The notes: generated by a model from the letters alone, not told the origin. Shown: positions 1 through 64,000, numbered from the stretch's first letter. The stretch is DNA of 64,000 bases from Sulfolobales archaeon (GCA_026419835.1 JAOAKQ010000003.1:123237-187236), one strand, 5' to 3'. Made by a program: numbers and translations.

Positions 1-223
1 CGATATGGCCGTTATATGTAGAAGAGGCTCCGTTAGTCTCAGAAGTCGTGGGAGTATCGATGTGAGAGAAATAGCTAAAAAATTGGGGGGAGGAGGCCAT
101 AGATACGCTTCCGGGTTCTCCGTGCGCCCACCACTAGTTTACAGAGTTCTTCTCCTACTAGGCATCTCGAGTCCATACGTTAGGTGGTGTCTCAGCAGAA
201 TTAGAAGAGCGATATGCGAGTAG
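1..223 (+). CDS. DHH/DHHA1 family phosphoesterase, C-terminal fragment (5' end outside window)
   Basis: SVSLRS...IAKKLGGGGHRYASG is the DHHA1 GGGH motif. Confidence 0.75.
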   Translation, partial: DMAVICRRGSVSLRSRGSIDVREIAKKLGGGGHRYASGFSVRPPLVYRVLLLLGISSPYVRWCLSRIRRAICE

Positions 224-267
224 AGAGTGCGGCCGGTAGATCCGCGAAATAGAAGTGGTAGAGCTGA

Positions 268-831
268 ATGCCGCGCTACGCTAGAGTTTCGGGACTGGAC
301 CTGGCAGCTGAGAGCTACAACTGCTCCGGGTACGCGGTGGTAGATCTCGCCAATACCTCCTTAGTGAAGATAGCGTGTCTCTATACCGATGACCAGATAG
401 TCTCGAGTATTATTTCAGATAAAGTAAACTTGGTCAGCGTAGACTCGCCAATATCTAGAGAACCGAAGTTCAGGCTTGTAGATCGAGAAGCGGTGCGGAG
501 AGGTTTTAGAGTTCTACCACCCAGTCTTAAGTGCATGAAGAAGCTATCTCTAAGAGGTTGGAAGCTGTACGAGGAACTTAGATTGAGAGGTATTGAAGTC
601 ATAGAAACACACCCCAGAAGCGCTATGAAGAGTTCCGGAGTAGGTGACCACGCAGTACTTGCTGAAAAACTCGGTATTGAACTCGGGGAATACCGATCGA
701 GAAAACTGGGAAGGGACTTGCGTGACGCTCTAATATCCGCTCTCGTTGCGGTGTGCTACGCGAGAGGTGATTGCCTACTGACAATTAGTGCTGAAGATGG
801 TAGTATACATCTAATAAAACCTCTACTCTAG
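268..831 (+). CDS. DUF429 family protein (predicted RNase H-like nuclease)
   Basis: GLDLAA, VDSP, R..DR, IETHP and DALISA motifs. Confidence 0.75.
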   Translation: MPRYARVSGLDLAAESYNCSGYAVVDLANTSLVKIACLYTDDQIVSSIISDKVNLVSVDSPISREPKFRLVDREAVRRGFRVLPPSLKCMKKLSLRGWKLYEELRLRGIEVIETHPRSAMKSSGVGDHAVLAEKLGIELGEYRSRKLGRDLRDALISALVAVCYARGDCLLTISAEDGSIHLIKPLL

Positions 832-896
832 CTCGCGAACTCAGGAGCTTCGTTCTGATCAGTCTAGGTTAATTTAAACTCGCACCCACGATAATC

Positions 897-1283
897 GTGG
901 TGGTGGATTTGGAGGGCTTTGAGAAAGTCGTTAAAGTGAGAGTAAGGGACTTCTCAGACCTAGTTAGACTAGCGGCATCGGGGCTTATGATGGGGCAGCC
1001 TACCTACATAATCAGGTTTACTTTAAGTGGAAACGTGTGCGTTTACGGAATAATGGCCGTATTTAAAGACTTCTACAAGCTCTACGGAGTTCCACTCATC
1101 TACTACTGGCTAGATGAGGGCTGCAGAATGCCCGTAGATAGGAATTACGCAGTTATCAGGTCGGACGAAACTGGAGAGCACGTAGAGTTAAATAAGGGAT
1201 TTAAAGCTGGAGTCATAAACGTTCCGATAATAAACGTTCAGGAAGTTCCCGGCTTTATTTGGGATAAGGAGAAGCAGCTGTAG
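897..1283 (+). CDS. conserved crenarchaeal hypothetical protein
   Basis: 128-aa ORF with FKDFYKLYGVPLIYY segment and a TATA-like element upstream. Confidence 0.6.
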   Translation: MVVDLEGFEKVVKVRVRDFSDLVRLAASGLMMGQPTYIIRFTLSGNVCVYGIMAVFKDFYKLYGVPLIYYWLDEGCRMPVDRNYAVIRSDETGEHVELNKGFKAGVINVPIINVQEVPGFIWDKEKQL

Positions 1284-1394
1284 GACGGCTTAGTTAGCAC
1301 GTCTTTATTTGAGATTCTAAGTGCGCATCTACGTGAGTTAGCCTAGAATTACTTCAGTTTATAAGTTCTAGGGCATACGTATTAGCGGTAGTAA

Positions 1395-1661
1395 ATGAGG
1401 AGAACTAGGCAGGCAGTACCTTCAGTAACTATCTTAGAGGCAGTAGCAAGAGCTGGAGGTGTAGTATCGGGTGACGCCCTATTCATGGAGCTGAGAAAAG
1501 CGGGGGACATATCTTTTGGAGAGTTTCTAAGGCTGCTAATGGTGCTAGAACTTAGAGGTTTAATTAGAGTAACATCCACAGCGGAAGACAGGTTCTTCGT
1601 TCACGTAACTGAGAAGGCATTAAAGATCCTAACAACGAGAGAGGAGGTAGAGAGCGACTAG
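1395..1661 (+). CDS. small winged-helix protein
   Basis: EFLRLLMVLELRGLIRV wHTH-like; TTTATAAG upstream. Confidence 0.55.
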   Translation: MRRTRQAVPSVTILEAVARAGGVVSGDALFMELRKAGDISFGEFLRLLMVLELRGLIRVTSTAEDRFFVHVTEKALKILTTREEVESD

Positions 1662-1790
1662 CGGTATCTTAAGGCTCTGTGCGCATGTGTAGGACTAGAA
1701 GCCGAAGATTTGCGGTCATCTAGGCGAAAACACCGCTGAAACCGTAAATTCTAAATTCTCTCAAGTCTACAGTAGTCGGATGCTGAGGCC

Positions 1791-2297
1791 GTGGTAAAGA
1801 TTGTAGTAGACAGCATGCTGGGAAATCTGGCGAGGTGGTTGAGGGTGCTAGGTTACGATACGGAGTACTCTAGAAAAATGAGGGACAGCGATATCCTAGA
1901 GATCGCTATAAGAGAGGGTAGGGTTATTATTACACGAGACCGCGGGTTGCATAGAAAAGCCGTGAAGAAGAACTTGAAGTCCGTGTATGTCTCGCCGGAC
2001 TTAACTGACGTAGTTGACATGCTTACTCTAGTAGCGAAAACTCTAGGTCTCTCCATCAGATTTGATAAGGGAAGTACTAGGTGTCCCCTATGCAATACGA
2101 AACTCGATATAGTGCCGAAAGCTCGGGTAGCTTCTCTAGTACCTCCTGAAGTACTGAATAAGTACGATACGTTCTGGTACTGCGTGAAATGCCGCAAAGC
2201 ATACTGGCAGGGAAACCACTGGAAGACTATAAACGATACGATCGATATTGTTAGAAGTAGGTTGAACGCGAATCCTCCGCAAGAGAGTTTCAACTAG
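1791..2297 (+). CDS. Mut7-C RNase/PIN domain protein (DUF82)
   Basis: VDSMLGNLARWLRVLGYD, TRD, RCPLCN...CVKC.KAYWQGNHW. Confidence 0.9.
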   Translation: MVKIVVDSMLGNLARWLRVLGYDTEYSRKMRDSDILEIAIREGRVIITRDRGLHRKAVKKNLKSVYVSPDLTDVVDMLTLVAKTLGLSIRFDKGSTRCPLCNTKLDIVPKARVASLVPPEVLNKYDTFWYCVKCRKAYWQGNHWKTINDTIDIVRSRLNANPPQESFN

Positions 2298-2426
2298 TCG
2301 TAGAGGGATGTAGGTAGCGTAGTAGGAGCTAACCGAAGTTTAGCGCTCAATTTCATTAAGTTCGCGCCGTTATCTTGAAATTGGAACAACTCTTTATTTT
2401 AGTCAAGAATTCATGTAGGGCAGAGT

Positions 2427-3155
2427 ATGAGGGTTCGGATAAGGTACTACGCACTGCTCAGGGAATTAGTTGGTGTGGACTCTGAAGATATCGACGTAGA
2501 TACCTGCTTTACTAGAGTTGGGGACATTATAGAAGTTGTGGCCAGAGCGCATCCAGAGCTAGCTGAAGCGATCTCAAAGAAGCTGGTTCTCGTAATACAC
2601 AGCGAGAACTTAATTAAAGACCTGAACCAATCTATAGACCTGTGCTCAGATAGTAGAGTAGACCTAGTTCCACCTTCAGCTGGAGGTAGCGGACCTTACG
2701 AAATTCAATTACTTCGCTGTCGTGTAGTAGATGTGGATAGCTTTTTAAGAGACCTCTTCTCCAAGTTAGACCCTGAAGCTGGGGCCATCGCCATATACTT
2801 TGGAGTAGTTAAGGGTTCCGTCGAGGGTAGGAAGGTCGAAGAACTGAGGTACGAGTTTCACGAAGAATACACTGAGAGAGCTCTGGCGAGAATAGCTGAG
2901 GAAGTATCTAGGAACGGCGATGTACGCTACGTCAAACTGCACCACAGCGTGGGAACGTTTAAGCCGGGTGATACCGTTTTTGCTGCCGGAGTCGTAAGTC
3001 GCGGAAGAAAGAGCGCGATCAAGGCGCTTCAAGACCTAGTCGAAAGAGTTAAGCACGAGGTATCCGTATGGAAGGTGGAGAGGAGGGAGGATGGCACGTT
3101 CTGGGTCGTAGGTAACGGCGAGAGAGTGCCCGCTAGAGTCAGCAAATCGCGGTGA
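2427..3155 (+). CDS. MoaD-MoaE fusion (molybdopterin synthase)
   Basis: N-terminal ubiquitin-like VRIRYYALLRE...PPSAGG; C-terminal MoaE GAIAIYFGVVK...VKHEVSVWKVE. Confidence 0.85.
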   Translation: MRVRIRYYALLRELVGVDSEDIDVDTCFTRVGDIIEVVARAHPELAEAISKKLVLVIHSENLIKDLNQSIDLCSDSRVDLVPPSAGGSGPYEIQLLRCRVVDVDSFLRDLFSKLDPEAGAIAIYFGVVKGSVEGRKVEELRYEFHEEYTERALARIAEEVSRNGDVRYVKLHHSVGTFKPGDTVFAAGVVSRGRKSAIKALQDLVERVKHEVSVWKVERREDGTFWVVGNGERVPARVSKSR

Positions 3156-3206
3156 GACTGCTCCCAGTTCTCCAATACAGTTCGCCTGTTTGAAGTATGA
3201 AGGCAG

Positions 3207-4043
3207 TTAATCTATCAGTGTGTTGAGTATAGCTAGCGTCGAGATTAGTGCTTCGTAGGTTCTAACTGTGAGCGCTCCTTGATACGGTATGAAGTTTACC
3301 GTGACATCTATTTCTAAGTCTACACTGACGAGCTCACTGAGGTCTTTCCTAGGATTGCCGAAGAGTACGCATACAGACTTAGAGTTCTTCAATTTCTGGA
3401 GGAAGTCTGCGCTCTCGAGAACTCGGTGTAGTGGTTCACCGTTCTTACTCGTGTTTATAACGAAGTCGTGCTGACTGATGAACCTCTTGAGTTTATCCTG
3501 GTCGGCTATACCTACTACTTCATAGCCTGTGTAGATGTGTGGATTGCGCACTTCACTGCATATCGGTGGGTCGGTGCCGTCAACTCTAACTAGAACCACA
3601 TCTCTGGGTCTAGCGCGTTTAGCTTCCACCAATCTGCAAGGTTTTTCCGATCCGATATCGACGTACCCAAGCTCATTCAGTACCAACCCGAATCTAATGT
3701 CCCCAGTTGATACGGGTCTGTTCTCTGGATTGTGGGGGTATATGGATAGAGGTGGTAGTAATCCAGCGAATCTCAGGTCTCTATCTAGAGGGTACGTCTT
3801 AGCTCTTAAGTAGGGAGGTACGAGTACGTATTTCGAAATCTTCAAGAAGAGGTTGTGGTCCTCACTCGTTGCTTCTAGGTCCTTGAAGATTCCCAGAGTA
3901 GAAACTCTAAATATAGATAGCGCTCTGGCTACTTCACCAGCCAGCCTCGTTTTAAGTCTTAGGTCTCTGTAGAGCGATAAATTTGAAGAAGGTACGAGTA
4001 CAGCTATGGACGTACGCCTCCTCGGAGGAGGCCACTTAAACAA
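3207..4043 (-). CDS. SPOUT-family RNA methyltransferase (DUF171/SPOUT1-like)
   Basis: ARALSIFRV, PPYLR, FAGLLPPL, NFIPYQGALTVRTYEAL; next to rpl3 as usual in archaea. Confidence 0.85.
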   Translation of the reverse strand: MFKWPPPRRRTSIAVLVPSSNLSLYRDLRLKTRLAGEVARALSIFRVSTLGIFKDLEATSEDHNLFLKISKYVLVPPYLRAKTYPLDRDLRFAGLLPPLSIYPHNPENRPVSTGDIRFGLVLNELGYVDIGSEKPCRLVEAKRARPRDVVLVRVDGTDPPICSEVRNPHIYTGYEVVGIADQDKLKRFISQHDFVINTSKNGEPLHRVLESADFLQKLKNSKSVCVLFGNPRKDLSELVSVDLEIDVTVNFIPYQGALTVRTYEALISTLAILNTLID

Positions 4044-4058
4044 CTAAACCCCAGATAA

Positions 4059-4128
4059 CCCCCCAAATAAAGTTTATAAACCTACAGACGATAGGAGCGC
4101 AAAGGAATCTGAACAATAGAATTGAAAG
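4059..4128 (+). CRISPR. solo leader plus single CRISPR-type repeat (copy A)
   Basis: repeat GAATCTGAACAATAGAATTGAAAG at 4105-4128; leader with ATAAAG-TTTATAAA resembles the copies at 53921 and 57495. Confidence 0.75.
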
Positions 4129-4133
4129 GACAA

Positions 4134-4223
4134 CTACTTCTCTTTCTTCTTAGAGACCCGCTTCTTGACCTCGCTCTTAGTTTTCTCAGCTTCCTTGGAC
4201 TTCCCACTCTCACCTACTCCCAT
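4134..4223 (-). CDS. putative small Lys-rich peptide (MGVGESGKSKEAEKTKSEVKKRVSKKKEK; could extend to ATG 4274)
   Basis: manual translation; purine-rich, coding-like strand bias; too short for the ORF track. Confidence 0.3.
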   Translation of the reverse strand: MGVGESGKSKEAEKTKSEVKKRVSKKKEK

Positions 4224-4311
4224 AAACAAAGTAGTTCTCTGCCTACCCCCCACGACACTCGCCACAGAGTACATGCGATCTCGGTTTTTAAGTGTGTAGG
4301 GAATACTAGCG

Positions 4312-4366
4312 TAGATGATGTAAAAGCCGAGTATTGAGCGGTGAAGTGTCTCCCGAAGTCTGATAA
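4312..4366 (+). ncRNA. C/D box sRNA (2'-O-methylation guide)
   Basis: C ATGATGT 4315, 12-nt guide, D' TTGA, C' GTGAAGT, guide GTCTCCCGAAGT, D CTGA 4360; TATA TTTTTAAG at 4285; D guide complementary to the conserved 23S motif ACUUCGGGAGA. Confidence 0.8.
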
Positions 4367-4463
4367 GCGCTGCTCGTACCTAGGTTAGCTAGAACTTCGA
4401 GAGAAGTACCGTAGAAAAGCTTTAAAGTGAAATTCAGCTACTGGAGTAGGTAAGGCGGTAAAG

Positions 4464-5486
4464 GTGGCTCGAAGAAAGCAATCAGCTCCAAGAAGAGGTA
4501 GCCTAGGTGTAAGACCGCGGAAGAGAGCTTCGAGAATACTCCCTAGAGTTAGGTCGTGGCCTGTGCTCGACCTACCTGCTCCGAAACCCCTAGCCTTCGT
4601 AGGCTACAAAGCTGGGATGACTCATATCATTATCGTTGACAACAGGCCGGGGTCCGCAACGTACGGTCAGGAGATAGCTATTGCTGCGACCGTAATCGAG
4701 ACTCCCCCCATGATAGTTCTTGGAGCTAGGTTCTACACTCGGGAAGGTTTCGGAGGTCTCAAAACTCTGACTGAAGTTTGGGTAGAACCGCCGAAAGACC
4801 TAGAGATCTGGCGTAGAATATCTACCTTCTCGGCGGATCCGCGAAAGAACGAGCTTAGAACTAAGATGGTTCTAGAGCAGGTCGATAGGATAGCTGAAGT
4901 GGCTATACTAGCCGCTACCCAGCCTAAGCTGGTCGGTGGATTAAGTAAGAAGGTACCGGATATTCTTGAAGTAAAGATCGGTGGTGGAAGTATCTACGAT
5001 AGAGTAAACTACGCGCTATCGATTCTAGGAAAGCAGTTAGATGTATCAAGTGTTTTCTCCGCAGGGCAGTTCGTTGATGTTATAGGTGTAACTAAGGGTA
5101 AGGGATTCCAAGGTGTAATAAAGAGATTTGGAGTGAGAGAACTTCCGAGATGGCATAAGCATAGAAAAGGTAGTAGGAGAGTTGGGGCTAGATCCCCAAC
5201 GATAGGAGCTCTAAGTGCCGTTCCTCAAGCGGGGCAGATGGGGTTCCACAGAAGAACGGAGTTCAATAAGTGGATCATAAGTATAGGAAACAACGGATAC
5301 GAGGTAACCCCGTCGGGAGGTTTTCCGCACTACGGACTGGTTAAATCTACGTACGTAGTGTTGATAGGAAGTGTGTTCGGACCGCCGAAAAGACCTGTAG
5401 TACTTAGGTGGCCTATAAGACCGCCAACCGAAGCCGTGTTGGAACCTCCTAGAGTAGTGTACACTAGCTTGGAGAGTAAGCAGTGA
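4464..5486 (+). CDS. rpl3: 50S ribosomal protein L3
   Basis: PRRGSLGVRPRKRA, GYKAGMTH, KGKGFQGVIKR. Confidence 0.98.
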   Translation: MARRKQSAPRRGSLGVRPRKRASRILPRVRSWPVLDLPAPKPLAFVGYKAGMTHIIIVDNRPGSATYGQEIAIAATVIETPPMIVLGARFYTREGFGGLKTLTEVWVEPPKDLEIWRRISTFSADPRKNELRTKMVLEQVDRIAEVAILAATQPKLVGGLSKKVPDILEVKIGGGSIYDRVNYALSILGKQLDVSSVFSAGQFVDVIGVTKGKGFQGVIKRFGVRELPRWHKHRKGSRRVGARSPTIGALSAVPQAGQMGFHRRTEFNKWIISIGNNGYEVTPSGGFPHYGLVKSTYVVLIGSVFGPPKRPVVLRWPIRPPTEAVLEPPRVVYTSLESKQ

Positions 5487-5487
5487 G

Positions 5488-6306
5488 GTGCTGAAGGTGA
5501 GAGTGCTAGTACTGCCCGAGAAAATCTCGCAGAAGAAGGTTCCACTCTATAGCTTAGATGGAAAGCAGGTGGGTGAGATACCCCTACCCCCAGTTTTCTC
5601 GATACCTATTAGAAAGGACGTTATTAGGAGGGCTTTCCTATCAGCACTAACAGCCCGCCTCCAGCCTAAGGGTAGAGATGAGCTTGCCGGTAAGAGAAGA
5701 GTTGGTGAATCGTGGGGGATAAACTACTCAGTAGCTAGGGTTCCGAGATTAGATAACGGTAGAGCTGTGCTCGCTCCTCATGTTAGAGGAGGTCGCCTAG
5801 CGTTTCCACCCACTACCGAGAGGAGAGTACATGAAAGAGTCAATAAGAAGGAGAAGGCTCTCGCACTAGCTTCAGCACTAGCGGCTACAGCTAGAGTTGA
5901 GCTAGTTAAGCAGAGAGGGCATAGATTCTTCGCTAAGGACCTTCCGGTAGTTGTTGTAGATGATTTAGAGGCATTAAGCGAGACCTCAACCCTAAAGAAA
6001 GTTCTTCAAACACTGGGAGTTTGGGATGACGTGGTTAGAGCTCAGGAGGGAACTAGGGTAAGAGCTGGTAGAGGTAAGATGAGAGGGCGGAGGTACAAGA
6101 AACCGAAGTCTCTTCTCGTAGTAGTTTCCAGTGGTAAGTGCCCACTAGTTAAAGCCGCTAGAGCTCTCCCAGGCGTTGAAGCTGTTTCAGTAGATCTACT
6201 AAGCGTTCTTCATCTAGCTCCAGGGGGGCATCCGGGGAGGTTGATGGTGATAACGGCCAGCGCCCTCGGTAGGATTGGCGAGAAGTTCGAGGTGGTAACT
6301 CCTTGA
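5488..6306 (+). CDS. rpl4: 50S ribosomal protein L4 (exact start uncertain)
   Basis: ESWGINYSVARVPR, RAGRGKMRGRRY, HLAPGGHPGRL. Confidence 0.97.
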   Translation: MLKVRVLVLPEKISQKKVPLYSLDGKQVGEIPLPPVFSIPIRKDVIRRAFLSALTARLQPKGRDELAGKRRVGESWGINYSVARVPRLDNGRAVLAPHVRGGRLAFPPTTERRVHERVNKKEKALALASALAATARVELVKQRGHRFFAKDLPVVVVDDLEALSETSTLKKVLQTLGVWDDVVRAQEGTRVRAGRGKMRGRRYKKPKSLLVVVSSGKCPLVKAARALPGVEAVSVDLLSVLHLAPGGHPGRLMVITASALGRIGEKFEVVTP

Positions 6307-6566
6307 AGGACCCCCGCAGTATTATAAAGGCCGCGGTGTCTAGCGAGAAGGCTATAACGTACATGGAGAAGTTCAACACCATTACTTTCATAGTCGATAT
6401 CAAGGCAACGAAGAAAGACGTCGAGAAAGCCGTTGAAGAGCTATTCGGCGTTAAGGTAGCTAGAGTTAGAACTCTAGTAACCCCTAAGGGAGAGAAGAAG
6501 GCCTACGTTAGGTTAACTGAAGAATATAAGGCATCGGACGTAGCAACTAAGTTGGGTATAGTGTAG
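6303..6566 (+). CDS. rpl23: 50S ribosomal protein L23
   Basis: SEKA...TFIVD...GEKKAYVRL. Confidence 0.97.
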   Translation: MKDPRSIIKAAVSSEKAITYMEKFNTITFIVDIKATKKDVEKAVEELFGVKVARVRTLVTPKGEKKAYVRLTEEYKASDVATKLGIV

Positions 6567-6577
6567 CGGTGGTTTAG

Positions 6578-7294
6578 GTGGGTAAGAGAATACTTTCGCA
6601 GAGGGCTGGGAGAGGTACGTCCGTATTTAGAAGCCCGTCCCATCTAAGAATAGCTCCAGCGAGATACCCACTCCCAGCTAATGAGACTAAGAAGGGAGTA
6701 GTGGTGGAACTAGTGCACGACCCTGGGCGATGGGTACCTCTAGCTCGAGTCGTACTAGAGGATAACTCCGAGTTCTACACTCCAGCAGCTGAGGGAGTCT
6801 ATCAGGGGCAGGTTGTGTACATAGGACCTCAATCCCCGGTCGCAGTTGGAAACGTACTGCCACTCAGTAACATACCTGAAGGAACTAAGGTCTTCAACGT
6901 AGAGTTAAGACCTGGCGATGGAGGTAAGATAGCTAGACAGTCCGGTAGCTACGTAGTAGTTCTAGGAAAGTCCGGTAGCTACGTAGTAGTTCTCCTACCT
7001 AGTGGTGAGCAGAAGATGGTTCTGGGGGGTTGCAGAGCTACTGTAGGCGTTCCAGCCGGTTCTGGAAGACTGGAGAAGCCGTTGCTGAAGGCGGGCGCCG
7101 CTTACCATAAGTGGAGAGTTAAGGCTCGGAAGTGGCCTAGAGTTAGAGGTGTAGCAATGAACCCGGTGTCCCACCCACATGGCGGTGGTTCACATCAAAG
7201 TGTCTCAAGGTCATCTACCGTATCGAGAAACGCGCCGCCAGGACGTAAAGTAGGTCACATAGCCGCTAAGAGAGCTGGAAGAACGAAGAGGTAG
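6578..7294 (+). CDS. rpl2: 50S ribosomal protein L2
   Basis: MGKRILSQRAGRG, WPRVRGVAMNPVSHPHGGG. Confidence 0.98.
   Translation: MGKRILSQRAGRGTSVFRSPSHLRIAPARYPLPANETKKGVVVELVHDPGRWVPLARVVLEDNSEFYTPAAEGVYQGQVVYIGPQSPVAVGNVLPLSNIPEGTKVFNVELRPGDGGKIARQSGSYVVVLGKSGSYVVVLLPSGEQKMVLGGCRATVGVPAGSGRLEKPLLKAGAAYHKWRVKARKWPRVRGVAMNPVSHPHGGGSHQSVSRSSTVSRNAPPGRKVGHIAAKRAGRTKR
6939..6993 (+). repeat. perfect 25-bp direct repeat (30-bp period) inside rpl2
   Basis: AGTCCGGTAGCTACGTAGTAGTTCT at 6939-6963 and 6969-6993. Confidence 0.95.
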
Positions 7295-7327
7295 TTTATT
7301 AAGTTACGCAAGTAGTTAAAGAGGGGT

Positions 7328-7825
7328 CTGAGTACGCCTGAGGTAAAGACTGAGATATCACCCGAGTGGGCTAAGTTCAGGTACAGAGGAAAGACTTTAA
7401 GCGAACTCGTGAACATGCCTATGGACGAGCTGATAAAGCTTCTCCCAGCTAGAGCTAGGAGAAGCCTTCTCAGAATGTCGGACCCCGAGGTTAGGGGTAG
7501 GATGCTTGAGTACGGAATGCTGCGCTCAGAAAGAGAAGACCCGGAGAGGCTAAAGCTCCTCAGAAAAGTACTTAAAGCTAGGGAAGCGCTCGCTCGAGGA
7601 AAGAACGTCGTTATTAAAACACACGTAAGAGACGCTATAGTGCTCCCGATAATGGTCGGTCTAACTATAGTTGTGTTCAATGGAAAGGAGTACGTACCAG
7701 TAAAAATAACCCCAGAAATGATAGGTCACTACCTAGGGGAGTTTGCTATAACGACTAAGAAGGTAGAGCATGGAGAACCAGGTCTCAAAGCCACTAGGTC
7801 TACCCTCTTCGTTTCGATGAAGTAA
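7328..7825 (+). CDS. rps19: 30S ribosomal protein S19 (probable CTG start)
   Basis: [27 protein letters not shown]; conserved [14 protein letters not shown] lies upstream of the ORF-track start 7409. Confidence 0.95.
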
Positions 7826-7930
7826 GCTTTGAAACTCCTCAACATAACGTAGACCGTGTGCCTAGATGTCTTGGAGATCTCGTAGGTAATTTCTAGAAAG
7901 TGGATTTAGCCATATTCTAGAGGTAGGTGT

Positions 7931-8371
7931 GTGGCTGTGGAGTGCTTCACTAAGTTCTTCGGGAATGCCGTACCTCAGGAATTTCTAAGAACTCTCCTAC
8001 TAGAAGCTGAAGAATATGCTGCCAACGCTGTGACCGTCAAGTTCAATTTCGATTGCTACAGAAACCTGTTGAAGGAGTTATCGGTGACACTACTCTACGT
8101 CGGCATCGGTGAAATTATTGTTGAAGTTTCTCTATTACCAACCATCGAAGCTAGAGATTTTCTGCTGAGGGTCTACAGCTCTCTTCTGTCGAAGTCCTGG
8201 TCTGTTGAACTATTTGAGGATAGAATACACTTAGTTAAGAAGGTTAGCTGTCGGAGAATTCCCGGAATAGACCTAGCGGCAGCACTAAGCAGCGTTCTCG
8301 AAGACGTAGGCGAGAGATGTTCGTTTAGTTTCTCCGGTCTATACGAGCTGAAGTGGTATACGGAGCGGTAG
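7931..8371 (+). CDS. hypothetical protein
   Basis: 146-aa ORF with SD-like GAGGT; no motif recognised. Confidence 0.55.
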   Translation: MAVECFTKFFGNAVPQEFLRTLLLEAEEYAANAVTVKFNFDCYRNLLKELSVTLLYVGIGEIIVEVSLLPTIEARDFLLRVYSSLLSKSWSVELFEDRIHLVKKVSCRRIPGIDLAAALSSVLEDVGERCSFSFSGLYELKWYTER

Positions 8372-8424
8372 CTTAGGGCTATAGTTATTAGTGTCTAGCG
8401 GATATAGTATATTGGTGGGGATAC

Positions 8425-9903
8425 GTGTTTGAAGAAGCTGCGTATAGAGGGCCTCCACCCAAGGTGGTACTAAACAGAGTTGATGAATATACCTGGGAAA
8501 TTCCGAGGAACTTTAAGAACTGCATGAAAGTTCCAGCTATAGTTTTTGCTGACGAGTACTTAATCAGTAAGATGAGGGAGGACCTGACCCTAGTTCAAGC
8601 AGCAAACGTAGCTTGCTTAAACGGGGTCGCGGTCGCATCATACGTAATGCCCGACGGTCATCAGGGATACGGTTTTCCAATAGGTGGAGTAGCTGGAATG
8701 GACTACGATGAGGGTGTGATATCTCCCGGTGGTGTTGGTTACGATATCAACTGCGGAGTAAGGCTTTTGAGAACGAATCTATTTGCCGAAGACGTTAGAC
8801 CTAAGCTCAAGGAACTGGTCGATACGTTGTTTCACAATATCCCCTCTGGAGTGGGTAGTACGGGTAAGGTGAGATTATCTCTATCTGAACTAGATAGAGT
8901 TCTGCAGGAAGGTGTCGAGTGGGCTATAGGTAGAGGCTTCGGCTGGTCTGAAGACCCGGAGCACATAGAGGAGCGCGGGTCGATGAAGGGTGCGGACCCC
9001 AGCAAGGTCAGTAAGGTAGCGAAAGAGCGGGGAGCGCCCCAGCTGGGGACTCTAGGAGCTGGCAACCACTTTCTTGAAGTGCAGGTAGTGGATAAGATCT
9101 ACGATAAGGAGGTGGCGAAGGTCTTAGGAATAGAGCGCGAAGGGCAGATAATGGTAATGATACACACCGGTTCTAGAGGTCTCGGACACCAGGTAGCTAG
9201 CGACTACCTACTGATTATGGAGAGAGCTATGAGAAAATACGGTATATCGCCACCAGATAGAGAACTTGCTTCCGTACCGATAAAGACTAGGGAGGGTGAG
9301 GACTACTTCGCAGCTATGGCAGCTGCCGCTAACTACGCCTGGACCAACAGGCAGCTTATAACTCACTGGGTTAGAGAATCTTTCGAAAGAGTTTTCGGTG
9401 TAGACGCTGATAAACTAGGTCTCGAGATAATTTATGATGTAGCACACAACATAGCTAAAATCGAAGAACACTCCGTTGATGGAAGGCGCATGAAGTTGGT
9501 AGTTCATAGAAAGGGTGCTACGAGAGCTTTCCCACCTGGGCATCCAGATATACCTAGAGCGCACCAATCCGTTGGGCAGGTAGTGCTAATACCCGGGTCC
9601 ATGGGTACTTCGAGCTACGTAATGGTCGGGGTTCCGGAGGGTGGCAGGACTTTCTACTCCGCCGCGCACGGAGCTGGTAGGTGGATGTCTAGAGAAGCCG
9701 CTGTTAGAACCTACAGACCTCAGAGCGTAACTCAAGAACTCGGTTCGAAGGGGATCTACATAAGAGCGGCGACGTCCAGGGTCGTATCCGAGGAAGCACC
9801 TGGAGCTTACAAGGACGTGGATAGAGTGGCTTTAGTTAGCCATAAAGTTAAGATCGCTAAACTCGTGGCTCGTCTTAGACCCATAGGTGTAGCTAAAGGT
9901 TGA
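8425..9903 (+). CDS. rtcB: tRNA-splicing ligase RtcB
   Basis: MPDGHQGYGFPIGG, GYDINCGVR, GNHFLEVQ, HRKGATRA, HGAGR, EEAPGAYK. Confidence 0.97.
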   Translation: MFEEAAYRGPPPKVVLNRVDEYTWEIPRNFKNCMKVPAIVFADEYLISKMREDLTLVQAANVACLNGVAVASYVMPDGHQGYGFPIGGVAGMDYDEGVISPGGVGYDINCGVRLLRTNLFAEDVRPKLKELVDTLFHNIPSGVGSTGKVRLSLSELDRVLQEGVEWAIGRGFGWSEDPEHIEERGSMKGADPSKVSKVAKERGAPQLGTLGAGNHFLEVQVVDKIYDKEVAKVLGIEREGQIMVMIHTGSRGLGHQVASDYLLIMERAMRKYGISPPDRELASVPIKTREGEDYFAAMAAAANYAWTNRQLITHWVRESFERVFGVDADKLGLEIIYDVAHNIAKIEEHSVDGRRMKLVVHRKGATRAFPPGHPDIPRAHQSVGQVVLIPGSMGTSSYVMVGVPEGGRTFYSAAHGAGRWMSREAAVRTYRPQSVTQELGSKGIYIRAATSRVVSEEAPGAYKDVDRVALVSHKVKIAKLVARLRPIGVAKG

Positions 9904-10343
9904 GAAAACTTAGAGTTCTTTTTAGAGTAGGAAGACTTTTATCGCCATCCACGGTAGTACTACGTGATGATGGTGTTCTGGAGATAGTTCTTGCTTCTCC
10001 CGTATCTGAATCAACCAAGATTAAGGGGTCTTTATCTCCCGCAGAAATCGGTAGCATAGTGCCGGGTGGCTTAGAATTTTCACTAAGAGAGCGGGAGTGC
10101 GAGTTCTCGACGAGGAGATTAAGAAGAAAAATGAAGATACTCGATAGAGAAGAGAGGAACATGCTCAAGCACCTAGGTGTAGACCTGAGTAAATACTTTA
10201 GGGAAGGAACTAGACCCTACGGAGAAATCTACCTAGTTAAGTTGTTGAAGAACGATTGGGAATATTCGTTTATAGCTAGTAGAAAGTCTATGACCTACAT
10301 AAAGAACTACCTAGCTAAGTACTGCTTAGAGGTTCTTGAATAG
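9900..10343 (+). CDS. hypothetical protein
   Basis: 147-aa ORF overlapping the rtcB stop (TTGA). Confidence 0.55.
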   Translation: MRKLRVLFRVGRLLSPSTVVLRDDGVLEIVLASPVSESTKIKGSLSPAEIGSIVPGGLEFSLRERECEFSTRRLRRKMKILDREERNMLKHLGVDLSKYFREGTRPYGEIYLVKLLKNDWEYSFIASRKSMTYIKNYLAKYCLEVLE

Positions 10344-10473
10344 CTAGGTCTAGCAATGTGTTGAGATGTTGATATGTGGCTTGCTAATTGCTAGATCTAA
10401 CTCTCTTTATCTTCTCATAGCTCTACTAGAAGCTTATAAGGCATAGCTTAAACACATAGGCTTGGTCTGGAGT

Positions 10474-10953
10474 ATGCCAGTATGGAGGTACTCAGTGAGG
10501 TTGCGAGATGAGTCGCGAATAGCGAAGGCTGTACTGTGGGACGCTCCTATATCTAGAAAGGAGGCTTACGAAATACTCAAGGTATTGAGGGGAATGAAGC
10601 TTACTGATGCTAAGAAGTTTCTTGAAGATGTTATAGCTATGAAGAGAGCCGTTCCGTACTCTAGGTACAAGCTCTCTATAGCCCACAAGTCAGGTCTTGC
10701 GGATAGTTTCCCGAAGTGGAAGTCGCCTATTGGGAGGTACCCTGTAAAAACCGCTAAGTACATTCTTAAGCTATTAAGTAATTTAGAAAACAACGCAGAG
10801 TCTAAGGGGCTGGACGTAGAGAGATTGGCAATAGTTCACGCAGCGGCTCATAGAGGTCCCTACTTGAAGCGGTGGATGCCGAGAGCTTTCGGCCGGGCCA
10901 CTCCGAAGTTCAGGTCTTTAACCCACGTCGAAATGATGGTTAAAGAGGTATGA
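10474..10953 (+). CDS. rpl22: 50S ribosomal protein L22
   Basis: GRYPVK, RWMPRAFGRATPK. Confidence 0.97.
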   Translation: MPVWRYSVRLRDESRIAKAVLWDAPISRKEAYEILKVLRGMKLTDAKKFLEDVIAMKRAVPYSRYKLSIAHKSGLADSFPKWKSPIGRYPVKTAKYILKLLSNLENNAESKGLDVERLAIVHAAAHRGPYLKRWMPRAFGRATPKFRSLTHVEMMVKEV

Positions 10954-10957
10954 TAAA

Positions 10958-11599
10958 GTGGTAGATACTAAGAAATATTTTCTCGAAATGAGCGTTACTC
11001 GACTGAAGGTCGACGAGTACTTAGCTAAGACTCTGTCTAAAAGTGGGTATGTTGGTGTAGACCTCTTTAGAACTCCTCTCGGTGATAGGGTAATAATATA
11101 CGCAGACAGGCCGGCTATGGTTATCGGTAGGAAGGGACAGCAAATTAAGAAGTTAGCAGATCTTCTCTCCAAGTACTTCAAGCTAGAGAATCCGCAGATA
11201 ACTGTAACTGGTCTTGAAGTGCCCGAGTTGAGTGCTAGAGTAATGGCATCTAGAATAGCACTAGCACTAGAGAAGGGGTACCACTTCAGGCGAGCGGCTT
11301 TTGTCGCTCTTAGAAGAATTATGGCTGCCGGAGCTATCGGATGTGAGGTAGTAATAAGCGGTAAGCTCACAACTGAGAGAGCTAGGTACGAGAAAGTAAG
11401 GGTCGGTAAGGTGTATAAGACCGGTGGGCACATCAACAGACTAGTCGATAGAGCCATTGCTAGCGTACTTCTAAAACCCGGTGTCTACGGTATTGAAGTA
11501 ATCATAGTGAAGCCGGGAACTCCGGACGATCACGTTACGTTTAAATCTCAAGAAGTAGCTCAGCAGGTGCTTCAGGAAGCTGAGGGTGGTAGTAAGTGA
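10958..11599 (+). CDS. rps3: 30S ribosomal protein S3
   Basis: KH motif VIGRKG, GYHFRRA, GCEVVISGKL. Confidence 0.97.
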   Translation: MVDTKKYFLEMSVTRLKVDEYLAKTLSKSGYVGVDLFRTPLGDRVIIYADRPAMVIGRKGQQIKKLADLLSKYFKLENPQITVTGLEVPELSARVMASRIALALEKGYHFRRAAFVALRRIMAAGAIGCEVVISGKLTTERARYEKVRVGKVYKTGGHINRLVDRAIASVLLKPGVYGIEVIIVKPGTPDDHVTFKSQEVAQQVLQEAEGGSK

Positions 11600-11829
11600 G
11601 CTTATCGGCTGATGAGATACGGCGAATGAGCCGGGAGGAGAGAGCTAGGCTACTCAACGAGCTCAGAACGGAGTTGATAAAACTGAGAACTCAAGCTAGA
11701 GTTGGAACGCTAACTAATACTGCGAGAATTAGAATTGTGAGGAAGAACGTAGCGCGCATACTAACGGTTATTAATGAGGAGAGAAGGAAGGGTGGCGGGA
11801 AGATTGAAGTACACCAAGAGCAATCTTAA
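11596..11829 (+). CDS. rpl29: 50S ribosomal protein L29
   Basis: EIRRMS...RIRIVRKNVARILT. Confidence 0.95.
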   Translation: MSLSADEIRRMSREERARLLNELRTELIKLRTQARVGTLTNTARIRIVRKNVARILTVINEERRKGGGKIEVHQEQS

Positions 11830-12079
11830 GTGCCACGAGCTAATAGGACTGGAAGTTAGGGTAGTGGACCACAGCGATAAGGGACTTGTAGGACTATCTG
11901 GGAGAGTAGTGTGGGAAACAAAGAACGTGTTAGTTATAGAGAGCTCTGGACGCGAGGTTAAAGTACCCAAGAACTTCGCAGTATTTTCTTTTAAGCTTCC
12001 GAGCTCAGGTAGCTTAGTGACTGTAAGTGGTGAAGAGATACTTTCAGTTCCTGAAGAAAGAGTCAAGAACTGTAGGTGA
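11804..12079 (+). CDS. rnp1: RNase P protein subunit Rpp29/Pop4
   Basis: HELIGLEVRV...GRVVWETKN; operon position. Confidence 0.92.
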   Translation: MKYTKSNLKCHELIGLEVRVVDHSDKGLVGLSGRVVWETKNVLVIESSGREVKVPKNFAVFSFKLPSSGSLVTVSGEEILSVPEERVKNCR

Positions 12080-12444
12080 TGTTTGTGAGTGGAGAAGTTA
12101 AGGTCAGAAATATTGGAATAAGCTACAGCGGGCTCAACCCACCCCAGGAAGCTTGCTCCGACCCCAAGTGCCCTTGGCACGGGCACCTCAAGGTTCGCGG
12201 CAATCTTCTAGTGGGTAGAGTCTACAAAGCTAGAGCTCAGAAAATGGTCGTAGTTGAGAGAGAGTACCTGGTCTACGTTAGAAAGTTCCGCAGGTACGAG
12301 AAGCGTAGGTCTAGGATACACGCGTACCTACCTCCATGCGTTAAGACTTCCCCGGGTGATACGGTTTTAATAGGGGAGACCAGGCCTCTAGCTAAGTCTG
12401 TTGCTTGGGTAGTTCTAGGAGTTCTAAGTGGTGTTAGTGGATGA
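12076..12444 (+). CDS. rps17: 30S ribosomal protein S17
   Basis: [28 protein letters not shown]. Confidence 0.97.
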
Positions 12445-12860
12445 GTTCCGTAAAGTCTACTGCGAGATTCGGTCGTTTAGGTAGGTCTCCCGGAATTATT
12501 AACGGGACGAGACTAAGCGTAGCGGACAATAGTGGTGCTAAGGAAGTAGCTATGGTAGGTGCGATGGGCATTAAAACAAGGCTAAGAAGAATTCCATTCG
12601 CTACTGTAGGCGATATGATCGTGGTAACAGTGAAGAAGGGTAAGACGGAACTTGTAGGTCAGGTAATGCAGGCTATAGTCATAAGGCAGCGCAAGCCCTA
12701 TAGAAGGCCAGACGGAACTTGGATAGCCTTCGAGGATAATGCCTGCGTTATAGTAACTCCTGATGGAAATCCTAAGGGGAGCGAGATCCGGGGACCTGTC
12801 GCTAGAGAAGCGGCTGAGAGATGGCCGGGTATAGCGAATCTAGCTACTCTCGTAGTGTGA
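12441..12860 (+). CDS. rpl14: 50S ribosomal protein L14
   Basis: [23 protein letters not shown]. Confidence 0.97.
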
Positions 12861-12861
12861 G

Positions 12862-13263
12862 GTGGTTGTTTTGGTAGTTAGAGACTTAAGTAAGCAGCCC
12901 CGCAAGCAGAGGCTGGCTATCTATAGAGCCCCTCTACACGCGAAGCACAAGTTCCTTAACACACCTCTCTCCGAGGAGTTAGTGAAGGAGTACGGAGTTA
13001 AGAGACTCCCAGTGAGGAAAGAAGACGTGGTTAGAGTTATGAGAGGTGATTGGGCTGGTCACGAAGGCAAGGTTATTAGAGTAGACCTTAAGAGAGCTAG
13101 AGTATACGTTGAAGGAGTAACCGTTAAGAAAGCTGACGGAACCCCAGTTCCCTACCCGATACATCCATCTAAAGTATTGATTGTAAAGCTGGGTAGGACT
13201 GATAGAGTGAGGGAGAAGATTATTGAAAGGAGGAAGAAGGAGTCCCCTGAAGGTGGTAAGTAG
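12862..13263 (+). CDS. rpl24: 50S ribosomal protein L24
   Basis: [19 protein letters not shown]. Confidence 0.97.
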
Positions 13264-14021
13264 TGGGTAAGATGGGGAGTAGAAGGCACTTGAAGAGACT
13301 GGCGGTACCGGGATTCTGGCCACTGCTTAGAAAGGAAGCTAAGTGGGCGGTAAAACCAGCTCCCGGCCCCCATCCGATAAGTAGAGCTCTCCCACTACTA
13401 ATGATCGTTAGAGACATTATGGGGTACGCTAAGACCTACCGAGAAGCTAGAAGACTCATTGCTGAAGGTCACTTCAAGATAGATGGACGCGTTAGAAGAG
13501 ACTACAAGTTTCCAGTAGGTTTAATGGACACTATAGAGGTAGTAGATACTGGGGAATTCTTTAGAGTAGTCCCGGTACCAGTGAAGATCATGACTCTAGT
13601 TCCCATATCTAAAGACGAGGCTTCGTTCAAGCTCTGCAGAATTGAGAATAAGACTACCCTCAGAGGAGGAAGATTTCAGCTTAATCTCCACGACGGTAAG
13701 AACGTAGTCGTGGATCCAGATGAAGCGAAAAAACTTACTACTATGTCTGTAGTGAAGGTCTCAATTCCAGATTACAAACTCCTAGGTCACATACCGCTCG
13801 ATAGAGGAGTTCTAGTAGCGGTAATTGGTGGAATGAATACGGGTAGGGTTGGTAGGGTTGTAAGTATAAGTGAAGGAATGCGTCACTATAGAAAGCTGGT
13901 GCTCATCGAGGATATTTCGGGCGGCAACTTCTACACGTCCCTAGATAAAGTGCTCGCAGTTGGAGTTGAGAAACCAGAAATAGCACTTCCGGTAACTATG
14001 GTGTTAGGTGGACTGAAGTGA
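13263..14021 (+). CDS. rps4e: 30S ribosomal protein S4e
   Basis: HLKRLAVP, PGPH, QLNLHDGKN. Confidence 0.97.
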   Translation: MGKMGSRRHLKRLAVPGFWPLLRKEAKWAVKPAPGPHPISRALPLLMIVRDIMGYAKTYREARRLIAEGHFKIDGRVRRDYKFPVGLMDTIEVVDTGEFFRVVPVPVKIMTLVPISKDEASFKLCRIENKTTLRGGRFQLNLHDGKNVVVDPDEAKKLTTMSVVKVSIPDYKLLGHIPLDRGVLVAVIGGMNTGRVGRVVSISEGMRHYRKLVLIEDISGGNFYTSLDKVLAVGVEKPEIALPVTMVLGGLK

Positions 14022-14590
14022 GTGAGCAAGTAGATGTTGGTGAGCTAGTTAAGCGGGTAGTGAGTAGGTGGTCCTCCAATAAGATGCTGGAGCCTAGAAT
14101 AGCTAAGGTAGTTGTCAACATCGGTGTAGGTGCGTCTGGCGAGAGACTGGAGAAAGCCGCTAAGTTGCTAGAGCAGTTAGTTAAGCAGGAGCCGTCTCTC
14201 AGAAGAGCTAAGAGAAGTATTAAGGAGTTCAATGTAAAGAGAGGTGAGCCCATAGCCGTAGCGGTAACTTTAAGAGGTTCTAAAGCTCTAGAGTTCCTAG
14301 ATAAGGCCCTAGCGGCTATTGGCCGTAGAGTGAAGTACTCGAGCTTCGACGACTACGGAAACGTTTCTTTTGGAATTAAGGAGCACATAATGCTTCCCGG
14401 AGCCAAGTACGACCCAGATATCGGGATCTTCGGAATGGACGTAGTGGTTAAGCTTGAAAGACCTGGATACAGAGTTATGAGAAGAAGGAGGTGCAGGTCG
14501 TCCGTACCTAGAAGACATAGAGTCAGCAGAGAGGAAGCGGTGGTATTCTTCATGAACAATCTCGGCGTTAAGGTGGTCGGTCTTGGGTAA
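14018..14590 (+). CDS. rpl5: 50S ribosomal protein L5
   Basis: KVVVNIGVG, GNVSFGIKEH, IGIFGMDV. Confidence 0.97.
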   Translation: MSEQVDVGELVKRVVSRWSSNKMLEPRIAKVVVNIGVGASGERLEKAAKLLEQLVKQEPSLRRAKRSIKEFNVKRGEPIAVAVTLRGSKALEFLDKALAAIGRRVKYSSFDDYGNVSFGIKEHIMLPGAKYDPDIGIFGMDVVVKLERPGYRVMRRRRCRSSVPRRHRVSREEAVVFFMNNLGVKVVGLG

Positions 14591-14747
14591 GTACAGACGC
14601 CCAATCATTAGGAAGTACGGGAGGGGGGTTCAGGTGTGCAGGAGGTGTGGCAGTAGGGATGCTGTAATTCAGAAGTACGGTCTCTATCTCTGTAGACAGT
14701 GCTTTAGAGAGATAGCCATGTACATAGGGTTTAGGAAGTACATGTGA
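14583..14747 (+). CDS. rps14: 30S ribosomal protein S14 (zinc-binding); missed by the ORF track
   Basis: manual translation from TTG: [45 protein letters not shown]... Confidence 0.95.
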
Positions 14748-14757
14748 GGTCGGGACC

Positions 14758-15159
14758 GTGGTATCTGTGGACGCTCTCGCTAACGCGCTTGCGACTATAT
14801 ACAATAACGAAATGAGGGGTAATAGAGAAGCTCTAATAACACCGTCATCGAAGCTAGTAGCGTCCGTTCTAAGAGTTATGCAGAGGTATGGCTACGTAGG
14901 TGAGTTCGAGCACATAGATGACGGAAGGTGGGGTAAGCTCAAGGTCCAGCTTCTGGGTAGGGTCAATAAGTGCGGTGCGATCAAGCCTAGGTACTCGGTT
15001 AAGTATGCTGAGCTACTTAAGATGCCGGAGTGGTTGAGAAGATACCTACCTTCACGTGATGTAGGTGTTGTAGTGATATCTACCTCTCAGGGAGTAATAT
15101 CTCACATTGAAGCTATGGAGAGGAAAATTGGTGGAATACTGCTAGCATATGTCTACTGA
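14758..15159 (+). CDS. rps8: 30S ribosomal protein S8
   Basis: LANAL, GYVGEFE, STSQG. Confidence 0.97.
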
Positions 15160-15170
15160 GGGAGCTGGCC

Positions 15171-15719
15171 GTGGTTAGAGCCGTTAAGCTAAGGGAGGAG
15201 ATACCTATTCCGAGTGGTGTTAATGTCGAGATTGATGGTAGGAAAGTTAGGGTTAGAGGACCTAAGGGAGTTGTTGAGAAAGACTTCAGTTACGCTAGGG
15301 GGGTAGTCATAGCTAGAGAGGGGGAGTCTATAGTTTTTGAAGCATACTTTGCCGATAGGAGAGCGAAAGCTCAGCTCTACTCCTTAGTATCTCACGTTAG
15401 GAATGCGATAGATGGAGTTACGAGAGGGTATAGATACAGGTTGAAGATCGTCTACTCACACTTCCCGATATCGGTAAGAGTAGATGGCGACAGGGTTGTG
15501 ATCGAGAACTTCATCGGCGAGAAGGCACCTAGGGTAGCTAGAGTAGTCGGTGACGTAAAGATAAGTGTTAGTAAGACAGATGTCGTAGTCGAGGGATGCG
15601 ACCTAGAGGCAGTTTCACAGACAGCGGCAAACATAGAGCAGGCAACTAAGATAAGGAAACTCGATAGAAGGGTATTTGTGGACGGTATCTACATATACGA
15701 ACGAGGGTACGCAGACTGA
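15171..15719 (+). CDS. rpl6: 50S ribosomal protein L6
   Basis: VRGPKG, YSHFPI, DRRVFVDGIYI. Confidence 0.97.
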   Translation: MVRAVKLREEIPIPSGVNVEIDGRKVRVRGPKGVVEKDFSYARGVVIAREGESIVFEAYFADRRAKAQLYSLVSHVRNAIDGVTRGYRYRLKIVYSHFPISVRVDGDRVVIENFIGEKAPRVARVVGDVKISVSKTDVVVEGCDLEAVSQTAANIEQATKIRKLDRRVFVDGIYIYERGYAD

Positions 15720-15729
15720 GGTGGGATAC

Positions 15730-16128
15730 GTGAGCGAACCAAGTACTGTGAGTAGTGTAGCGGTTAGAGAGCTTATTCGTAGGAAACTGAAGATAAGGTT
15801 CTACCGAAATAAGTGGTGGAAGTTCGCTAAGTTCAGAAACGAGCTGAAGTGGAGGAAACCGAGAGGAAAGGATAACCCGATGAGGTTAAGACTTAAGGGG
15901 CAGCCACCTGTAGCGTCTAGTGGGTACGGAACGCCGACCGCGATTAGAGGTCTCCACCCATCCGGTCTGAGGCCTGCCGTAGTCAGCAGTGTTAAGGAGT
16001 TGAGCGGCTTAGATCCGTCAACACACGTGGTCTACGTAAGCTCTTCAGTAGGTTTAAGAAAGAAGGTGGAGATAGTTAGAAAAGCTCAAGAAATGGGGTT
16101 TAAAGTAGCTAACGCGGGTGGTGTTTAA
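15730..16128 (+). CDS. rpl32e: 50S ribosomal protein L32e
   Basis: WRKPRGKDN, RGLHPSG. Confidence 0.95.
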   Translation: MSEPSTVSSVAVRELIRRKLKIRFYRNKWWKFAKFRNELKWRKPRGKDNPMRLRLKGQPPVASSGYGTPTAIRGLHPSGLRPAVVSSVKELSGLDPSTHVVYVSSSVGLRKKVEIVRKAQEMGFKVANAGGV

Positions 16129-16580
16129 TGGTGGACCTCTCCATTCAGAGGAGGCTCGCTGCGGAGATACTGGGGGTTGGTGAAGGTAGGGTAAGGTTCG
16201 ACCCAGAGAATCTGGAGAAGGTGGAATCCGCTCTAACTAGAGAAGATGTGAAGAAGTTAATTAGAGAAGGCATTATATGGGTTGAACCACGGAGAAGAAA
16301 CTCCAGAGGTAGGTGGAAGGAGAGGCATGAAAAGAGAAGGAGGGGGCATAGAAGAGGTCCGGGCAAGAGAAAGGGGGCTAAAAACGCGAGAGAAGACCCT
16401 AAGGAGAGGTGGGTAAACACTATAAGAAAGATCAGAAGATTCATTAAGTGGATGAGAGATAGCGAAGTCATAGATACAGTAACCTATAGAAAGCTCTATA
16501 GACTGGCTAAGGGAGGTGCCTTTAAGAGTCTCTCAGATTTAAAGAGGCACCTAGCGGCACTAGGTATTCAGGTGAGGTAG
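16128..16580 (+). CDS. rpl19e: 50S ribosomal protein L19e
   Basis: QRRLAAEIL, RRGPGKRKG, YRLAKGGAF. Confidence 0.97.
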   Translation: MVDLSIQRRLAAEILGVGEGRVRFDPENLEKVESALTREDVKKLIREGIIWVEPRRRNSRGRWKERHEKRRRGHRRGPGKRKGAKNAREDPKERWVNTIRKIRRFIKWMRDSEVIDTVTYRKLYRLAKGGAFKSLSDLKRHLAALGIQVR

Positions 16581-16581
16581 A

Positions 16582-17184
16582 GTGGCTAGAGGAGCTAGCT
16601 ATAAGGTCCCTCTGAAGAGAAGGAGGGAGGGAAAGACCAACTACTACAGAAGGTATAGAATGATTAAGTCCGGTCAGAGGGTTAGAGCCGTTGTGAGAAA
16701 GACGAACAACTACATAATCGTGCAGATAGTCGAGTTCGCACCAAAAGGAGATATAACTAGAGTAGCCGCACATAGTAAAGAGTTATCGAAATTCGGCTGG
16801 AGGGGGGACTACAACAATACTCCAGCGGCTTACTTAACCGGTCTACTAGCTGGATTGAAGGCGGTGAAGTTAGGTATAGTGAGGGCGATCCCTGATATAG
16901 GCCTGCATAGGCCGGTGAAAGGGTGCCGTATTTTCGCCGCTATTAGAGGACTTAGAGACGCAGGTGTCAACGTACCAGTGTCCGACGAAGTCATTCCGCC
17001 AGATAGTAGAGTAAGGGGAGAGCACATAGTTAAGTATGCTGAATCTCTAGTTGCTGAAAGTGAAGATAGGTTCAAGGAGTTTTTCTCTAAATACCTCGAG
17101 AGAGGTTTAGACCCGAGAAAACTACCGGAGCACTTCGATGAGGTTAAGGCAAGCATAGTTAAAGCTCTTACCGGTGGTGGGTGA
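16582..17184 (+). CDS. rpl18: 50S ribosomal protein L18
   Basis: [18 protein letters not shown]. Confidence 0.97.
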
Positions 17185-17822
17185 TGTCGGAACGAACCTC
17201 CGGGCTGGAGTCCTGGATCCCGAAAACGAAACTCGGGGTAATGGTGAAGGAGGGTAAGGTAGTGAGTATTAAAGAAGTCTTCGATAACAACTGGCTCGTA
17301 CAGGAGCCGGAGATAGTCGACTACCTACTACCGGACCTAAAGCATGAAGTAGTCAATGTATCTATAGTTCAAAAGCAGACGGATGCTGGGGAAGTATCTA
17401 GATTCCGCGTTGCGGTTGTGGTCGGTAATTTCGATGGGTACGTAGGCATAGGAATAGGAAAAGCAAAGCAGCTGAGACAAGCTATCGATAAGGCGATCAG
17501 AGAAGCTAAGTTGAATACAGTACCCGTTAGAAGAGGGTGCGGAAGTTGGGAGTGTTCTTGTAGAGAACCGCATAGTATTCCATTTACGGTAAGTGGGAAA
17601 GCTGGGAGTGTTAGAATAGTTCTAAAACCAGCTCCTAAGGGAGCCGGTCTCGTTGCTGGAGACCTAGCTAAGGTAGTGTTAAGATATGCTGGTGTTAGAG
17701 ATATCTGGACGTGGTCTAAGGGTGAGACAAGAACTTCTCTCAACTTTATACTGGCTACATACGATGCCCTAAAGAAGACCTATAGGTTCATATCTCCCAC
17801 AGACTGGCGTAGAGGTGCTTAG
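17181..17822 (+). CDS. rps5: 30S ribosomal protein S5
   Basis: [24 protein letters not shown]. Confidence 0.97.
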
Positions 17823-17824
17823 AT

Positions 17825-18298
17825 ATGGTGCTTTACGCTATCGTAAGAATTAGGGGCACCGCAGACGTACCTCACAGAGTGGAGTACACTCTCCGCTTAC
17901 TTAGACTTGTAAAGCCGTTCCACGCCGCAATCTACCCAAAGTCCCCCAATCTCGACGGTATGCTGGAGGTAGTTAAAGACTGGGTTACCTGGGGGGAGAT
18001 TAGTAGAGAGGTACTGAGAGAGCTCATTACGAAGAGAGGTAGGTTGGTGGGAGGTAAGCCTATTAGCGAAGAAGACGTGAAGAGAATATTTAATGTGAGC
18101 GGTATTGATGAACTTGTAAGCGCTCTATACGAAGAGAGAGTTCTATGGCACCGGTACCACAGTTTCGTAAAGCCTGTCTTCAGACTTCACCCACCGAGAG
18201 GAGGATTTAAGAAGAGTACGAAGAAGCCCTATAGTGCCGGTGGTGAATCGGGGTATAGAGGGCGGGGGATTAATAGCCTTCTCTCCAGACTTATCTAG
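17825..18298 (+). CDS. rpl30: 50S ribosomal protein L30
   Basis: IVRIRG, FRLHPPRGG. Confidence 0.96.
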   Translation: MVLYAIVRIRGTADVPHRVEYTLRLLRLVKPFHAAIYPKSPNLDGMLEVVKDWVTWGEISREVLRELITKRGRLVGGKPISEEDVKRIFNVSGIDELVSALYEERVLWHRYHSFVKPVFRLHPPRGGFKKSTKKPYSAGGESGYRGRGINSLLSRLI

Positions 18299-18301
18299 CA
18301 G

Positions 18302-18769
18302 GTGGTAGATGTGGTAGTAAGACGGAGAAAGAAGAGTAGGTCTATGAGGGGTATAAGAACACATGGCTATGGAAGCATCGGGCAGCATAGAAAGAGTGGG
18401 AGTAGGGGTGGTAAAGGAGCTGCCGGTATGCATAAGCATAAGTGGTCGTGGGTGGTGAAGTACTTTCCGGACTGGTACGGAAAGCGTGGATTCACCTATC
18501 CAGTTAGAATGAAAGAAGAGTACCAAGCGATAAACGTGGGAGAATTGAACGAGCTAGTGCGGCAGTTGGTATCGGAGGGGAAGATACATAGAGAGGGAGA
18601 GTTCTTCGTTTTAGACCTCTCGTCACTAGGATACAGTAAACTCCTAGGACGAGGGAAGGTAGACTTTAAACTAAAAGTAGCGGTATATAGAGCTACGAAA
18701 GAAGCCGTAGAGAAAATTAGAGAAGCTGGTGGAGAAGTCGTTCTTCTCGCTAAAGAATCTAGGCGATAA
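18302..18769 (+). CDS. rpl15: 50S ribosomal protein L15
   Basis: RTHGYG, GSRGGKGAAG, KLLGRG. Confidence 0.96.
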   Translation: MVDVVVRRRKKSRSMRGIRTHGYGSIGQHRKSGSRGGKGAAGMHKHKWSWVVKYFPDWYGKRGFTYPVRMKEEYQAINVGELNELVRQLVSEGKIHREGEFFVLDLSSLGYSKLLGRGKVDFKLKVAVYRATKEAVEKIREAGGEVVLLAKESRR

Positions 18770-18923
18770 CCGCTTCACGTACACATTTCCGCGTCCATCA
18801 CCCACACATCTACATACTTTGTAGTGAATTGAGTGGACCGCTCTACGAGGTATGGATAGCGTAGGAGAGTTTTTAAGCTGCCAACGTATTGAGTTCTAGG
18901 CAAGGAATAGAAAGGTGCGCTCT

Positions 18924-20339
18924 ATGGGAATACTGAGCTTCCTGGCCCGGCTGGGAGATCTAGTTCCATCAACCCCCAAGCCGGCTAGAAGACCCGACCT
19001 TAAGTACCGGCTACTGTTTACTCTCGCTGCGGTTATGATATACTACTCCATGACATCAGTAACTGTGTATCCTGTATCGGCTGCCGCAGGTCCTCAGCTC
19101 CCACCTTTAATGCAGGTAGTGTTCGCAGCTACTACGGGAACTCTCGCTCAACTCGGTATAGGGCCTATCGTTACGGCTGGACTAATAATTCAGGTTCTAG
19201 TTGGCGGTAAGCTGATAGAGCTAGACTTAACTAAGCCTGAGGATAGGAAGTTGTTTACGCAGGCTGAGAAAGGTCTCGCACTAGTGATAGCCGCGGTAGA
19301 AGCTTCTGGGTTCGCTCTAACCTACCGAATGAATGTATTCGTAACTATCTCTATAGCATTACAGTTCTTCGTAGGCGCTCTAATACTGATGATGCTCGAT
19401 GAAGCTATACAGAAAGGTTATGGAATAGGGTCTGGTGTAAGTCTCTTCATACTTGCTGGAGTTGCTAGAACTATAGTATGGGATATGTTTACACCGATTA
19501 CAGTACCAGTATACGCTCTCGATGGTTCTGTAAGGAAGTACCGGTACGGTGTCGTTCCGTACCTAATAGGCGGGTTGATGGGGGAGGAAGTAAATGTTGA
19601 TAGACTGCTCTACGGGTACGTACCAGGTCATCTAGCTGGTGGTGAAGCAGCTATACTACCGTCTCTAACTGGTATGGTAGCTACCTTCATGTTTCTGGTA
19701 GTTGTAGTCTACCTCCAGGGAATGAAGATCAACGTTCCGGTAACTATTCAGAGAGTCCCGGGCGTGCGAGGTAGAGTACCGCTAAACTTTCTCTACGTAT
19801 CGAACATACCCGTTCTACTCGTAGGTATAGTCATATCGGACATACTGCTTGTGAGAAATATGGTTGAAGCTTACGTACCTCAAGCTACGTGGTTTAAAGA
19901 CGCTCTAGACGGAGTTCTAGCCTACCTAACGCCACCGAGAGGACTTCTCGGAGCTATCTACGACCCCGTTAGGTCCGTTGTTTACGCAGCTATACTAGTG
20001 GGTTTAGCGGTGCTCTTTGGCTTAATGTGGGTTGAGGTTGGAGGACTTAGCCCAGCTAATCAAGCGGAGAACTTGATTAAGTCGGGTATAGCCATTCCCG
20101 GAATGAGAGCCAATCCGAGAGTTTTAGAGTTAGTGCTAGCTAAGTACGTATACCCACTGGCAGTGCTTAGCTCGATAATAGTAGCATCACTAACCGTAGT
20201 AGCGGACATACTCAACGTATACGGTGGCGGTATAGGACTTCTATTAGCGGCGGGAATACTGCAGCAGGTCTACACAGCTCTATCGTATGAAAGAGCCCTC
20301 GAAATGTACCCAGTGCTAAGAAGATTTATTGGTGAGTAG
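18924..20339 (+). CDS. secY: preprotein translocase SecY
   Basis: LGIGPIVTAGLI, GIGSGVSLFI, FLYVSNIP, multiple TM segments. Confidence 0.96.
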   Translation: MGILSFLARLGDLVPSTPKPARRPDLKYRLLFTLAAVMIYYSMTSVTVYPVSAAAGPQLPPLMQVVFAATTGTLAQLGIGPIVTAGLIIQVLVGGKLIELDLTKPEDRKLFTQAEKGLALVIAAVEASGFALTYRMNVFVTISIALQFFVGALILMMLDEAIQKGYGIGSGVSLFILAGVARTIVWDMFTPITVPVYALDGSVRKYRYGVVPYLIGGLMGEEVNVDRLLYGYVPGHLAGGEAAILPSLTGMVATFMFLVVVVYLQGMKINVPVTIQRVPGVRGRVPLNFLYVSNIPVLLVGIVISDILLVRNMVEAYVPQATWFKDALDGVLAYLTPPRGLLGAIYDPVRSVVYAAILVGLAVLFGLMWVEVGGLSPANQAENLIKSGIAIPGMRANPRVLELVLAKYVYPLAVLSSIIVASLTVVADILNVYGGGIGLLLAAGILQQVYTALSYERALEMYPVLRRFIGE

Positions 20340-20341
20340 TT

Positions 20342-20941
20342 TTGCTGAAAACCGTGGTAGTCGTTGGAATTCCTGGCGTAGGAAAGAGTACAGTCCTATC
20401 AATAGCGGTCAAAATCCTCGTCGAGAAAGGGTATACGGTAAAACTGGTAAACTTCGGTGACTACATGCTGAGCTACTTAAAGAAACTTGGCGAAACCGAC
20501 GCTCGAGATCAGATTAGAAGGTTGCGCTTAGCTACTCAATTAGTAGCTCAGGAGGCCGCCGCTAAAGCTATTAGAAGAGACCTGGAGGCGCTATCTGGGG
20601 ATAGGTCTGTAGGAATTGTCGATACTCACGCCGTGATAAGAACAAGCCTCGGCTACTGGCCAGGTCTTCCACTAGCCGTATTGGGAGAGCTTAGGCCAAG
20701 CGTTATAGTAGTTATTGAAGCTAGCCCTGAAGAAGTACTAGAGAGACAGCGGAGAGATGTGAGTAGGTATAGGAAGGACTTAATGTCCATAGAGTTTGTA
20801 GAGGAGCTTCTCCAGATAAACCGGTACTACGCTATTGCGAGTTCCGTTATTTCAGGTGCGGCACTGCGATTCATACGAAATAGTGAAGGACTTGCCGAAA
20901 GAGCTGCTGAAGAGCTCGTTAAAGTAGTAGAGGAAATATAA
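20342..20941 (+). CDS. adkA: archaeal adenylate kinase
   Basis: GIPGVGKST, DTH, GYWPGLP; follows secY. Confidence 0.93.
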   Translation: MLKTVVVVGIPGVGKSTVLSIAVKILVEKGYTVKLVNFGDYMLSYLKKLGETDARDQIRRLRLATQLVAQEAAAKAIRRDLEALSGDRSVGIVDTHAVIRTSLGYWPGLPLAVLGELRPSVIVVIEASPEEVLERQRRDVSRYRKDLMSIEFVEELLQINRYYAIASSVISGAALRFIRNSEGLAERAAEELVKVVEEI

Positions 20942-20943
20942 GT

Positions 20944-21441
20944 ATGCTCAAGGAGCTACTCGCAGTATTTCTCAGCATACTTGTCTACATAGCTCTACCA
21001 ATAGTTCTTCTACTTCCTATTACCTACGCAGTTAAGCTGTACATTAGGAAAGTTCGGCTTGAGAAAGTTCTGCGAGAGCTGGATTACGTAGCTCTCAAAC
21101 TCCGAGAAATATCACCTAGTAAGAAGAAGAGGTGGAGGACGATTAAAGCGAAGTACGATTCTCTTTATAAGAGTGTTAGAGGGCTGATGTGGATGAACTT
21201 ACTCGCTCTATGGGCTGGTGTTTTAGCCATGATCTACGTAACTCGCCACGTAGCTTACCTACTAGAGGTTTCACCACCCTACTCACCACTCAGATTAAGC
21301 TGGACCCCATTTACTGTAGTAAGCATAGCGGTAGATGATGAGTGGTACGTCGTAGACCTATTTCTCTACCTAGCGGCTATAGGAGTCTTCAACGCGCTGC
21401 ACCTAAGGATCTCCGGACTAAGGTCTCTATATGAAGTCTAG
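20944..21441 (+). CDS. membrane protein, probable divergent DUF106/EMC3 (Oxa1 superfamily)
   Basis: TM, coiled coil, TM, TM topology; sits after adk where DUF106 usually lies. Confidence 0.55.
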   Translation: MLKELLAVFLSILVYIALPIVLLLPITYAVKLYIRKVRLEKVLRELDYVALKLREISPSKKKRWRTIKAKYDSLYKSVRGLMWMNLLALWAGVLAMIYVTRHVAYLLEVSPPYSPLRLSWTPFTVVSIAVDDEWYVVDLFLYLAAIGVFNALHLRISGLRSLYEV

Positions 21442-21461
21442 CCGAAGCGGTGCTGGTGTTT

Positions 21462-22526
21462 ATGAAGATCCTCAGAGAAGACCTTAAGCACGGACTAATC
21501 GAACTAAGAATCGAGTGTGAGGACGACCTATGGGTTCTGAAGAACGTGATCGCTAGAGGCGATGTAGTATCAGCGAAAACCCTGAGAGATGTTAAGGTGG
21601 ATGGTGAAGGTAAGAGACGCTTACCAATGGTTCTAGCTGTAAGAGTTCAAGACGTCTCATTTCAGCCGTTTAGTGGGAGACTGAGAGTTCACGGAGTAGT
21701 TGTGGAAGGACCTGAAGAATACGGTGTGAAGGGGTCTTACCATACTCTCAGTATTGACGTAGGAACGGAGTTAGCTGTAGTAAAGCCTAGGTGGACTCAA
21801 GAGCAGATTAACAGAGTAAAGAAAGCTTCATCGAGGAGAGTTAAAGTTCTTCTAGCGGCGTTTGACTTCGACGAGCTTGCCGTAGCTGTTCTTCTAGAGC
21901 AGGGAGTAAAGTATGTTGCGGAAAGAAATCTACCTGGTTTAAGAGATGGGGGTCCATCGATTGAGGAGCTAGCTAGTGAAGTCTCTAAGGTTATTACTTC
22001 GGCTGTGGAGCGCGAAAAACCTGATGCCGCTGTAGTAGCGTCTCCAGCTTTTTTAAAAGACTACGTTGCTGATATACTGCGCGAAAAACTGAGCATACCA
22101 GTACATGTAGACTCCGTTAGTAGTGGAGGTAGAGCTGGTGTAAGTGAGTTGATGAGGAGAGATTCTCTTAAGAACGTTCTAAGAACGCACAGCATAGTCC
22201 TAGTTGAAGGCATTTTTGAAGAGTTCTTAAAGCTTCTATCAGTAAATAGTAGCAGAGTCGCGTACGGACCTGAAGTAGTTAAGATGCTAGCCGACCTCGG
22301 AGCTATATCCAGGCTACTAGTAAATGAGGACATGCTGTACGGAGAGCGGTACGAGTTAGTTGGTGAGATAATGGAGAAGGTGGAATCTAGGAATGGAGAA
22401 GTAAAGATAGTTCCAGAAGAAACAACTACGTTTACTAAAGTTAAAGCGTTTGGAGGACTCGTAGCTATCCTTAAGTACCCGGTAGATGCGCACAGTATGG
22501 TTAAGCAGTTCGAACGCACTAGCTAG
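21462..22526 (+). CDS. pelA: mRNA surveillance protein Pelota
   Basis: EDDLWVL, RLRVHG, HTL, FGGLVAILKY. Confidence 0.93.
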   Translation: MKILREDLKHGLIELRIECEDDLWVLKNVIARGDVVSAKTLRDVKVDGEGKRRLPMVLAVRVQDVSFQPFSGRLRVHGVVVEGPEEYGVKGSYHTLSIDVGTELAVVKPRWTQEQINRVKKASSRRVKVLLAAFDFDELAVAVLLEQGVKYVAERNLPGLRDGGPSIEELASEVSKVITSAVEREKPDAAVVASPAFLKDYVADILREKLSIPVHVDSVSSGGRAGVSELMRRDSLKNVLRTHSIVLVEGIFEEFLKLLSVNSSRVAYGPEVVKMLADLGAISRLLVNEDMLYGERYELVGEIMEKVESRNGEVKIVPEETTTFTKVKAFGGLVAILKYPVDAHSMVKQFERTS

Positions 22527-22797
22527 TTGCGAAAACCCGGGAAAGTTTTCTCGCACTCTAAGATACTCAATAATTCTCCAAATATGGGCCGCTCTACGTG
22601 TGGAGAAGTGGAAGAGCGAGTAGTGCTAGACTTCACAGCACGTTGTAGAGTTCTTAAACCTGTTACTAAGGAGTTCTTAGCGTTCGTTTACACCGTAAGT
22701 AGCTAATTACCGAGCTTTCTTTCAATTTAATGCTATGTAGCACTATGAGAGCTCTTAAATCGTATCATATAGAGCAAGCTTGAGGATAAAAAGTAAG

Positions 22798-23148
22798 ATG
22801 GAAAATAAGGAAGATAGAGTAGTGGGTAAACACGTATTCGGCGAAATATACGGATTCAAGGAACTCGGTCCAGAAGAGTTAAAGAAAATTCTTCTAGATG
22901 CGGCAAGTATTGCCAATATGCACGTTGTTGAAGCACTAGTATACGAGAAGCCCACTATATACGGTGCTATAGTACTCGTAGAAGAATCCCATCTCGCAAT
23001 ACACGTTTACAGAGAGTACTCTTACGGTATGGTGGACATATACACCTGCGGAGAGAAAAGTAGACCTGAGTTAGCGTACGATTTCGTCGTAGAGAAGCTA
23101 AAGCCCCTCAGATATACTAAGAACTACGCAGATAGGTCTTCCCTCTAA
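22798..23148 (+). CDS. pyruvoyl-dependent decarboxylase, AdoMetDC family (crenarchaeal arginine decarboxylase type)
   Basis: EDRVVGKHVFG...VEESHLAIH...YTCG...YADRSS, recalled as resembling Sulfolobus ArgDC. Confidence 0.8.
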   Translation: MENKEDRVVGKHVFGEIYGFKELGPEELKKILLDAASIANMHVVEALVYEKPTIYGAIVLVEESHLAIHVYREYSYGMVDIYTCGEKSRPELAYDFVVEKLKPLRYTKNYADRSSL

Positions 23149-23165
23149 GCCCGGAGTAGAAACAT

Positions 23166-24173
23166 TTAAACACTTTTTTCTACTCTAACTCTAATTCCTT
23201 CAGTTCCAAGTGACGTTCTCATAGTGAACTCGCTCAAGAACTTCATTATGCTTTCGACCGTCTCGATTTTCTCAGGTCTGCAGAGAGCTATGGCGCACCC
23301 ACCCCCACCTGCGCCAGTTAGCTTAGCACCTAGAGCTCCAGAACTTCTAGCGGCGTAGACTACCTCATTTAGCTTTCGAGTAGAAACTCCTAGTGAGTCT
23401 AGAAGACCGTGGTTTAAGTTCATCATCAACCCCAGTTTCTCGAGGTCGTGCCTTACTAGAGCTTCCTCCGCGATCTTAACTACTTCACCTATTAACTCGA
23501 TCATCTTACCGTAGAGCTGGGGGTACTTCAGTATTCTCTCGCGAACCATTCGAACCATGTCTCCGGTTTTGAACTCTCTCTCGACGTACGCTATTACTAT
23601 TGGAAGGTCCCCGCCTACCGCTAGATTCTCTCTCTCAATACTCGAACCGCTGTATCTTATCTTCATGAAGCCTCCGTAGGTAGTTATCGATGTATCCATG
23701 GGGGAGGCTATGCCTTGAACTGCTTTCTCAACTTCCCAGCCGAGTCTAGCTATTTCATCCTTAGATAGCTCGTACCCACCGCTGTAGGCATAGGCAGCTA
23801 CAGTTGCTACAGCAACGGCGGCGGATGTTCCTAGTCCAGCACCTACAGGCATTTCAGAGCGGACCACCAACTTAACGCCGTGTTTGCTATCCAGGTACCT
23901 AGAGGTTATCTCAATAGCTTTATTGAGATACGAAATTGCCGGTAGTACGAGACCGTACTCAGTCTCTACGGTTACCTCACCCTCCTTGTAGGTAACTATA
24001 ACACCCGGTACTCTAAGGTCTCGAGCTTCTATAGTAACAACTTTATCTGATCTGGGTTCTGCGTATACGTTAATCCTCCTATCTATAGAAGCAACTATAG
24101 CGGGCTGCCCGTAGACAACGGCGTGCTCACCGAATAGAGTGACTTTTCCGGGGGCTGACGCGTAAACTCTCAT
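23166..24173 (-). CDS. mvk: mevalonate kinase
   Basis: APGKVTLFGEHAVVYG, PVGAGLGTSAA, KLTGAGGGG. Confidence 0.95.
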   Translation of the reverse strand: MRVYASAPGKVTLFGEHAVVYGQPAIVASIDRRINVYAEPRSDKVVTIEARDLRVPGVIVTYKEGEVTVETEYGLVLPAISYLNKAIEITSRYLDSKHGVKLVVRSEMPVGAGLGTSAAVAVATVAAYAYSGGYELSKDEIARLGWEVEKAVQGIASPMDTSITTYGGFMKIRYSGSSIERENLAVGGDLPIVIAYVEREFKTGDMVRMVRERILKYPQLYGKMIELIGEVVKIAEEALVRHDLEKLGLMMNLNHGLLDSLGVSTRKLNEVVYAARSSGALGAKLTGAGGGGCAIALCRPEKIETVESIMKFLSEFTMRTSLGTEGIRVRVEKSV

Positions 24174-24298
24174 TAAGTACGCCCAAAGTCTGCACTTACT
24201 TAGACCTATATTAACTATTTCTAGGCTTGCTGGAGAGAGGCGGTCTCAGCGGCACTAGATTTGTGAAAGTTATATTTCTAGCTGGAGGATACTGTGGG

Positions 24299-25054
24299 AT
24301 GAAGACGACGCTCGTTGGATGCTGCGGTTTCTGTCTGAGCAGGTCTAAGTACTACTCAACGTTTAAAGTCGTTGAACTCCAGGAGACGTTTTACGATATA
24401 GTAAACGAGGAGAAACTTAAACTTCTCCGAAGTGAAGCACCAGGAGACTTTGTGTTCAGTATTAAAGCATATCAAGGAGTAACACACGACCTCAGCTCCC
24501 CTACTTGGAGGAGGTCTAGGAGGAGGTTAAGTGAGGACATGGAGAATAGAGTAGGCCTACTTAGACCTACCCAAGAAAACCTGAACCTCTGGGAGGAGGT
24601 AGTTAGAGAAGCTAAAGTACTGAGAGCTAGAGTCGTAGTTGTTCAAACACCTCCATCTTTCAGATACTCAGACGAGAACTTTAGAAACGCTATGGAGTTT
24701 TTCTCAGTAGCTGTACGGAGAGACTTCGTGGTTGGGTGGGAACCTAGAGGTTCTTGGTTAGAAAACCTCCAGGCAGTTAGGAAAATAGTCGAGTCGTATT
24801 CAAATCTCATACACGTAGTAGACCTCTTCAAAGTTAAACCAGTAGTAGTTAAAGGCGTTAGCTATATCAGACTCCACGGTATAGGTGAGAGAGAAGTGAA
24901 CTACAACTATAAATACACTGATGAAGACCTTAAAACCCTCTGCGGTATGGTTGGAGAGCTAGCTACTAGTTCTAGAGAAGTCTACGTAATGTTCAACAAC
25001 ATCTCGATGGCCGTAGATGCGCAGCGCTTCAACACTATCTGCTCAATGAGGTGA
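24299..25054 (+). CDS. DUF72 family protein
   Basis: VGCCGF, VELQETFY, QTPPSF, WEPRG, YIRLHG, FNN. Confidence 0.9.
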   Translation: MKTTLVGCCGFCLSRSKYYSTFKVVELQETFYDIVNEEKLKLLRSEAPGDFVFSIKAYQGVTHDLSSPTWRRSRRRLSEDMENRVGLLRPTQENLNLWEEVVREAKVLRARVVVVQTPPSFRYSDENFRNAMEFFSVAVRRDFVVGWEPRGSWLENLQAVRKIVESYSNLIHVVDLFKVKPVVVKGVSYIRLHGIGEREVNYNYKYTDEDLKTLCGMVGELATSSREVYVMFNNISMAVDAQRFNTICSMR

Positions 25055-25497
25055 GTAATGCGCCTAACTGCAACTACTTTAAGTTTCTAGAGCACACAGC
25101 CGATGTGTATGTCGAAGTTTGCGGCGAGAGCTTAGAGAAAGCTTTCGAGCTTGCCGGTGTAGCTCTTTTTGAAGTAATGACGGACACCAGCAAGGTTGAA
25201 CCGAGAATCTCTCGAGTAATTGAAGACTGTGGTTTCGATTTAGAAAACACTCTCTACAGGTGGCTTGAAGACCTTTTAATAGAGTACGGTAGATCGAACG
25301 TAGTTTTCAGCCGTATCAACGTCGAGTACGTGAGAAAAGAGGATCGGGGGTACGTATTTAAAGCTGTCTGCTTAGGTGACTACCTCGACCTAGAAAAGTA
25401 TGAAGCAAGAACTGAGGTTAAAGCCGTTACCTACTCACTAATGGAGATAGTCAAGTTGAATGGAAAGTGGGTACTGAGATTCGTCCTAGATATATAG
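25051..25497 (+). CDS. archease
   Basis: FLEHTADV, EVKAVTY, FVLDI. Confidence 0.93.
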   Translation: MSNAPNCNYFKFLEHTADVYVEVCGESLEKAFELAGVALFEVMTDTSKVEPRISRVIEDCGFDLENTLYRWLEDLLIEYGRSNVVFSRINVEYVRKEDRGYVFKAVCLGDYLDLEKYEARTEVKAVTYSLMEIVKLNGKWVLRFVLDI

Positions 25498-25512
25498 CTC
25501 GACCGAGCTTAC

Positions 25513-26664
25513 CTAAGAAGCGCTGCGTGTTTCATAGGTTATAGAGCTTCTTCTTACAAGTTCTGCGAGTACTTCTCTACTCGTTATCATCTTAAGTAGT
25601 AGCGCTAGATGGTCGTCGTAGCTTACTCGACTGGCTGAAACTTCTAGGTACTTATTTCGAATACCTATGGATTCAGCTATATTGAGGAATGCTGTGAGCG
25701 CTCTAGCTACGTAGTAGTGCCTTCTTAATTCACGACTAAGAGTTCTTAGAGAACTGAGTAGGTAGTGTTTTCGCATAATAAACGCTGGAATGAGTTTTGA
25801 AGCAATAGATATCGCGTAGAGCCCTCCACCGCTAATACTCTTCACCATAGCTACACTATCCCCCAGTCCAATGGCTTTCTCGGTGTAGAGCGAGATCGGG
25901 TACCCTCTGAGAACCACTCCTCCATAAGGTTGCGAGAGGGTTCTACAGCCTCCAAATTTCTTCGCTACGAGAGCCAGTACTATGTTTAAGCACTTAAACG
26001 ACTCCACGACCTTCGGATCTGTCGCACAGCCGGTAATAACCTCTCTGTCTCCAACGGGGACAACCCACGCGAAACCACCTCCGAAGTATCTAGATAGAAG
26101 TACGAGGACTGCGTCCTCGCTAAAAGACGATCTGCTCCCAACTCCTAACTCAACTTGAACGCCGGATAAAGCACCTACCCTGGATCGGAGTCCAACAGTT
26201 TTAGCTAGCTTAGTACCGTATCCAGATGCTAGAACTAGGAAATCGTAAATGTGCGCATCTCCTAGCTTAGAGTAGACCAACCACCTGCGGTCGGCGGAAA
26301 ATAGGCCGTGGACGGTGTTTCCGAGAGAGACTTCTACTCCGGTAGATGCGAGCTCGTGGTGAAGTCTTTTCTCAAGCTTTACCCTGTCGATCTTTACAAA
26401 ACTTTCCTTTTCGAAGAGTACGTCGATTGAAGTCTTAATCTCGGGAATGAACACCTTTAAAGTTCTGTAACTACGTAAAACGTACTCTCTAGCGAACGGC
26501 AACCTACTCAACGTCTCAGTGGAGATAAGGCCCGTGCAGTGAGGTTTTCCGATGTAGTTTCGAGCTTCGTAAACCCTGATCGAAGAACGCGGAAGTTCTT
26601 TAGATGTGTAGTAAGCAGCAAGTAGTCCCGAGATCCCGGCCCCAACTACAGCTACCGACCTCAC
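25513..26664 (-). CDS. geranylgeranyl reductase-like FAD oxidoreductase
   Basis: GAGISG, HCTGLIS, FAWVVP, GDSV...SGGGL. Confidence 0.75.
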   Translation of the reverse strand: MRSVAVVGAGISGLLAAYYTSKELPRSSIRVYEARNYIGKPHCTGLISTETLSRLPFAREYVLRSYRTLKVFIPEIKTSIDVLFEKESFVKIDRVKLEKRLHHELASTGVEVSLGNTVHGLFSADRRWLVYSKLGDAHIYDFLVLASGYGTKLAKTVGLRSRVGALSGVQVELGVGSRSSFSEDAVLVLLSRYFGGGFAWVVPVGDREVITGCATDPKVVESFKCLNIVLALVAKKFGGCRTLSQPYGGVVLRGYPISLYTEKAIGLGDSVAMVKSISGGGLYAISIASKLIPAFIMRKHYLLSSLRTLSRELRRHYYVARALTAFLNIAESIGIRNKYLEVSASRVSYDDHLALLLKMITSREVLAELVRRSSITYETRSAS

Positions 26665-26791
26665 TCACACACCTTCTACAATCTCTAGGTATCCAACAAC
26701 TAAACTAGGAGATTGAAGCGTTAGAGCGGTGGCGAAGACCGTGAAGGTACTACTTTAAAACTCCTCTATGTAGCGTAGAGTGGTGCTATAA

Positions 26792-27043
26792 GTGAGTGTT
26801 AGAGCGTACGTACTGATTACAACAGCTATTGGTAGTGAGTACGAAGTTCTGGAAGATTTAAAGACTTCAGCGAGTACTACCAGAGGTGTTAAAGTAGAAG
26901 CGGACGTGGTCTACGGGTCTTTCGACTTAGTGGTAATAATCGAAGCACCGGACCTGAGTACTCTAGACCGCGTCGTCACGCAGATAAGAAGTCATCCAAA
27001 GATTACTAGAACTACGACACTGATCTCTTCGAGGTCTAGGTAG
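26792..27043 (+). CDS. stand-alone Lrp/AsnC ligand-binding (RAM) domain protein
   Basis: AYVLI...VYGSFDLV...TTTLI. Confidence 0.88.
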   Translation: MSVRAYVLITTAIGSEYEVLEDLKTSASTTRGVKVEADVVYGSFDLVVIIEAPDLSTLDRVVTQIRSHPKITRTTTLISSRSR

Positions 27044-27100
27044 TGGCTGGAGCTCATATTATATAGCGCTGTTTAGCAGTGTTAGTGGGGTTGACCTAGG

Positions 27101-28546
27101 ATGAGTATTTACAGAGACCTAGGAAAAGACTTCGATGAGTGGTTTGACTGGATCGTCAAGGAAGCTGAAGTATACGATTACGGGAGATACCCAGTAAAAG
27201 GTATGGGTGTGTGGCTACCCTACGGATTTAAGATCAGGAAGAACGTAGTAGAGCTTATGAGGAATCTACTGGATGCTACCGGTCACGAGGAGGTCCTGCT
27301 CCCGCTTCTAATACCCGACAGTATACTAGCTAAGGAATCAGAGCACGTCCGCGGATTTGAGGACCAGGTGTACTGGGTTACTCACGGAGGTCTTACACCG
27401 CTAGACGTTAAGCTAGCGCTGAGACCTACTAGCGAGACACCTCTATCTTACCTAGAGTCTCTGTGGATTAAGAGCTACAAGCAGCTACCTAAGAAGTACT
27501 ACCAGTTCGTAAGCGTGTTCAGATACGAGACAGCGGCTACGAGAGCTATGATAAGAGTGCGCGAGGTTTCCACGTTTAAAGAAGCTCACACACTGCACTC
27601 CACATTTGAAGACTCGGAGAGGCAGGTTGCTGAAGCTGTCGAGATATACAGCACGTTCTTCAGGGAGCTGGGGATTCCGTTCGTAATCTCCAAGAGACCC
27701 GAGTGGGATAAGTTCCCCGGAGCTATCTACACGATAGCGTACGATACGCTAATGCCCGACGGCAGGACCCTGCAGATAGGGACCGTGCACAACTTAGGTA
27801 GGTCTTTCACTATAGCGTTTAATGTGTGGATCCACATGCCGGACGGCACGATGGACTACGGTTGGCAGACGAGCTACGGTATTTCTGAGAGAGTAGTTGC
27901 TTCGCTGCTATCTGTTCACGGAGACTCTACAGGTCTTAGACTGCCCTTTAAGTACGCTCCTATACAAGTCGTTGTAGTGCCGATACCTACCGGTCCAGAT
28001 GAAGTACGTAGAGAGGTATTGAACTTATGCGCTAAGGTATTGGAGGAACTGAGAGCTGGTGGAACAAGGTCTCTAGTTGACGATAGAGAGGATATGACGC
28101 CCGGAGACAAGTTCTACTACTGGGAGAGGAGAGGGGTTCCACTTAGACTTGAAGTTGGACCTAGAGAGGTCCAGAGTAAGACCGTCACGGTGGTTAGAAG
28201 GGATAATAGAGCTAGAATTTCGGTTAAGCTAGAAGAACTTACTGAAGCCATTAAGGCCGTTGGGAGCGACTACGATAACGCCATCAAGAGCGAGGCTACC
28301 GAAGCGTTCAGTAGGCACGTTGTTAGAGCTAGGAGTCTTGAAGAAGCCGGTAGCTTGATTGAAGGAAACATAGTTGAAGTTCCTTGGTGTGGAAGGGTTT
28401 CATGCGCAATGGAAATGGAGCTCAAAGTCGGGGGGAGGGCTCTGGGAACGCCGCTAAAGATCTTGGACTCAGATATCGGGGAGTTGAAGTGTGCCTACTG
28501 CGGAGATAGAGCTAGAACCTTCATGAGGTACTCTAAAAGGTACTGA
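27101..28546 (+). CDS. proS: proline--tRNA ligase
   Basis: LRPTSET, FRYE, LQIGTVH, QVVVVPI, C-terminal Y. Confidence 0.96.
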
Positions 28547-28566
28547 AGGACTTAGCAGGCGGAGCT

Positions 28567-29757
28567 ATGGTCACCAACCTACCAGCCGAAGCTAAGGCTA
28601 GGTGGGTTAAGTACCTTGAAGCCAGGACTACCGAGGAGAAGATAAGAGCTCTCGAAGACTTCCTCTCCTCGGTTCCGAAGCATAAAGGTACCGAGAACCT
28701 GGTTGCGTGGGTTAGAAGAAAGCTTTCTGAACTCAGGGAAGAGCTTGAGGAGAGTAAGAAGAAGAGAAGTGGCGGTCCCTCATTCTTCGTAGAAAAGCAT
28801 GGAGCCGCTCAAGTAGTTCTACTTGGCTACACGCTGTCAGGTAAGAGCTCTCTATTCAACGCCCTGACTAACGCCAAGTCTAGAGTTACGGGTCTACCCT
28901 ATACAACTATGTTCCCAGTTCCCGGGATGGTAAGATACGAAGACGTTCAAATTCAACTAATCGATACACCGCCGTTCGTTCCAGAAGCTACCTCGGGGAA
29001 AGCTTCCTGGAGAGCTAAGCTGATAGGTCTAGCTCGCAATGCCGACGCTCTCTTGATAGTTCTCGATTCAACTTCCGACCCGGTAGAGCAGTTTAGAAAC
29101 ATTGTGGAAGACTTAGAAAACGCCGGTATTATGCTCAGAAAACCTAGAGGAAGAGTTCAGATAGAGAGAAGTAAGGCGTACTCGGGAGTGAGACTAGCGA
29201 AGATGGGGAAAATACTCGACGGAACCGAAGAAGATGTGAGAAAGCTTCTCGAATCCTACAGAGTCTTCAATGCACTGGTTAAGATATATGGAGAGGTCTC
29301 TCTAGACGATATAGAGAAGGCTCTCTTTGAGGCCTCGGTCCACAAATCTTCAGTAACATTACTCAATAAGGTAGACCTAGCGGGTAGTGAGGTAGTTGAA
29401 GAACAGCTCAAGGAGCTAAAAGAATTAGCACCATATACTCAGATACTACCAGTATCAGCTACTAGTAGACTAGGCCTCGAAGCCGTACCTAAGTACCTCT
29501 TCGCAGTACTAGAGCTCATTAGAGTCTATACTAAAGAACCCAACTCTAAGGAGCCATCGAGAGAACCTCTAGTAATACCTAAAGGTTCGACAGTTGAAGA
29601 CGCTATTAAGTACATAAGAGAAGAGTTTCTGAAGTACTTTAAATACGCTAGGATTTGGGGGCCGTCCGCTAAGTACCCAGGTGAGAAAGTAGGTCTAGAC
29701 CACGTTTTATCCGATGGAGATATCATTGAGGTTAGAACTCAGATTAGAGGTATTTAG
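28567..29757 (+). CDS. DRG/OBG family GTPase with TGS domain
   Basis: MVTNLPAEAK, PKHKGTE, GKSS, DTP, NKVD, RVYTK. Confidence 0.9.
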   Translation: MVTNLPAEAKARWVKYLEARTTEEKIRALEDFLSSVPKHKGTENLVAWVRRKLSELREELEESKKKRSGGPSFFVEKHGAAQVVLLGYTLSGKSSLFNALTNAKSRVTGLPYTTMFPVPGMVRYEDVQIQLIDTPPFVPEATSGKASWRAKLIGLARNADALLIVLDSTSDPVEQFRNIVEDLENAGIMLRKPRGRVQIERSKAYSGVRLAKMGKILDGTEEDVRKLLESYRVFNALVKIYGEVSLDDIEKALFEASVHKSSVTLLNKVDLAGSEVVEEQLKELKELAPYTQILPVSATSRLGLEAVPKYLFAVLELIRVYTKEPNSKEPSREPLVIPKGSTVEDAIKYIREEFLKYFKYARIWGPSAKYPGEKVGLDHVLSDGDIIEVRTQIRGI

Positions 29758-29858
29758 CGCTAGCTATACCTAGACCCGAACCACAGTCCTGCGGAGTTCA
29801 CTCGTAGTTCAACCGACTACCTAAATACATTTATAGCTGATTACCCAGTTTCTAGTCT

Positions 29859-31268
29859 ATGGGTGAACGCGTGATAAACGTGGAGACGGCTCGGCAAGTT
29901 CTGGAGGAAGTCCTTAAAAAAGGAGCGGAGCAGGCTGTCGTTAGATTACAGGAAAGAGTTTACGAAGCTATAGTGTACGATACGGGAGTTCTAAGAAGCT
30001 ACACGGTAGGTAAGGTAGTCGGTCTCGGAATTAGAGCTATGATTAGGGGAGGCACTGGCTACGCCTACACCTCCTCCCTAGACAGAGATAGCGTATCTAG
30101 AGCTACCGGTAAAGCCATATCCCTGGCTAGAGTAGCCGGCGAGCTCGGAAAGAAGTCATTTGCTCCAGCACCTTCGATTAGGGATAGGTTTAGGGTAGAG
30201 TTTAGGGTGGACCCGCACGCAGTAGACCCGAAACTCAAGGTAGACTTGGTGAAGGAGGTAAACACGAACAGCATGAAGCGTGAGAATATAGTCTCAGCCG
30301 TTACCCGCCTTGGATTAGAGAGGGATAGAAGAGTAGTTCTCACTAGTGAAGGAACTGAAGTCGAGGTAGATGTTGTCGGTGTGGGGCTCGCTCACATGGC
30401 TGTAGCTAGGTATGGAGCTGTAATAGAGAGAGTGAGTGACAGAGAAACGTACATCGGAGGATACGAGCACATAGAGAAAAGAGACTGGAACGCTTTTGCT
30501 AAAGAAATAGATGAACTAGCGGTTAGAGCTTCTCAAGCAAAAACACCGCCCCCAGGCACCTATGTTGCGGTTGTTGATAACGAAGTAGTTGGGCTTCTAC
30601 TGCACGAAGCTTTTGGGCATGCTAGTGAGGGGGATGGGGTAGTAGCTGGAGCATCAATACTTAAAGGTAGAGTGGGTGAGAAGGTTGCCAGCGAGTTCAT
30701 AACGATAGTGGATGCCGGTGTTATTGAGGGAGGCTACCCGGTTCCGTACGACGACGAGGGAGTTCCAAAGAAGAGAACCGTTGTGGTCGATAGAGGAGTT
30801 CTTAAAGGCTATCTAACCAGTAGAGATACAGCGCAGGAACTCAACTTGGAGCCCACGGGAAATGCTAGAGCTCAAGACGTATCATTCGATACCCTAGTTA
30901 GACAAACGAACTACTACGCGGAGCCTAGAGACTGGAAGGTCGATGAGCTCTTCGAAGGAATTACCTACGGCATCTACCTAAGAGGTCGCGGCGCTATGGG
31001 AGGGCAGGTCGATCCGTCTGTCGGGACATACACCTTCAGCATAGGACCGTCCTACATAATAAGAAATGGCGAGATCTCGGAGCTTGTAAGAGGTGTCGTG
31101 GTTAGTGGTAACATTCTTGAAACACTGAAGGAGGTTGATGCCGTAGCTAACGACTTAAGAATAACTACGAGTGTCTTTGGAGGCTGTGGTAAGGGAGGAC
31201 AAATGGTTAGAGTTGGAGACGGAGGTCCGCACATAAGAACGAGGAAAATTGTTGTTGGGGGTGATTGA
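29859..31268 (+). CDS. tldD: TldD family metalloprotease
   Basis: LLHEAFGH, YDDEG, CGKGGQ.VRVG.GGP. Confidence 0.92.
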   Translation: MGERVINVETARQVLEEVLKKGAEQAVVRLQERVYEAIVYDTGVLRSYTVGKVVGLGIRAMIRGGTGYAYTSSLDRDSVSRATGKAISLARVAGELGKKSFAPAPSIRDRFRVEFRVDPHAVDPKLKVDLVKEVNTNSMKRENIVSAVTRLGLERDRRVVLTSEGTEVEVDVVGVGLAHMAVARYGAVIERVSDRETYIGGYEHIEKRDWNAFAKEIDELAVRASQAKTPPPGTYVAVVDNEVVGLLLHEAFGHASEGDGVVAGASILKGRVGEKVASEFITIVDAGVIEGGYPVPYDDEGVPKKRTVVVDRGVLKGYLTSRDTAQELNLEPTGNARAQDVSFDTLVRQTNYYAEPRDWKVDELFEGITYGIYLRGRGAMGGQVDPSVGTYTFSIGPSYIIRNGEISELVRGVVVSGNILETLKEVDAVANDLRITTSVFGGCGKGGQMVRVGDGGPHIRTRKIVVGGD

Positions 31269-32617
31269 AAGTGATCGAGAATATCGTGGAGAGAGGCGTC
31301 AGGCTGGGTGAAAAACTTGGGGTTAGCGAGATCGAGGTGTATGCTATCAAGAGAACTGGGATAAATATCGTAGGTACTGTTAGAGGAATTGAGAGAATAT
31401 CAGCTGGAGAGAGGATCGACGTCGGTGTTAGAGTAGTTATTGGTAAGAAGGCCACGGTCCAAGGCGGGCTGATTTCGAGAGTTGAAGATGTGGACGCAGT
31501 TGTTGAGACAGCGGTTAAGATAGCTAATACCCTTCCAGAAGACCCTCAATGGATTTCTCTACCCAGAACTCTTAGGATGTCTCAAGTAGAGGAGATAGTT
31601 GACCCTAGAATTAGAGAATCCGACATAGGGTACTTCATCGATATAGCCCGGTTCCTCTTAGGGAGGGCCAGTGAAATAGATAAGAGAGCTTTTACGAGTT
31701 CAGTTAATATTCACACAGCTACTATTGAGAGAGCTATAGGAAATAACTACAGTGAAGCTCTAAGAGAAGAGTCCACAGAGCTGGTCGTGTCCGTGAGTGT
31801 TAAAGCTACTGAAGCTGGTGAAGAATCCGGTTACTACGACGTGTACCTAGCCCCAACTCTAGCTAGATTCAAACCGGAAGAAATGATCAGTAAAGCTACT
31901 GAGATAGCTGTAAAAACTCTTGGCTCCAAGAGAGTCGATACCGGAGTGTACGAACTAGTGCTCATACCCAGAGTTCTCGCCGGTGTACTCCAGCCTCTCA
32001 TAGTGCCAGCCGTATGCGCCGACTCGGTGCAGAAAGGTAGGTCGCCGCTTAAGAATAAGGTAGGTTCTCAAGTGGTATCTGAAAACCTAACCATAATTGA
32101 CGACGGGACGCACCCAGGACTCGTAGGTACTAGGGGATTTGATGATGAGGGAGTCCCTACTACGAGAAAGTACGTTATAGACCGAGGCGTTCTCAAAGGA
32201 TTTCTCTACGATACCTACACAGCACTAATAGAGGGTAGAAACTCTACAGGCAACGCCTTTAGAAGTGTTCCATACTCAACCCCAGTGCCGTGGATTTCAA
32301 ATCTAATCGTAGAGGGAGGTCACGGCAGTTTAAGTGATTTAGTGAAGGATGTTAGAAGAGGGGTCGTAGTATACTCTACGATCGGGGAGTGGCTGTCCAA
32401 CCCGGTTAGTGGGCTACTAAATGCTACTATAACTAACGGTATGTACGTTGAAAACGGAGAAGAGAAGTTCCCAGTTAAAGGAGTTGTGATATCTGGAAAC
32501 ATCTACGATGTTCTTAAGCCGGTCGATATTAGGGTTTCAAGTGAAAGAGAGAGCTGCTTTGGAAGATTCGTGCTTCCAGCACTCTACCTACCTAAGATAA
32601 CGCTAGCTGGGAAGTAG
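31265..32617 (+). CDS. TldE/PmbA family protein
   Basis: FDDEG, STGNA; no HExxxH; paired with tldD. Confidence 0.88.
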   Translation: MKVIENIVERGVRLGEKLGVSEIEVYAIKRTGINIVGTVRGIERISAGERIDVGVRVVIGKKATVQGGLISRVEDVDAVVETAVKIANTLPEDPQWISLPRTLRMSQVEEIVDPRIRESDIGYFIDIARFLLGRASEIDKRAFTSSVNIHTATIERAIGNNYSEALREESTELVVSVSVKATEAGEESGYYDVYLAPTLARFKPEEMISKATEIAVKTLGSKRVDTGVYELVLIPRVLAGVLQPLIVPAVCADSVQKGRSPLKNKVGSQVVSENLTIIDDGTHPGLVGTRGFDDEGVPTTRKYVIDRGVLKGFLYDTYTALIEGRNSTGNAFRSVPYSTPVPWISNLIVEGGHGSLSDLVKDVRRGVVVYSTIGEWLSNPVSGLLNATITNGMYVENGEEKFPVKGVVISGNIYDVLKPVDIRVSSERESCFGRFVLPALYLPKITLAGK

Positions 32618-32631
32618 GGACTACGTTATCT

Positions 32632-33855
32632 TCAACTACCTTTTACACTTACTCTACTTCTGTTTTGGTTAAGTAAAGACGCGGTGCTGTAGATTAATAG
32701 AACTACGGGCCCCATCGACGAGATAGCTATTGATGCCTTAAGAGAGTCTAGGTACGTCTTACCTATAGCTACCGCTAGCGGTGGACCGATAATGTTTCCT
32801 ACATCGAACATTGCCGTGTAGATTCCGGATGCTAGCCCCCTACTCCTCTCCCTAACATTTAGAAGAGCTATTATTTGAAGAGACGGTATGAGTAGGCCCC
32901 CTCCAAATCCGGCAACCGCAGCATATAGTAGTAGGTAGGGTGATTCAGGATTTAGTACAATTAGAGATACGCCGAGGAGTGCTGAGAAAGAGCCTAGTGA
33001 TGCTATCAGCGGATATCTCAATCTACTTGAGAGCAGCGATAGGATTACTCTCGATGTGAAGTTAGCTATAGATAGAGTAGTGAATAGTGATGTAGTTACC
33101 GCTACGTCTACGTTCAGTGAACTATGGTATGCCGGTAGAAAGAGGAGGAGACAGTTGTACACCACGCTATATGTTAGTATCGAAAATAGTGCTACTAGGT
33201 AGTCTGTATTTAGAATATCGACTAAACGCGTACTCTCTCTTCTTCCGCTCGTACTTACCTCTTTTAGCGTAGCTGCGGTTAGAAATCCGGAGAGCAGTAG
33301 ATAGATTCCGGCGGCAGTAAAGAGAGATTTATATCCGTAGAGACTCACTAGTAAGCCGCCAACAGCGGGTCCTAGAGCCATTGAGAGCCCGATCATCGTG
33401 GACCTCCACGCTAGTGAGCTAGCTACGTTCTGCCTTACCAGAGTTGCTGTATAGATTGAGGCAGGTATAAAGAGAGCCACTCCCACGCCTTGAAGTGCTC
33501 TTCCGACGTAGAGTAAGGTAGTACTAGTTGATAGCCAGTAGGAGGTCTGTGCCGCAATAGCTAGAGAAATTCCAGTAAGTAGAAGTAGGCGTAGTAGTCC
33601 TCTATCTATGAGCAACCCGCTCAGAGGTCTAATCGATATAGCAACCGCCGAGAGCGCCGGTCCGAGGAGAGATACTTCCCGCTCTCTAGCTCCTAGCTGT
33701 GCTGCGTATCTAGATATGTACGGAGCTATAGAGTGAAGTGAGAGAAAGTATAGAAGAGTGCTCAGGTTCAGAGCTACCTCAGCGAATCTATCGCTTCTAG
33801 CCATTAGTACCGCGTAAATACTTTTACGCACAACAATATAAGACTTTAATTTCAC
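32632..33855 (-). CDS. MFS transporter
   Basis: about 12 TM segments; GRALQG, LGPAVGG. Confidence 0.85.
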   Translation of the reverse strand: MKLKSYIVVRKSIYAVLMARSDRFAEVALNLSTLLYFLSLHSIAPYISRYAAQLGAREREVSLLGPALSAVAISIRPLSGLLIDRGLLRLLLLTGISLAIAAQTSYWLSTSTTLLYVGRALQGVGVALFIPASIYTATLVRQNVASSLAWRSTMIGLSMALGPAVGGLLVSLYGYKSLFTAAGIYLLLSGFLTAATLKEVSTSGRRESTRLVDILNTDYLVALFSILTYSVVYNCLLLFLPAYHSSLNVDVAVTTSLFTTLSIANFTSRVILSLLSSRLRYPLIASLGSFSALLGVSLIVLNPESPYLLLYAAVAGFGGGLLIPSLQIIALLNVRERSRGLASGIYTAMFDVGNIIGPPLAVAIGKTYLDSLKASIAISSMGPVVLLIYSTASLLNQNRSRVSVKGS

Positions 33856-33861
33856 CTAGTC

Positions 33862-35043
33862 TCAGATAGCTAAGTAGTAGAGAGTTCCTACTAAGAGAAC
33901 TACGAGCACCGGCGGTAGGAGGTGCTTGTACGTGTTGATTAAATTAGCTTTAAAGTACTCAACGGTGTATAGAAGACACAGATGTGTTGGAGAAGCTATG
34001 TAACCAATAAATGAGTACGTATATACGAGGAGAACCGAGCCAATACTTTCTAATCCAGCTGACGAAAGGATCGGTAAGCTAATGAAGAGACCCGTCATAA
34101 CGGAGCCGGTAGCTATTGAAACTAGTGCAGAGAGTGCGGCTAGAGCTATTTTCATATTACCGAAATTTTGTACGGTATTCTGTAGTTCTGCGGATATACC
34201 GCTCAGCGATATGACCTCCCTCAGCATAACTACCGCTGCGACAGCTAGAACGATATCACCTACGCGCTTCGATAGCACAGTTCTAGGTAGTAGCTTAAGC
34301 GCTCGTCTAAATCTAACTAAGAGCAGTGTAGCTACCAACGTACCTACCGGTATAGCCCAATTACCGAGAAGCTGTGTTAGAGGTACTAGTAGAACGACAG
34401 CTACCAGTATAGGGATGAGAGACTCTAGGTGTTCCCTGCTTAGAGTCCTAGAAGTATCTGAAATCCTAGGCTTTATTCTCAGAAGCGCGGGTATTCCTAG
34501 AAGAGTCATTAGAGCTGATACTGGTAGCGTAGTTACTACTATAGTGAAAACCGAGACCCCGGTTAGTTGTGAGAGAACTACAACTAACTGCGAGAAGGGG
34601 TAGGAGTATATGAGTGTGTGCCTGAACCAGACGTTTATGTACGCTAAAGTCTCTCTAGGTAATCCCAGTGGAGCGCCTAGAGACTCTACTAGAGGCGCGG
34701 AAAGCAGCGCTCCACCAGCAACTGGCATAAGACCGACTACAGCTGGTACTACAGCTAGTCCAGCCCTAGGATCTTTAAGTGAGGCTGAAAGTCCGTGCCC
34801 TAGGTCTCTAACCGCACCGGTAATCCTATAAAGCTCAGCTAGTAGAGCTATTGATAGAGCGGATAGAGTTAGTATCCACATATCTTCACTTACAATCGAT
34901 TCTAGGAAAGCTCTGTAGATACTACCCGTATAGAGTCCTAGACCTACCGCTACTAGAGTTATTGATAGACCTAAACTCAAACCGATCTTCAGACAAGCTA
35001 TGATTGCCGCAATCACCGCTAGTAGCGCAGCTACCGCGCTCAT
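33862..35043 (-). CDS. DUF401 family membrane transporter
   Basis: GLMPVAGGALLSAP, NVWFRH, SPTHLCL. Confidence 0.85.
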   Translation of the reverse strand: MSAVAALLAVIAAIIACLKIGLSLGLSITLVAVGLGLYTGSIYRAFLESIVSEDMWILTLSALSIALLAELYRITGAVRDLGHGLSASLKDPRAGLAVVPAVVGLMPVAGGALLSAPLVESLGAPLGLPRETLAYINVWFRHTLIYSYPFSQLVVVLSQLTGVSVFTIVVTTLPVSALMTLLGIPALLRIKPRISDTSRTLSREHLESLIPILVAVVLLVPLTQLLGNWAIPVGTLVATLLLVRFRRALKLLPRTVLSKRVGDIVLAVAAVVMLREVISLSGISAELQNTVQNFGNMKIALAALSALVSIATGSVMTGLFISLPILSSAGLESIGSVLLVYTYSFIGYIASPTHLCLLYTVEYFKANLINTYKHLLPPVLVVLLVGTLYYLAI

Positions 35044-35112
35044 CCCTCTATATCACCTTACATACGACTAATACGAATTTGGGTATATAGGCAGTACCTA
35101 CCTACGCTCCCG

Positions 35113-35388
35113 CTAGCTGGAAGAATGCTTACCAATTTCTTGGAGTTTTTCCTTACCGACCAAATCTATTAGAACTTCAACTACCAGCTTTAGCTCGGCC
35201 AGTATCTCAATTATCTTATCTTTATTTAATCCAGAAGCTTCCAACATTCCAATTGCCTGCTTTTTAATTCTCTCATCAACTTCTTCAGGATCTACTCCTC
35301 TAGATAGTAAGTACCTTCTAAGTCTAAGCATCGATAGCACAGCTCCTTCTACGTACCTAATATTCTTATCGTCCACAACTCTGGGCAT
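35113..35388 (-). CDS. conserved hypothetical protein
   Basis: 91-aa helical ORF with SD GGTGG. Confidence 0.6.
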   Translation of the reverse strand: MPRVVDDKNIRYVEGAVLSMLRLRRYLLSRGVDPEEVDERIKKQAIGMLEASGLNKDKIIEILAELKLVVEVLIDLVGKEKLQEIGKHSSS

Positions 35389-35772
35389 TCAACCACCACT
35401 AACCTCCTGAGTAATTTCTGGTAGACACGTTTAATAGACTGAGTACCTACGCTCACTCCTCGATGTACATATTTAAGTCTAAATCCGTTCTAGTGCTATG
35501 TGTGAGTGAGTCTCGGTGTGAGACGTCCGTACCGAACTTCTAGCCAACTTTAGTGGTAGGTTGAAATGCGTCAATGAAGATTTGTTGAGAGCGTAGTGAA
35601 AGAGAGGTTAAAAACTTGAGGACTATTCCGCCACAACTTCAAGTCAAGAAGTACGAGAGAGTTCGCTAGCTTAATTACATATGTTATTATAGACGCTCAG
35701 CATGGTCTCGCACAAACCGCGGTAGCTAACTGAGATAAAACACATAAAATACCGCTAGCACTATAGATTCTG

Positions 35773-35848
35773 GCGGCGGTCGTCTAGCCTGGTCTAGGAC
35801 GCCGGCCTCCCAAGCCGGCGATCCCGGGTTCGAATCCCGGCCGCCGCA
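35773..35848 (+). tRNA. tRNA-Gly(CCC)
   Basis: cloverleaf, anticodon arm GCCGGC-CT CCC AA-GCCGGC, TTCGAAT. Confidence 0.96.
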
Positions 35849-36622
35849 CTACGCGTTTGGACTAGAGTTTGCAGGAAAACTAGGAGGTTTTCTAATACTT
35901 CTGATCGCTCTAACTATTTCAACGGCTTTCTCCAAGCTATCTTCAACTATGTTTCCCGTTACGACCACATCAGCACCTACTTGAGATAGGCGGACTGCGA
36001 CGTTCGGATCTCTAATACCTCCACCAACTATCAGGATAGCATCAGGTATCACCGACTTAACGAGCTTAACGGATTCCTGGGGGATTGGCTGGGGGGCTCC
36101 AGAACCCGCTTCAAGGTATATGTAGTTCATTCCCAGCATATATGCCGCTAGTGCGTACGCAACAACTATCTCGTGCTTTTCGTAAGGTATCGGCCTAGCT
36201 CTACCTACGTAACCAGCTGTACCGCCATATCCTACCACTATGTAACCTGTGGGAAGAGCTTCTATACCGTATTTCGCTACTACGATAGCACCAGCTACTT
36301 GAGCTCCAATTATGTAGTACGGGTCCTCTGAGTTCAGTAGGGACATGAACAGAACTGCGTCTACGTACCTCGAAAGACCGCTAATATTACCTGGAAAAGC
36401 TATTACTGGAAGCCCGAACTTCTTCAGTCTTAGAGCTACCTCATCTACATCCCTCTCAGAAACACCTAGAGATCCTCCGATCATGAAGCAGTCCGTTCCA
36501 GCCTCAACTAGCTTTTCAGCTACTCTCTCAATCGAGTTGATATTGGATAGCTTTGCTGGGTCTATGAGTGTGAAGTGGAGTGTACGACCTTCTCTTACTC
36601 TATCCTTAATGTACTTACTCAC
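35849..36622 (-). CDS. geranylgeranylglyceryl phosphate synthase
   Basis: HFTLIDP, IGGS, FMSLLNS, YLEAGSGA, VGGGIR; start approximate. Confidence 0.93.
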   Translation of the reverse strand: MSKYIKDRVREGRTLHFTLIDPAKLSNINSIERVAEKLVEAGTDCFMIGGSLGVSERDVDEVALRLKKFGLPVIAFPGNISGLSRYVDAVLFMSLLNSEDPYYIIGAQVAGAIVVAKYGIEALPTGYIVVGYGGTAGYVGRARPIPYEKHEIVVAYALAAYMLGMNYIYLEAGSGAPQPIPQESVKLVKSVIPDAILIVGGGIRDPNVAVRLSQVGADVVVTGNIVEDSLEKAVEIVRAIRSIRKPPSFPANSSPNA

Positions 36623-36932
36623 TTTCTCTTCTCTCCTCACTTTCAGCCGCGCATTCAAATCTAACACCTACTTCACCAGTATTGTAGAGGTCTAGAAACC
36701 TGTGGTAAGCATCTACGGCTTCAAATATCATCGGAAGACCTGTGAGCTCAGCTCTAAGACAGCAAGACGGGTTGTTGCAGATAATTCGAGCGGCCTTAGC
36801 TAGACCCGACTCCGTCTCGACTTCATCTACATCTATAGTTAGAGCTACCTGACCGCACGAAGGACATTGAAACAGTTTCGGCAGTCTTCTAACGATCTTT
36901 ATTACCTTCCTCCTCTTCTTCCTTCTACCCAT
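36615..36932 (-). CDS. elf1: transcription elongation factor Elf1
   Basis: MGRRKKRRK...LPKLFQCPSCG...C..C...AVDAY. Confidence 0.85.
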   Translation of the reverse strand: MGRRKKRRKVIKIVRRLPKLFQCPSCGQVALTIDVDEVETESGLAKAARIICNNPSCCLRAELTGLPMIFEAVDAYHRFLDLYNTGEVGVRFECAAESEERRESE

Positions 36933-37028
36933 AAGCACACCTACTACATACCACTATCAGCAAGCATAAAAATGCTCACTGCTAGTGGAAGTATATTATA
37001 CTTGAAGACGAGTGTTTCCAGGGCTGGT

Positions 37029-38417
37029 ATGGTTAAGATAGTCGACACAACTCTGCGTGATGCGCATCAATCGCTACTAGCAACTAGATTTAGAACTGAG
37101 GATATGGTTCCCGTACTGGAGAAGCTAGATAGAGCCGGATTCTACAGTCTAGAAGTTTGGGGCGGGGCTACTTTCGATGTAGCAATTAGGTACCTCGGGG
37201 AAGACCCCTGGGAGAGATTGAGAACTATACGTGAAAACGTTAAGAAAACAAAGCTGCAGATGCTGCTAAGAGGTCAGAACCTAGTAGGCTACAGACACTA
37301 CCCAGATGACGTAGTTAGTAAGTTCGTTGAGTTAGCCTATAGAAACGGTATCGACGTATTTCGAATCTTTGATGCACTAAACGATGTGCGAAATCTAGTA
37401 GTCGGTATTAAGAAAGCTAAGTCCGTAGGTGCTATAGTTCAGGGAACTATATGCTACACCATTAGCCCCATACACACAGTAGACTACTACGTGAAGTTCG
37501 CTGAAGAACTAGTATCTCTAGACGTCGACATGATCGCCATCAAGGACATGGCCGGAATTCTAGACCCCAATACCGCGTACACACTAGTTAGAGAGCTGAA
37601 GCAAAGATTCAGCATCCCGGTTGACGTACACACTCACTCAACGAGCGGCATGGCCGTAGCTACATACGTTAAATCCGCTGAAGCCGGTGCGGATATAATA
37701 GATACAGCTATAAGTCCACTAGCATTCGGTACAGCGCAACCTGGAATTCAGACAGTCTACTTCTCACTGAGAGAAGACCTTAGACCTCAGATCGACCTTA
37801 AAGTAATCAACGAAATCTCCGAGTACCTGGAGAAAGTAGTTAACCAGAAGTACTCCAAGCTACTCACAGTTAAAGCACTAATGCCTGACCACAGCGTACT
37901 ACTTCACCAAATTCCGGGGGGTATGATTACGAACTTAATAGCTCAGCTTAGGGAACTCAAGGCTGAGCACAGACTAAAGGAGGTTCTAGAGGAAGTTCCG
38001 AGAGTTAGAGAAGACTTGGGCTGGCCCCCGCTAGTTACACCACTATCTCAGATAGTCGGTACTCAAGCCGTTCTAAACGTCCTACTCGGAAGGTACAAGG
38101 TGATCGCAAAAGAAGTTATGGACTACGTAGCGGGTTACTACGGAAGACCGCCCGGACCTATAAATACCGAGATAAGGGAGAGAGTGCTGAAGAACGTTAA
38201 GGAAATAACGACTAGACCCGCCGACCTCCTCGAACCAGAACTCGAGAAGTGCGCTGAGGAGGTAAAAAAGATGGATGTACCGCTTACTGAAGAAAACGTA
38301 GTTACCTACTGCCTCTTCCCGGATGTTGCGAGAGAGTTCTTCAGAGAGTACTTCAGAGAGTATATGAAGAAAATACGTGAACTAGAGATAGAAACTATGA
38401 TCGGCTACTCTCAGTAG
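37029..38417 (+). CDS. pyruvate carboxylase subunit B / oxaloacetate decarboxylase alpha, carboxyltransferase domain only
   Basis: LRDAHQSL, EVWGGATFD, IKDMAG, HTH, PPLVTPLSQIVG; no C-terminal biotinyl domain. Confidence 0.88.
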   Translation: MVKIVDTTLRDAHQSLLATRFRTEDMVPVLEKLDRAGFYSLEVWGGATFDVAIRYLGEDPWERLRTIRENVKKTKLQMLLRGQNLVGYRHYPDDVVSKFVELAYRNGIDVFRIFDALNDVRNLVVGIKKAKSVGAIVQGTICYTISPIHTVDYYVKFAEELVSLDVDMIAIKDMAGILDPNTAYTLVRELKQRFSIPVDVHTHSTSGMAVATYVKSAEAGADIIDTAISPLAFGTAQPGIQTVYFSLREDLRPQIDLKVINEISEYLEKVVNQKYSKLLTVKALMPDHSVLLHQIPGGMITNLIAQLRELKAEHRLKEVLEEVPRVREDLGWPPLVTPLSQIVGTQAVLNVLLGRYKVIAKEVMDYVAGYYGRPPGPINTEIRERVLKNVKEITTRPADLLEPELEKCAEEVKKMDVPLTEENVVTYCLFPDVAREFFREYFREYMKKIRELEIETMIGYSQ

Positions 38418-38430
38418 TCTACCGCGTAAT

Positions 38431-39099
38431 TCAGTGGCTCTGCTCTACTTGAGTTGCCTGAGGCTGCGGTATGGATACAGCTGATGGTAGCGATGGGAAC
38501 ATCTCCTTCATTCTCTGCTCAGCAACTACTCTAGCTTCCTCAAGGATCTTCCTGGCTTCCGCTGATGCGGCTATTCCAGTACCGGGAACTCCCACGACTT
38601 CACCGATCTCGATCATGGTCTCATTCAGCAGGTCGTGAACTTCGCCGAGCTCTATACCTATCTCAGGTAGGACGTCCTTTACGGCTATTCTCAGATCTCT
38701 GATGAGCTCTACTACGGGCGCTAGGTTAACGGCTATATCACCAAGCTCCTGCACGGACTCTAGTCTTAGAGATATCTGCTCTAGAGCTACTTGAGTTAGG
38801 AATACCGCCTTCGCGATCTTCCTTATCTCGGCTACTTCATTTGCGTACATCGTAGCTCTTATCTGGTCCTTGGCCATTAGTGCGTCCACTACCCTATTGA
38901 ATAGCTCCTGGTCTCTGGACTTCAGCTTCTCTCCGTAGACTTCCAGCTTTCTAACCATGGAGTTTATTCTGTATCTAGCGCTGGCTAGTCTGTACCTAAT
39001 CGGCCTCTCCTTACCGAAGATCTTCCTAAACACGTCTCCAACCGTTTTCTCCTTACCCGACCAATCTCTTCTAAACTCCTTTAACTCAGGTAACCCCAC
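38431..39099 (-). CDS. ESCRT-III / CdvB paralog (Snf7 family)
   Basis: RATMYANEVAEIRK...LEQISLRLE...EARKILEEA. Confidence 0.88.
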   Translation of the reverse strand: MGLPELKEFRRDWSGKEKTVGDVFRKIFGKERPIRYRLASARYRINSMVRKLEVYGEKLKSRDQELFNRVVDALMAKDQIRATMYANEVAEIRKIAKAVFLTQVALEQISLRLESVQELGDIAVNLAPVVELIRDLRIAVKDVLPEIGIELGEVHDLLNETMIEIGEVVGVPGTGIAASAEARKILEEARVVAEQRMKEMFPSLPSAVSIPQPQATQVEQSH

Positions 39100-39175
39100 G
39101 GTCCTCGCCTCGACTAGTGTCTAGCCTATAGTGCGTTTTTAAAAAGCTACAGTCACGTAATACAGATAGATAGCT

Positions 39176-39712
39176 ATGAGATTAAGCGTACCCGACTTCA
39201 ACCTCATAGTAATTCACGAACCAGGTGTAGAAAACTACGGGAGGGTTAGGAACTACGTTAAGAGTCTTCTAGGAAATAGGATAGCGTACGCTTACTCCTA
39301 CCAATCAGTAATTCTCTACAAGTGCTTCGAAGATCCGCATCTATGTGCCGAAGTACTCAGAAAGGAGCTGCGCGGTAGTGGGGTACCTATTATAAAGGTG
39401 ATCCCAGTAGACGCGGTCGTAAGAGCCGATATAGAGTCCGTAAGGAGTGTCGTGAGAGAACTCGCAGGCAGAATACCTCTCGGCGAGACTTTTAGAGTAA
39501 CCCTGCAGGGACACCTCGAGAAGGTTGAAGAAGGTTTCTCTATTGAGTTAAGTACCGATAGAGCCGTTAGAGAGGTAGCTAGTGAAGTGAATAGACCCGT
39601 AGACCTTACGAATCCCAGCTGGATTGTGTACGTTAGAGTAGTAAAAATAGGTTTAGCTAAGGTAGCGGCCATCTCGCTTCTCAAACCTCACGAACTCGAG
39701 AGAGTACCGTAG
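39176..39712 (+). CDS. THUMP domain protein
   Basis: KVIPVD, FRVTL, VDLTNP. Confidence 0.8.
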   Translation: MRLSVPDFNLIVIHEPGVENYGRVRNYVKSLLGNRIAYAYSYQSVILYKCFEDPHLCAEVLRKELRGSGVPIIKVIPVDAVVRADIESVRSVVRELAGRIPLGETFRVTLQGHLEKVEEGFSIELSTDRAVREVASEVNRPVDLTNPSWIVYVRVVKIGLAKVAAISLLKPHELERVP

Positions 39713-39779
39713 TAGAGCATGCGGAGAACTTCAAGACATTCCACGAAAATTTTTATCGGTTAAAACCTCCAATTCTACG

Positions 39780-41183
39780 GTGTCACAGCTGCCGAAATTC
39801 TTTGGAACGGCTGGAGCGCGCGGTGTGTTTCCAAGTAAGATAAACCCAGAGCTATTGGTAAGGGTTGGAAAAGCCGTTACCCACTTCTTCGGTAGAAGTG
39901 TTTTCTCAGTTGGTCACGATGCTAGAACTACTTCTAGAGCTCTAAGCCTAGCTCTTATGTCGGGTATTCTATCCTCGGGATCTTCGGTAGTAGATATTGG
40001 CTTAGTACCGATAGGAATGCTCCCGTGGTCCGTAAGGAAGTACAGACTGAGTGGCGGTATCTACATAACCGCATCTCACAACCCACCTCAGTACAGCGGG
40101 TTCAAGATCTTCAAGAAAGACGGCAGCGAGATTACGTCATCGGAAGAGGAAGTTTTCGAGGAAGCTATGGAGAAGTCTACCTACGCCGACTGGAGTAGTG
40201 TAGGCAGCTATACGGCTCTTAATCCTATCGACGAGTATGTGAGTGATTTAAAGTCTTCTCTAGGTAGTCCAACACCTAGGTATAGACCGAAGATCGTTCT
40301 GGATACATCCAACGGACCCACGGTCCTAGCCGCTCCTAGAGTTTTAGTAGATATGGGAGCGTCCGTACTGGTTACTAATGGAAATATAGATGGAAGATTT
40401 CCGGGAAGATATCCTGAGCCTAGACCGGATGTACTGGAGCCCTTCCGCCCGGTTCTAGCGGCTACTGGCTACGACGCTCTCTTTGCTTTTGATGGAGATG
40501 GTGATAGACTGGCTGTACTAACACCGAAGTATGGTTTTGTAAAGCAGGATAGGTTAATAGCTCTCCTAGCTAGCCGAGTTTTAATGGATAGGAAGGGGGT
40601 CGTAGTTATCTCAGTAGATTGTGGTAGCGCCGTTAGAAAAATAGTTGAAAGCCTAGGAGGTGGGATAGTGTTCTACAAGCTAGGAAAGATTCACGAAGCG
40701 TTTCAAACACATAGTAATGTAGTGATGGCCGCTGAACCGTGGAAGTTCATAGACCCTAGGTGGGGTCTGTGGATTGACGGGATATACCAAGCGGCATACA
40801 TAGCTAAGCTCATGATGGAAGAAGGAAGAAGCTTAGACTCGATTCTCCAGGAGGTACCGGACTTTCCGCAAGCTAGGTACTCCGTAGCTGTCCCCGAGGA
40901 GATGAAGATCGATGTCTTTAGGGAGCTAGCTGAAACTATGAGAAGCGCGTACTCAGAGAAGGCTGTGATTACCGATATCGACGGTCTCAGAATGGACTTC
41001 GAAGACTCTTCGTGGGTTCTAGTTAGACCTTCCGGAACGGAGCCGAAGATAAGACTGTACGCAGAGGCGGTGAGTGTGGAGAGACTTAGGTACTTGGTGG
41101 ATACAACTCTAAGCCTACTACTAAAGCTACTTAAAGCTCGTGGTGCTGAACCTCCGGCTATTGAAAGGTCCTTCCTAGCTTAG
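39780..41183 (+). CDS. phosphohexomutase family (PGM/PMM or phosphopentomutase)
   Basis: FGTAG, TASHNPP, FDGDGDR, RPSGTEP. Confidence 0.9.
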   Translation: MSQLPKFFGTAGARGVFPSKINPELLVRVGKAVTHFFGRSVFSVGHDARTTSRALSLALMSGILSSGSSVVDIGLVPIGMLPWSVRKYRLSGGIYITASHNPPQYSGFKIFKKDGSEITSSEEEVFEEAMEKSTYADWSSVGSYTALNPIDEYVSDLKSSLGSPTPRYRPKIVLDTSNGPTVLAAPRVLVDMGASVLVTNGNIDGRFPGRYPEPRPDVLEPFRPVLAATGYDALFAFDGDGDRLAVLTPKYGFVKQDRLIALLASRVLMDRKGVVVISVDCGSAVRKIVESLGGGIVFYKLGKIHEAFQTHSNVVMAAEPWKFIDPRWGLWIDGIYQAAYIAKLMMEEGRSLDSILQEVPDFPQARYSVAVPEEMKIDVFRELAETMRSAYSEKAVITDIDGLRMDFEDSSWVLVRPSGTEPKIRLYAEAVSVERLRYLVDTTLSLLLKLLKARGAEPPAIERSFLA

Positions 41184-41968
41184 ACCATACGATCCGGGAT
41201 TCTGTCAGGAAGAACTACGTACTTAGGCTTCAGACCCGTTCTCTTCATGAGTTCTTTAACGTGCTTGTACAATATTATGTACTCTTCATCTATTAGCTCC
41301 GGAAGCTCTGGGTGAATAGATCTTAGTACAAATGCGAACTTCTTCAATCCCTCCTCACCACTCATACTGAGCACTACCGCGGGATACACTTCCCGTACTG
41401 GTTCGAAACCTACTTCAACTAAGTTCCTAAGTGCGTCTATCTGAACGAACCAAAACCTAGGGTCAGCACCGGTAAGCTCGTAAAACTCCTCCGGGTTCGT
41501 TCCTTTAACGGATACGCGTATCTCCATACCTCTCTTTCTAAACGCTCCCATAGCTTCAGAGTACTCTCTGTAGTATCCGAGAACTATACCGTTAGTTTCT
41601 AAAACAAAAGCTATATCGCTAGTTAAGATCTCGTTCGCTACTTCTAGAAGGTGCTTGAAGCCTATAGTTGGTTCACCACCACTTAACCTAGCTCTTCGAT
41701 ATCCGGACTTTCTAGAAAGTTCAACTATTTTTAGCGCAACATCTTCAGCGGTATAGAAGTAACCTCTATCCGTATTTCCCCAGGTGAAGTACCACGCCCA
41801 ACAGAACTTGCACCTCAAGTTGCAGCCTACAACATCTCCAGTAACAATTCCACCGTACCATCTATCTACTCTAAATCGAAAGTACTTTCTGTAGCTAACA
41901 CGGTTCCTTTCCACGTAGACCCTCGGTTCCGTAGACCTAGCTAGATCTAGGGGGTCGTAGCCGGGCAT
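41180..41968 (-). CDS. radical SAM protein
   Basis: CNLRCKFC, SGGEPT, ETNG. Confidence 0.88.
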   Translation of the reverse strand: MPGYDPLDLARSTEPRVYVERNRVSYRKYFRFRVDRWYGGIVTGDVVGCNLRCKFCWAWYFTWGNTDRGYFYTAEDVALKIVELSRKSGYRRARLSGGEPTIGFKHLLEVANEILTSDIAFVLETNGIVLGYYREYSEAMGAFRKRGMEIRVSVKGTNPEEFYELTGADPRFWFVQIDALRNLVEVGFEPVREVYPAVVLSMSGEEGLKKFAFVLRSIHPELPELIDEEYIILYKHVKELMKRTGLKPKYVVLPDRIPDRMV

Positions 41969-42065
41969 TCTTCGTGTAGAAAGCTACTTCAACTATTTTA
42001 AATCTGCGAACAGGCTACGGCTCACTAGGAGAGCATATATTACCAGTGAAGCTCAGATAAACAAG

Positions 42066-42731
42066 GTGGTAATGCCTAAGATAGCCGTAAACCTGAGCTC
42101 GGAGCAGGTTGAAGCTTTAAGTAAGATGTTCCCAGACCTTCCAGTAGAAGACGCTCTCTTGAAGATAGTTAGTAGCGCTCTCTCCTCGGGAAAACCTTTA
42201 AAGACTGAAGACAGGAGTATGAAGACGTTAATTGATACTATAAACGCGTACACGGGTAAGATAGACGAAGTTAGTAGAAAAATATCGCATGTAATTGAAC
42301 TCATAGAGGACCTAGTGGCACGAGTTCAAAGTCTTGAGGAGCAGGTTAGAAGCATACCCCAGGTAGTCCAGCAGGTTAAGCTGGAAGAAAAGCGTGAAGT
42401 GAGAAAATCAGCTATAGACATACTGAAAGAGCAGAAGATTATGTTCGAATCGGATATTGCTGGAAAAATTAAGAACCGCGATGCTTTCTTCGAGAAGCTT
42501 AAGAGAAGTGGCGCGGTCGTTATAGAGTTAGCAAAAGAGAGAGTTGCCGTTGACCGGGAGTTCTTCAGCGTCTTCGTCGAGAATGTCGGTAAGCTCGCAG
42601 CTAGCTCCGAAGAAGCTTTAAGTAAGGAACTTAGTAGGGATGAAGTAAAGCTACTGAAAGCTCTGATGAACTCCGGACTAGCCTACTTCGATAGTACGAG
42701 AAAGAAGTGGGTTATTGATGTAGATGTCTAG
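42066..42731 (+). CDS. conserved crenarchaeal coiled-coil protein (possible DNA-binding)
   Basis: central coiled coil; SAIDILKEQKIMFES...NRDAFF. Confidence 0.6.
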   Translation: MVMPKIAVNLSSEQVEALSKMFPDLPVEDALLKIVSSALSSGKPLKTEDRSMKTLIDTINAYTGKIDEVSRKISHVIELIEDLVARVQSLEEQVRSIPQVVQQVKLEEKREVRKSAIDILKEQKIMFESDIAGKIKNRDAFFEKLKRSGAVVIELAKERVAVDREFFSVFVENVGKLAASSEEALSKELSRDEVKLLKALMNSGLAYFDSTRKKWVIDVDV

Positions 42732-43422
42732 CCCGCGCGAAGTTATCTACGAAACTCTGGAAGTCTACGATGAAATATCTCGAGGCTACTCCTCGTGGAG
42801 GAGTAGAGCTTGGGAAGTAGTGAAGGTGTTAAGAGGAGGGGTAGTCCTAGATCTCGGGTCGGGTCACTGCGTTAACGGAGTGCACCTAGCCCTAGAGAAA
42901 AGAGCCGACCACCTTATCTGTATGGATATAGCTCCATCGATGCTTCTAGAAGCTAGAGATTTAGCCAGGAGAAAGAAGTTTTCGAAAGCCGACTTCGTAG
43001 CGGCTGATGCTACTGCGATACCTTTAAGAGGTCTAGCTGTAGACAGCGTGATTTCTATAGCCCTAGCTCACCACCTACCGACCACAGAACTTAGAAAAGC
43101 CTTCATAGAGATAGCGAGAATCCTCAAACCGGAAGGTCTAGCTCTAGTGACTTCCTGGTCGAGAAGACAGCTTAGATTCGTAGCTCAGACGTTCATTCTG
43201 TACGTTAAGAAGCTCCTTGGCTTCCCGGGACCTTCAGTTTATAGAGTTAAGTGGAGAACTCGACGTAGGGTATATACGAGAAAGTACTTTCTACACGAAG
43301 TTAGCGATCTCGAGAGAGCGGCTAGAGAAGCTGGTTTGGAAATCGTCTTCAGTGGCTACGTAAAGCAGTTCAAGAACCTGAACTCACTTATTATCGCAAT
43401 GAAAACGAGTGAGCTGCGCTAG
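42724..43422 (+). CDS. class I SAM methyltransferase (Trm9/ALKBH8-like)
   Basis: VYDEIS, LDLGSG, ISIALAHHL, RILKPEG. Confidence 0.8.
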   Translation: MSSPREVIYETLEVYDEISRGYSSWRSRAWEVVKVLRGGVVLDLGSGHCVNGVHLALEKRADHLICMDIAPSMLLEARDLARRKKFSKADFVAADATAIPLRGLAVDSVISIALAHHLPTTELRKAFIEIARILKPEGLALVTSWSRRQLRFVAQTFILYVKKLLGFPGPSVYRVKWRTRRRVYTRKYFLHEVSDLERAAREAGLEIVFSGYVKQFKNLNSLIIAMKTSELR

Positions 43423-43436
43423 TAGTTTAACACTCT

Positions 43437-44801
43437 CTAAGGTCTCTTTATAAACTTGTACCGCTCGTAGAGCATTGTAACTCTATCCCTATCGATGATG
43501 AACTCAGCTTCTACTCTACTTCCGTAGCTAATGGTGTAGAACTTTGCGTATTCATCACCTATTTCTACTGGCATTAGAGGTATCTGAAAGTCTCTGTACT
43601 TATCCTTGTACTCCATAATTAGAATATCGCCCGCTCTCTTAATGCTGACCTTGTACGTTCCTCTATAAGTTTCGTAACTTCCTACGAGCTTCTCGATGAC
43701 TCTATCTTGCTTAATGAAGTGAAGGCGGCTCTCGGGATCGTAACCGAGTGCTAGAGCTAGAGCGTACATACCTATGAAAGATAGCGGGTATCCAGAGGCA
43801 TTTGCGAGAACGATAACTCCTAGTTTATCACTCGGTAAATAGCCCATGAAAGCTGTGTAGACAAGTACAGAACCGCTGTGGCGGATGAGTCTTCTACCTA
43901 GAAAGTTATCCGTTACTACGAGTCCGTATCCGTAGGAGTCGTCTTCGAATAGACCTGCCGGTATTTTTACGTATTTTCTCTCCGCTAACTCTACGCTCTT
44001 ACCGCTCACTACTTCAATACCTCCAGCAGAACCTCTATTTACAAGCATCGCAATGTACTTAGACATATCTTCACAATTACTGAGAATCCCCCCGTCGGCC
44101 GTGATTCCGTACGGAAATCTGCTCTTCAAGTGCCGTCCTTCTCTATCTACTATATAGGGTACGGCGACGTCCGGGTCCCTAGAGACTTCACTCTCCTCAA
44201 AATACGTTCTACTCATTCCTAGTGGTTTAAGTATCTTCTCTCTTACGTAGTCCTCGTATCTCATACCGCTAACTCTGGAGATCACGTAGCCTAGAAGTAC
44301 GTAGCCTTCGTTTAGGTAGAAGTACCTTACCCCAGGTTCTGAGTGTACCCACGGACCGTAGTCCGACATGAAGGCTATCACGTCCTCGGCCGTTGAGAGA
44401 GGTAGCCACGTGTGGTCTAGACCCAGAGAGCTTCTAATAAATGCTTCAGCATATGCTAGAGCCGGTATACCGCTGGTATGTGTTAGTAGGTGGTGTATTC
44501 TAATGGGCTTACCCGCAGCTTCTAGTTTTAAATGAACGTACTTCGAGACCTCGTCTTCGATAGAAAGTCTTTCTTCTTCAAGTAGCTTCAGTATTGCTAG
44601 TGCTGTAAACGACTTAGTTACAGAACCTATCCCGTACACAGTCTTGGAGGTAGGCGGCAAGCCCCTATCTACATCTTTAAATCCGTAGCTCCTAGAATAC
44701 ATCATCTCTTCGTTCTTTACTACAGCAAGAGATATTCCGGGAATTCTCGTTTGAGACATTTTTTCTATTACAAAAGAATCGAGTTTCGCGAACTCCATCA
44801 T
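43437..44801 (-). CDS. serine hydrolase, beta-lactamase family (Pab87/CubicO-like)
   Basis: SVTK, LLTHTSG, YLN, HSG. Confidence 0.9.
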   Translation of the reverse strand: MMEFAKLDSFVIEKMSQTRIPGISLAVVKNEEMMYSRSYGFKDVDRGLPPTSKTVYGIGSVTKSFTALAILKLLEEERLSIEDEVSKYVHLKLEAAGKPIRIHHLLTHTSGIPALAYAEAFIRSSLGLDHTWLPLSTAEDVIAFMSDYGPWVHSEPGVRYFYLNEGYVLLGYVISRVSGMRYEDYVREKILKPLGMSRTYFEESEVSRDPDVAVPYIVDREGRHLKSRFPYGITADGGILSNCEDMSKYIAMLVNRGSAGGIEVVSGKSVELAERKYVKIPAGLFEDDSYGYGLVVTDNFLGRRLIRHSGSVLVYTAFMGYLPSDKLGVIVLANASGYPLSFIGMYALALALGYDPESRLHFIKQDRVIEKLVGSYETYRGTYKVSIKRAGDILIMEYKDKYRDFQIPLMPVEIGDEYAKFYTISYGSRVEAEFIIDRDRVTMLYERYKFIKRP

Positions 44802-44868
44802 CTCCCCGCGTAGTTGGAAACGGCGTAGCTATATATGTATTTTTCTACTACTGCAGACGGTACTTGAA

Positions 44869-45891
44869 ATGCCGGTAATCAGAGCGCTGGCTCTACACAT
44901 TAGGTCCAGAGACTTCAATCTTCTAGAAGCACTAGGACTCCTAAAAGAGCTGAGGAAAACTCTGGAAACCGAGGGGGTACCCGTCTGGACTCTCAGGATA
45001 TCTCTAGGCGAAGATTTCGATTGGCGCGGCGTTAGAGAACTCTGCGGTAGTGAGGCACTGTTGGCGGCATACCATAAGCAAGTGAAGGACGTAAGCACAC
45101 GCGAACTCACCAGCTACCTCAAGAAGTGTGGAAATGGGTATGCTACGATACTAGCATTAGAGGAGGACTTAGAGAAACTTTCAGAACTCTACATGGAGCT
45201 AACTAAAGACCTAAGTGAAGACTACTTTACCCGGATAGGTGTAAGCTACGGAAAGTACGTAGAAACACCGTACTTTCCGATCTCAACAGCACTAGGCGAC
45301 TCCATATCTGCAGCGTACCGCTATGCCGACCTACTAGCTACCTCAGAACCATCTCAGTGGCGTTCACTCATACTGGAATTCATTGGTAGAGTAAATAGCG
45401 TACTTAGAGACAAGGCGGGGGAGGTAGGTCTTAAAGTACGCCACGACCTATCCTTATCGCCGTGGATGAATGAGAGTGTTGTAGATGTAATTGAAAAAAT
45501 GGGGGTTAGCTTTCCTAGAGTTGGAACTCTTACCGCAATACGCAGAATAAACAACGTACTCGCTGAAGTAGCTCAAGAAGTTGATAGTACGGGATTTAAC
45601 GAGATCATGCTGCCCGTAGCTGAAGATAATAAACTCAAAGAGCATGTAAAAAGAGATGCGTTGAAAATCGAAGATCTCATAGCATTCAGTACCGTCTGCG
45701 TAGCGGGTTTAGATATGGTTGCTGTACCACGCGACTTCAACTACTTAAAGAACCTCCTCACTGACACGTACACAGCATATCTCGTTAAGAAGAAACCTTA
45801 CGGAGTAAGAGTAATTCCTACAGAAAAACCCGTGGTCTCGCTATCAAGATTCGGGGAGTTACCGAGGTTCAGTAAAACTGGCTTTACGTAG
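44869..45891 (+). CDS. DUF711 family protein
   Basis: TPYFP, DLSLSPW, GFNEIMLPVAED, VCVAGLDMV. Confidence 0.82.
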   Translation: MPVIRALALHIRSRDFNLLEALGLLKELRKTLETEGVPVWTLRISLGEDFDWRGVRELCGSEALLAAYHKQVKDVSTRELTSYLKKCGNGYATILALEEDLEKLSELYMELTKDLSEDYFTRIGVSYGKYVETPYFPISTALGDSISAAYRYADLLATSEPSQWRSLILEFIGRVNSVLRDKAGEVGLKVRHDLSLSPWMNESVVDVIEKMGVSFPRVGTLTAIRRINNVLAEVAQEVDSTGFNEIMLPVAEDNKLKEHVKRDALKIEDLIAFSTVCVAGLDMVAVPRDFNYLKNLLTDTYTAYLVKKKPYGVRVIPTEKPVVSLSRFGELPRFSKTGFT

Positions 45892-45966
45892 CTATACGTA
45901 AACATTGAAACGCAGCGATAGCCAAACTCATTTAATAGAAGAAATTTAAAGAAAGGGAATTCGCAG

Positions 45967-46041
45967 GGCTCCGGCCGGGACTTGAACCCGGGACCTCGGG
46001 GTCCACAGCCCCGCGCTCTACCCCGCTGAGCTACCGGAGCC
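45967..46041 (-). tRNA. tRNA-His(GTG), G-1 genome-encoded
   Basis: cloverleaf on the minus strand, CGGGG-CT GTG GA-CCCCG, C discriminator. Confidence 0.96.
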
Positions 46042-46085
46042 ACCGAGTTAGGGTTTTGGTTTCAGAGTATTAAATCTTTGCTTAA

Positions 46086-47141
46086 CTAAAGTCTTACTAG
46101 CTCGGGCGATCTCCAAATACTTATATCAAATATGCTCTCCGCTATTGACTCAAGAGATTTTCCGGCAACCGCGAATCTCTCTAGTACGTCTTTTATACTT
46201 AGGTACATTTCATCTAGACCTAGAGTTCTATACATCAAGTCTGCGTACTTTTTGAAGTGTCCTCGGTATTCCGCCACTAGGTCTAGGAGTTCATTTGCTA
46301 GTAGTACATCTTCGCGAGTCAGCGTCTTATTAATCCTATCTATTATAAGGACTGCCATATCTATACACTCGCTTAGCACACTTATCTCCTTCCTCATTTT
46401 CTCCAGTAGAAACGGTCCCCGTTCTTGAAGTATTGCGGCGATTTCAGATAGAGCGTCAGCTACTTCTTCTAGAGACTTGGCTATGTTTCTATATTCCGTT
46501 GCCAGAGAGTCTCTAACACCGAGCTGTCTAGCGGTCCCTCTGCGTCTAATTAGGTCTATTAGCTGTCTAACAATCAGAGCGTTTAGCTTATCCACCTCCA
46601 CCTCCATTTCCTGCACTTCAGTGAGTAGGTGAGCTGCTCCAGACACTACGTAGGTCTCGATGTACTCAAACATGGACTTTATGAGCTCTAGCATTCTATT
46701 AATTACAGTTACAGTCGAGTACTTACTGGAGTCTATGAGGATCTGAAGTACGATTCTATTTGGCGACTGCTCTATGATTTCAACACCTATCAGAGTTTTA
46801 GCTATGTTCTTCAGAGACCTGAAGATGTTCTCAGGCATAACGCTTTCTTCGCTTAAAATCTCGATCCTATCAGCTCCGAGAAGGTACTGCGCATAGATTA
46901 CTCTACTTAATAGAGATTCAGAAGCATTCTTTCCAACTGTAATAGATGCGGTAAGCTCTCTAACCTGCCTCTCCGTAGATAGGGGGGATATTCTTATCGA
47001 GCTATCGTCGAGTACTTCTATCGATACGGAGTCTCCCGGATGTAGATCAACAGCTCTAACCCACTCAGCTGGAAGCGAGACCATTAAAGTAGACTTACCG
47101 AATTTCTGCACTCTCCTAATTTCTCTCACTATCTTTCCCAC
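46086..47141 (-). CDS. AbrB-PhoU family regulator
   Basis: RRVQKFGKSTLMVSLPAEW plus PhoU-like helical repeats. Confidence 0.88.
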   Translation of the reverse strand: MGKIVREIRRVQKFGKSTLMVSLPAEWVRAVDLHPGDSVSIEVLDDSSIRISPLSTERQVRELTASITVGKNASESLLSRVIYAQYLLGADRIEILSEESVMPENIFRSLKNIAKTLIGVEIIEQSPNRIVLQILIDSSKYSTVTVINRMLELIKSMFEYIETYVVSGAAHLLTEVQEMEVEVDKLNALIVRQLIDLIRRRGTARQLGVRDSLATEYRNIAKSLEEVADALSEIAAILQERGPFLLEKMRKEISVLSECIDMAVLIIDRINKTLTREDVLLANELLDLVAEYRGHFKKYADLMYRTLGLDEMYLSIKDVLERFAVAGKSLESIAESIFDISIWRSPELVRL

Positions 47142-47396
47142 AGTATCTTATACTAATACTAATAAAATATATACATGTATTAGTAGGAAAGCACTTCACA
47201 AAAACATATATAAGCGAGCGCTTGCTGGAGTTTAAACTAGTTAACGTAGCGCCGCGCTGAATTCTCTGTAACTACCTGATGTGAACTCCAAGCTCGAGTA
47301 CTCTCTATAATAGCTCCACAAGCTACTCTCCTCGGGGAGAGCGACATAGCCAGTGAAATTAGTGAGCTAGCTGAGTGGTTAGACCCCCTTACGAAA

Positions 47397-48401
47397 ATGT
47401 TCACTACGCTGAAGAAGCAAGGATACCACCTAATAGGTAGTCACGCAGCTGTAAAGAAGTGTCTCTGGGTTCACAACGCTCTAGCGTACGGTAAGTTCTG
47501 CTATAAGTGCCGGTTCTACGGAATAGAGTCCCACCGGTGCATTCAGTTCAGCCCAGCGGTTTCGTGGTGCTGGAATTTCTGCCTTCACTGCTGGAGAGCT
47601 AGACCCTCGGACTACGGTATGGAAGGTCAAGAACTCCTAAAGCTACCGTACGTTGAAGACCCGGAGGTGCTAGCCGATATGGCTATCCTAGAGCATAGGA
47701 GAACCGTAAGTGGGTACGCTAGGAGAGCTCCAAAGGAAATGTATAGAGAGGCTCTAGACCCTAAGCACGTCGCTATCTCACTTACTGGTGAAGCTACTCT
47801 ATACCCAAGACTGGGGGAGCTGATCGAGGTCTTCCACAGAAGAGGACTAACTACGTTCCTAGTTACGAGGGGGATTAGACCGGATATCCTAGCGAACCTA
47901 GAGGAAGAACCTACGCAGCTGTACGTATCAATAGAGACCTGGAACGAAGACATGTACCGGGAATTCAATAAGCCCGCCGGCGCGAATCTCTGGAAGCTTA
48001 CGCTGAAGACCCTAGAGCTACTTCAATCACTGAGAACTAGAACTGTGGTCAGGATTACCCTAGTTAAGGACTTCAATATGGGTAGCAGAGATGTTAGTGG
48101 ATTCGCGAAACTTATCGAGAGATCCGGTCCGACATTCATAGAGACTAAGGCGTACATGCACGTAGGTGCTTCAATTAGTAGACTAACTAGGAGCAGTATG
48201 CCTACTTACGAAGAAGTACTGGAATTCGCAAAGAAACTTGCTGACGCAACCGGATATAGACTCGTCTCTAGTTCGAAGCCCTCTAGAGTAGCTCTACTAA
48301 CTAAACTAGAAAAACCGCTAGTTAGATACGGTAAGGGCTGTCCAAAGAGTTGGGAGGAGGTGGATATCGAAGGAGAGAAGTACGTAGAAGAGTACAGATA
48401 G
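47397..48401 (+). CDS. taw1: 4-demethylwyosine synthase TYW1/Taw1 (may start at ATA 47346)
   Basis: HAAVKKCLW, CYKCRFYGIESHRC, CWNFCLHCWR, AISLTGE, KAYMHVG. Confidence 0.93.
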   Translation: MFTTLKKQGYHLIGSHAAVKKCLWVHNALAYGKFCYKCRFYGIESHRCIQFSPAVSWCWNFCLHCWRARPSDYGMEGQELLKLPYVEDPEVLADMAILEHRRTVSGYARRAPKEMYREALDPKHVAISLTGEATLYPRLGELIEVFHRRGLTTFLVTRGIRPDILANLEEEPTQLYVSIETWNEDMYREFNKPAGANLWKLTLKTLELLQSLRTRTVVRITLVKDFNMGSRDVSGFAKLIERSGPTFIETKAYMHVGASISRLTRSSMPTYEEVLEFAKKLADATGYRLVSSSKPSRVALLTKLEKPLVRYGKGCPKSWEEVDIEGEKYVEEYR

Positions 48402-48467
48402 TTAGAACCGGTAGTACGTTGCGACTGTAGAATTCTCATACCAGTGAGGCATCGAGTACTTGGGGAG

Positions 48468-48986
48468 CTACTTCTCACTCTCTACTAACTTCAGAAAGTC
48501 TTCTCGAATACTACTTAGCAGTTTGTGGAGTTCTCCGCAGGAAACCGAGAGTTCTGAGAGGTCTCCAGGATGCGACTTCACTGATTGAGATAGCAGTGTT
48601 AATTTTGTGCGCTCAGTTCTTCTACGTCTCCATAGAGCGTACACATTATTTGCGAGCTTTACTATAGAGACATTAGTAGTGTTTGAAGACAGCTTAATAG
48701 ACTCCATCTTGCGAAGAGCTTCACCTAGTTTAGCGTCTAGTGAAATCCTAATCCAAATTCTGCAGTCATCTACGCTACCGGCTACGTTCTCAGTAAACAA
48801 TCTACACTTCTTCTCAACTTCCTGCGGATCGAGAACGTTAATTCTAAGAAAGCCCATGATCACACTCGTCTCCGGGATGTACGAAGTAACGCGACCGCCT
48901 AGTTCATGAATAAATTTCGAAATTCTCGCCGGGTTTCCTCGGCACCTACCGGAAAACTCAGCTACCGCAATCATGTTCCTACACAA
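48468..48986 (-). CDS. hypothetical protein
   Basis: 172-aa ORF; no motif recognised. Confidence 0.5.
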   Translation of the reverse strand: MCRNMIAVAEFSGRCRGNPARISKFIHELGGRVTSYIPETSVIMGFLRINVLDPQEVEKKCRLFTENVAGSVDDCRIWIRISLDAKLGEALRKMESIKLSSNTTNVSIVKLANNVYALWRRRRTERTKLTLLSQSVKSHPGDLSELSVSCGELHKLLSSIREDFLKLVESEK

Positions 48987-49258
48987 CTCACTCCACGCTC
49001 GAGCTGATAAGAATTTTTGGGGCTCCTAGACTAACTTACCCACTTAAACGTAAACTAACAAAAATGAAAATGGCAAGCATGATTACATTTAATAGTATAT
49101 GTAAGGGGATTGGAGGTCACCCAACAAATCAGCTTGTATGGTTGATGTGTATGGAATGGTGCAGGCGATTCTAAGACGCTCACTACAAGTAAAATCCAAA
49201 ACACCTTCCAATTATAACGTTTACACTTTCTATTTTATGAGGTTGTGTTTAAATCTTT

Positions 49259-49832
49259 TTACAAATTTAAGGCGTGTACGCGAATTACTTCCTTTTGCCT
49301 CCTAGCGGAACTCGTCTTGATTTTTTCTTTTAATAGCTTTCTGTAAATCGTAAAGCCTAATAGTCCGACGTAGCGTATTATTCCGAATGCTCCTATCCAA
49401 ACGCATAGGCTGTAAATTTCCAAGGTAATGGCTGGATTGTAGATGGGATTTGCTGCTATTGGATAGAGTGGTTTTATGCCAGAGTAAAGTGGAGCACCTA
49501 GTATTACATGAAGCCCGGTCCCAGCATGCCCGCAGCAACAAAAGATTTCAGTTTCAAACTTTTAGCTGTTTCGAGCAGGAAATTTTGTAGAGCGGATGCA
49601 GAAACCTTTCAAGGAGGAACATGACATAACCGAAGGCTAAGCCTATCGGTACTGCTGATAAGAAAGTGTGTAAGTATCCGTGCGAGGGGTACCTTAACTC
49701 GCGAAAGATCACCAAAAATGGTTCTATATCAACGATAATATTTGCCAAAATAAATGTTGGAGCGTGGAGATATTTCCTCAATGGCAAACCTAAACCCAAG
49801 CCTGGACCGAGATGAAAAAGAGTGAAAGGCAC
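49259..49832 (-). pseudogene. frameshifted membrane metal-dependent hydrolase-like gene
   Basis: PFTLFHLGP...DIEP...HGYLHT in one frame continues as GLHVILGAPLYSGIKPLYP...NP in another; AT-richer DNA. Confidence 0.7.
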
Positions 49833-49878
49833 GACGCAACCCGGTAGCAACATATAAAGCATGATTTAATAACGTTTC

Positions 49879-49922
49879 GCAGACTTGTCGTAACTCATCA
49901 TCTGCTCTATCAGTCATCGTTA
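49879..49922 (-). ncRNA. degenerate C/D box-like sRNA
   Basis: minus strand ACGATGA-CTGATAGAG-CAGA-TGATGA-GTTACGACAAGT-CTGC; TATATTAA upstream; GTTACGAC complements 16S GUCGUAAC. Confidence 0.45.
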
Positions 49923-49928
49923 GCGGAA

Positions 49929-50228
49929 ATGGGGGTTTCTAGTAAAGCATTAATATACGCTCACATAGTTCTCTGGGATTTAGGTATGTACACTGAAAAC
50001 AGGTTTCTAGGTAGAGTAGAGAAGGTCGCTGGAAACGTAGAGTCTCTTCTAGTAGAACTAGAGGTCTTGAGGGATGAGCTGAAGCAAGTACTAGCTGAAG
50101 CTAGGTCCTCTAGAGATAAAGAGAAAGCGAGAACCCTGGAGAACCTACTGGCAGAGTTAGAGAGAGCTTACGAAGTTTTAAAGTCTCTCTACAGACGATT
50201 GAGCTTACTGCAATTAGAGCGCTCTTAG
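49929..50228 (+). CDS. coiled-coil hypothetical protein
   Basis: helical heptad pattern; real start probably the internal ATG (MYTENR). Confidence 0.55.
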   Translation: MGVSSKALIYAHIVLWDLGMYTENRFLGRVEKVAGNVESLLVELEVLRDELKQVLAEARSSRDKEKARTLENLLAELERAYEVLKSLYRRLSLLQLERS

Positions 50229-50345
50229 CGAGCGGCGCTCAAGTACTTCGTACAGCGTGTGCGTAGACAGATATTTACTAAATAGTTCGCCGCTGAGCAC
50301 TTTCTAAAGCATATAAGAATGGTTCTTCAATAACACCGTGAGGGC

Positions 50346-50633
50346 TTGGCGGTGGCGATCTTAGATTGCGCACTATCTAAAGCTTTAATCGGTGTTCTGG
50401 TGGGGGCCGCGCTGTCTGCTTTATCGATCGTAGCTATACACTACTCATCAGATATTCTTCAGTACGTGACCATCGGTATCTACGTAACTTCTTCACTATC
50501 AGTACACCTACCAGCTTCCAGGATCTCTAGGTCTAGGTGCTCTATAAGAAGTGGGCTATTCCTATATCTCTCAGTCACGTTTATTTCGTGGATTGCCGTT
50601 TTCAACATAGTGTACGCCGTAGTTAAACCGTAG
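50346..50633 (+). CDS. small membrane protein
   Basis: three hydrophobic segments. Confidence 0.5.
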   Translation: MAVAILDCALSKALIGVLVGAALSALSIVAIHYSSDILQYVTIGIYVTSSLSVHLPASRISRSRCSIRSGLFLYLSVTFISWIAVFNIVYAVVKP

Positions 50634-50644
50634 CGTGAGTCTAC

Positions 50645-51238
50645 ATGGACGAAACTGGTGAAAGAACGGGGGGTTCTGTAGGCCAATCCCGTGAACACGC
50701 TTTGGGTGATGCGAGATATCTAATCATGAACTACTACGACTCTCTATCTAGATCCTATGGAGAGCTATACTGTCGCGAGCAGATAGCAAAATACTCAAGA
50801 GCTATTAGAGCTGAACTACATGGGAGAGTCCTAGATGTTGGTTGCGGTATAGGTCTTCTCTACAGCTACCTCACGAAGAAACTCCGCACTTTCCCGGAGC
50901 TATACGTAGGGATGGACTTGAGCTCCGAATCTCTTAAGAAACTGAGGTCTAGGTACGGAAAGTCCGGGGTTGTTGAAGTAGTGGCAGCTGATGCGGGGTT
51001 TCCACCACTGAGAGGGAAACCGAGTTTTACCCACGTATACTCATTCACACTCTATACGTGCGATTACGGAGATGTCGGTGCGATCCTAAACCTAGTAGAC
51101 CTCGATTTTACTAAGGAAGTAGTTCTAACACTCATGTGTAGTAGCAAAGAACCTAGATGTCCGGAAGGATTTTCATATGCCGGTCGCTTAAGCAGAATCG
51201 AGATCCTGTGCGTAAGAAGTGCCGCCGGGGGGATTTGA
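50645..51238 (+). CDS. class I SAM methyltransferase
   Basis: YGELY..EQ..KY, LDVGCGIG; 3' end overlaps the tRNA-Phe 3' end. Confidence 0.78.
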   Translation: MDETGERTGGSVGQSREHALGDARYLIMNYYDSLSRSYGELYCREQIAKYSRAIRAELHGRVLDVGCGIGLLYSYLTKKLRTFPELYVGMDLSSESLKKLRSRYGKSGVVEVVAADAGFPPLRGKPSFTHVYSFTLYTCDYGDVGAILNLVDLDFTKEVVLTLMCSSKEPRCPEGFSYAGRLSRIEILCVRSAAGGI

Positions 51239-51304
51239 ACCCCCGACACCCCGGTCTCCCAAAGACCTTCAGCCGGGTGCTCTCCCAGGCTGAGCTACGG
51301 CGGC
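51220..51304 (-). tRNA. tRNA-Phe(GAA) with an 11-nt intron (51256-51266) at 37/38
   Basis: GCCGCCGTAGCTCAG...CCCGG CT GAA G[GTCTTTGGGAG]A CCGGG...TTCAAAT...CGGCGGCA. Confidence 0.92.
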
Positions 51305-51426
51305 ACCAGTAGTAGCTTACTCCGGTAATTATAAATTTTTCTTGAGGAGTTCTCGAAAGTTCTACGGCGATCAGCATCAACATTTAACCTCAGACATTCA
51401 GAGTACCTGTAGACACGGTGTAGGAT

Positions 51427-52563
51427 TTGAGTAAGGGAGCCGGTCTCGCGGGAGAAGCTATTGAGTTGAGCTACGATGACTGGAAGAGGTTCTTTAACGT
51501 AGACATAGCTGGAGTAGCCGTTAGAGCTTCTAGACTCTTAAGTTTGGTGGAGCTACTTAGGAGCGCCGCATCACCCACGGCGGCTGTAAAGATAGTTGCG
51601 GGAGTTATTGGGAGGAATACTGTCGGGCACAGTAGAGACATACAGAAATGCTTTAGAGAATTCTTAGGCATTGAGTGTCTAGGCTGCCGAGAGCTAGTTA
51701 AGAGAATCTCGGTAGGTGTTCCACTAGCTCAAGTCTCTGCGTACGCTAAGCTATCTTTTAAGGAAGCTGAGTGGTTGAACTCTCTCAGAGTTCTCGAGAA
51801 GTTTCTGAGAGAGTCTCTCAAGATAGCTGCCGGTATTGAGCTTAGAGATGAGCATCTTAAGGCTATGGCTACCAAGGACTACGCAGCTCTCACAGGCGAT
51901 CCTCTCGGAGTTTTCAGCATGCTTCGAGGTTTTTACGTAGCTTCACGCAGAATCCTACCTCACTTCAGCCCCCACGCCTTCCTTATTCAAACTCTTAGAG
52001 GAGTTCCTCGCTTCGCTCTCGAGAGACTGGTGGGTAAAGAGGGGCTCGAGGTCTTAAGTAGGTTTAGAATGAGCTTCAGAGAGCTGATACCGTGTGAAAA
52101 TAGTGATTACTCACTGCTTTCACACAGCGCAGGCACTCCCGGCGACTTCATCTCTTCGTCTATAGACCTGGTCTTCAGACTGCATGAACTCGGGTCCTCG
52201 TACCGCCTGAAGCACTTAAGAGTGAAAAACGAGAAGGAGGTATTCCTCGATAAAGCTACGCTAGCTGTAGACCGTGTGGCTGAGTGGCTGAGTGTTAAGA
52301 GAGAGTTCAGCACGCTGTCTAAGCTGCTCTTAAGCGGCGGGCGGATCGTGGAGAGGCTCACTACTCTTCAGATAGTTAAAGTGAGGATAGAAGCGGGGAA
52401 GCCAGCTCGACGCGTAAGTATTGGAGGTAGAGAGCTGGAGGTGGGGGAGTTTATGAAGGGGTTATCTCCCTACTCCGTGCTCGGTTTAAGTAGGTTCGAG
52501 AATTTGGTGGATAGAGGTGCGAGTATCGAAGCAGGCTTACTAGTCTACTTGAGATCGAGGTAG
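51427..52563 (+). CDS. hypothetical protein upstream of the solo cas4-like gene
   Basis: 378-aa ORF; no motif recognised. Confidence 0.6.
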   Translation: MSKGAGLAGEAIELSYDDWKRFFNVDIAGVAVRASRLLSLVELLRSAASPTAAVKIVAGVIGRNTVGHSRDIQKCFREFLGIECLGCRELVKRISVGVPLAQVSAYAKLSFKEAEWLNSLRVLEKFLRESLKIAAGIELRDEHLKAMATKDYAALTGDPLGVFSMLRGFYVASRRILPHFSPHAFLIQTLRGVPRFALERLVGKEGLEVLSRFRMSFRELIPCENSDYSLLSHSAGTPGDFISSSIDLVFRLHELGSSYRLKHLRVKNEKEVFLDKATLAVDRVAEWLSVKREFSTLSKLLLSGGRIVERLTTLQIVKVRIEAGKPARRVSIGGRELEVGEFMKGLSPYSVLGLSRFENLVDRGASIEAGLLVYLRSR

Positions 52564-52569
52564 TGCGCG

Positions 52570-53202
52570 ATGTCTTCAAATAGAGGGATTCTCGATTTAG
52601 TTGAGGTCATGTACTCCTTTGCTAAAGCTGAGAGAAGTAGGTATAGGAGAGAAAGGGGGGTCATTTGGGTTACGGACCTAGTCAGATGCCCTCTAAAGAG
52701 AGTTTACGAAGACCGCTACCCAGATATAGCACTGCAGGAACTCTTCAAGCCGAGTTTAATAATTGGTACGCTAGTACACCGCGGCCTAGAGAACCTGCTA
52801 AAGGAGGTAGTTAAAGACTACTCTATCGAGGTAGAAGTTGAGGGAGCTAAAGACGTGGTCCTAGACGACGGTTCGGTAGTTTCAATTAGGGGGAGGATCG
52901 ACGTGCTCTTAACGAGAAACTTCGAGAAGGCGGCTGTTGAGGTTAAGACTTCCAGATCGGATAGGAACATACCTCAAAAGCACCACGTTGACCAGGTCAG
53001 AGCGTACAACTGGTTATTGAATTTAAGCGGCTCTATACTGCTCTACATAACACCGACTAGAGTTACTCAGTTCTACGTCGAGGATAGAATGGACGATGCT
53101 GAAGTAGTGAGTAGAGTCACCTCAAAGAAAGCTCCTAGATATAGCTGGGAGTGCTCGTACTGTGTGTTCTCGGTGTTATGCCCCTACAAAACTGAGGTGT
53201 AG
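52570..53202 (+). CDS. cas4: solo Cas4-like PD-(D/E)XK exonuclease with Fe-S cysteines
   Basis: WVTDLVRCP, GTLVH, GRID, EVKT, QVRAY, ECSYCVFSVLCP. Confidence 0.85.
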   Translation: MSSNRGILDLVEVMYSFAKAERSRYRRERGVIWVTDLVRCPLKRVYEDRYPDIALQELFKPSLIIGTLVHRGLENLLKEVVKDYSIEVEVEGAKDVVLDDGSVVSIRGRIDVLLTRNFEKAAVEVKTSRSDRNIPQKHHVDQVRAYNWLLNLSGSILLYITPTRVTQFYVEDRMDDAEVVSRVTSKKAPRYSWECSYCVFSVLCPYKTEV

Positions 53203-53209
53203 TGGAGAA

Positions 53210-53941
53210 GTGGCGGTAAGGTATTGGCGAATGCCGTACAGAGTCCTTAAACTCGAGCCGATTTACACTGGAGTTCTAGTAGGGAGAGTTGGAAGATTCG
53301 TTGTTCAAGTAGACCTCGGTGGGGAGGTCGTTCTAGCTCACAATACTAACACCGGTAGACTTCTCGATGTACTGGTTCCAGGTAGAAGAGTGCTTGTTGT
53401 ACCTATAGAGAGTAGACTTCGGTATAGGCTGGTTGGTGTCGAGGATAGCTCGTTGAGCTGCTTTTACATAGTAGATGTAGCTACTCAGTCCAAGGTCTTC
53501 GAGAAGTCTATAGAGCTAGGTCTACTTCCCTACTTTAGTGGGTGTAAGATAGCTAGGCGAAACCCTCTAGTAGGTAGAAGTAGGTTAGACTACGTTCTAG
53601 AATGCGGTCTCAGAAGGGTTTTCGTTGAGACTAAGAGTGCCGTTATGAGAGGACCTGGGGGTGAAGCTATGTATCCCGATTGCGAGACAGAGAGAGGTAG
53701 AAGACATATCGAGACACTCATAAGGTTGGCATCTGAAGGCGCAGTCACGTACCTAGTATTCGTATCGGCTATGTGCTCAGTTACGCGCTTTAAACCGAAT
53801 ACTAGTGGAGATAGAGTAGTATTTCAGCTAGTGTCTGAAGCTGTTAAGAGGGGGGTTAACGTTAAGAGCATCTCTGTTTACATGGATGCCGATGGGGTTG
53901 TATATCTCGAAAACCCGGACCTCCCCCAAGATAAAGCCTAG
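53210..53941 (+). CDS. sfsA: SfsA family DNA/RNA nuclease (start approximate)
   Basis: GRF, HNTNTGRL, SRLDY, VETKS, YPD..TERGRRH. Confidence 0.9.
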   Translation: MAVRYWRMPYRVLKLEPIYTGVLVGRVGRFVVQVDLGGEVVLAHNTNTGRLLDVLVPGRRVLVVPIESRLRYRLVGVEDSSLSCFYIVDVATQSKVFEKSIELGLLPYFSGCKIARRNPLVGRSRLDYVLECGLRRVFVETKSAVMRGPGGEAMYPDCETERGRRHIETLIRLASEGAVTYLVFVSAMCSVTRFKPNTSGDRVVFQLVSEAVKRGVNVKSISVYMDADGVVYLENPDLPQDKA

Positions 53942-54028
53942 AAACCCGCGAACAATAGAAACACGGAAGAATCTGAACGATAGAGAGAAGAAAAGCGGAG
54001 AACAGAATCTAAACGATAGAATTGAAAT
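53921..54028 (+). CRISPR. leader plus degenerate two-repeat mini-array (copy B)
   Basis: truncated repeat GAATCTGAACGATAGA 53969-53984, 20-nt insert, repeat GAATCTAAACGATAGAATTGAAAT 54005-54028. Confidence 0.75.
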
Positions 54029-54684
54029 AGTAGTTGCTCTAAGTTAGTGATTGCTATATCAGGTCTAACAGTTCTATCAATTCCGAGCCATTCAGCATAG
54101 GGGTCTGAACTAGACCTAGCTACGTAGATAGTCTTTAAGCCAAATACCTTCGGGTAGTACACATCGAAAGTGTAGTTATCCCCAACCGCTATTCTCACAC
54201 CTCCATCACTCGGTGTAGAGTAGAACTTAGCGCAGTTTTTAAGACAGCCAACTACATCGGGGGTAAGCACCAAATCAAAGTACTTGCTCAAGTCGAGAAG
54301 CTCTATAACACACTTCTGGTACTTGAGTAGGCCGTTGGTAGCTAGAGCAAGAACTCTAACTACAGACCTCAGTCTACTTAGAACTTCGTGCGCGTTGTCT
54401 AGGACCTTCGAGGACCCGCAGAGTTCCTCAAACCTTCTATCTATCCTAAACCCGGGGCTAGTACCGAATGCCCCCGAAACCTTCTCGTAGATGTAGTCCC
54501 AGTCGAATGCTAGCGGGTCAGACCTCCTTACGAGGTCTATGTGTATTCTCCAGGAAGTAAGCTCCACTTCCCTCAATCCGCAACCCGCTTGCTCAGCGAT
54601 ATGTTCGTAGGCTTCTCTTATAACACTGGAAATCGGACTTACTGCGAGAGTACCATCTAAGTCTACGTACACCACGTACTTCAA
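53938..54684 (-). CDS. HAD family hydrolase
   Basis: DLDGTL, ATNG, VGDN..FDV; last ~27 codons read through the repeat element. Confidence 0.85.
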   Translation of the reverse strand: MKYVVYVDLDGTLAVSPISSVIREAYEHIAEQAGCGLREVELTSWRIHIDLVRRSDPLAFDWDYIYEKVSGAFGTSPGFRIDRRFEELCGSSKVLDNAHEVLSRLRSVVRVLALATNGLLKYQKCVIELLDLSKYFDLVLTPDVVGCLKNCAKFYSTPSDGGVRIAVGDNYTFDVYYPKVFGLKTIYVARSSSDPYAEWLGIDRTVRPDIAITNLEQLLFQFYRLDSVLRFSSLYRSDSSVFLLFAGF

Positions 54685-54778
54685 GTTAAGCGCCCCGAGA
54701 GCACGCGCAGATTCTTTAACTTATAACTACGTAAAGCATTAAAAGCTTAAAATTCTTTGATAACTCTAACTCTACTAG

Positions 54779-55261
54779 GTGCTTAGAGTGTCTCAAAAAG
54801 CTGAGAAATCGGTATCTAAGGAACTTAAGATGGTGTCCAGACCTGTTGTAACTGTAGATGATGCTATGAGAGATGATAAAAAAGTCGGTCTTCTAAGTAT
54901 CGTGAAGGCCTTGGGTGAAGTAAGTGAGAGAGGGTTAATTAACTGTCTCTACATTCTTAAAACAGAGAAAGGGAGAGACGCGGGGTACCCGTTCCAGGTG
55001 ATCGGTTCAGTGGTAAATAGCAGAGAAGCGCTGGAGGATATTAGAGTTCTCCTGTACTTAGGTCTAATAGAAGTTACTGAAACCAGGAAACTCAGGCTAA
55101 CTTCTCTGGGAGGTGAAGTATTAGAGAAAGTAAGTAGCAAGCGGAAAGAGGTTATGGAGGAACTATCGAAAACGGTGGAGGAAATAAAGCAGAGAGTTCT
55201 ATCTGAAGATAGCCTACTGAGCATGCTATCTACAGGTGGTAGAGGGCGTAGACGTAGGTAG
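54779..55261 (+). CDS. hypothetical winged-helix-like protein
   Basis: LLYLGLIEV...LRLTSLG. Confidence 0.6.
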   Translation: MLRVSQKAEKSVSKELKMVSRPVVTVDDAMRDDKKVGLLSIVKALGEVSERGLINCLYILKTEKGRDAGYPFQVIGSVVNSREALEDIRVLLYLGLIEVTETRKLRLTSLGGEVLEKVSSKRKEVMEELSKTVEEIKQRVLSEDSLLSMLSTGGRGRRRR

Positions 55262-55313
55262 CTTAGATCGATATTTAAGTTTAAACTTAATAACTGCTGG
55301 TCAGGTGGAGCTA

Positions 55314-55619
55314 GTGGTAAAAGCATCTCGAGGCTTAAGACATAGAACTAGGAAGCTCTTTAGAAAGAATGTGAGAGAAAGAGGTGCCGTACCTCCACTT
55401 AGCTTAGTTATGAGAGAGTACAACGTCGGCGACAAGGTACATATAGTACCCAACCCAGCGGTCCACGAAGCTCTACCCCATAGAAGATACGTAGGTAGGA
55501 CCGGAACTATAGTTGGTAGAAGAGGTAGAGCTTACTTAGTAGAAGTCGCTGTAGGTAGTAAGAAAAAAACGGTCATAACCGTTCCAGAACATTTGAAGCC
55601 GGCTCAGATCGGTAGTTAG
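55314..55619 (+). CDS. rpl21e: 50S ribosomal protein L21e
   Basis: SRGLRHRTRKL, PHRRY.GRTG, PEHLKP. Confidence 0.96.
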   Translation: MVKASRGLRHRTRKLFRKNVRERGAVPPLSLVMREYNVGDKVHIVPNPAVHEALPHRRYVGRTGTIVGRRGRAYLVEVAVGSKKKTVITVPEHLKPAQIGS

Positions 55620-55628
55620 GGAAAGATT

Positions 55629-55961
55629 ATGAAGATTCTTGAAGTAAGTAACATACCCCTGGCTCTCGCACTTAAGAAACTTCTTGAATGTGAGAAAAGG
55701 GGGTTGATAGTTAAGGGATTAGCGAAGAGAACTATGGAGCTCGCCGAATCCTTAAAGAGATGCGAAAACCCGGAGAAACTATACGAAGAACTGGTTAAGC
55801 TCGGTTTAAGCGACTTAACGGCATCTATGGTGGTAGATACAGCTCCGAAGAGTATCGATGAAGTGAGAATCTTACTAAGCTTCGAGTCTTCTAGTAGTGT
55901 TGGTGAGATAGTTTCTCGAGTAGTCGAATTGGTATCTACGTACTGCTACAAGCAGTCCTAA
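55629..55961 (+). CDS. rpoF: RNA polymerase subunit Rpo4/F
   Basis: position between rpl21e and DUF655; VDTAPKSIDEVRIL. Confidence 0.8.
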   Translation: MKILEVSNIPLALALKKLLECEKRGLIVKGLAKRTMELAESLKRCENPEKLYEELVKLGLSDLTASMVVDTAPKSIDEVRILLSFESSSSVGEIVSRVVELVSTYCYKQS

Positions 55962-55983
55962 TTACGCTTACTTAAGTGATATT

Positions 55984-56643
55984 ATGAGTTTAAAGGATAG
56001 AGACTACTGGCTAAGACTAGTTAGTAGAGAGGACTACGCTCTAGTTCTAGACTTTCTGCCTAGAGGTAACCCCGTCGACCCCCACCACCCATCGCATCGA
56101 GACCGCCCCATAGTTCAGGCAGTGGGGTGCCGGTACTTTACGTTAGTAGAATTCCATCCCAAGCCCGGAGTTAGCATTGTTATTGAGGAGAAGGTCTACA
56201 TAGGCTTTGCGAGGCGTGAACTTAGAGATAAGGTAGCGTACGTCTGGGGAGAGCCTATAGCGTATGAAGACTTAACAGCTATAGCTAGGTCTAACCTTCC
56301 TTCAGCTATTCAGAAGATCATTCTAGAGTTTGAGAAGGAGTTTACTAAGTTCTTCAATACGGCCCCATCTCTAACTATTAAACTCCATACTCTCGAACTA
56401 ATACCTGGAATAGGTAAGAAAACCTTGTGGGTAATTCTCGAGGAAAGAGCGCGCGGAGCGTTTAAGGACTTCACGGACATTAAAAGCAGAGTTAAAGGAT
56501 TCGATCCCGTAAAAGCACTAACGGAGAGAATACTAAGTGAATTAAAAGGTGCTGAAAGGTACTACCTCTTCGCTCATCCACCTAAAAACGCCACAACTGC
56601 GGTATACTTGGACTACCTGAGCAGACTCTACATGGAGAAGTAG
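55984..56643 (+). CDS. DUF655 family RNA-binding protein
   Basis: EDYALVLDF, LHTLELIPGIGKK. Confidence 0.9.
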   Translation: MSLKDRDYWLRLVSREDYALVLDFLPRGNPVDPHHPSHRDRPIVQAVGCRYFTLVEFHPKPGVSIVIEEKVYIGFARRELRDKVAYVWGEPIAYEDLTAIARSNLPSAIQKIILEFEKEFTKFFNTAPSLTIKLHTLELIPGIGKKTLWVILEERARGAFKDFTDIKSRVKGFDPVKALTERILSELKGAERYYLFAHPPKNATTAVYLDYLSRLYMEK

Positions 56644-56650
56644 CTGGGGT

Positions 56651-57376
56651 GTGAAGATCTCCTTTAAAATAAGAATAGTTCTAGTCGAGCCGGAGGGAAG
56701 AATGAACTTCGGTCAAGTACTGAGGCTCAGCAAGAACTTCGGTATTGACGATGTATGTGTTGTCAACCCGAAAATCGATCTTAGAGATAGGGAGGTTGCG
56801 GAGTTTGCCGCTGGTGGTGCCGACCTCGTAGAGAAAGTTAAAGTAGTAGACGCCCTAGGTAAGTGTCTTGAGGACATAGACTTCTCAGTGTGCACGACAT
56901 CTATTGCTGGAGCTCCTGAAGACCCTCTAAGACAGGCGGTCTCACCAAGAGCTATACCTCTACTACTCCCCAGAAACTCTAAGATAGCTCTAGTGTTTGG
57001 ACGTGAGAGCGTTGGGTTAACGAGGTCTGAGCTAGCTATGTGTTCTCTGGTCTCTACACTAGTAACTCCTTCGGAATACAACGTACTCAACATAACTCAC
57101 GCAGTAGCGCTCTATCTCTACGAACTCGTGGGGCGCGATTTTGAAGACGTAGTTGTAGGTGAAAGATGTCCCGCGAGCTACATGAAGATTCTCGCTAGGT
57201 ACCTAGAGAAGCTTGGAGAATCCTACGGCTTAACTCGGTACGAAATTGCGGCACTTAAGCATGTCTTAAGTAAGGCTTTGCTAACTAAGGTTGAGTGTAG
57301 AACTCTGTATAAGCTTCTTAAGACATCTCTAGCTATCTACAGTAAGTTCTCTAGGAGAGAGTTGGAGATGGAGTAA
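56651..57376 (+). CDS. TrmJ-like SPOUT tRNA methyltransferase
   Basis: IVLVEPE, NFG, VFGRESVGL, LNITHAV. Confidence 0.85.
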   Translation: MKISFKIRIVLVEPEGRMNFGQVLRLSKNFGIDDVCVVNPKIDLRDREVAEFAAGGADLVEKVKVVDALGKCLEDIDFSVCTTSIAGAPEDPLRQAVSPRAIPLLLPRNSKIALVFGRESVGLTRSELAMCSLVSTLVTPSEYNVLNITHAVALYLYELVGRDFEDVVVGERCPASYMKILARYLEKLGESYGLTRYEIAALKHVLSKALLTKVECRTLYKLLKTSLAIYSKFSRRELEME

Positions 57377-57494
57377 GTACTGAAGAAGTGTAGCGGAGAC
57401 TACGGGTTGCTACTAGCTTTCTTAGATTGCGGGGGCTCAGCGAAACACTTCAGATACTTCAACCCGTGATCGCTTAAGCACTTAAGAGCTTGAC

Positions 57495-57608
57495 CACTCC
57501 CAAGATAAAGCTTAAAAACCGCGGACGATAGAAACACGAGGAATCTGAACGATAGAATTGAAAGAATAGAACCTCCCTCAACAAGGTCTCTCCCACGGAA
57601 GTGGAATC
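57495..57608 (+). CRISPR. leader, repeat, 39-nt spacer-like segment and repeat stub (copy C)
   Basis: repeat GAATCTGAACGATAGAATTGAAAG 57541-57564; 57565-57603 unique; GAATC at 57604. Confidence 0.75.
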
Positions 57609-58569
57609 AGCTTACATCTAGTTTGAGTACGTTCTTGACTATGCTATCAACTACTTTATGGAGAGGTTCTTTCCCTATAGTTACCGAGGAAGCTTCTGCG
57701 TGACCTCCGTAAGCACCACCTAAAGAGCTCGCAATAGATTGGGAGATATTTAAAGCATCTCTACGAGTGGACCTGATAGTTACAACAATCTTGTCCTGCT
57801 CTTCTCTAACTAGTATCACGCTCTTTCTGTAGGTCTTAGAAAGCTCCGTAGCGGCAACACCTATTAAACCAGCAAACGCTCTCGAAAGCGAGAGGTTTAG
57901 AAAAGCCATCTTAACTCTACCCGCATCTAGAGAGTCTTCAGATAGTACTCTCAGTAAATTTCCTAGAAGAAACTTAGCTCTCCTAGCTCTCAACCTCACT
58001 ACGGGGTCCTGAGACGGGTACTTAGACCTCATCATTAAGTCGATTAGGTACTTCATAAACCCCAGGTCGCCCGGGTCTAGCGCAATTGACATTCTAATAG
58101 AGTCTACGAGGTTTAGCACGGACTTATCGATATCTGAACGCGGTGTTTTCCCCTCACATATATCAGCTACTTCTACGAGCATATCTTCGTACGGATTTAG
58201 TGGCGTTCCAATGATTTGTGCGAGTAGTCTTGGAGTTGAAGTAACTTTGGAGTACAGTACCTTGATTTTCGGTTCCAGTTTCTTTATGAGTTGCTCGGAC
58301 GTAGCGTGGTGGTCTAAGAAGATAACCTTCTTATACCTACCGCTCACGCTTTCGAGGATATCGACTAGCTTATCGCTTAAGGCTATATCGAGGATTACGA
58401 GCTCACTTCCACCGGATGCCACTCTCTTAATGTCTGTGTGAGCTCTCCAAGGGTGCGTAACCGCGATCGCCAATCCACTAGGATACAAATCTTTGAGATA
58501 CCTCTTTATGTACAGATACGCAGCTATAATTCCATCGCAATCACCGTGAAACACCACTGAAACACTCAA
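57607..58569 (-). CDS. DHH family phosphoesterase
   Basis: HGDCDG, ILDIA, DHH, GGHAEA. Confidence 0.85.
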   Translation of the reverse strand: MSVSVVFHGDCDGIIAAYLYIKRYLKDLYPSGLAIAVTHPWRAHTDIKRVASGGSELVILDIALSDKLVDILESVSGRYKKVIFLDHHATSEQLIKKLEPKIKVLYSKVTSTPRLLAQIIGTPLNPYEDMLVEVADICEGKTPRSDIDKSVLNLVDSIRMSIALDPGDLGFMKYLIDLMMRSKYPSQDPVVRLRARRAKFLLGNLLRVLSEDSLDAGRVKMAFLNLSLSRAFAGLIGVAATELSKTYRKSVILVREEQDKIVVTIRSTRRDALNISQSIASSLGGAYGGHAEASSVTIGKEPLHKVVDSIVKNVLKLDVS

Positions 58570-59120
58570 CCACTCCTACCTCCACACACACAAGACGATA
58601 CCCGATAAATTCTTTTAGACGCGACCGGCAGGTCATTTCTCTAGGCGTTTACGTAACCTGCAGCTAGTTCTTAGAATTTGAAATAGCGCTGGGATCACAG
58701 TGCCATCTGAGAACCTCCCATTGAGAAGAGCGGGTAAGGTGCTTTACGTAACGTTCTTGATAGGGTGTCGGCAGTAGCTGGAAGCCCCCTATGCTAGCTC
58801 CTTCTTAGAGCGCTCCCGCATTGTGACTCTCTTCACTGGAGCGTACTAGGTACACGAACTGGTGGACTACTTATCGATAGTGTGGTATGTTGATAGGAAG
58901 TTGACGCGACCCCTTAAGCTCGAGGCACGTTTTAGAGGATTTAATTTCCTGAACGTAGTGTCCACCGACACCAAGTCTAAAACCAAGATAGGTACCGAAC
59001 GTGGAGTCCTAGTCTTGCTGTAGCCTAGAACAGTTACAGTTTCAATTATCTTCACGCATAGAGTGCTTATCAAGTACGGGTACGTCTCTATTGAGGCGTG
59101 AGTAGTTGCGAATTTTAGCG

Positions 59121-59897
59121 CTAGGTACTTACTCTATATGCCCACCTTACAGCTCTTTTCTCTACTACTCCCAGTATTTTAGATAGAGAGAACGCTGTGA
59201 AAGCTAGGAGCGTCAAACACGAGAAAGCTAGAGGAGTATCTAAACGTGAAGTTGATGATAGTATCACGTACCCTAGTCCACGGTCTGACGCTATCATTTC
59301 AGCTATTACGGTACCTACTAGAGCGCTAGCTAGTCCCATATGGAGAGAGCTTAGGAAGTAGGGCATCGATCTGGGTATTGCTACCTTAACCAGTATCTGC
59401 TTCTTCGAAGCCCCGAAGGAGACTAGCATTTCCCAGAGCTCTTTTTCAACCGTCACCATAGCTGTAAGTGTTGGTATGAGTATAGGGTAGAACGCTATTA
59501 AAAACGATGTGAGAACTCTCGGAAGACTTCCAAGACCGAACCATAGAGCTAGTAGTGGCACGAGGGCCGCTCTAGGTATGGCGTTGAAGCCAGCTACTAG
59601 CGGACTCACGACCTCTCTAACTACCTCACTGTAAGCTAGGAGAAGACTCAGTAGGAGTGAGAAAACGGCAGCTAGAGCTAGGCCGGCAACTGCGTGAGCG
59701 AGAGTGTTCAGTAAGTTCTCTAGGAGGTAGTTAGAGTATCTAGCGGTAGCTTCAATAACTGATGAGGGGGGTGGAAGCACGTATCTAGGTATCTTTACTA
59801 CGTAAGTAGATAGTTCCCATATAGCGAGAGTTAACAGTAGAACGATCACAGCACTAAAGACGTTCTTCACATCCTTACTGGAGCCCATCTCACTCAC
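59121..59897 (-). CDS. NitT/TauT ABC transporter permease
   Basis: LPPPS, EAA-like loop, AEMIAS..GLG. Confidence 0.9.
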   Translation of the reverse strand: MSEMGSSKDVKNVFSAVIVLLLTLAIWELSTYVVKIPRYVLPPPSSVIEATARYSNYLLENLLNTLAHAVAGLALAAVFSLLLSLLLAYSEVVREVVSPLVAGFNAIPRAALVPLLALWFGLGSLPRVLTSFLIAFYPILIPTLTAMVTVEKELWEMLVSFGASKKQILVKVAIPRSMPYFLSSLHMGLASALVGTVIAEMIASDRGLGYVILSSTSRLDTPLAFSCLTLLAFTAFSLSKILGVVEKRAVRWAYRVST

Positions 59898-60648
59898 TCA
59901 ACATACTCTTTATTTTAGCTACGTACTCGTTAAACTCCTTACTGTACTGGAGAGAGATATTCCTAGGTCTCTTAAACGGTATTTCTACTTCAGTTTTAAC
60001 TCTACCGGGCTTACCACTCATTACGACAACTCTATCTGATAGTAGAACCGCTTCTCTGATATCGTGTGTTACGAGTAGCGTAGTGTAGTTCTCGTAGAGA
60101 AAAACCGATTCGAGAAGAACCCACATCTCCTCTCTCGTTATAGCATCTAGAGAACTAAATGGCTCGTCTAGAAGCAGTAGCTGGGGTCTGTGTATGAGAG
60201 CTCTGCAGAGAGCTACTCTCTGCTGCATTCCCCCGGAGAGCTCCCACGGGTAGCTATACTCAAATCCCCTCAAACCGGTTCTCTCCATTAAAATGAGGGC
60301 TCTTTCGACGTAGTTCGCGGGGTCTTCCCCGATGATCTCTATTGGAAGAAGAATGTTTTCTAGAACGTTCCGCCACGGTAGGAGCAGTGGGGACTGGAAC
60401 ATTACGCCTATCTTCTTCTTAGAACCATTAAAAAAGCGCTCGCTATAAGCTACCTCACCTTCATCTGGCTTAATTAAGCCGGCTACTACCTTAAGTAGAG
60501 TAGTTTTCCCGCAACCACTTCTTCCAACTACAGCTACGAACTCCCCGGGTGATACACCTAAGTCTACGTTCGAGACCGCTGTGAGGTATCTACGGCCGTT
60601 GCTTCTATATCTTACGGTTACGTTCTTTAATCTAACTAGAGACTCCAT
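59890..60648 (-). CDS. NitT/TauT ABC transporter ATPase
   Basis: GRSGCGKTT, LSGGMQQR, LLDEPF. Confidence 0.93.
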   Translation of the reverse strand: MESLVRLKNVTVRYRSNGRRYLTAVSNVDLGVSPGEFVAVVGRSGCGKTTLLKVVAGLIKPDEGEVAYSERFFNGSKKKIGVMFQSPLLLPWRNVLENILLPIEIIGEDPANYVERALILMERTGLRGFEYSYPWELSGGMQQRVALCRALIHRPQLLLLDEPFSSLDAITREEMWVLLESVFLYENYTTLLVTHDIREAVLLSDRVVVMSGKPGRVKTEVEIPFKRPRNISLQYSKEFNEYVAKIKSMLSE

Positions 60649-60662
60649 TACATTTACCTAAG

Positions 60663-61718
60663 CTACGGCAATCTTTCTTCAAGAGGTGGTAGGTAGTTGA
60701 AGTCAGCTACTTCACTTAGTGAAGGTCTTCTCGAAAGTCCCAGTGTTTTAACTACTACATCTATGTTTTGCTCTATGATTGTGGGGTCTAGGTATCCAAA
60801 TCCGTACTTATCGACCACTTCCTTCACGTTGATTATCTCTAGAGCCATCATCAGTCTCTTCTTCTCCACCGTTTTGTTCAGTGTTGGGTCTCTCATTAGT
60901 ACGGCATTAACAGCGTCATCGATGTTTCTAATCGTGTACTTCAATCCTCTAATGAAGGCCCTCAGAAATCTTCTCACAGCGTCCGGATGCTTTCTCAGGA
61001 AGTCCTCGTTTACTAGTATTCCGTTCCCAACTATCGGTAGGTAGTCTCCGTACTTGAAGACAACTACCTCGTCTTCGGGAACCCCCAGGTTTAGTAGGTT
61101 TACTACTACCGTAGTGTAGAAGCCCGTAACGGCGTCTACCTCACCCCTCATAAGCATGGGCTCTCTCAGAGGTATATCCATAGTTACCCATGAAACCCTA
61201 CCTGGGTCGATGCCGGCGGCGGATGCGAATGCTGGGAACATCCTCCTCGCCGCATCACCCGCTGGTGCGCCGAGCTTCCTGCCCTCCAGGTCCCTGGGTG
61301 TCGATATACCGGTTCTCCTTAGGGTAACCGCGCTCAGCGGTGACTTAACGTGCACTATAGCTACTAGCTTTACCTTGGCATCCGGGTTCTTCGACTTGAA
61401 CTCTATGAGGGTGTTTATATCGCCGAAACCTATATCGAACACTCCCGCCGCAACATCACTTACAACTCTGGCTGAGCCATACCCCCTATCAACGGTTACC
61501 GAGAGACCCTCCTCAGCAAAGAAGCCCTTGTAGTACGCGACTAGGAACGGTGCCTGAGGTCCCTGGTAGGCCCAGTCCAGCGTGAACCTAACTAGAACCG
61601 CTTCACTACGCATAGCACTCTGACCGGCGAACCAACCCGCGGCGAAACCCCCGGCGAGACCTACTACTAGACCTACCAGTAGGCTGAGGACTGATACCCG
61701 AACCTTTAGAGACACCAT
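60663..61718 (-). CDS. NMT1/THI5-like ABC substrate-binding protein
   Basis: FTLDW...KGFFAEEGL.V...GS; N-terminal anchor. Confidence 0.88.
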   Translation of the reverse strand: MVSLKVRVSVLSLLVGLVVGLAGGFAAGWFAGQSAMRSEAVLVRFTLDWAYQGPQAPFLVAYYKGFFAEEGLSVTVDRGYGSARVVSDVAAGVFDIGFGDINTLIEFKSKNPDAKVKLVAIVHVKSPLSAVTLRRTGISTPRDLEGRKLGAPAGDAARRMFPAFASAAGIDPGRVSWVTMDIPLREPMLMRGEVDAVTGFYTTVVVNLLNLGVPEDEVVVFKYGDYLPIVGNGILVNEDFLRKHPDAVRRFLRAFIRGLKYTIRNIDDAVNAVLMRDPTLNKTVEKKRLMMALEIINVKEVVDKYGFGYLDPTIIEQNIDVVVKTLGLSRRPSLSEVADFNYLPPLEERLP

Positions 61719-62010
61719 ACACAGTACCAACTACTACAACATTGTGTAAACTTATAAATACGTTAGGTCTTGAAAATAATCAAGAAATTAACGCAATAAA
61801 GTTAAAACGTAACGTGAATGACGATGCGCTCATCTAGTTCCGCACCAGACCGACTGTAGGAACCTACACGAAATTCTCTAGCAGCTAATGCCGTCCGCAC
61901 TAACTAGGCCCCTAGAGCTCGCATATGGCACCTACCCTATGAGGCTAGCTGTAGTTCGCTTATCGAGAAATGGGTGTTCACGGCACACTGAACTTAGATA
62001 ACCACTATAG

Positions 62011-62087
62011 TGGTGGGCCCGCGGGGATTCGAACCCCGGACCTCCGCCGCGTCAGGGCGGCGTCCTAGCCAGCTAGACGACGGGCCC
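62011..62087 (-). tRNA. tRNA-Val(GAC), CCA encoded
   Basis: GGGCCCGTCGTCTAG...CCGCC-CT GAC GC-GGCGG...CGGGCCCACCA. Confidence 0.96.
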
Positions 62088-62457
62088 CCACAGAGTGAGT
62101 AGAGCAGCTCTAATAAGTCTTTAATAGTTGAGTTCCTCTAGGTAAGAAGATTCGCGCCGAACCTTGCTAAAAAGCTAGCAGTCGGTTGAGTATTAGTAGA
62201 AATTGTTTATGTCTACGATCTTGGATAGATCGAATCATTCATACCGAGATTCTTACTATAGAGAATATGGAACTGAGTGTGAGTATCGAGTTTGAGATAT
62301 TACTCTTTAAACTGGGCTTTAAGACACTTACGATACTTCAGTACGAACCCGAGACCGAGAGCTCGCAGGGTGGATGCTGAGACCTCGGCATCTGGTATGG
62401 TAGTTACTGAGAAGCTTTTTAAACTTCCTTAGCTGTATAGGTTGGGGGTGCTTAGAG

Positions 62458-63246
62458 ATAGTCGATATACCTACCGTTGCTTTAATAGTTGCGTTCTTGT
62501 TCATAGTCGTCCCCCTCCTAGCGTCCAGTATTAAGGTTCTCAAGGAGTACGAGAGGGGAGTGCTCTTTAGACTCGGGAGGCTTATGGGTGCTAGAGGTCC
62601 GGGGCTGTTCTTCATAATACCGTTCATAGACTCCCTGGCGAAGGTCGACTTAAGGATAATGACGATAGACGTACCGAAGCAGGAGATAATAACTAGAGAT
62701 AACGTCAGCGTTAAGGTGGACGCCGTGATATACTTCAGAGCGGACGAGCCCGTGAAGGCTATCACTAAGGTCTCTAACTACATGTACGCGGTGTCCCTAC
62801 TAGCGCAGACCGTCCTCAGGGACGTAGTGGGGCAGGTCGAGCTAGACGACCTACTGACTAAGCGAGACGAGATAAACAAGAGGATACAGGGAATAATTGA
62901 CGAGCTGACGACCCCCTGGGGCATCAAGGTGGTCTCCGTTACTCTGAAGTCCGTTGAGCTACCGGAGAGCATGGTCAGGGCTATGGCTACTCAGGCTGAA
63001 GCGGAGAGGTTGAGGAGGGCTAGGATAATTCAAGCTGAAGCCGAGAGGCAGGCAGCTAGAATACTTGGTGAAGCAGCTCAAACATACGAAGAGAATCCGA
63101 AAGCTCTGAGACTCAGAGAACTACAAACACTCGTTGAGATAGCTAGAGAGAAGAACCTAATAATCGTAACGGAGTCTTCATCTGTAATTGGAGCTTCACT
63201 CTCAGCAGCAGCGGCTGTACGCCAGATTCCCCAGGCTGGTAAGTAA
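62458..63246 (+). CDS. SPFH/stomatin (slipin) family protein (probable ATA start)
   Basis: EYERGVLFRLGR, GPGLFFIIP, ITRDNV, LRELQTL. Confidence 0.92.
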   Translation: MVDIPTVALIVAFLFIVVPLLASSIKVLKEYERGVLFRLGRLMGARGPGLFFIIPFIDSLAKVDLRIMTIDVPKQEIITRDNVSVKVDAVIYFRADEPVKAITKVSNYMYAVSLLAQTVLRDVVGQVELDDLLTKRDEINKRIQGIIDELTTPWGIKVVSVTLKSVELPESMVRAMATQAEAERLRRARIIQAEAERQAARILGEAAQTYEENPKALRLRELQTLVEIAREKNLIIVTESSSVIGASLSAAAAVRQIPQAGK

Positions 63247-64000
63247 TGTGTTTTTACAAGATAGCGCTCGCACTTCTTTTTGTACTAGCTCTACCAGCTA
63301 TCTCTACCGCAGCTAGCGTGTTAACTGTCGACACCCTAGTTCTCGTAAGGATAACCCCACCGTGGGATATGATCGACCCCGGTGTAGCTGAGTGCGTTCT
63401 AGACGTAATTACGTACGCGGAGTCTAGAAAGATCGGTGTACTAATAGAACTTGAAACATACGGTGGCTACCTAGACGCAGCTCTAACTATCGGAGATAGA
63501 ATAGCTACATCTAAGGTGCCCGTAGCCGTATACGTTTCCGGGGGTAAGGCCTTCAGTGCCGGTACTCTAATATCTCTTCCCGCACACGTAATCGTACTAT
63601 CTCCTATAGCTACTGTAGGAGCTATGCAGCCAGTTGCCATAAACCCTGTAACCGGGCAGTACGAACCGGTAAACGATTCTAAGATCATTAACCCCATAGT
63701 GGAGAAGGCCGTTTACTACGCTAAGCTTCGAAATAGAAATACTAGCGCCGCGGAGCTGTTCGTAGTTAGAAACCTAGTTCTATCCGCTGATGAAGCGGTA
63801 AGACAGGGAGTTGCTGACTACGTAGCGAGAGATGTGGGCGAAGTTCTTAGATACCTAGGTGGAAAGAACGTATCTGCTAACGGAGTGCTGTATTCCCTGC
63901 GCAAGTACCTTAGAGTTGAGGAGTACTCCTGCGGTATTAGGTCCAGATTTCTCTCGATACTGTCTAATACGCTACTATCGAGTGTACTAGTTACTATAGG
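63246..64000 (+). CDS. NfeD/STOPP-family membrane-bound ClpP-class protease (runs off window)
   Basis: manual translation: signal peptide, LETYGG, PVAVYV...AFSAG, VGAMQPV. Confidence 0.85.
   Translation, partial: MCFYKIALALLFVLALPAISTAASVLTVDTLVLVRITPPWDMIDPGVAECVLDVITYAESRKIGVLIELETYGGYLDAALTIGDRIATSKVPVAVYVSGGKAFSAGTLISLPAHVIVLSPIATVGAMQPVAINPVTGQYEPVNDSKIINPIVEKAVYYAKLRNRNTSAAELFVVRNLVLSADEAVRQGVADYVARDVGEVLRYLGGKNVSANGVLYSLRKYLRVEEYSCGIRSRFLSILSNTLLSSVLVTI

Follow-up and report, generated by a model that had tools for sequence, protein, structure and literature searches.

Single CRISPR repeats located outside arrays are known as solitary repeat units (SRUs) and mini-CRISPR arrays (Faure 2019 and Medvedeva 2019, both cited via PMC8616872; Shmakov et al. 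2023, PMC10120712). As described in these sources, an SRU is a single repeat identical or nearly identical to that of the host arrays, it is found on viruses or proviruses or else in or beside cas loci, and it is mostly leaderless. PMC10120712 also describes the CreA, CreR and crlRNA mini-arrays, ectopic repeats with a promoter of their own that are expected to yield crRNA-like RNAs; they occupy a cas-locus position, usually have two repeat-like arms around a spacer that partly matches the promoter of a cas gene or a toxin, and are kept in related genomes. Literature searches turned up SRUs, mini-arrays and other ectopic repeats, yet no account of single repeats with a promoter multiplying across a whole genome; subscription journals and supplements may contain one. 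In Methanocaldococcus jannaschii, most of the CRISPR loci are true arrays and their leader is several hundred bp long. The leader-plus-repeat structures of that species were reportedly given an LR/SR description by Bult et al. in 1996. Its genome is credited with 18 CRISPRs in PMC2886076. The passages of Phok et al. 2011 (PMC3124441) have no bearing on dispersed units.

Leader-repeat units in the window and the host arrays

The window analysed here, by which we mean the whole stretch of 64,000 nucleotides (GCA_026419835.1, JAOAKQ010000003.1:123237-187236), comes from a hot-spring Sulfolobales archaeon whose genome (G000) is a fragmented MAG of 107 contigs with many array fragments, 84% complete. 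A first-pass annotation had placed a common leader joined to a 24-mer at three plus-strand loci, referred to here as units A, B and C (Table 1), and the search bore this out, since at three mismatches or fewer the 24-mer matched the window three times and never matched in 100 dinucleotide-preserving shuffles. The same annotation had taken the 24-mer for a CRISPR repeat; an identical 24-mer does form the host arrays, where most of its approximately 1,680 genome copies are found, together with 1,554 distinct spacers. In the true array leaders, the counterpart of the units' leader is a promoter-proximal part of 47 nt, BRE/TATA included, and the same stretch lies upstream of the first repeat in the true arrays at C19:203780 and C30:87506 (contig:position). 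True arrays start with a degenerate repeat, an 11-nt linker, AGCGGAACACG, and a repeat. A detail absent from the first-pass annotation is that unit B is likewise in two parts, with degenerate repeat, linker and repeat in the order of a genuine array start. In unit A, the trinucleotide GAC directly follows the repeat, at 4129-4131. The genome also contains a classic leaderless SRU, at C11:2280-2303, on a virus- or plasmid-like contig.

Table 1. Units A, B and C and the adjoining genes (positions counted from the first nucleotide of the window)
Feature	Position	Strand	Remarks
Unit A leader	4059..4104	+	Copy of array-leader promoter; TATA-like TTTATAAA at 4073-4080; nhmmer E 8.5e-16; CM 67.4 bits
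Unit A repeat	4105..4128	+	1 mismatch to GAATCTGAACGATAGAATTGAAAG
Unit A predicted 8-nt handle	start 4121	+	ATTGAAAG
Lys-rich ORF, 46 aa	4134..4274	-	Stop codon 5 nt past repeat A; conserved in sister species G001
Unit B leader	53923..53968	+	TATA drifted to CCTAGAAA
HAD-family hydrolase ORF	53938..54684	-	Last ~30 codons are antisense of unit B
Unit B degenerate repeat	53969..53992	+	GAATCTGAACGATAGAGAGAAGAA; resembles start of true arrays
Unit B linker	53993..54004	+	12 nt (11 nt in true arrays)
Unit B repeat	54005..54028	+	2 mismatches; ends in GAAAT
nucS stub	57433..57498	-	Last 22 codons, 77% identical to G001 NucS; abuts unit C
Unit C leader	57497..57540	+	TATA-like CTTAAAAA at 57511-57518
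Unit C repeat	57541..57564	+	0 mismatches; predicted handle from 57557
DHH/DHHA1 protein gene	57607..58569	-	Convergent; stop 42 nt past repeat C

In a MAG so fragmented and so rich in array fragments, one could suspect an assembly artefact, either long arrays collapsed to one repeat, an outcome that the first-pass annotation had named as refuting its claim, or chimeric joins. Collapse fails as an explanation for units B and C, which are not collapsed arrays because both of them are spanned, over 53421-54483 and 57491-57926 respectively, by contigs of X2, an independent sample from another study, with 0 differences. X2 contigs bridge the units at C30:150660 and C30:162970 too, so that four units in all are confirmed at 0-1 differences; moreover, a species that was assembled separately has at least two of the units at the corresponding sites, and arrays of up to 56 repeats assembled normally in this same MAG. 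We therefore regard an artefact as extremely improbable.

The neighbouring genes are those that had been named, a Lys-rich ORF, a HAD hydrolase and a DHH/DHHA1 protein, and no cas homologue maps to the window contig, as tblastn with the cas genes of a congener matched contig C30 only. Rfam models at gathering thresholds returned only four tRNAs over the window and left the units unmatched. At unit B, the stop codon of sfsA is a TAG at 53939-53941, inside the leader, and sfsA and the HAD gene both now terminate within the unit; the HAD orthologue in the sister species G001 terminates ...LEQLPNVISRL just outside the position of unit B (alignment read by eye). At unit C, the remainder of nucS is missing. 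That self-targeting had led to the disappearance of nucS was considered and rejected, as none of the spacers match G001 chromosomal genes. The 11 spacer matches in G001 are all on one 1-kb contig of the same mobile element as C11, and a single spacer match is found on the G000 chromosome, at C52:30858-30893.

A dispersed family and its distribution

An nhmmer search of contigs of at least 5 kb with a leader profile returned 38 matches, namely the two arrays and 36 dispersed units, so that the family, with at least 36 dispersed units of about 70 nt, is given here as a lower bound. Thirty-two of the dispersed units bear a repeat, with 0-3 mismatches in 27 of them, and four consist of the leader only; several repeats are degraded. 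Two forms can be told apart, a long form which keeps the degenerate first repeat and the linker of the array, and a short form with one hybrid repeat. A second, spaced repeat was found only at C96:18886 (49-nt spacer) and C30:129533 (73-nt interval), leaving 30 of the 32 without a spacer; at the C96 locus, all three repeats carry a unit-specific CTGAGCG. The units are distributed over 11 chromosomal contigs among housekeeping genes, and only the one at C30:92135 abuts cas6 (C30:91291-92196). According to gene calls from a crude custom caller, unit midpoints fall within genes in 5 of 36 cases, against a coding fraction of 0.90 (p=6e-26).

The common leader is real: an alignment of 20 short-form units gave identities to the consensus of 86% in the BRE/TATA part, 93% in the repeat and 74% in the linker. 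That the repeat and the BRE/TATA part are better kept than the linker hints at selection for expression and processing and hence at some function. The repeat is directly followed by GAC in 5 of 32 units, compared with 8 of 1,554 spacers (p=3e-6). Terminator-like T5 tracts within 100 nt downstream gave no signal (2 of 32 units, against a background of 3.4%).

Outside this genome, the model searches placed the family in the sister species. A strict leader-plus-repeat pattern, searched in 30 relatives, was found in G000 only, but it misses a diverged unit shared with G001 and a covariance model (R1) was used instead, which gave 39 matches in G000, 6 in G001, and none in 39 other family genomes or in G006-G009; taken by genus, 8 other congeners are without a match. 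The empty orthologous sites that the first-pass annotation had proposed to look for do exist: for 29 units both flanks lie on one G001 contig, and the unit is absent from 27 of these sites, the choice between gain in G000 and loss in G001 having been polarised with outgroups at locus C only. The G001 sequence falls short by approximately one unit length at about 9 sites, where its flanks align as far as the unit borders. At least two units, perhaps three, are common to both species, one of them about 95% identical by eye, and G001 keeps a remnant of the repeat at the site of the C96 unit.

The family also varies among strains. In X3/X4, which represent a related strain, the unit at C30:162970 is both present and skipped, that at C30:166852, of the long form in G000, is of the short form, and the C30:160003 region is replaced. 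Over 273 pairs of units the median identity is 77%, with 97% for the C10/C101 pair, in which the identity runs 5 nt beyond the repeat, and 94% for C9/C107. As judged from their sequences, the copies are of mixed age.

Probable copying of the units, rival origins and possible roles

On balance we lean, with moderate confidence, towards reading units A, B and C as members of this family of at least 36, composed of the host leader promoter and one repeat, intergenic, mostly absent in the sister species and likely copied from unit to unit, rather than as dedicated regulators. The donor would have been another unit and not an array, because the dispersed units share GACTA before CTCCC as well as AAGATAAAG, in place of the AAGCG and AAGGTAAAG of the arrays. 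The segment copied would often extend 2-5 nt beyond the repeat (GAC...). Some junctions show microhomology and others a replacement of the DNA formerly there, as with nucS at unit C; one unit has the flanks CTACTCC / GACTACTCC.

Could the units instead be relics of former full arrays, shrunk to a leader and one repeat by recombination between repeats and now inert? Long-form units do retain the degenerate repeat, linker and repeat of an array, the two forms at C30:166852 imply that repeat-repeat recombination occurs, and the remnant at the C96 site in G001 fits such a decay. However, collapse leaves unexplained how a leader arrived at 36 intergenic sites that are leader-free in the sister species, and the shared signatures described above are absent from arrays. 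The two loci with 97%-identical units, alike up to 5 nt past the repeat, also speak against relics, an origin which we consider unlikely.

Under the preferred reading of unit-to-unit copying, any unit that is intact is expected to have its transcript start near the leader-repeat junction, driven by its own BRE/TATA box, and Cas6 is predicted to cut 8 nt before the end of the repeat. The product would be an RNA tagged with AUUGAAAG whose body is the adjoining host sequence. The first-pass annotation had each of these bodies aimed antisense at a gene 3' end, which is true of the three window loci but does not extend to the family, in which 21 units run antisense into the 3' end of a neighbor and 15 are sense (binomial p=0.4). 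We take the antisense body in 21 of 36 units as a by-product of where insertions are tolerated.

Of the two alternatives put forward in that annotation, a mobile or ectopically seeded unit is favored by the origin of repeat and leader in the host arrays, the size of the family, the empty sites, the strain polymorphism and the two loci with 97%-identical units, while regulatory RNAs find support at the window loci only and not family-wide. A regulatory role would have a guide processed by Cas6 enter a type III (Cmr) complex that cuts the 3' end of the convergent mRNA, the anti-tag keeping Cas10 silent so that only RNA is cleaved. The argument from an anti-tag, which read-through mRNA would carry, is sound in terms of established type III biology. 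Apart from the antisense placement itself, it can call upon 9 antisense units that stop within 5 nt of the convergent stop codon, upon two head-to-head units at C85:6545-6687, each facing one of two convergent genes, upon the better conservation of promoter and repeat relative to the linker, and upon the units kept in G001. Furthermore, in the congener G002 a complete Cmr module lies next to the same cas6-csa3-cas4-cas2-cas1-csa1 block, with nothing between, and Cmr and Csm modules are carried by G002 and G005. In G000 itself, no type III or type I effector genes (RAMP, Cas7, Cas10) were found in the 84%-complete assembly, with 0 matches to PF03787 and 0 of 11 congener effector proteins recovered by tblastn, which at this completeness does not amount to evidence that they are absent. 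The unbiased orientation tells against regulation, as 15 units would give an RNA in the sense of the downstream gene, and so do the missing units at nearly all comparable G001 sites, the polymorphism among strains, the leader-only units and degraded repeats, and the neighbor genes, which among those looked at have no common functional theme. When the 45 nt past each repeat were compared with the genome by BLAST in search of trans targets, the best non-self matches were of 17-18 nt, with E values of 0.002 or worse. Dedicated regulators thus seem to us rather unlikely, although less so than relics.

Another role would be that of host-encoded decoys, short repeat RNAs which bind Cas6 or effectors and damp CRISPR activity. 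The single repeats are nearly identical to the array repeat and have their own predicted promoter, the array load of this genome is extreme, and the concept has been published for viruses, with viral SRUs and RNA anti-CRISPRs (PMC8616872 and PMC10651486). Yet nothing links copy number to regulation and the units are scattered and decaying, which makes decoys very improbable.

Returning to copied, ectopic minimal loci, the units could be potential seeds of new arrays, since a leader and one repeat make up the minimal substrate for spacer uptake; one or two mini-arrays, such as the C96 locus with its 49-nt spacer, may illustrate this. A bolder version, to which we give little credence, less even than to relics, is that a self-propagating module plants dozens of single-guide 'self' crRNA genes, which would act both as array seeds and as anti-tag-protected type III guides trimming host mRNA 3' ends in an RNAi-like manner; loss of the mismatch endonuclease NucS at one of the sites may have relaxed recombination and contributed to the burst.

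These units bear on how CRISPR arrays first become established at new places in a chromosome. With dozens of units of various ages, empty sites in the sister species and variation among strains, the seeding step becomes directly amenable to study, and the units are natural test cases for the making of host-directed guide RNAs from a lone promoter-bearing repeat and for their toleration or use by type III systems. Even if they are merely selfish or neutral, they would still show that the leader-repeat junction can act as a dispersed repeat which reshapes gene ends, as at sfsA and the HAD gene (unit B) and at the site of the nucS loss (unit C).

Comparison with described systems

The units share with canonical CRISPR arrays the same 47-nt BRE/TATA stretch, predicted to be a promoter, but at least two spaced repeats, which define an array, are lacking in 30 of the 32 repeat-bearing units. 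Like the CreA, CreR and crlRNA mini-arrays they are ectopic repeats with a promoter of their own and an expected crRNA-like product, yet they are without cas linkage, their trans matches do not go beyond chance and they are little conserved.

Their behavior recalls that of MITE-like elements, which are likewise short and found between genes in many copies of differing age, vary among strains and leave some sites empty in relatives. In contrast to such elements, the ends of the units gave no clear terminal inverted repeats (agreement in inverted orientation at 6 of 12 positions), and neither a consistent target-site duplication in the flanks nor an associated transposase or integrase was found. 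What the units contain looks like a functional CRISPR leader and repeat.

The M. jannaschii genome resembles the present one in its many dispersed loci with a conserved common leader, some of which have very few repeats. In our units, by comparison, the common part is only about 47 nt, 30 of 32 are spacer-free and empty sites are documented in a sister species. SRUs come closest in having a single repeat like that of the host arrays, located outside them, whereas those described here occur on chromosomal contigs amid housekeeping genes, in at least 36 copies that each carry the array promoter.

Array origin of the leader and repeat

The first-pass annotation had described three loci in the window (A, B and C) where a leader stretch is fused to a single repeat, and this observation was upheld: the 24-mer GAATCTGAACGATAGAATTGAAAG is present at all three, on the + strand throughout, and a search for it in 100 shuffles of the window gave 0 matches. 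A stretch of about 45 nt with a BRE/TATA-like core lies 5′ of each repeat (3/3), and in locus B the good repeat is preceded by a degenerate repeat, then a 12-nt linker. The window is part of contig C41 of a 1.417-Mb metagenome-assembled genome (MAG; G000), which has 107 contigs and is 84% complete, and its DNA was found in hot-spring metagenomes. G000 represents an uncultured, Desulfurococcales-like lineage in the Thermoproteota, with a best L3 match of 65%. When the 24-mer was compared with host arrays, a check proposed earlier, it proved to be the array repeat of G000, with about 1,680 copies genome-wide, mostly in array fragments, and 1,554 distinct spacers. The contigs below 5 kb, which total 132 kb, are array fragments in nearly every case. 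For a 1.4-Mb MAG, this abundance means that the CRISPR load is unusually large or that many strain variants were co-binned.

Two arrays lie in large contigs, C19 and C30, and csa1, cas1, cas2, cas4, csa3 and cas6 adjoin the one in C30. Their leaders run in the order ...gcgCTCCCAAGGTAAAGCTTAAAAACCC, about 20 nt, GAA, the degenerate repeat GAATCTGAACGATAGAGATGGAAA, AGCGGAACACG and the first true repeat. The "leader" of the window loci is thus the promoter-proximal 47 nt of a genuine array leader, and locus B retains the two-step start of the arrays, a degenerate repeat followed by a true one.

The annotation had also warned that such loci might be long arrays collapsed during assembly. In X2, a metagenome run from a different sample and study, contigs span unit B (53421-54483) and unit C (57491-57926) with 0 differences, and units C30:150660 and C30:162970 with 0-1 differences, and the MAG contains normally assembled arrays with as many as 56 repeats. 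It is therefore very unlikely that the assembler collapsed these loci.

Unit A is located upstream of the rpl3 operon, 5 nt past the stop codon of a Lys-rich ORF of 46 aa. This ORF has no Pfam match, and the conservation of its frame and length in the sister species G001 suggests that it is probably a real small protein. Unit B straddles the ends of two convergent genes, sfsA and HAD, both of which now terminate within the unit (53921-54040): the TAG in the drifted TATA box serves as the sfsA stop codon, whereas the HAD ORF is extended by about 30 codons through the antisense strand of the unit, the G001 HAD stopping just outside. Unit C occupies the position of nucS, its 3′ end 42 nt from the DHH gene stop.

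Outside the window, about 5.8 kb of ORFs without family matches lies between two array pieces at C11:1700-7480 (also C70 and, in the sister species, G001:C5). Spacers match it on both strands (108 of the 1,554 distinct ones), and a leaderless solitary repeat occurs at C11:2280-2303. The region resembles a virus or plasmid that bears a solitary repeat unit (SRU) and may have integrated into an array. Elsewhere, 36 of the 42 nt of one array spacer are 100% identical to the chromosome at C52:30858-30893, a possible case of self-targeting.

Location of features in G000, with orthologous G001 units where shared
Feature	Location	Strand	Remark
Repeat of locus A	window 4105-4128	+	1 mismatch to GAATCTGAACGATAGAATTGAAAG
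Degenerate repeat of locus B	window 53969-53992		
Repeat of locus B	window 54005-54028	+	2 mismatches to GAATCTGAACGATAGAATTGAAAG
Repeat of locus C	window 57541-57564	+	0 mismatches to GAATCTGAACGATAGAATTGAAAG
46-aa Lys-rich ORF	window 4134-4274	-	
nucS stub	window 57433-57498	-	final 22 codons, immediately upstream of unit C
Array	C19:202582-203734		
Array	C30:86044-87460		
csa1-to-cas6 block	C30:87919-92196		
Leader-only stub	C30:92135-92181		
Shared unit	C41:206238		G001 C11:207560
Shared unit	C30:330140		G001 C16:145079

A dispersed family and its empty sites

A unit profile search of G000 contigs of at least 5 kb returned 38 leader-type matches, 2 of them true arrays and 36 dispersed units, of which 32 carry one or more repeats and 4 are leader-only, so that the family first described with three members now comprises at least 36 genome-wide. 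Twenty short-form units (those with a single hybrid repeat) were used to build a sequence-only covariance model, R1. It matched 39 times in G000 and 6 times in G001 at E<=1e-7 but nowhere in 39 further genomes of the family, nor, at E<=1e-5, in the congeners G006-G009. The borders of the units are sharp, with the consensus (T)GACTA-CTCCCAAGATAAAGCTTATAAACCCTCAGACAATAGGAACGCAGAA-repeat, and identity to it is highest in the repeat (0.93), followed by the BRE/TATA part (0.86), the linker (0.74) and the 5′ flank (0.62). The dispersed units have GACTA and AAGATAAAG in common where the arrays have AAGCG and AAGGTAAAG, which points to copying from unit to unit. Units C10:4213 and C101:500 are 97% identical, the identity continuing 5 nt beyond the repeat (GACTG), and identity is 94% between C9:3729 and C107:5714, with a median of 77% across 273 pairs. 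The copies are of mixed age.

We compared 1.288 Mb of G001 at the sites of all 36 units, where flanking DNA is about 70-85% identical. Both flanks were found on a single G001 contig for 29 units, and the orthologous site has no unit in 27 of these, the search for empty sites having been proposed earlier. Outside arrays G001 has only three leader-type matches, two of which are at sites orthologous to G000 units, and a repeat remnant remains at the C96 site. About nine G001 sites are shorter by about the length of a unit, with flanks aligned up to the unit borders (among them C10:4213, C19:239781, C30:95710, C30:160003, C30:162970, C30:166852, C52:43937 and window loci A and B). Eight others carry unrelated or longer DNA, which suggests that the units there replaced resident DNA. 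Locus C is the clearest such case: nucS, a mismatch endonuclease gene, is full-length between the SpoU methylase and DHH genes in G001, G002, G003, G005 and G006, only its end is left in G000, no second copy was found in that genome, and none of 9 congeners has a unit there (0/9). We speculate that loss of nucS might raise recombination between diverged sequences.

The metagenome runs X3 and X4 carry a relative about 90-95% identical to G000. Its unit at site B carries another leader variant, and its copy of unit C30:150660 one additional base. Unit C30:162970 occurs in both states, covered by a contig (L211, 13524-14060) and elsewhere skipped (joint 13951->13996), and the C30:160003 region is spanned by other sequence. 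At C30:166852 the relative has the short form and G000 the long form, a 36-nt skip joining the degenerate and true repeats. These differences show a family in flux within this population.

Position, orientation and proposed function

With our own codon-usage caller (1,319 genes, coding fraction 0.90), only 5 of the 36 unit midpoints fell inside called genes (p=6e-26). Twelve units lie between convergent genes, 11 are divergent, on the promoter side of the downstream gene, and between tandem genes 9 are antisense and 4 sense. The claim that each unit is aimed antisense at a gene 3′ end holds for the three window loci but not across the family (21 antisense vs 15 sense, p=0.4). For nine antisense units the end lies no more than 5 nt from a convergent stop codon; the sequence after units often resembles (G)ACTAC, whose complement includes TAG, and a target preference could explain these ends. 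Of 32 units, 5 have GAC directly after the repeat, vs 8 of 1,554 spacers (p=3e-6). The flanks of C30:166852 are CTACTCC and GACTACTCC, and the empty site in G001 is TTACTCAGG. No consistent target-site duplication or inverted ends were found at the units.

A dedicated antisense regulon, conceivable for some members, lacks family-wide support and is rather unlikely. Of the two alternatives originally offered, regulatory crRNA-like RNAs find no support across the family as a whole, and the mobile or ectopic minimal unit is the better supported. We lean slightly towards regarding the units as ectopic, self-copying minimal CRISPR loci in tolerated genome sites; transcription and processing would be expected of such loci, which could also give rise to arrays.

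Two head-to-head units share one convergent intergenic region at C85:6545-6687, one directed into the 3′ end of each flanking gene, and the repeat of one of the two units has a 5-nt deletion. At C107:1549-2474, a 236-aa gene, whose product by eye looks like a helix-turn-helix regulator, has units on both sides, a sense one 5′ and an antisense one at the 3′ end.

The units would be transcribed from near the repeat, because the TATA box lies about 25 nt 5′ of the leader-repeat junction. Cas6 would cleave 8 nt from the repeat 3′ end to give AUUGAAAG followed by host sequence; the 8-nt handle is established knowledge, as is crRNA 3′-end trimming in complexes of type I-A and type III. The RNA would act as a "self" guide, and type I self-targeting would be averted because the DNA copy of the guide is flanked by the repeat. 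In type III systems an anti-tag on complementary RNA prevents Cas10 switch-on while the RNA is still cut; an mRNA reading through the repeat would bear the anti-tag and would be cut by a type III complex with Cas10 off. No RAMP, Cas7 or Cas10 genes were found in the 84% complete G000 assembly, which 0 of 11 congener effector proteins matched. In the congener G002 (C4:336-12688, L212) a complete Cmr (type III-B) module directly adjoins the same csa1-cas1-cas2-cas4-csa3-cas6 block as in G000. There, a leader-only stub and a tRNA come after cas6, and the G000 assembly yielded no effector gene at any position.

A leader with one repeat is the minimal spacer-integration substrate. Unit C96:18886 consists of leader, degenerate repeat, repeat, 49-nt spacer and second repeat, and the unit-specific change CTGAGCG occurs in 3/3 repeats, a pattern that fits repeat duplication upon spacer uptake at an ectopic unit.

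Comparison with known systems

Bult et al. 1996 are said to have described the LR/SR structure of M. jannaschii, with some loci near-empty. This species has 18 CRISPRs (PMC2886076), ectopic repeats, SRUs and mini-arrays are already published (PMC8616872, PMC10120712), and the regulatory crlRNAs CreA and CreR are located in cas loci and have partial targets. Shmakov et al. (PMC10120712) infer that ectopic repeats are gained and lost dynamically, and point out that mini-arrays seldom grow because they have no leader. In the main texts of the literature searched, we found no description of a genome-wide burst of promoter-bearing single-repeat units. In contrast to these published systems, the G000 unit includes a promoter and occurs in at least 36 copies among housekeeping genes, and it shows the mobile-element-like traits of empty sites and strain polymorphism.
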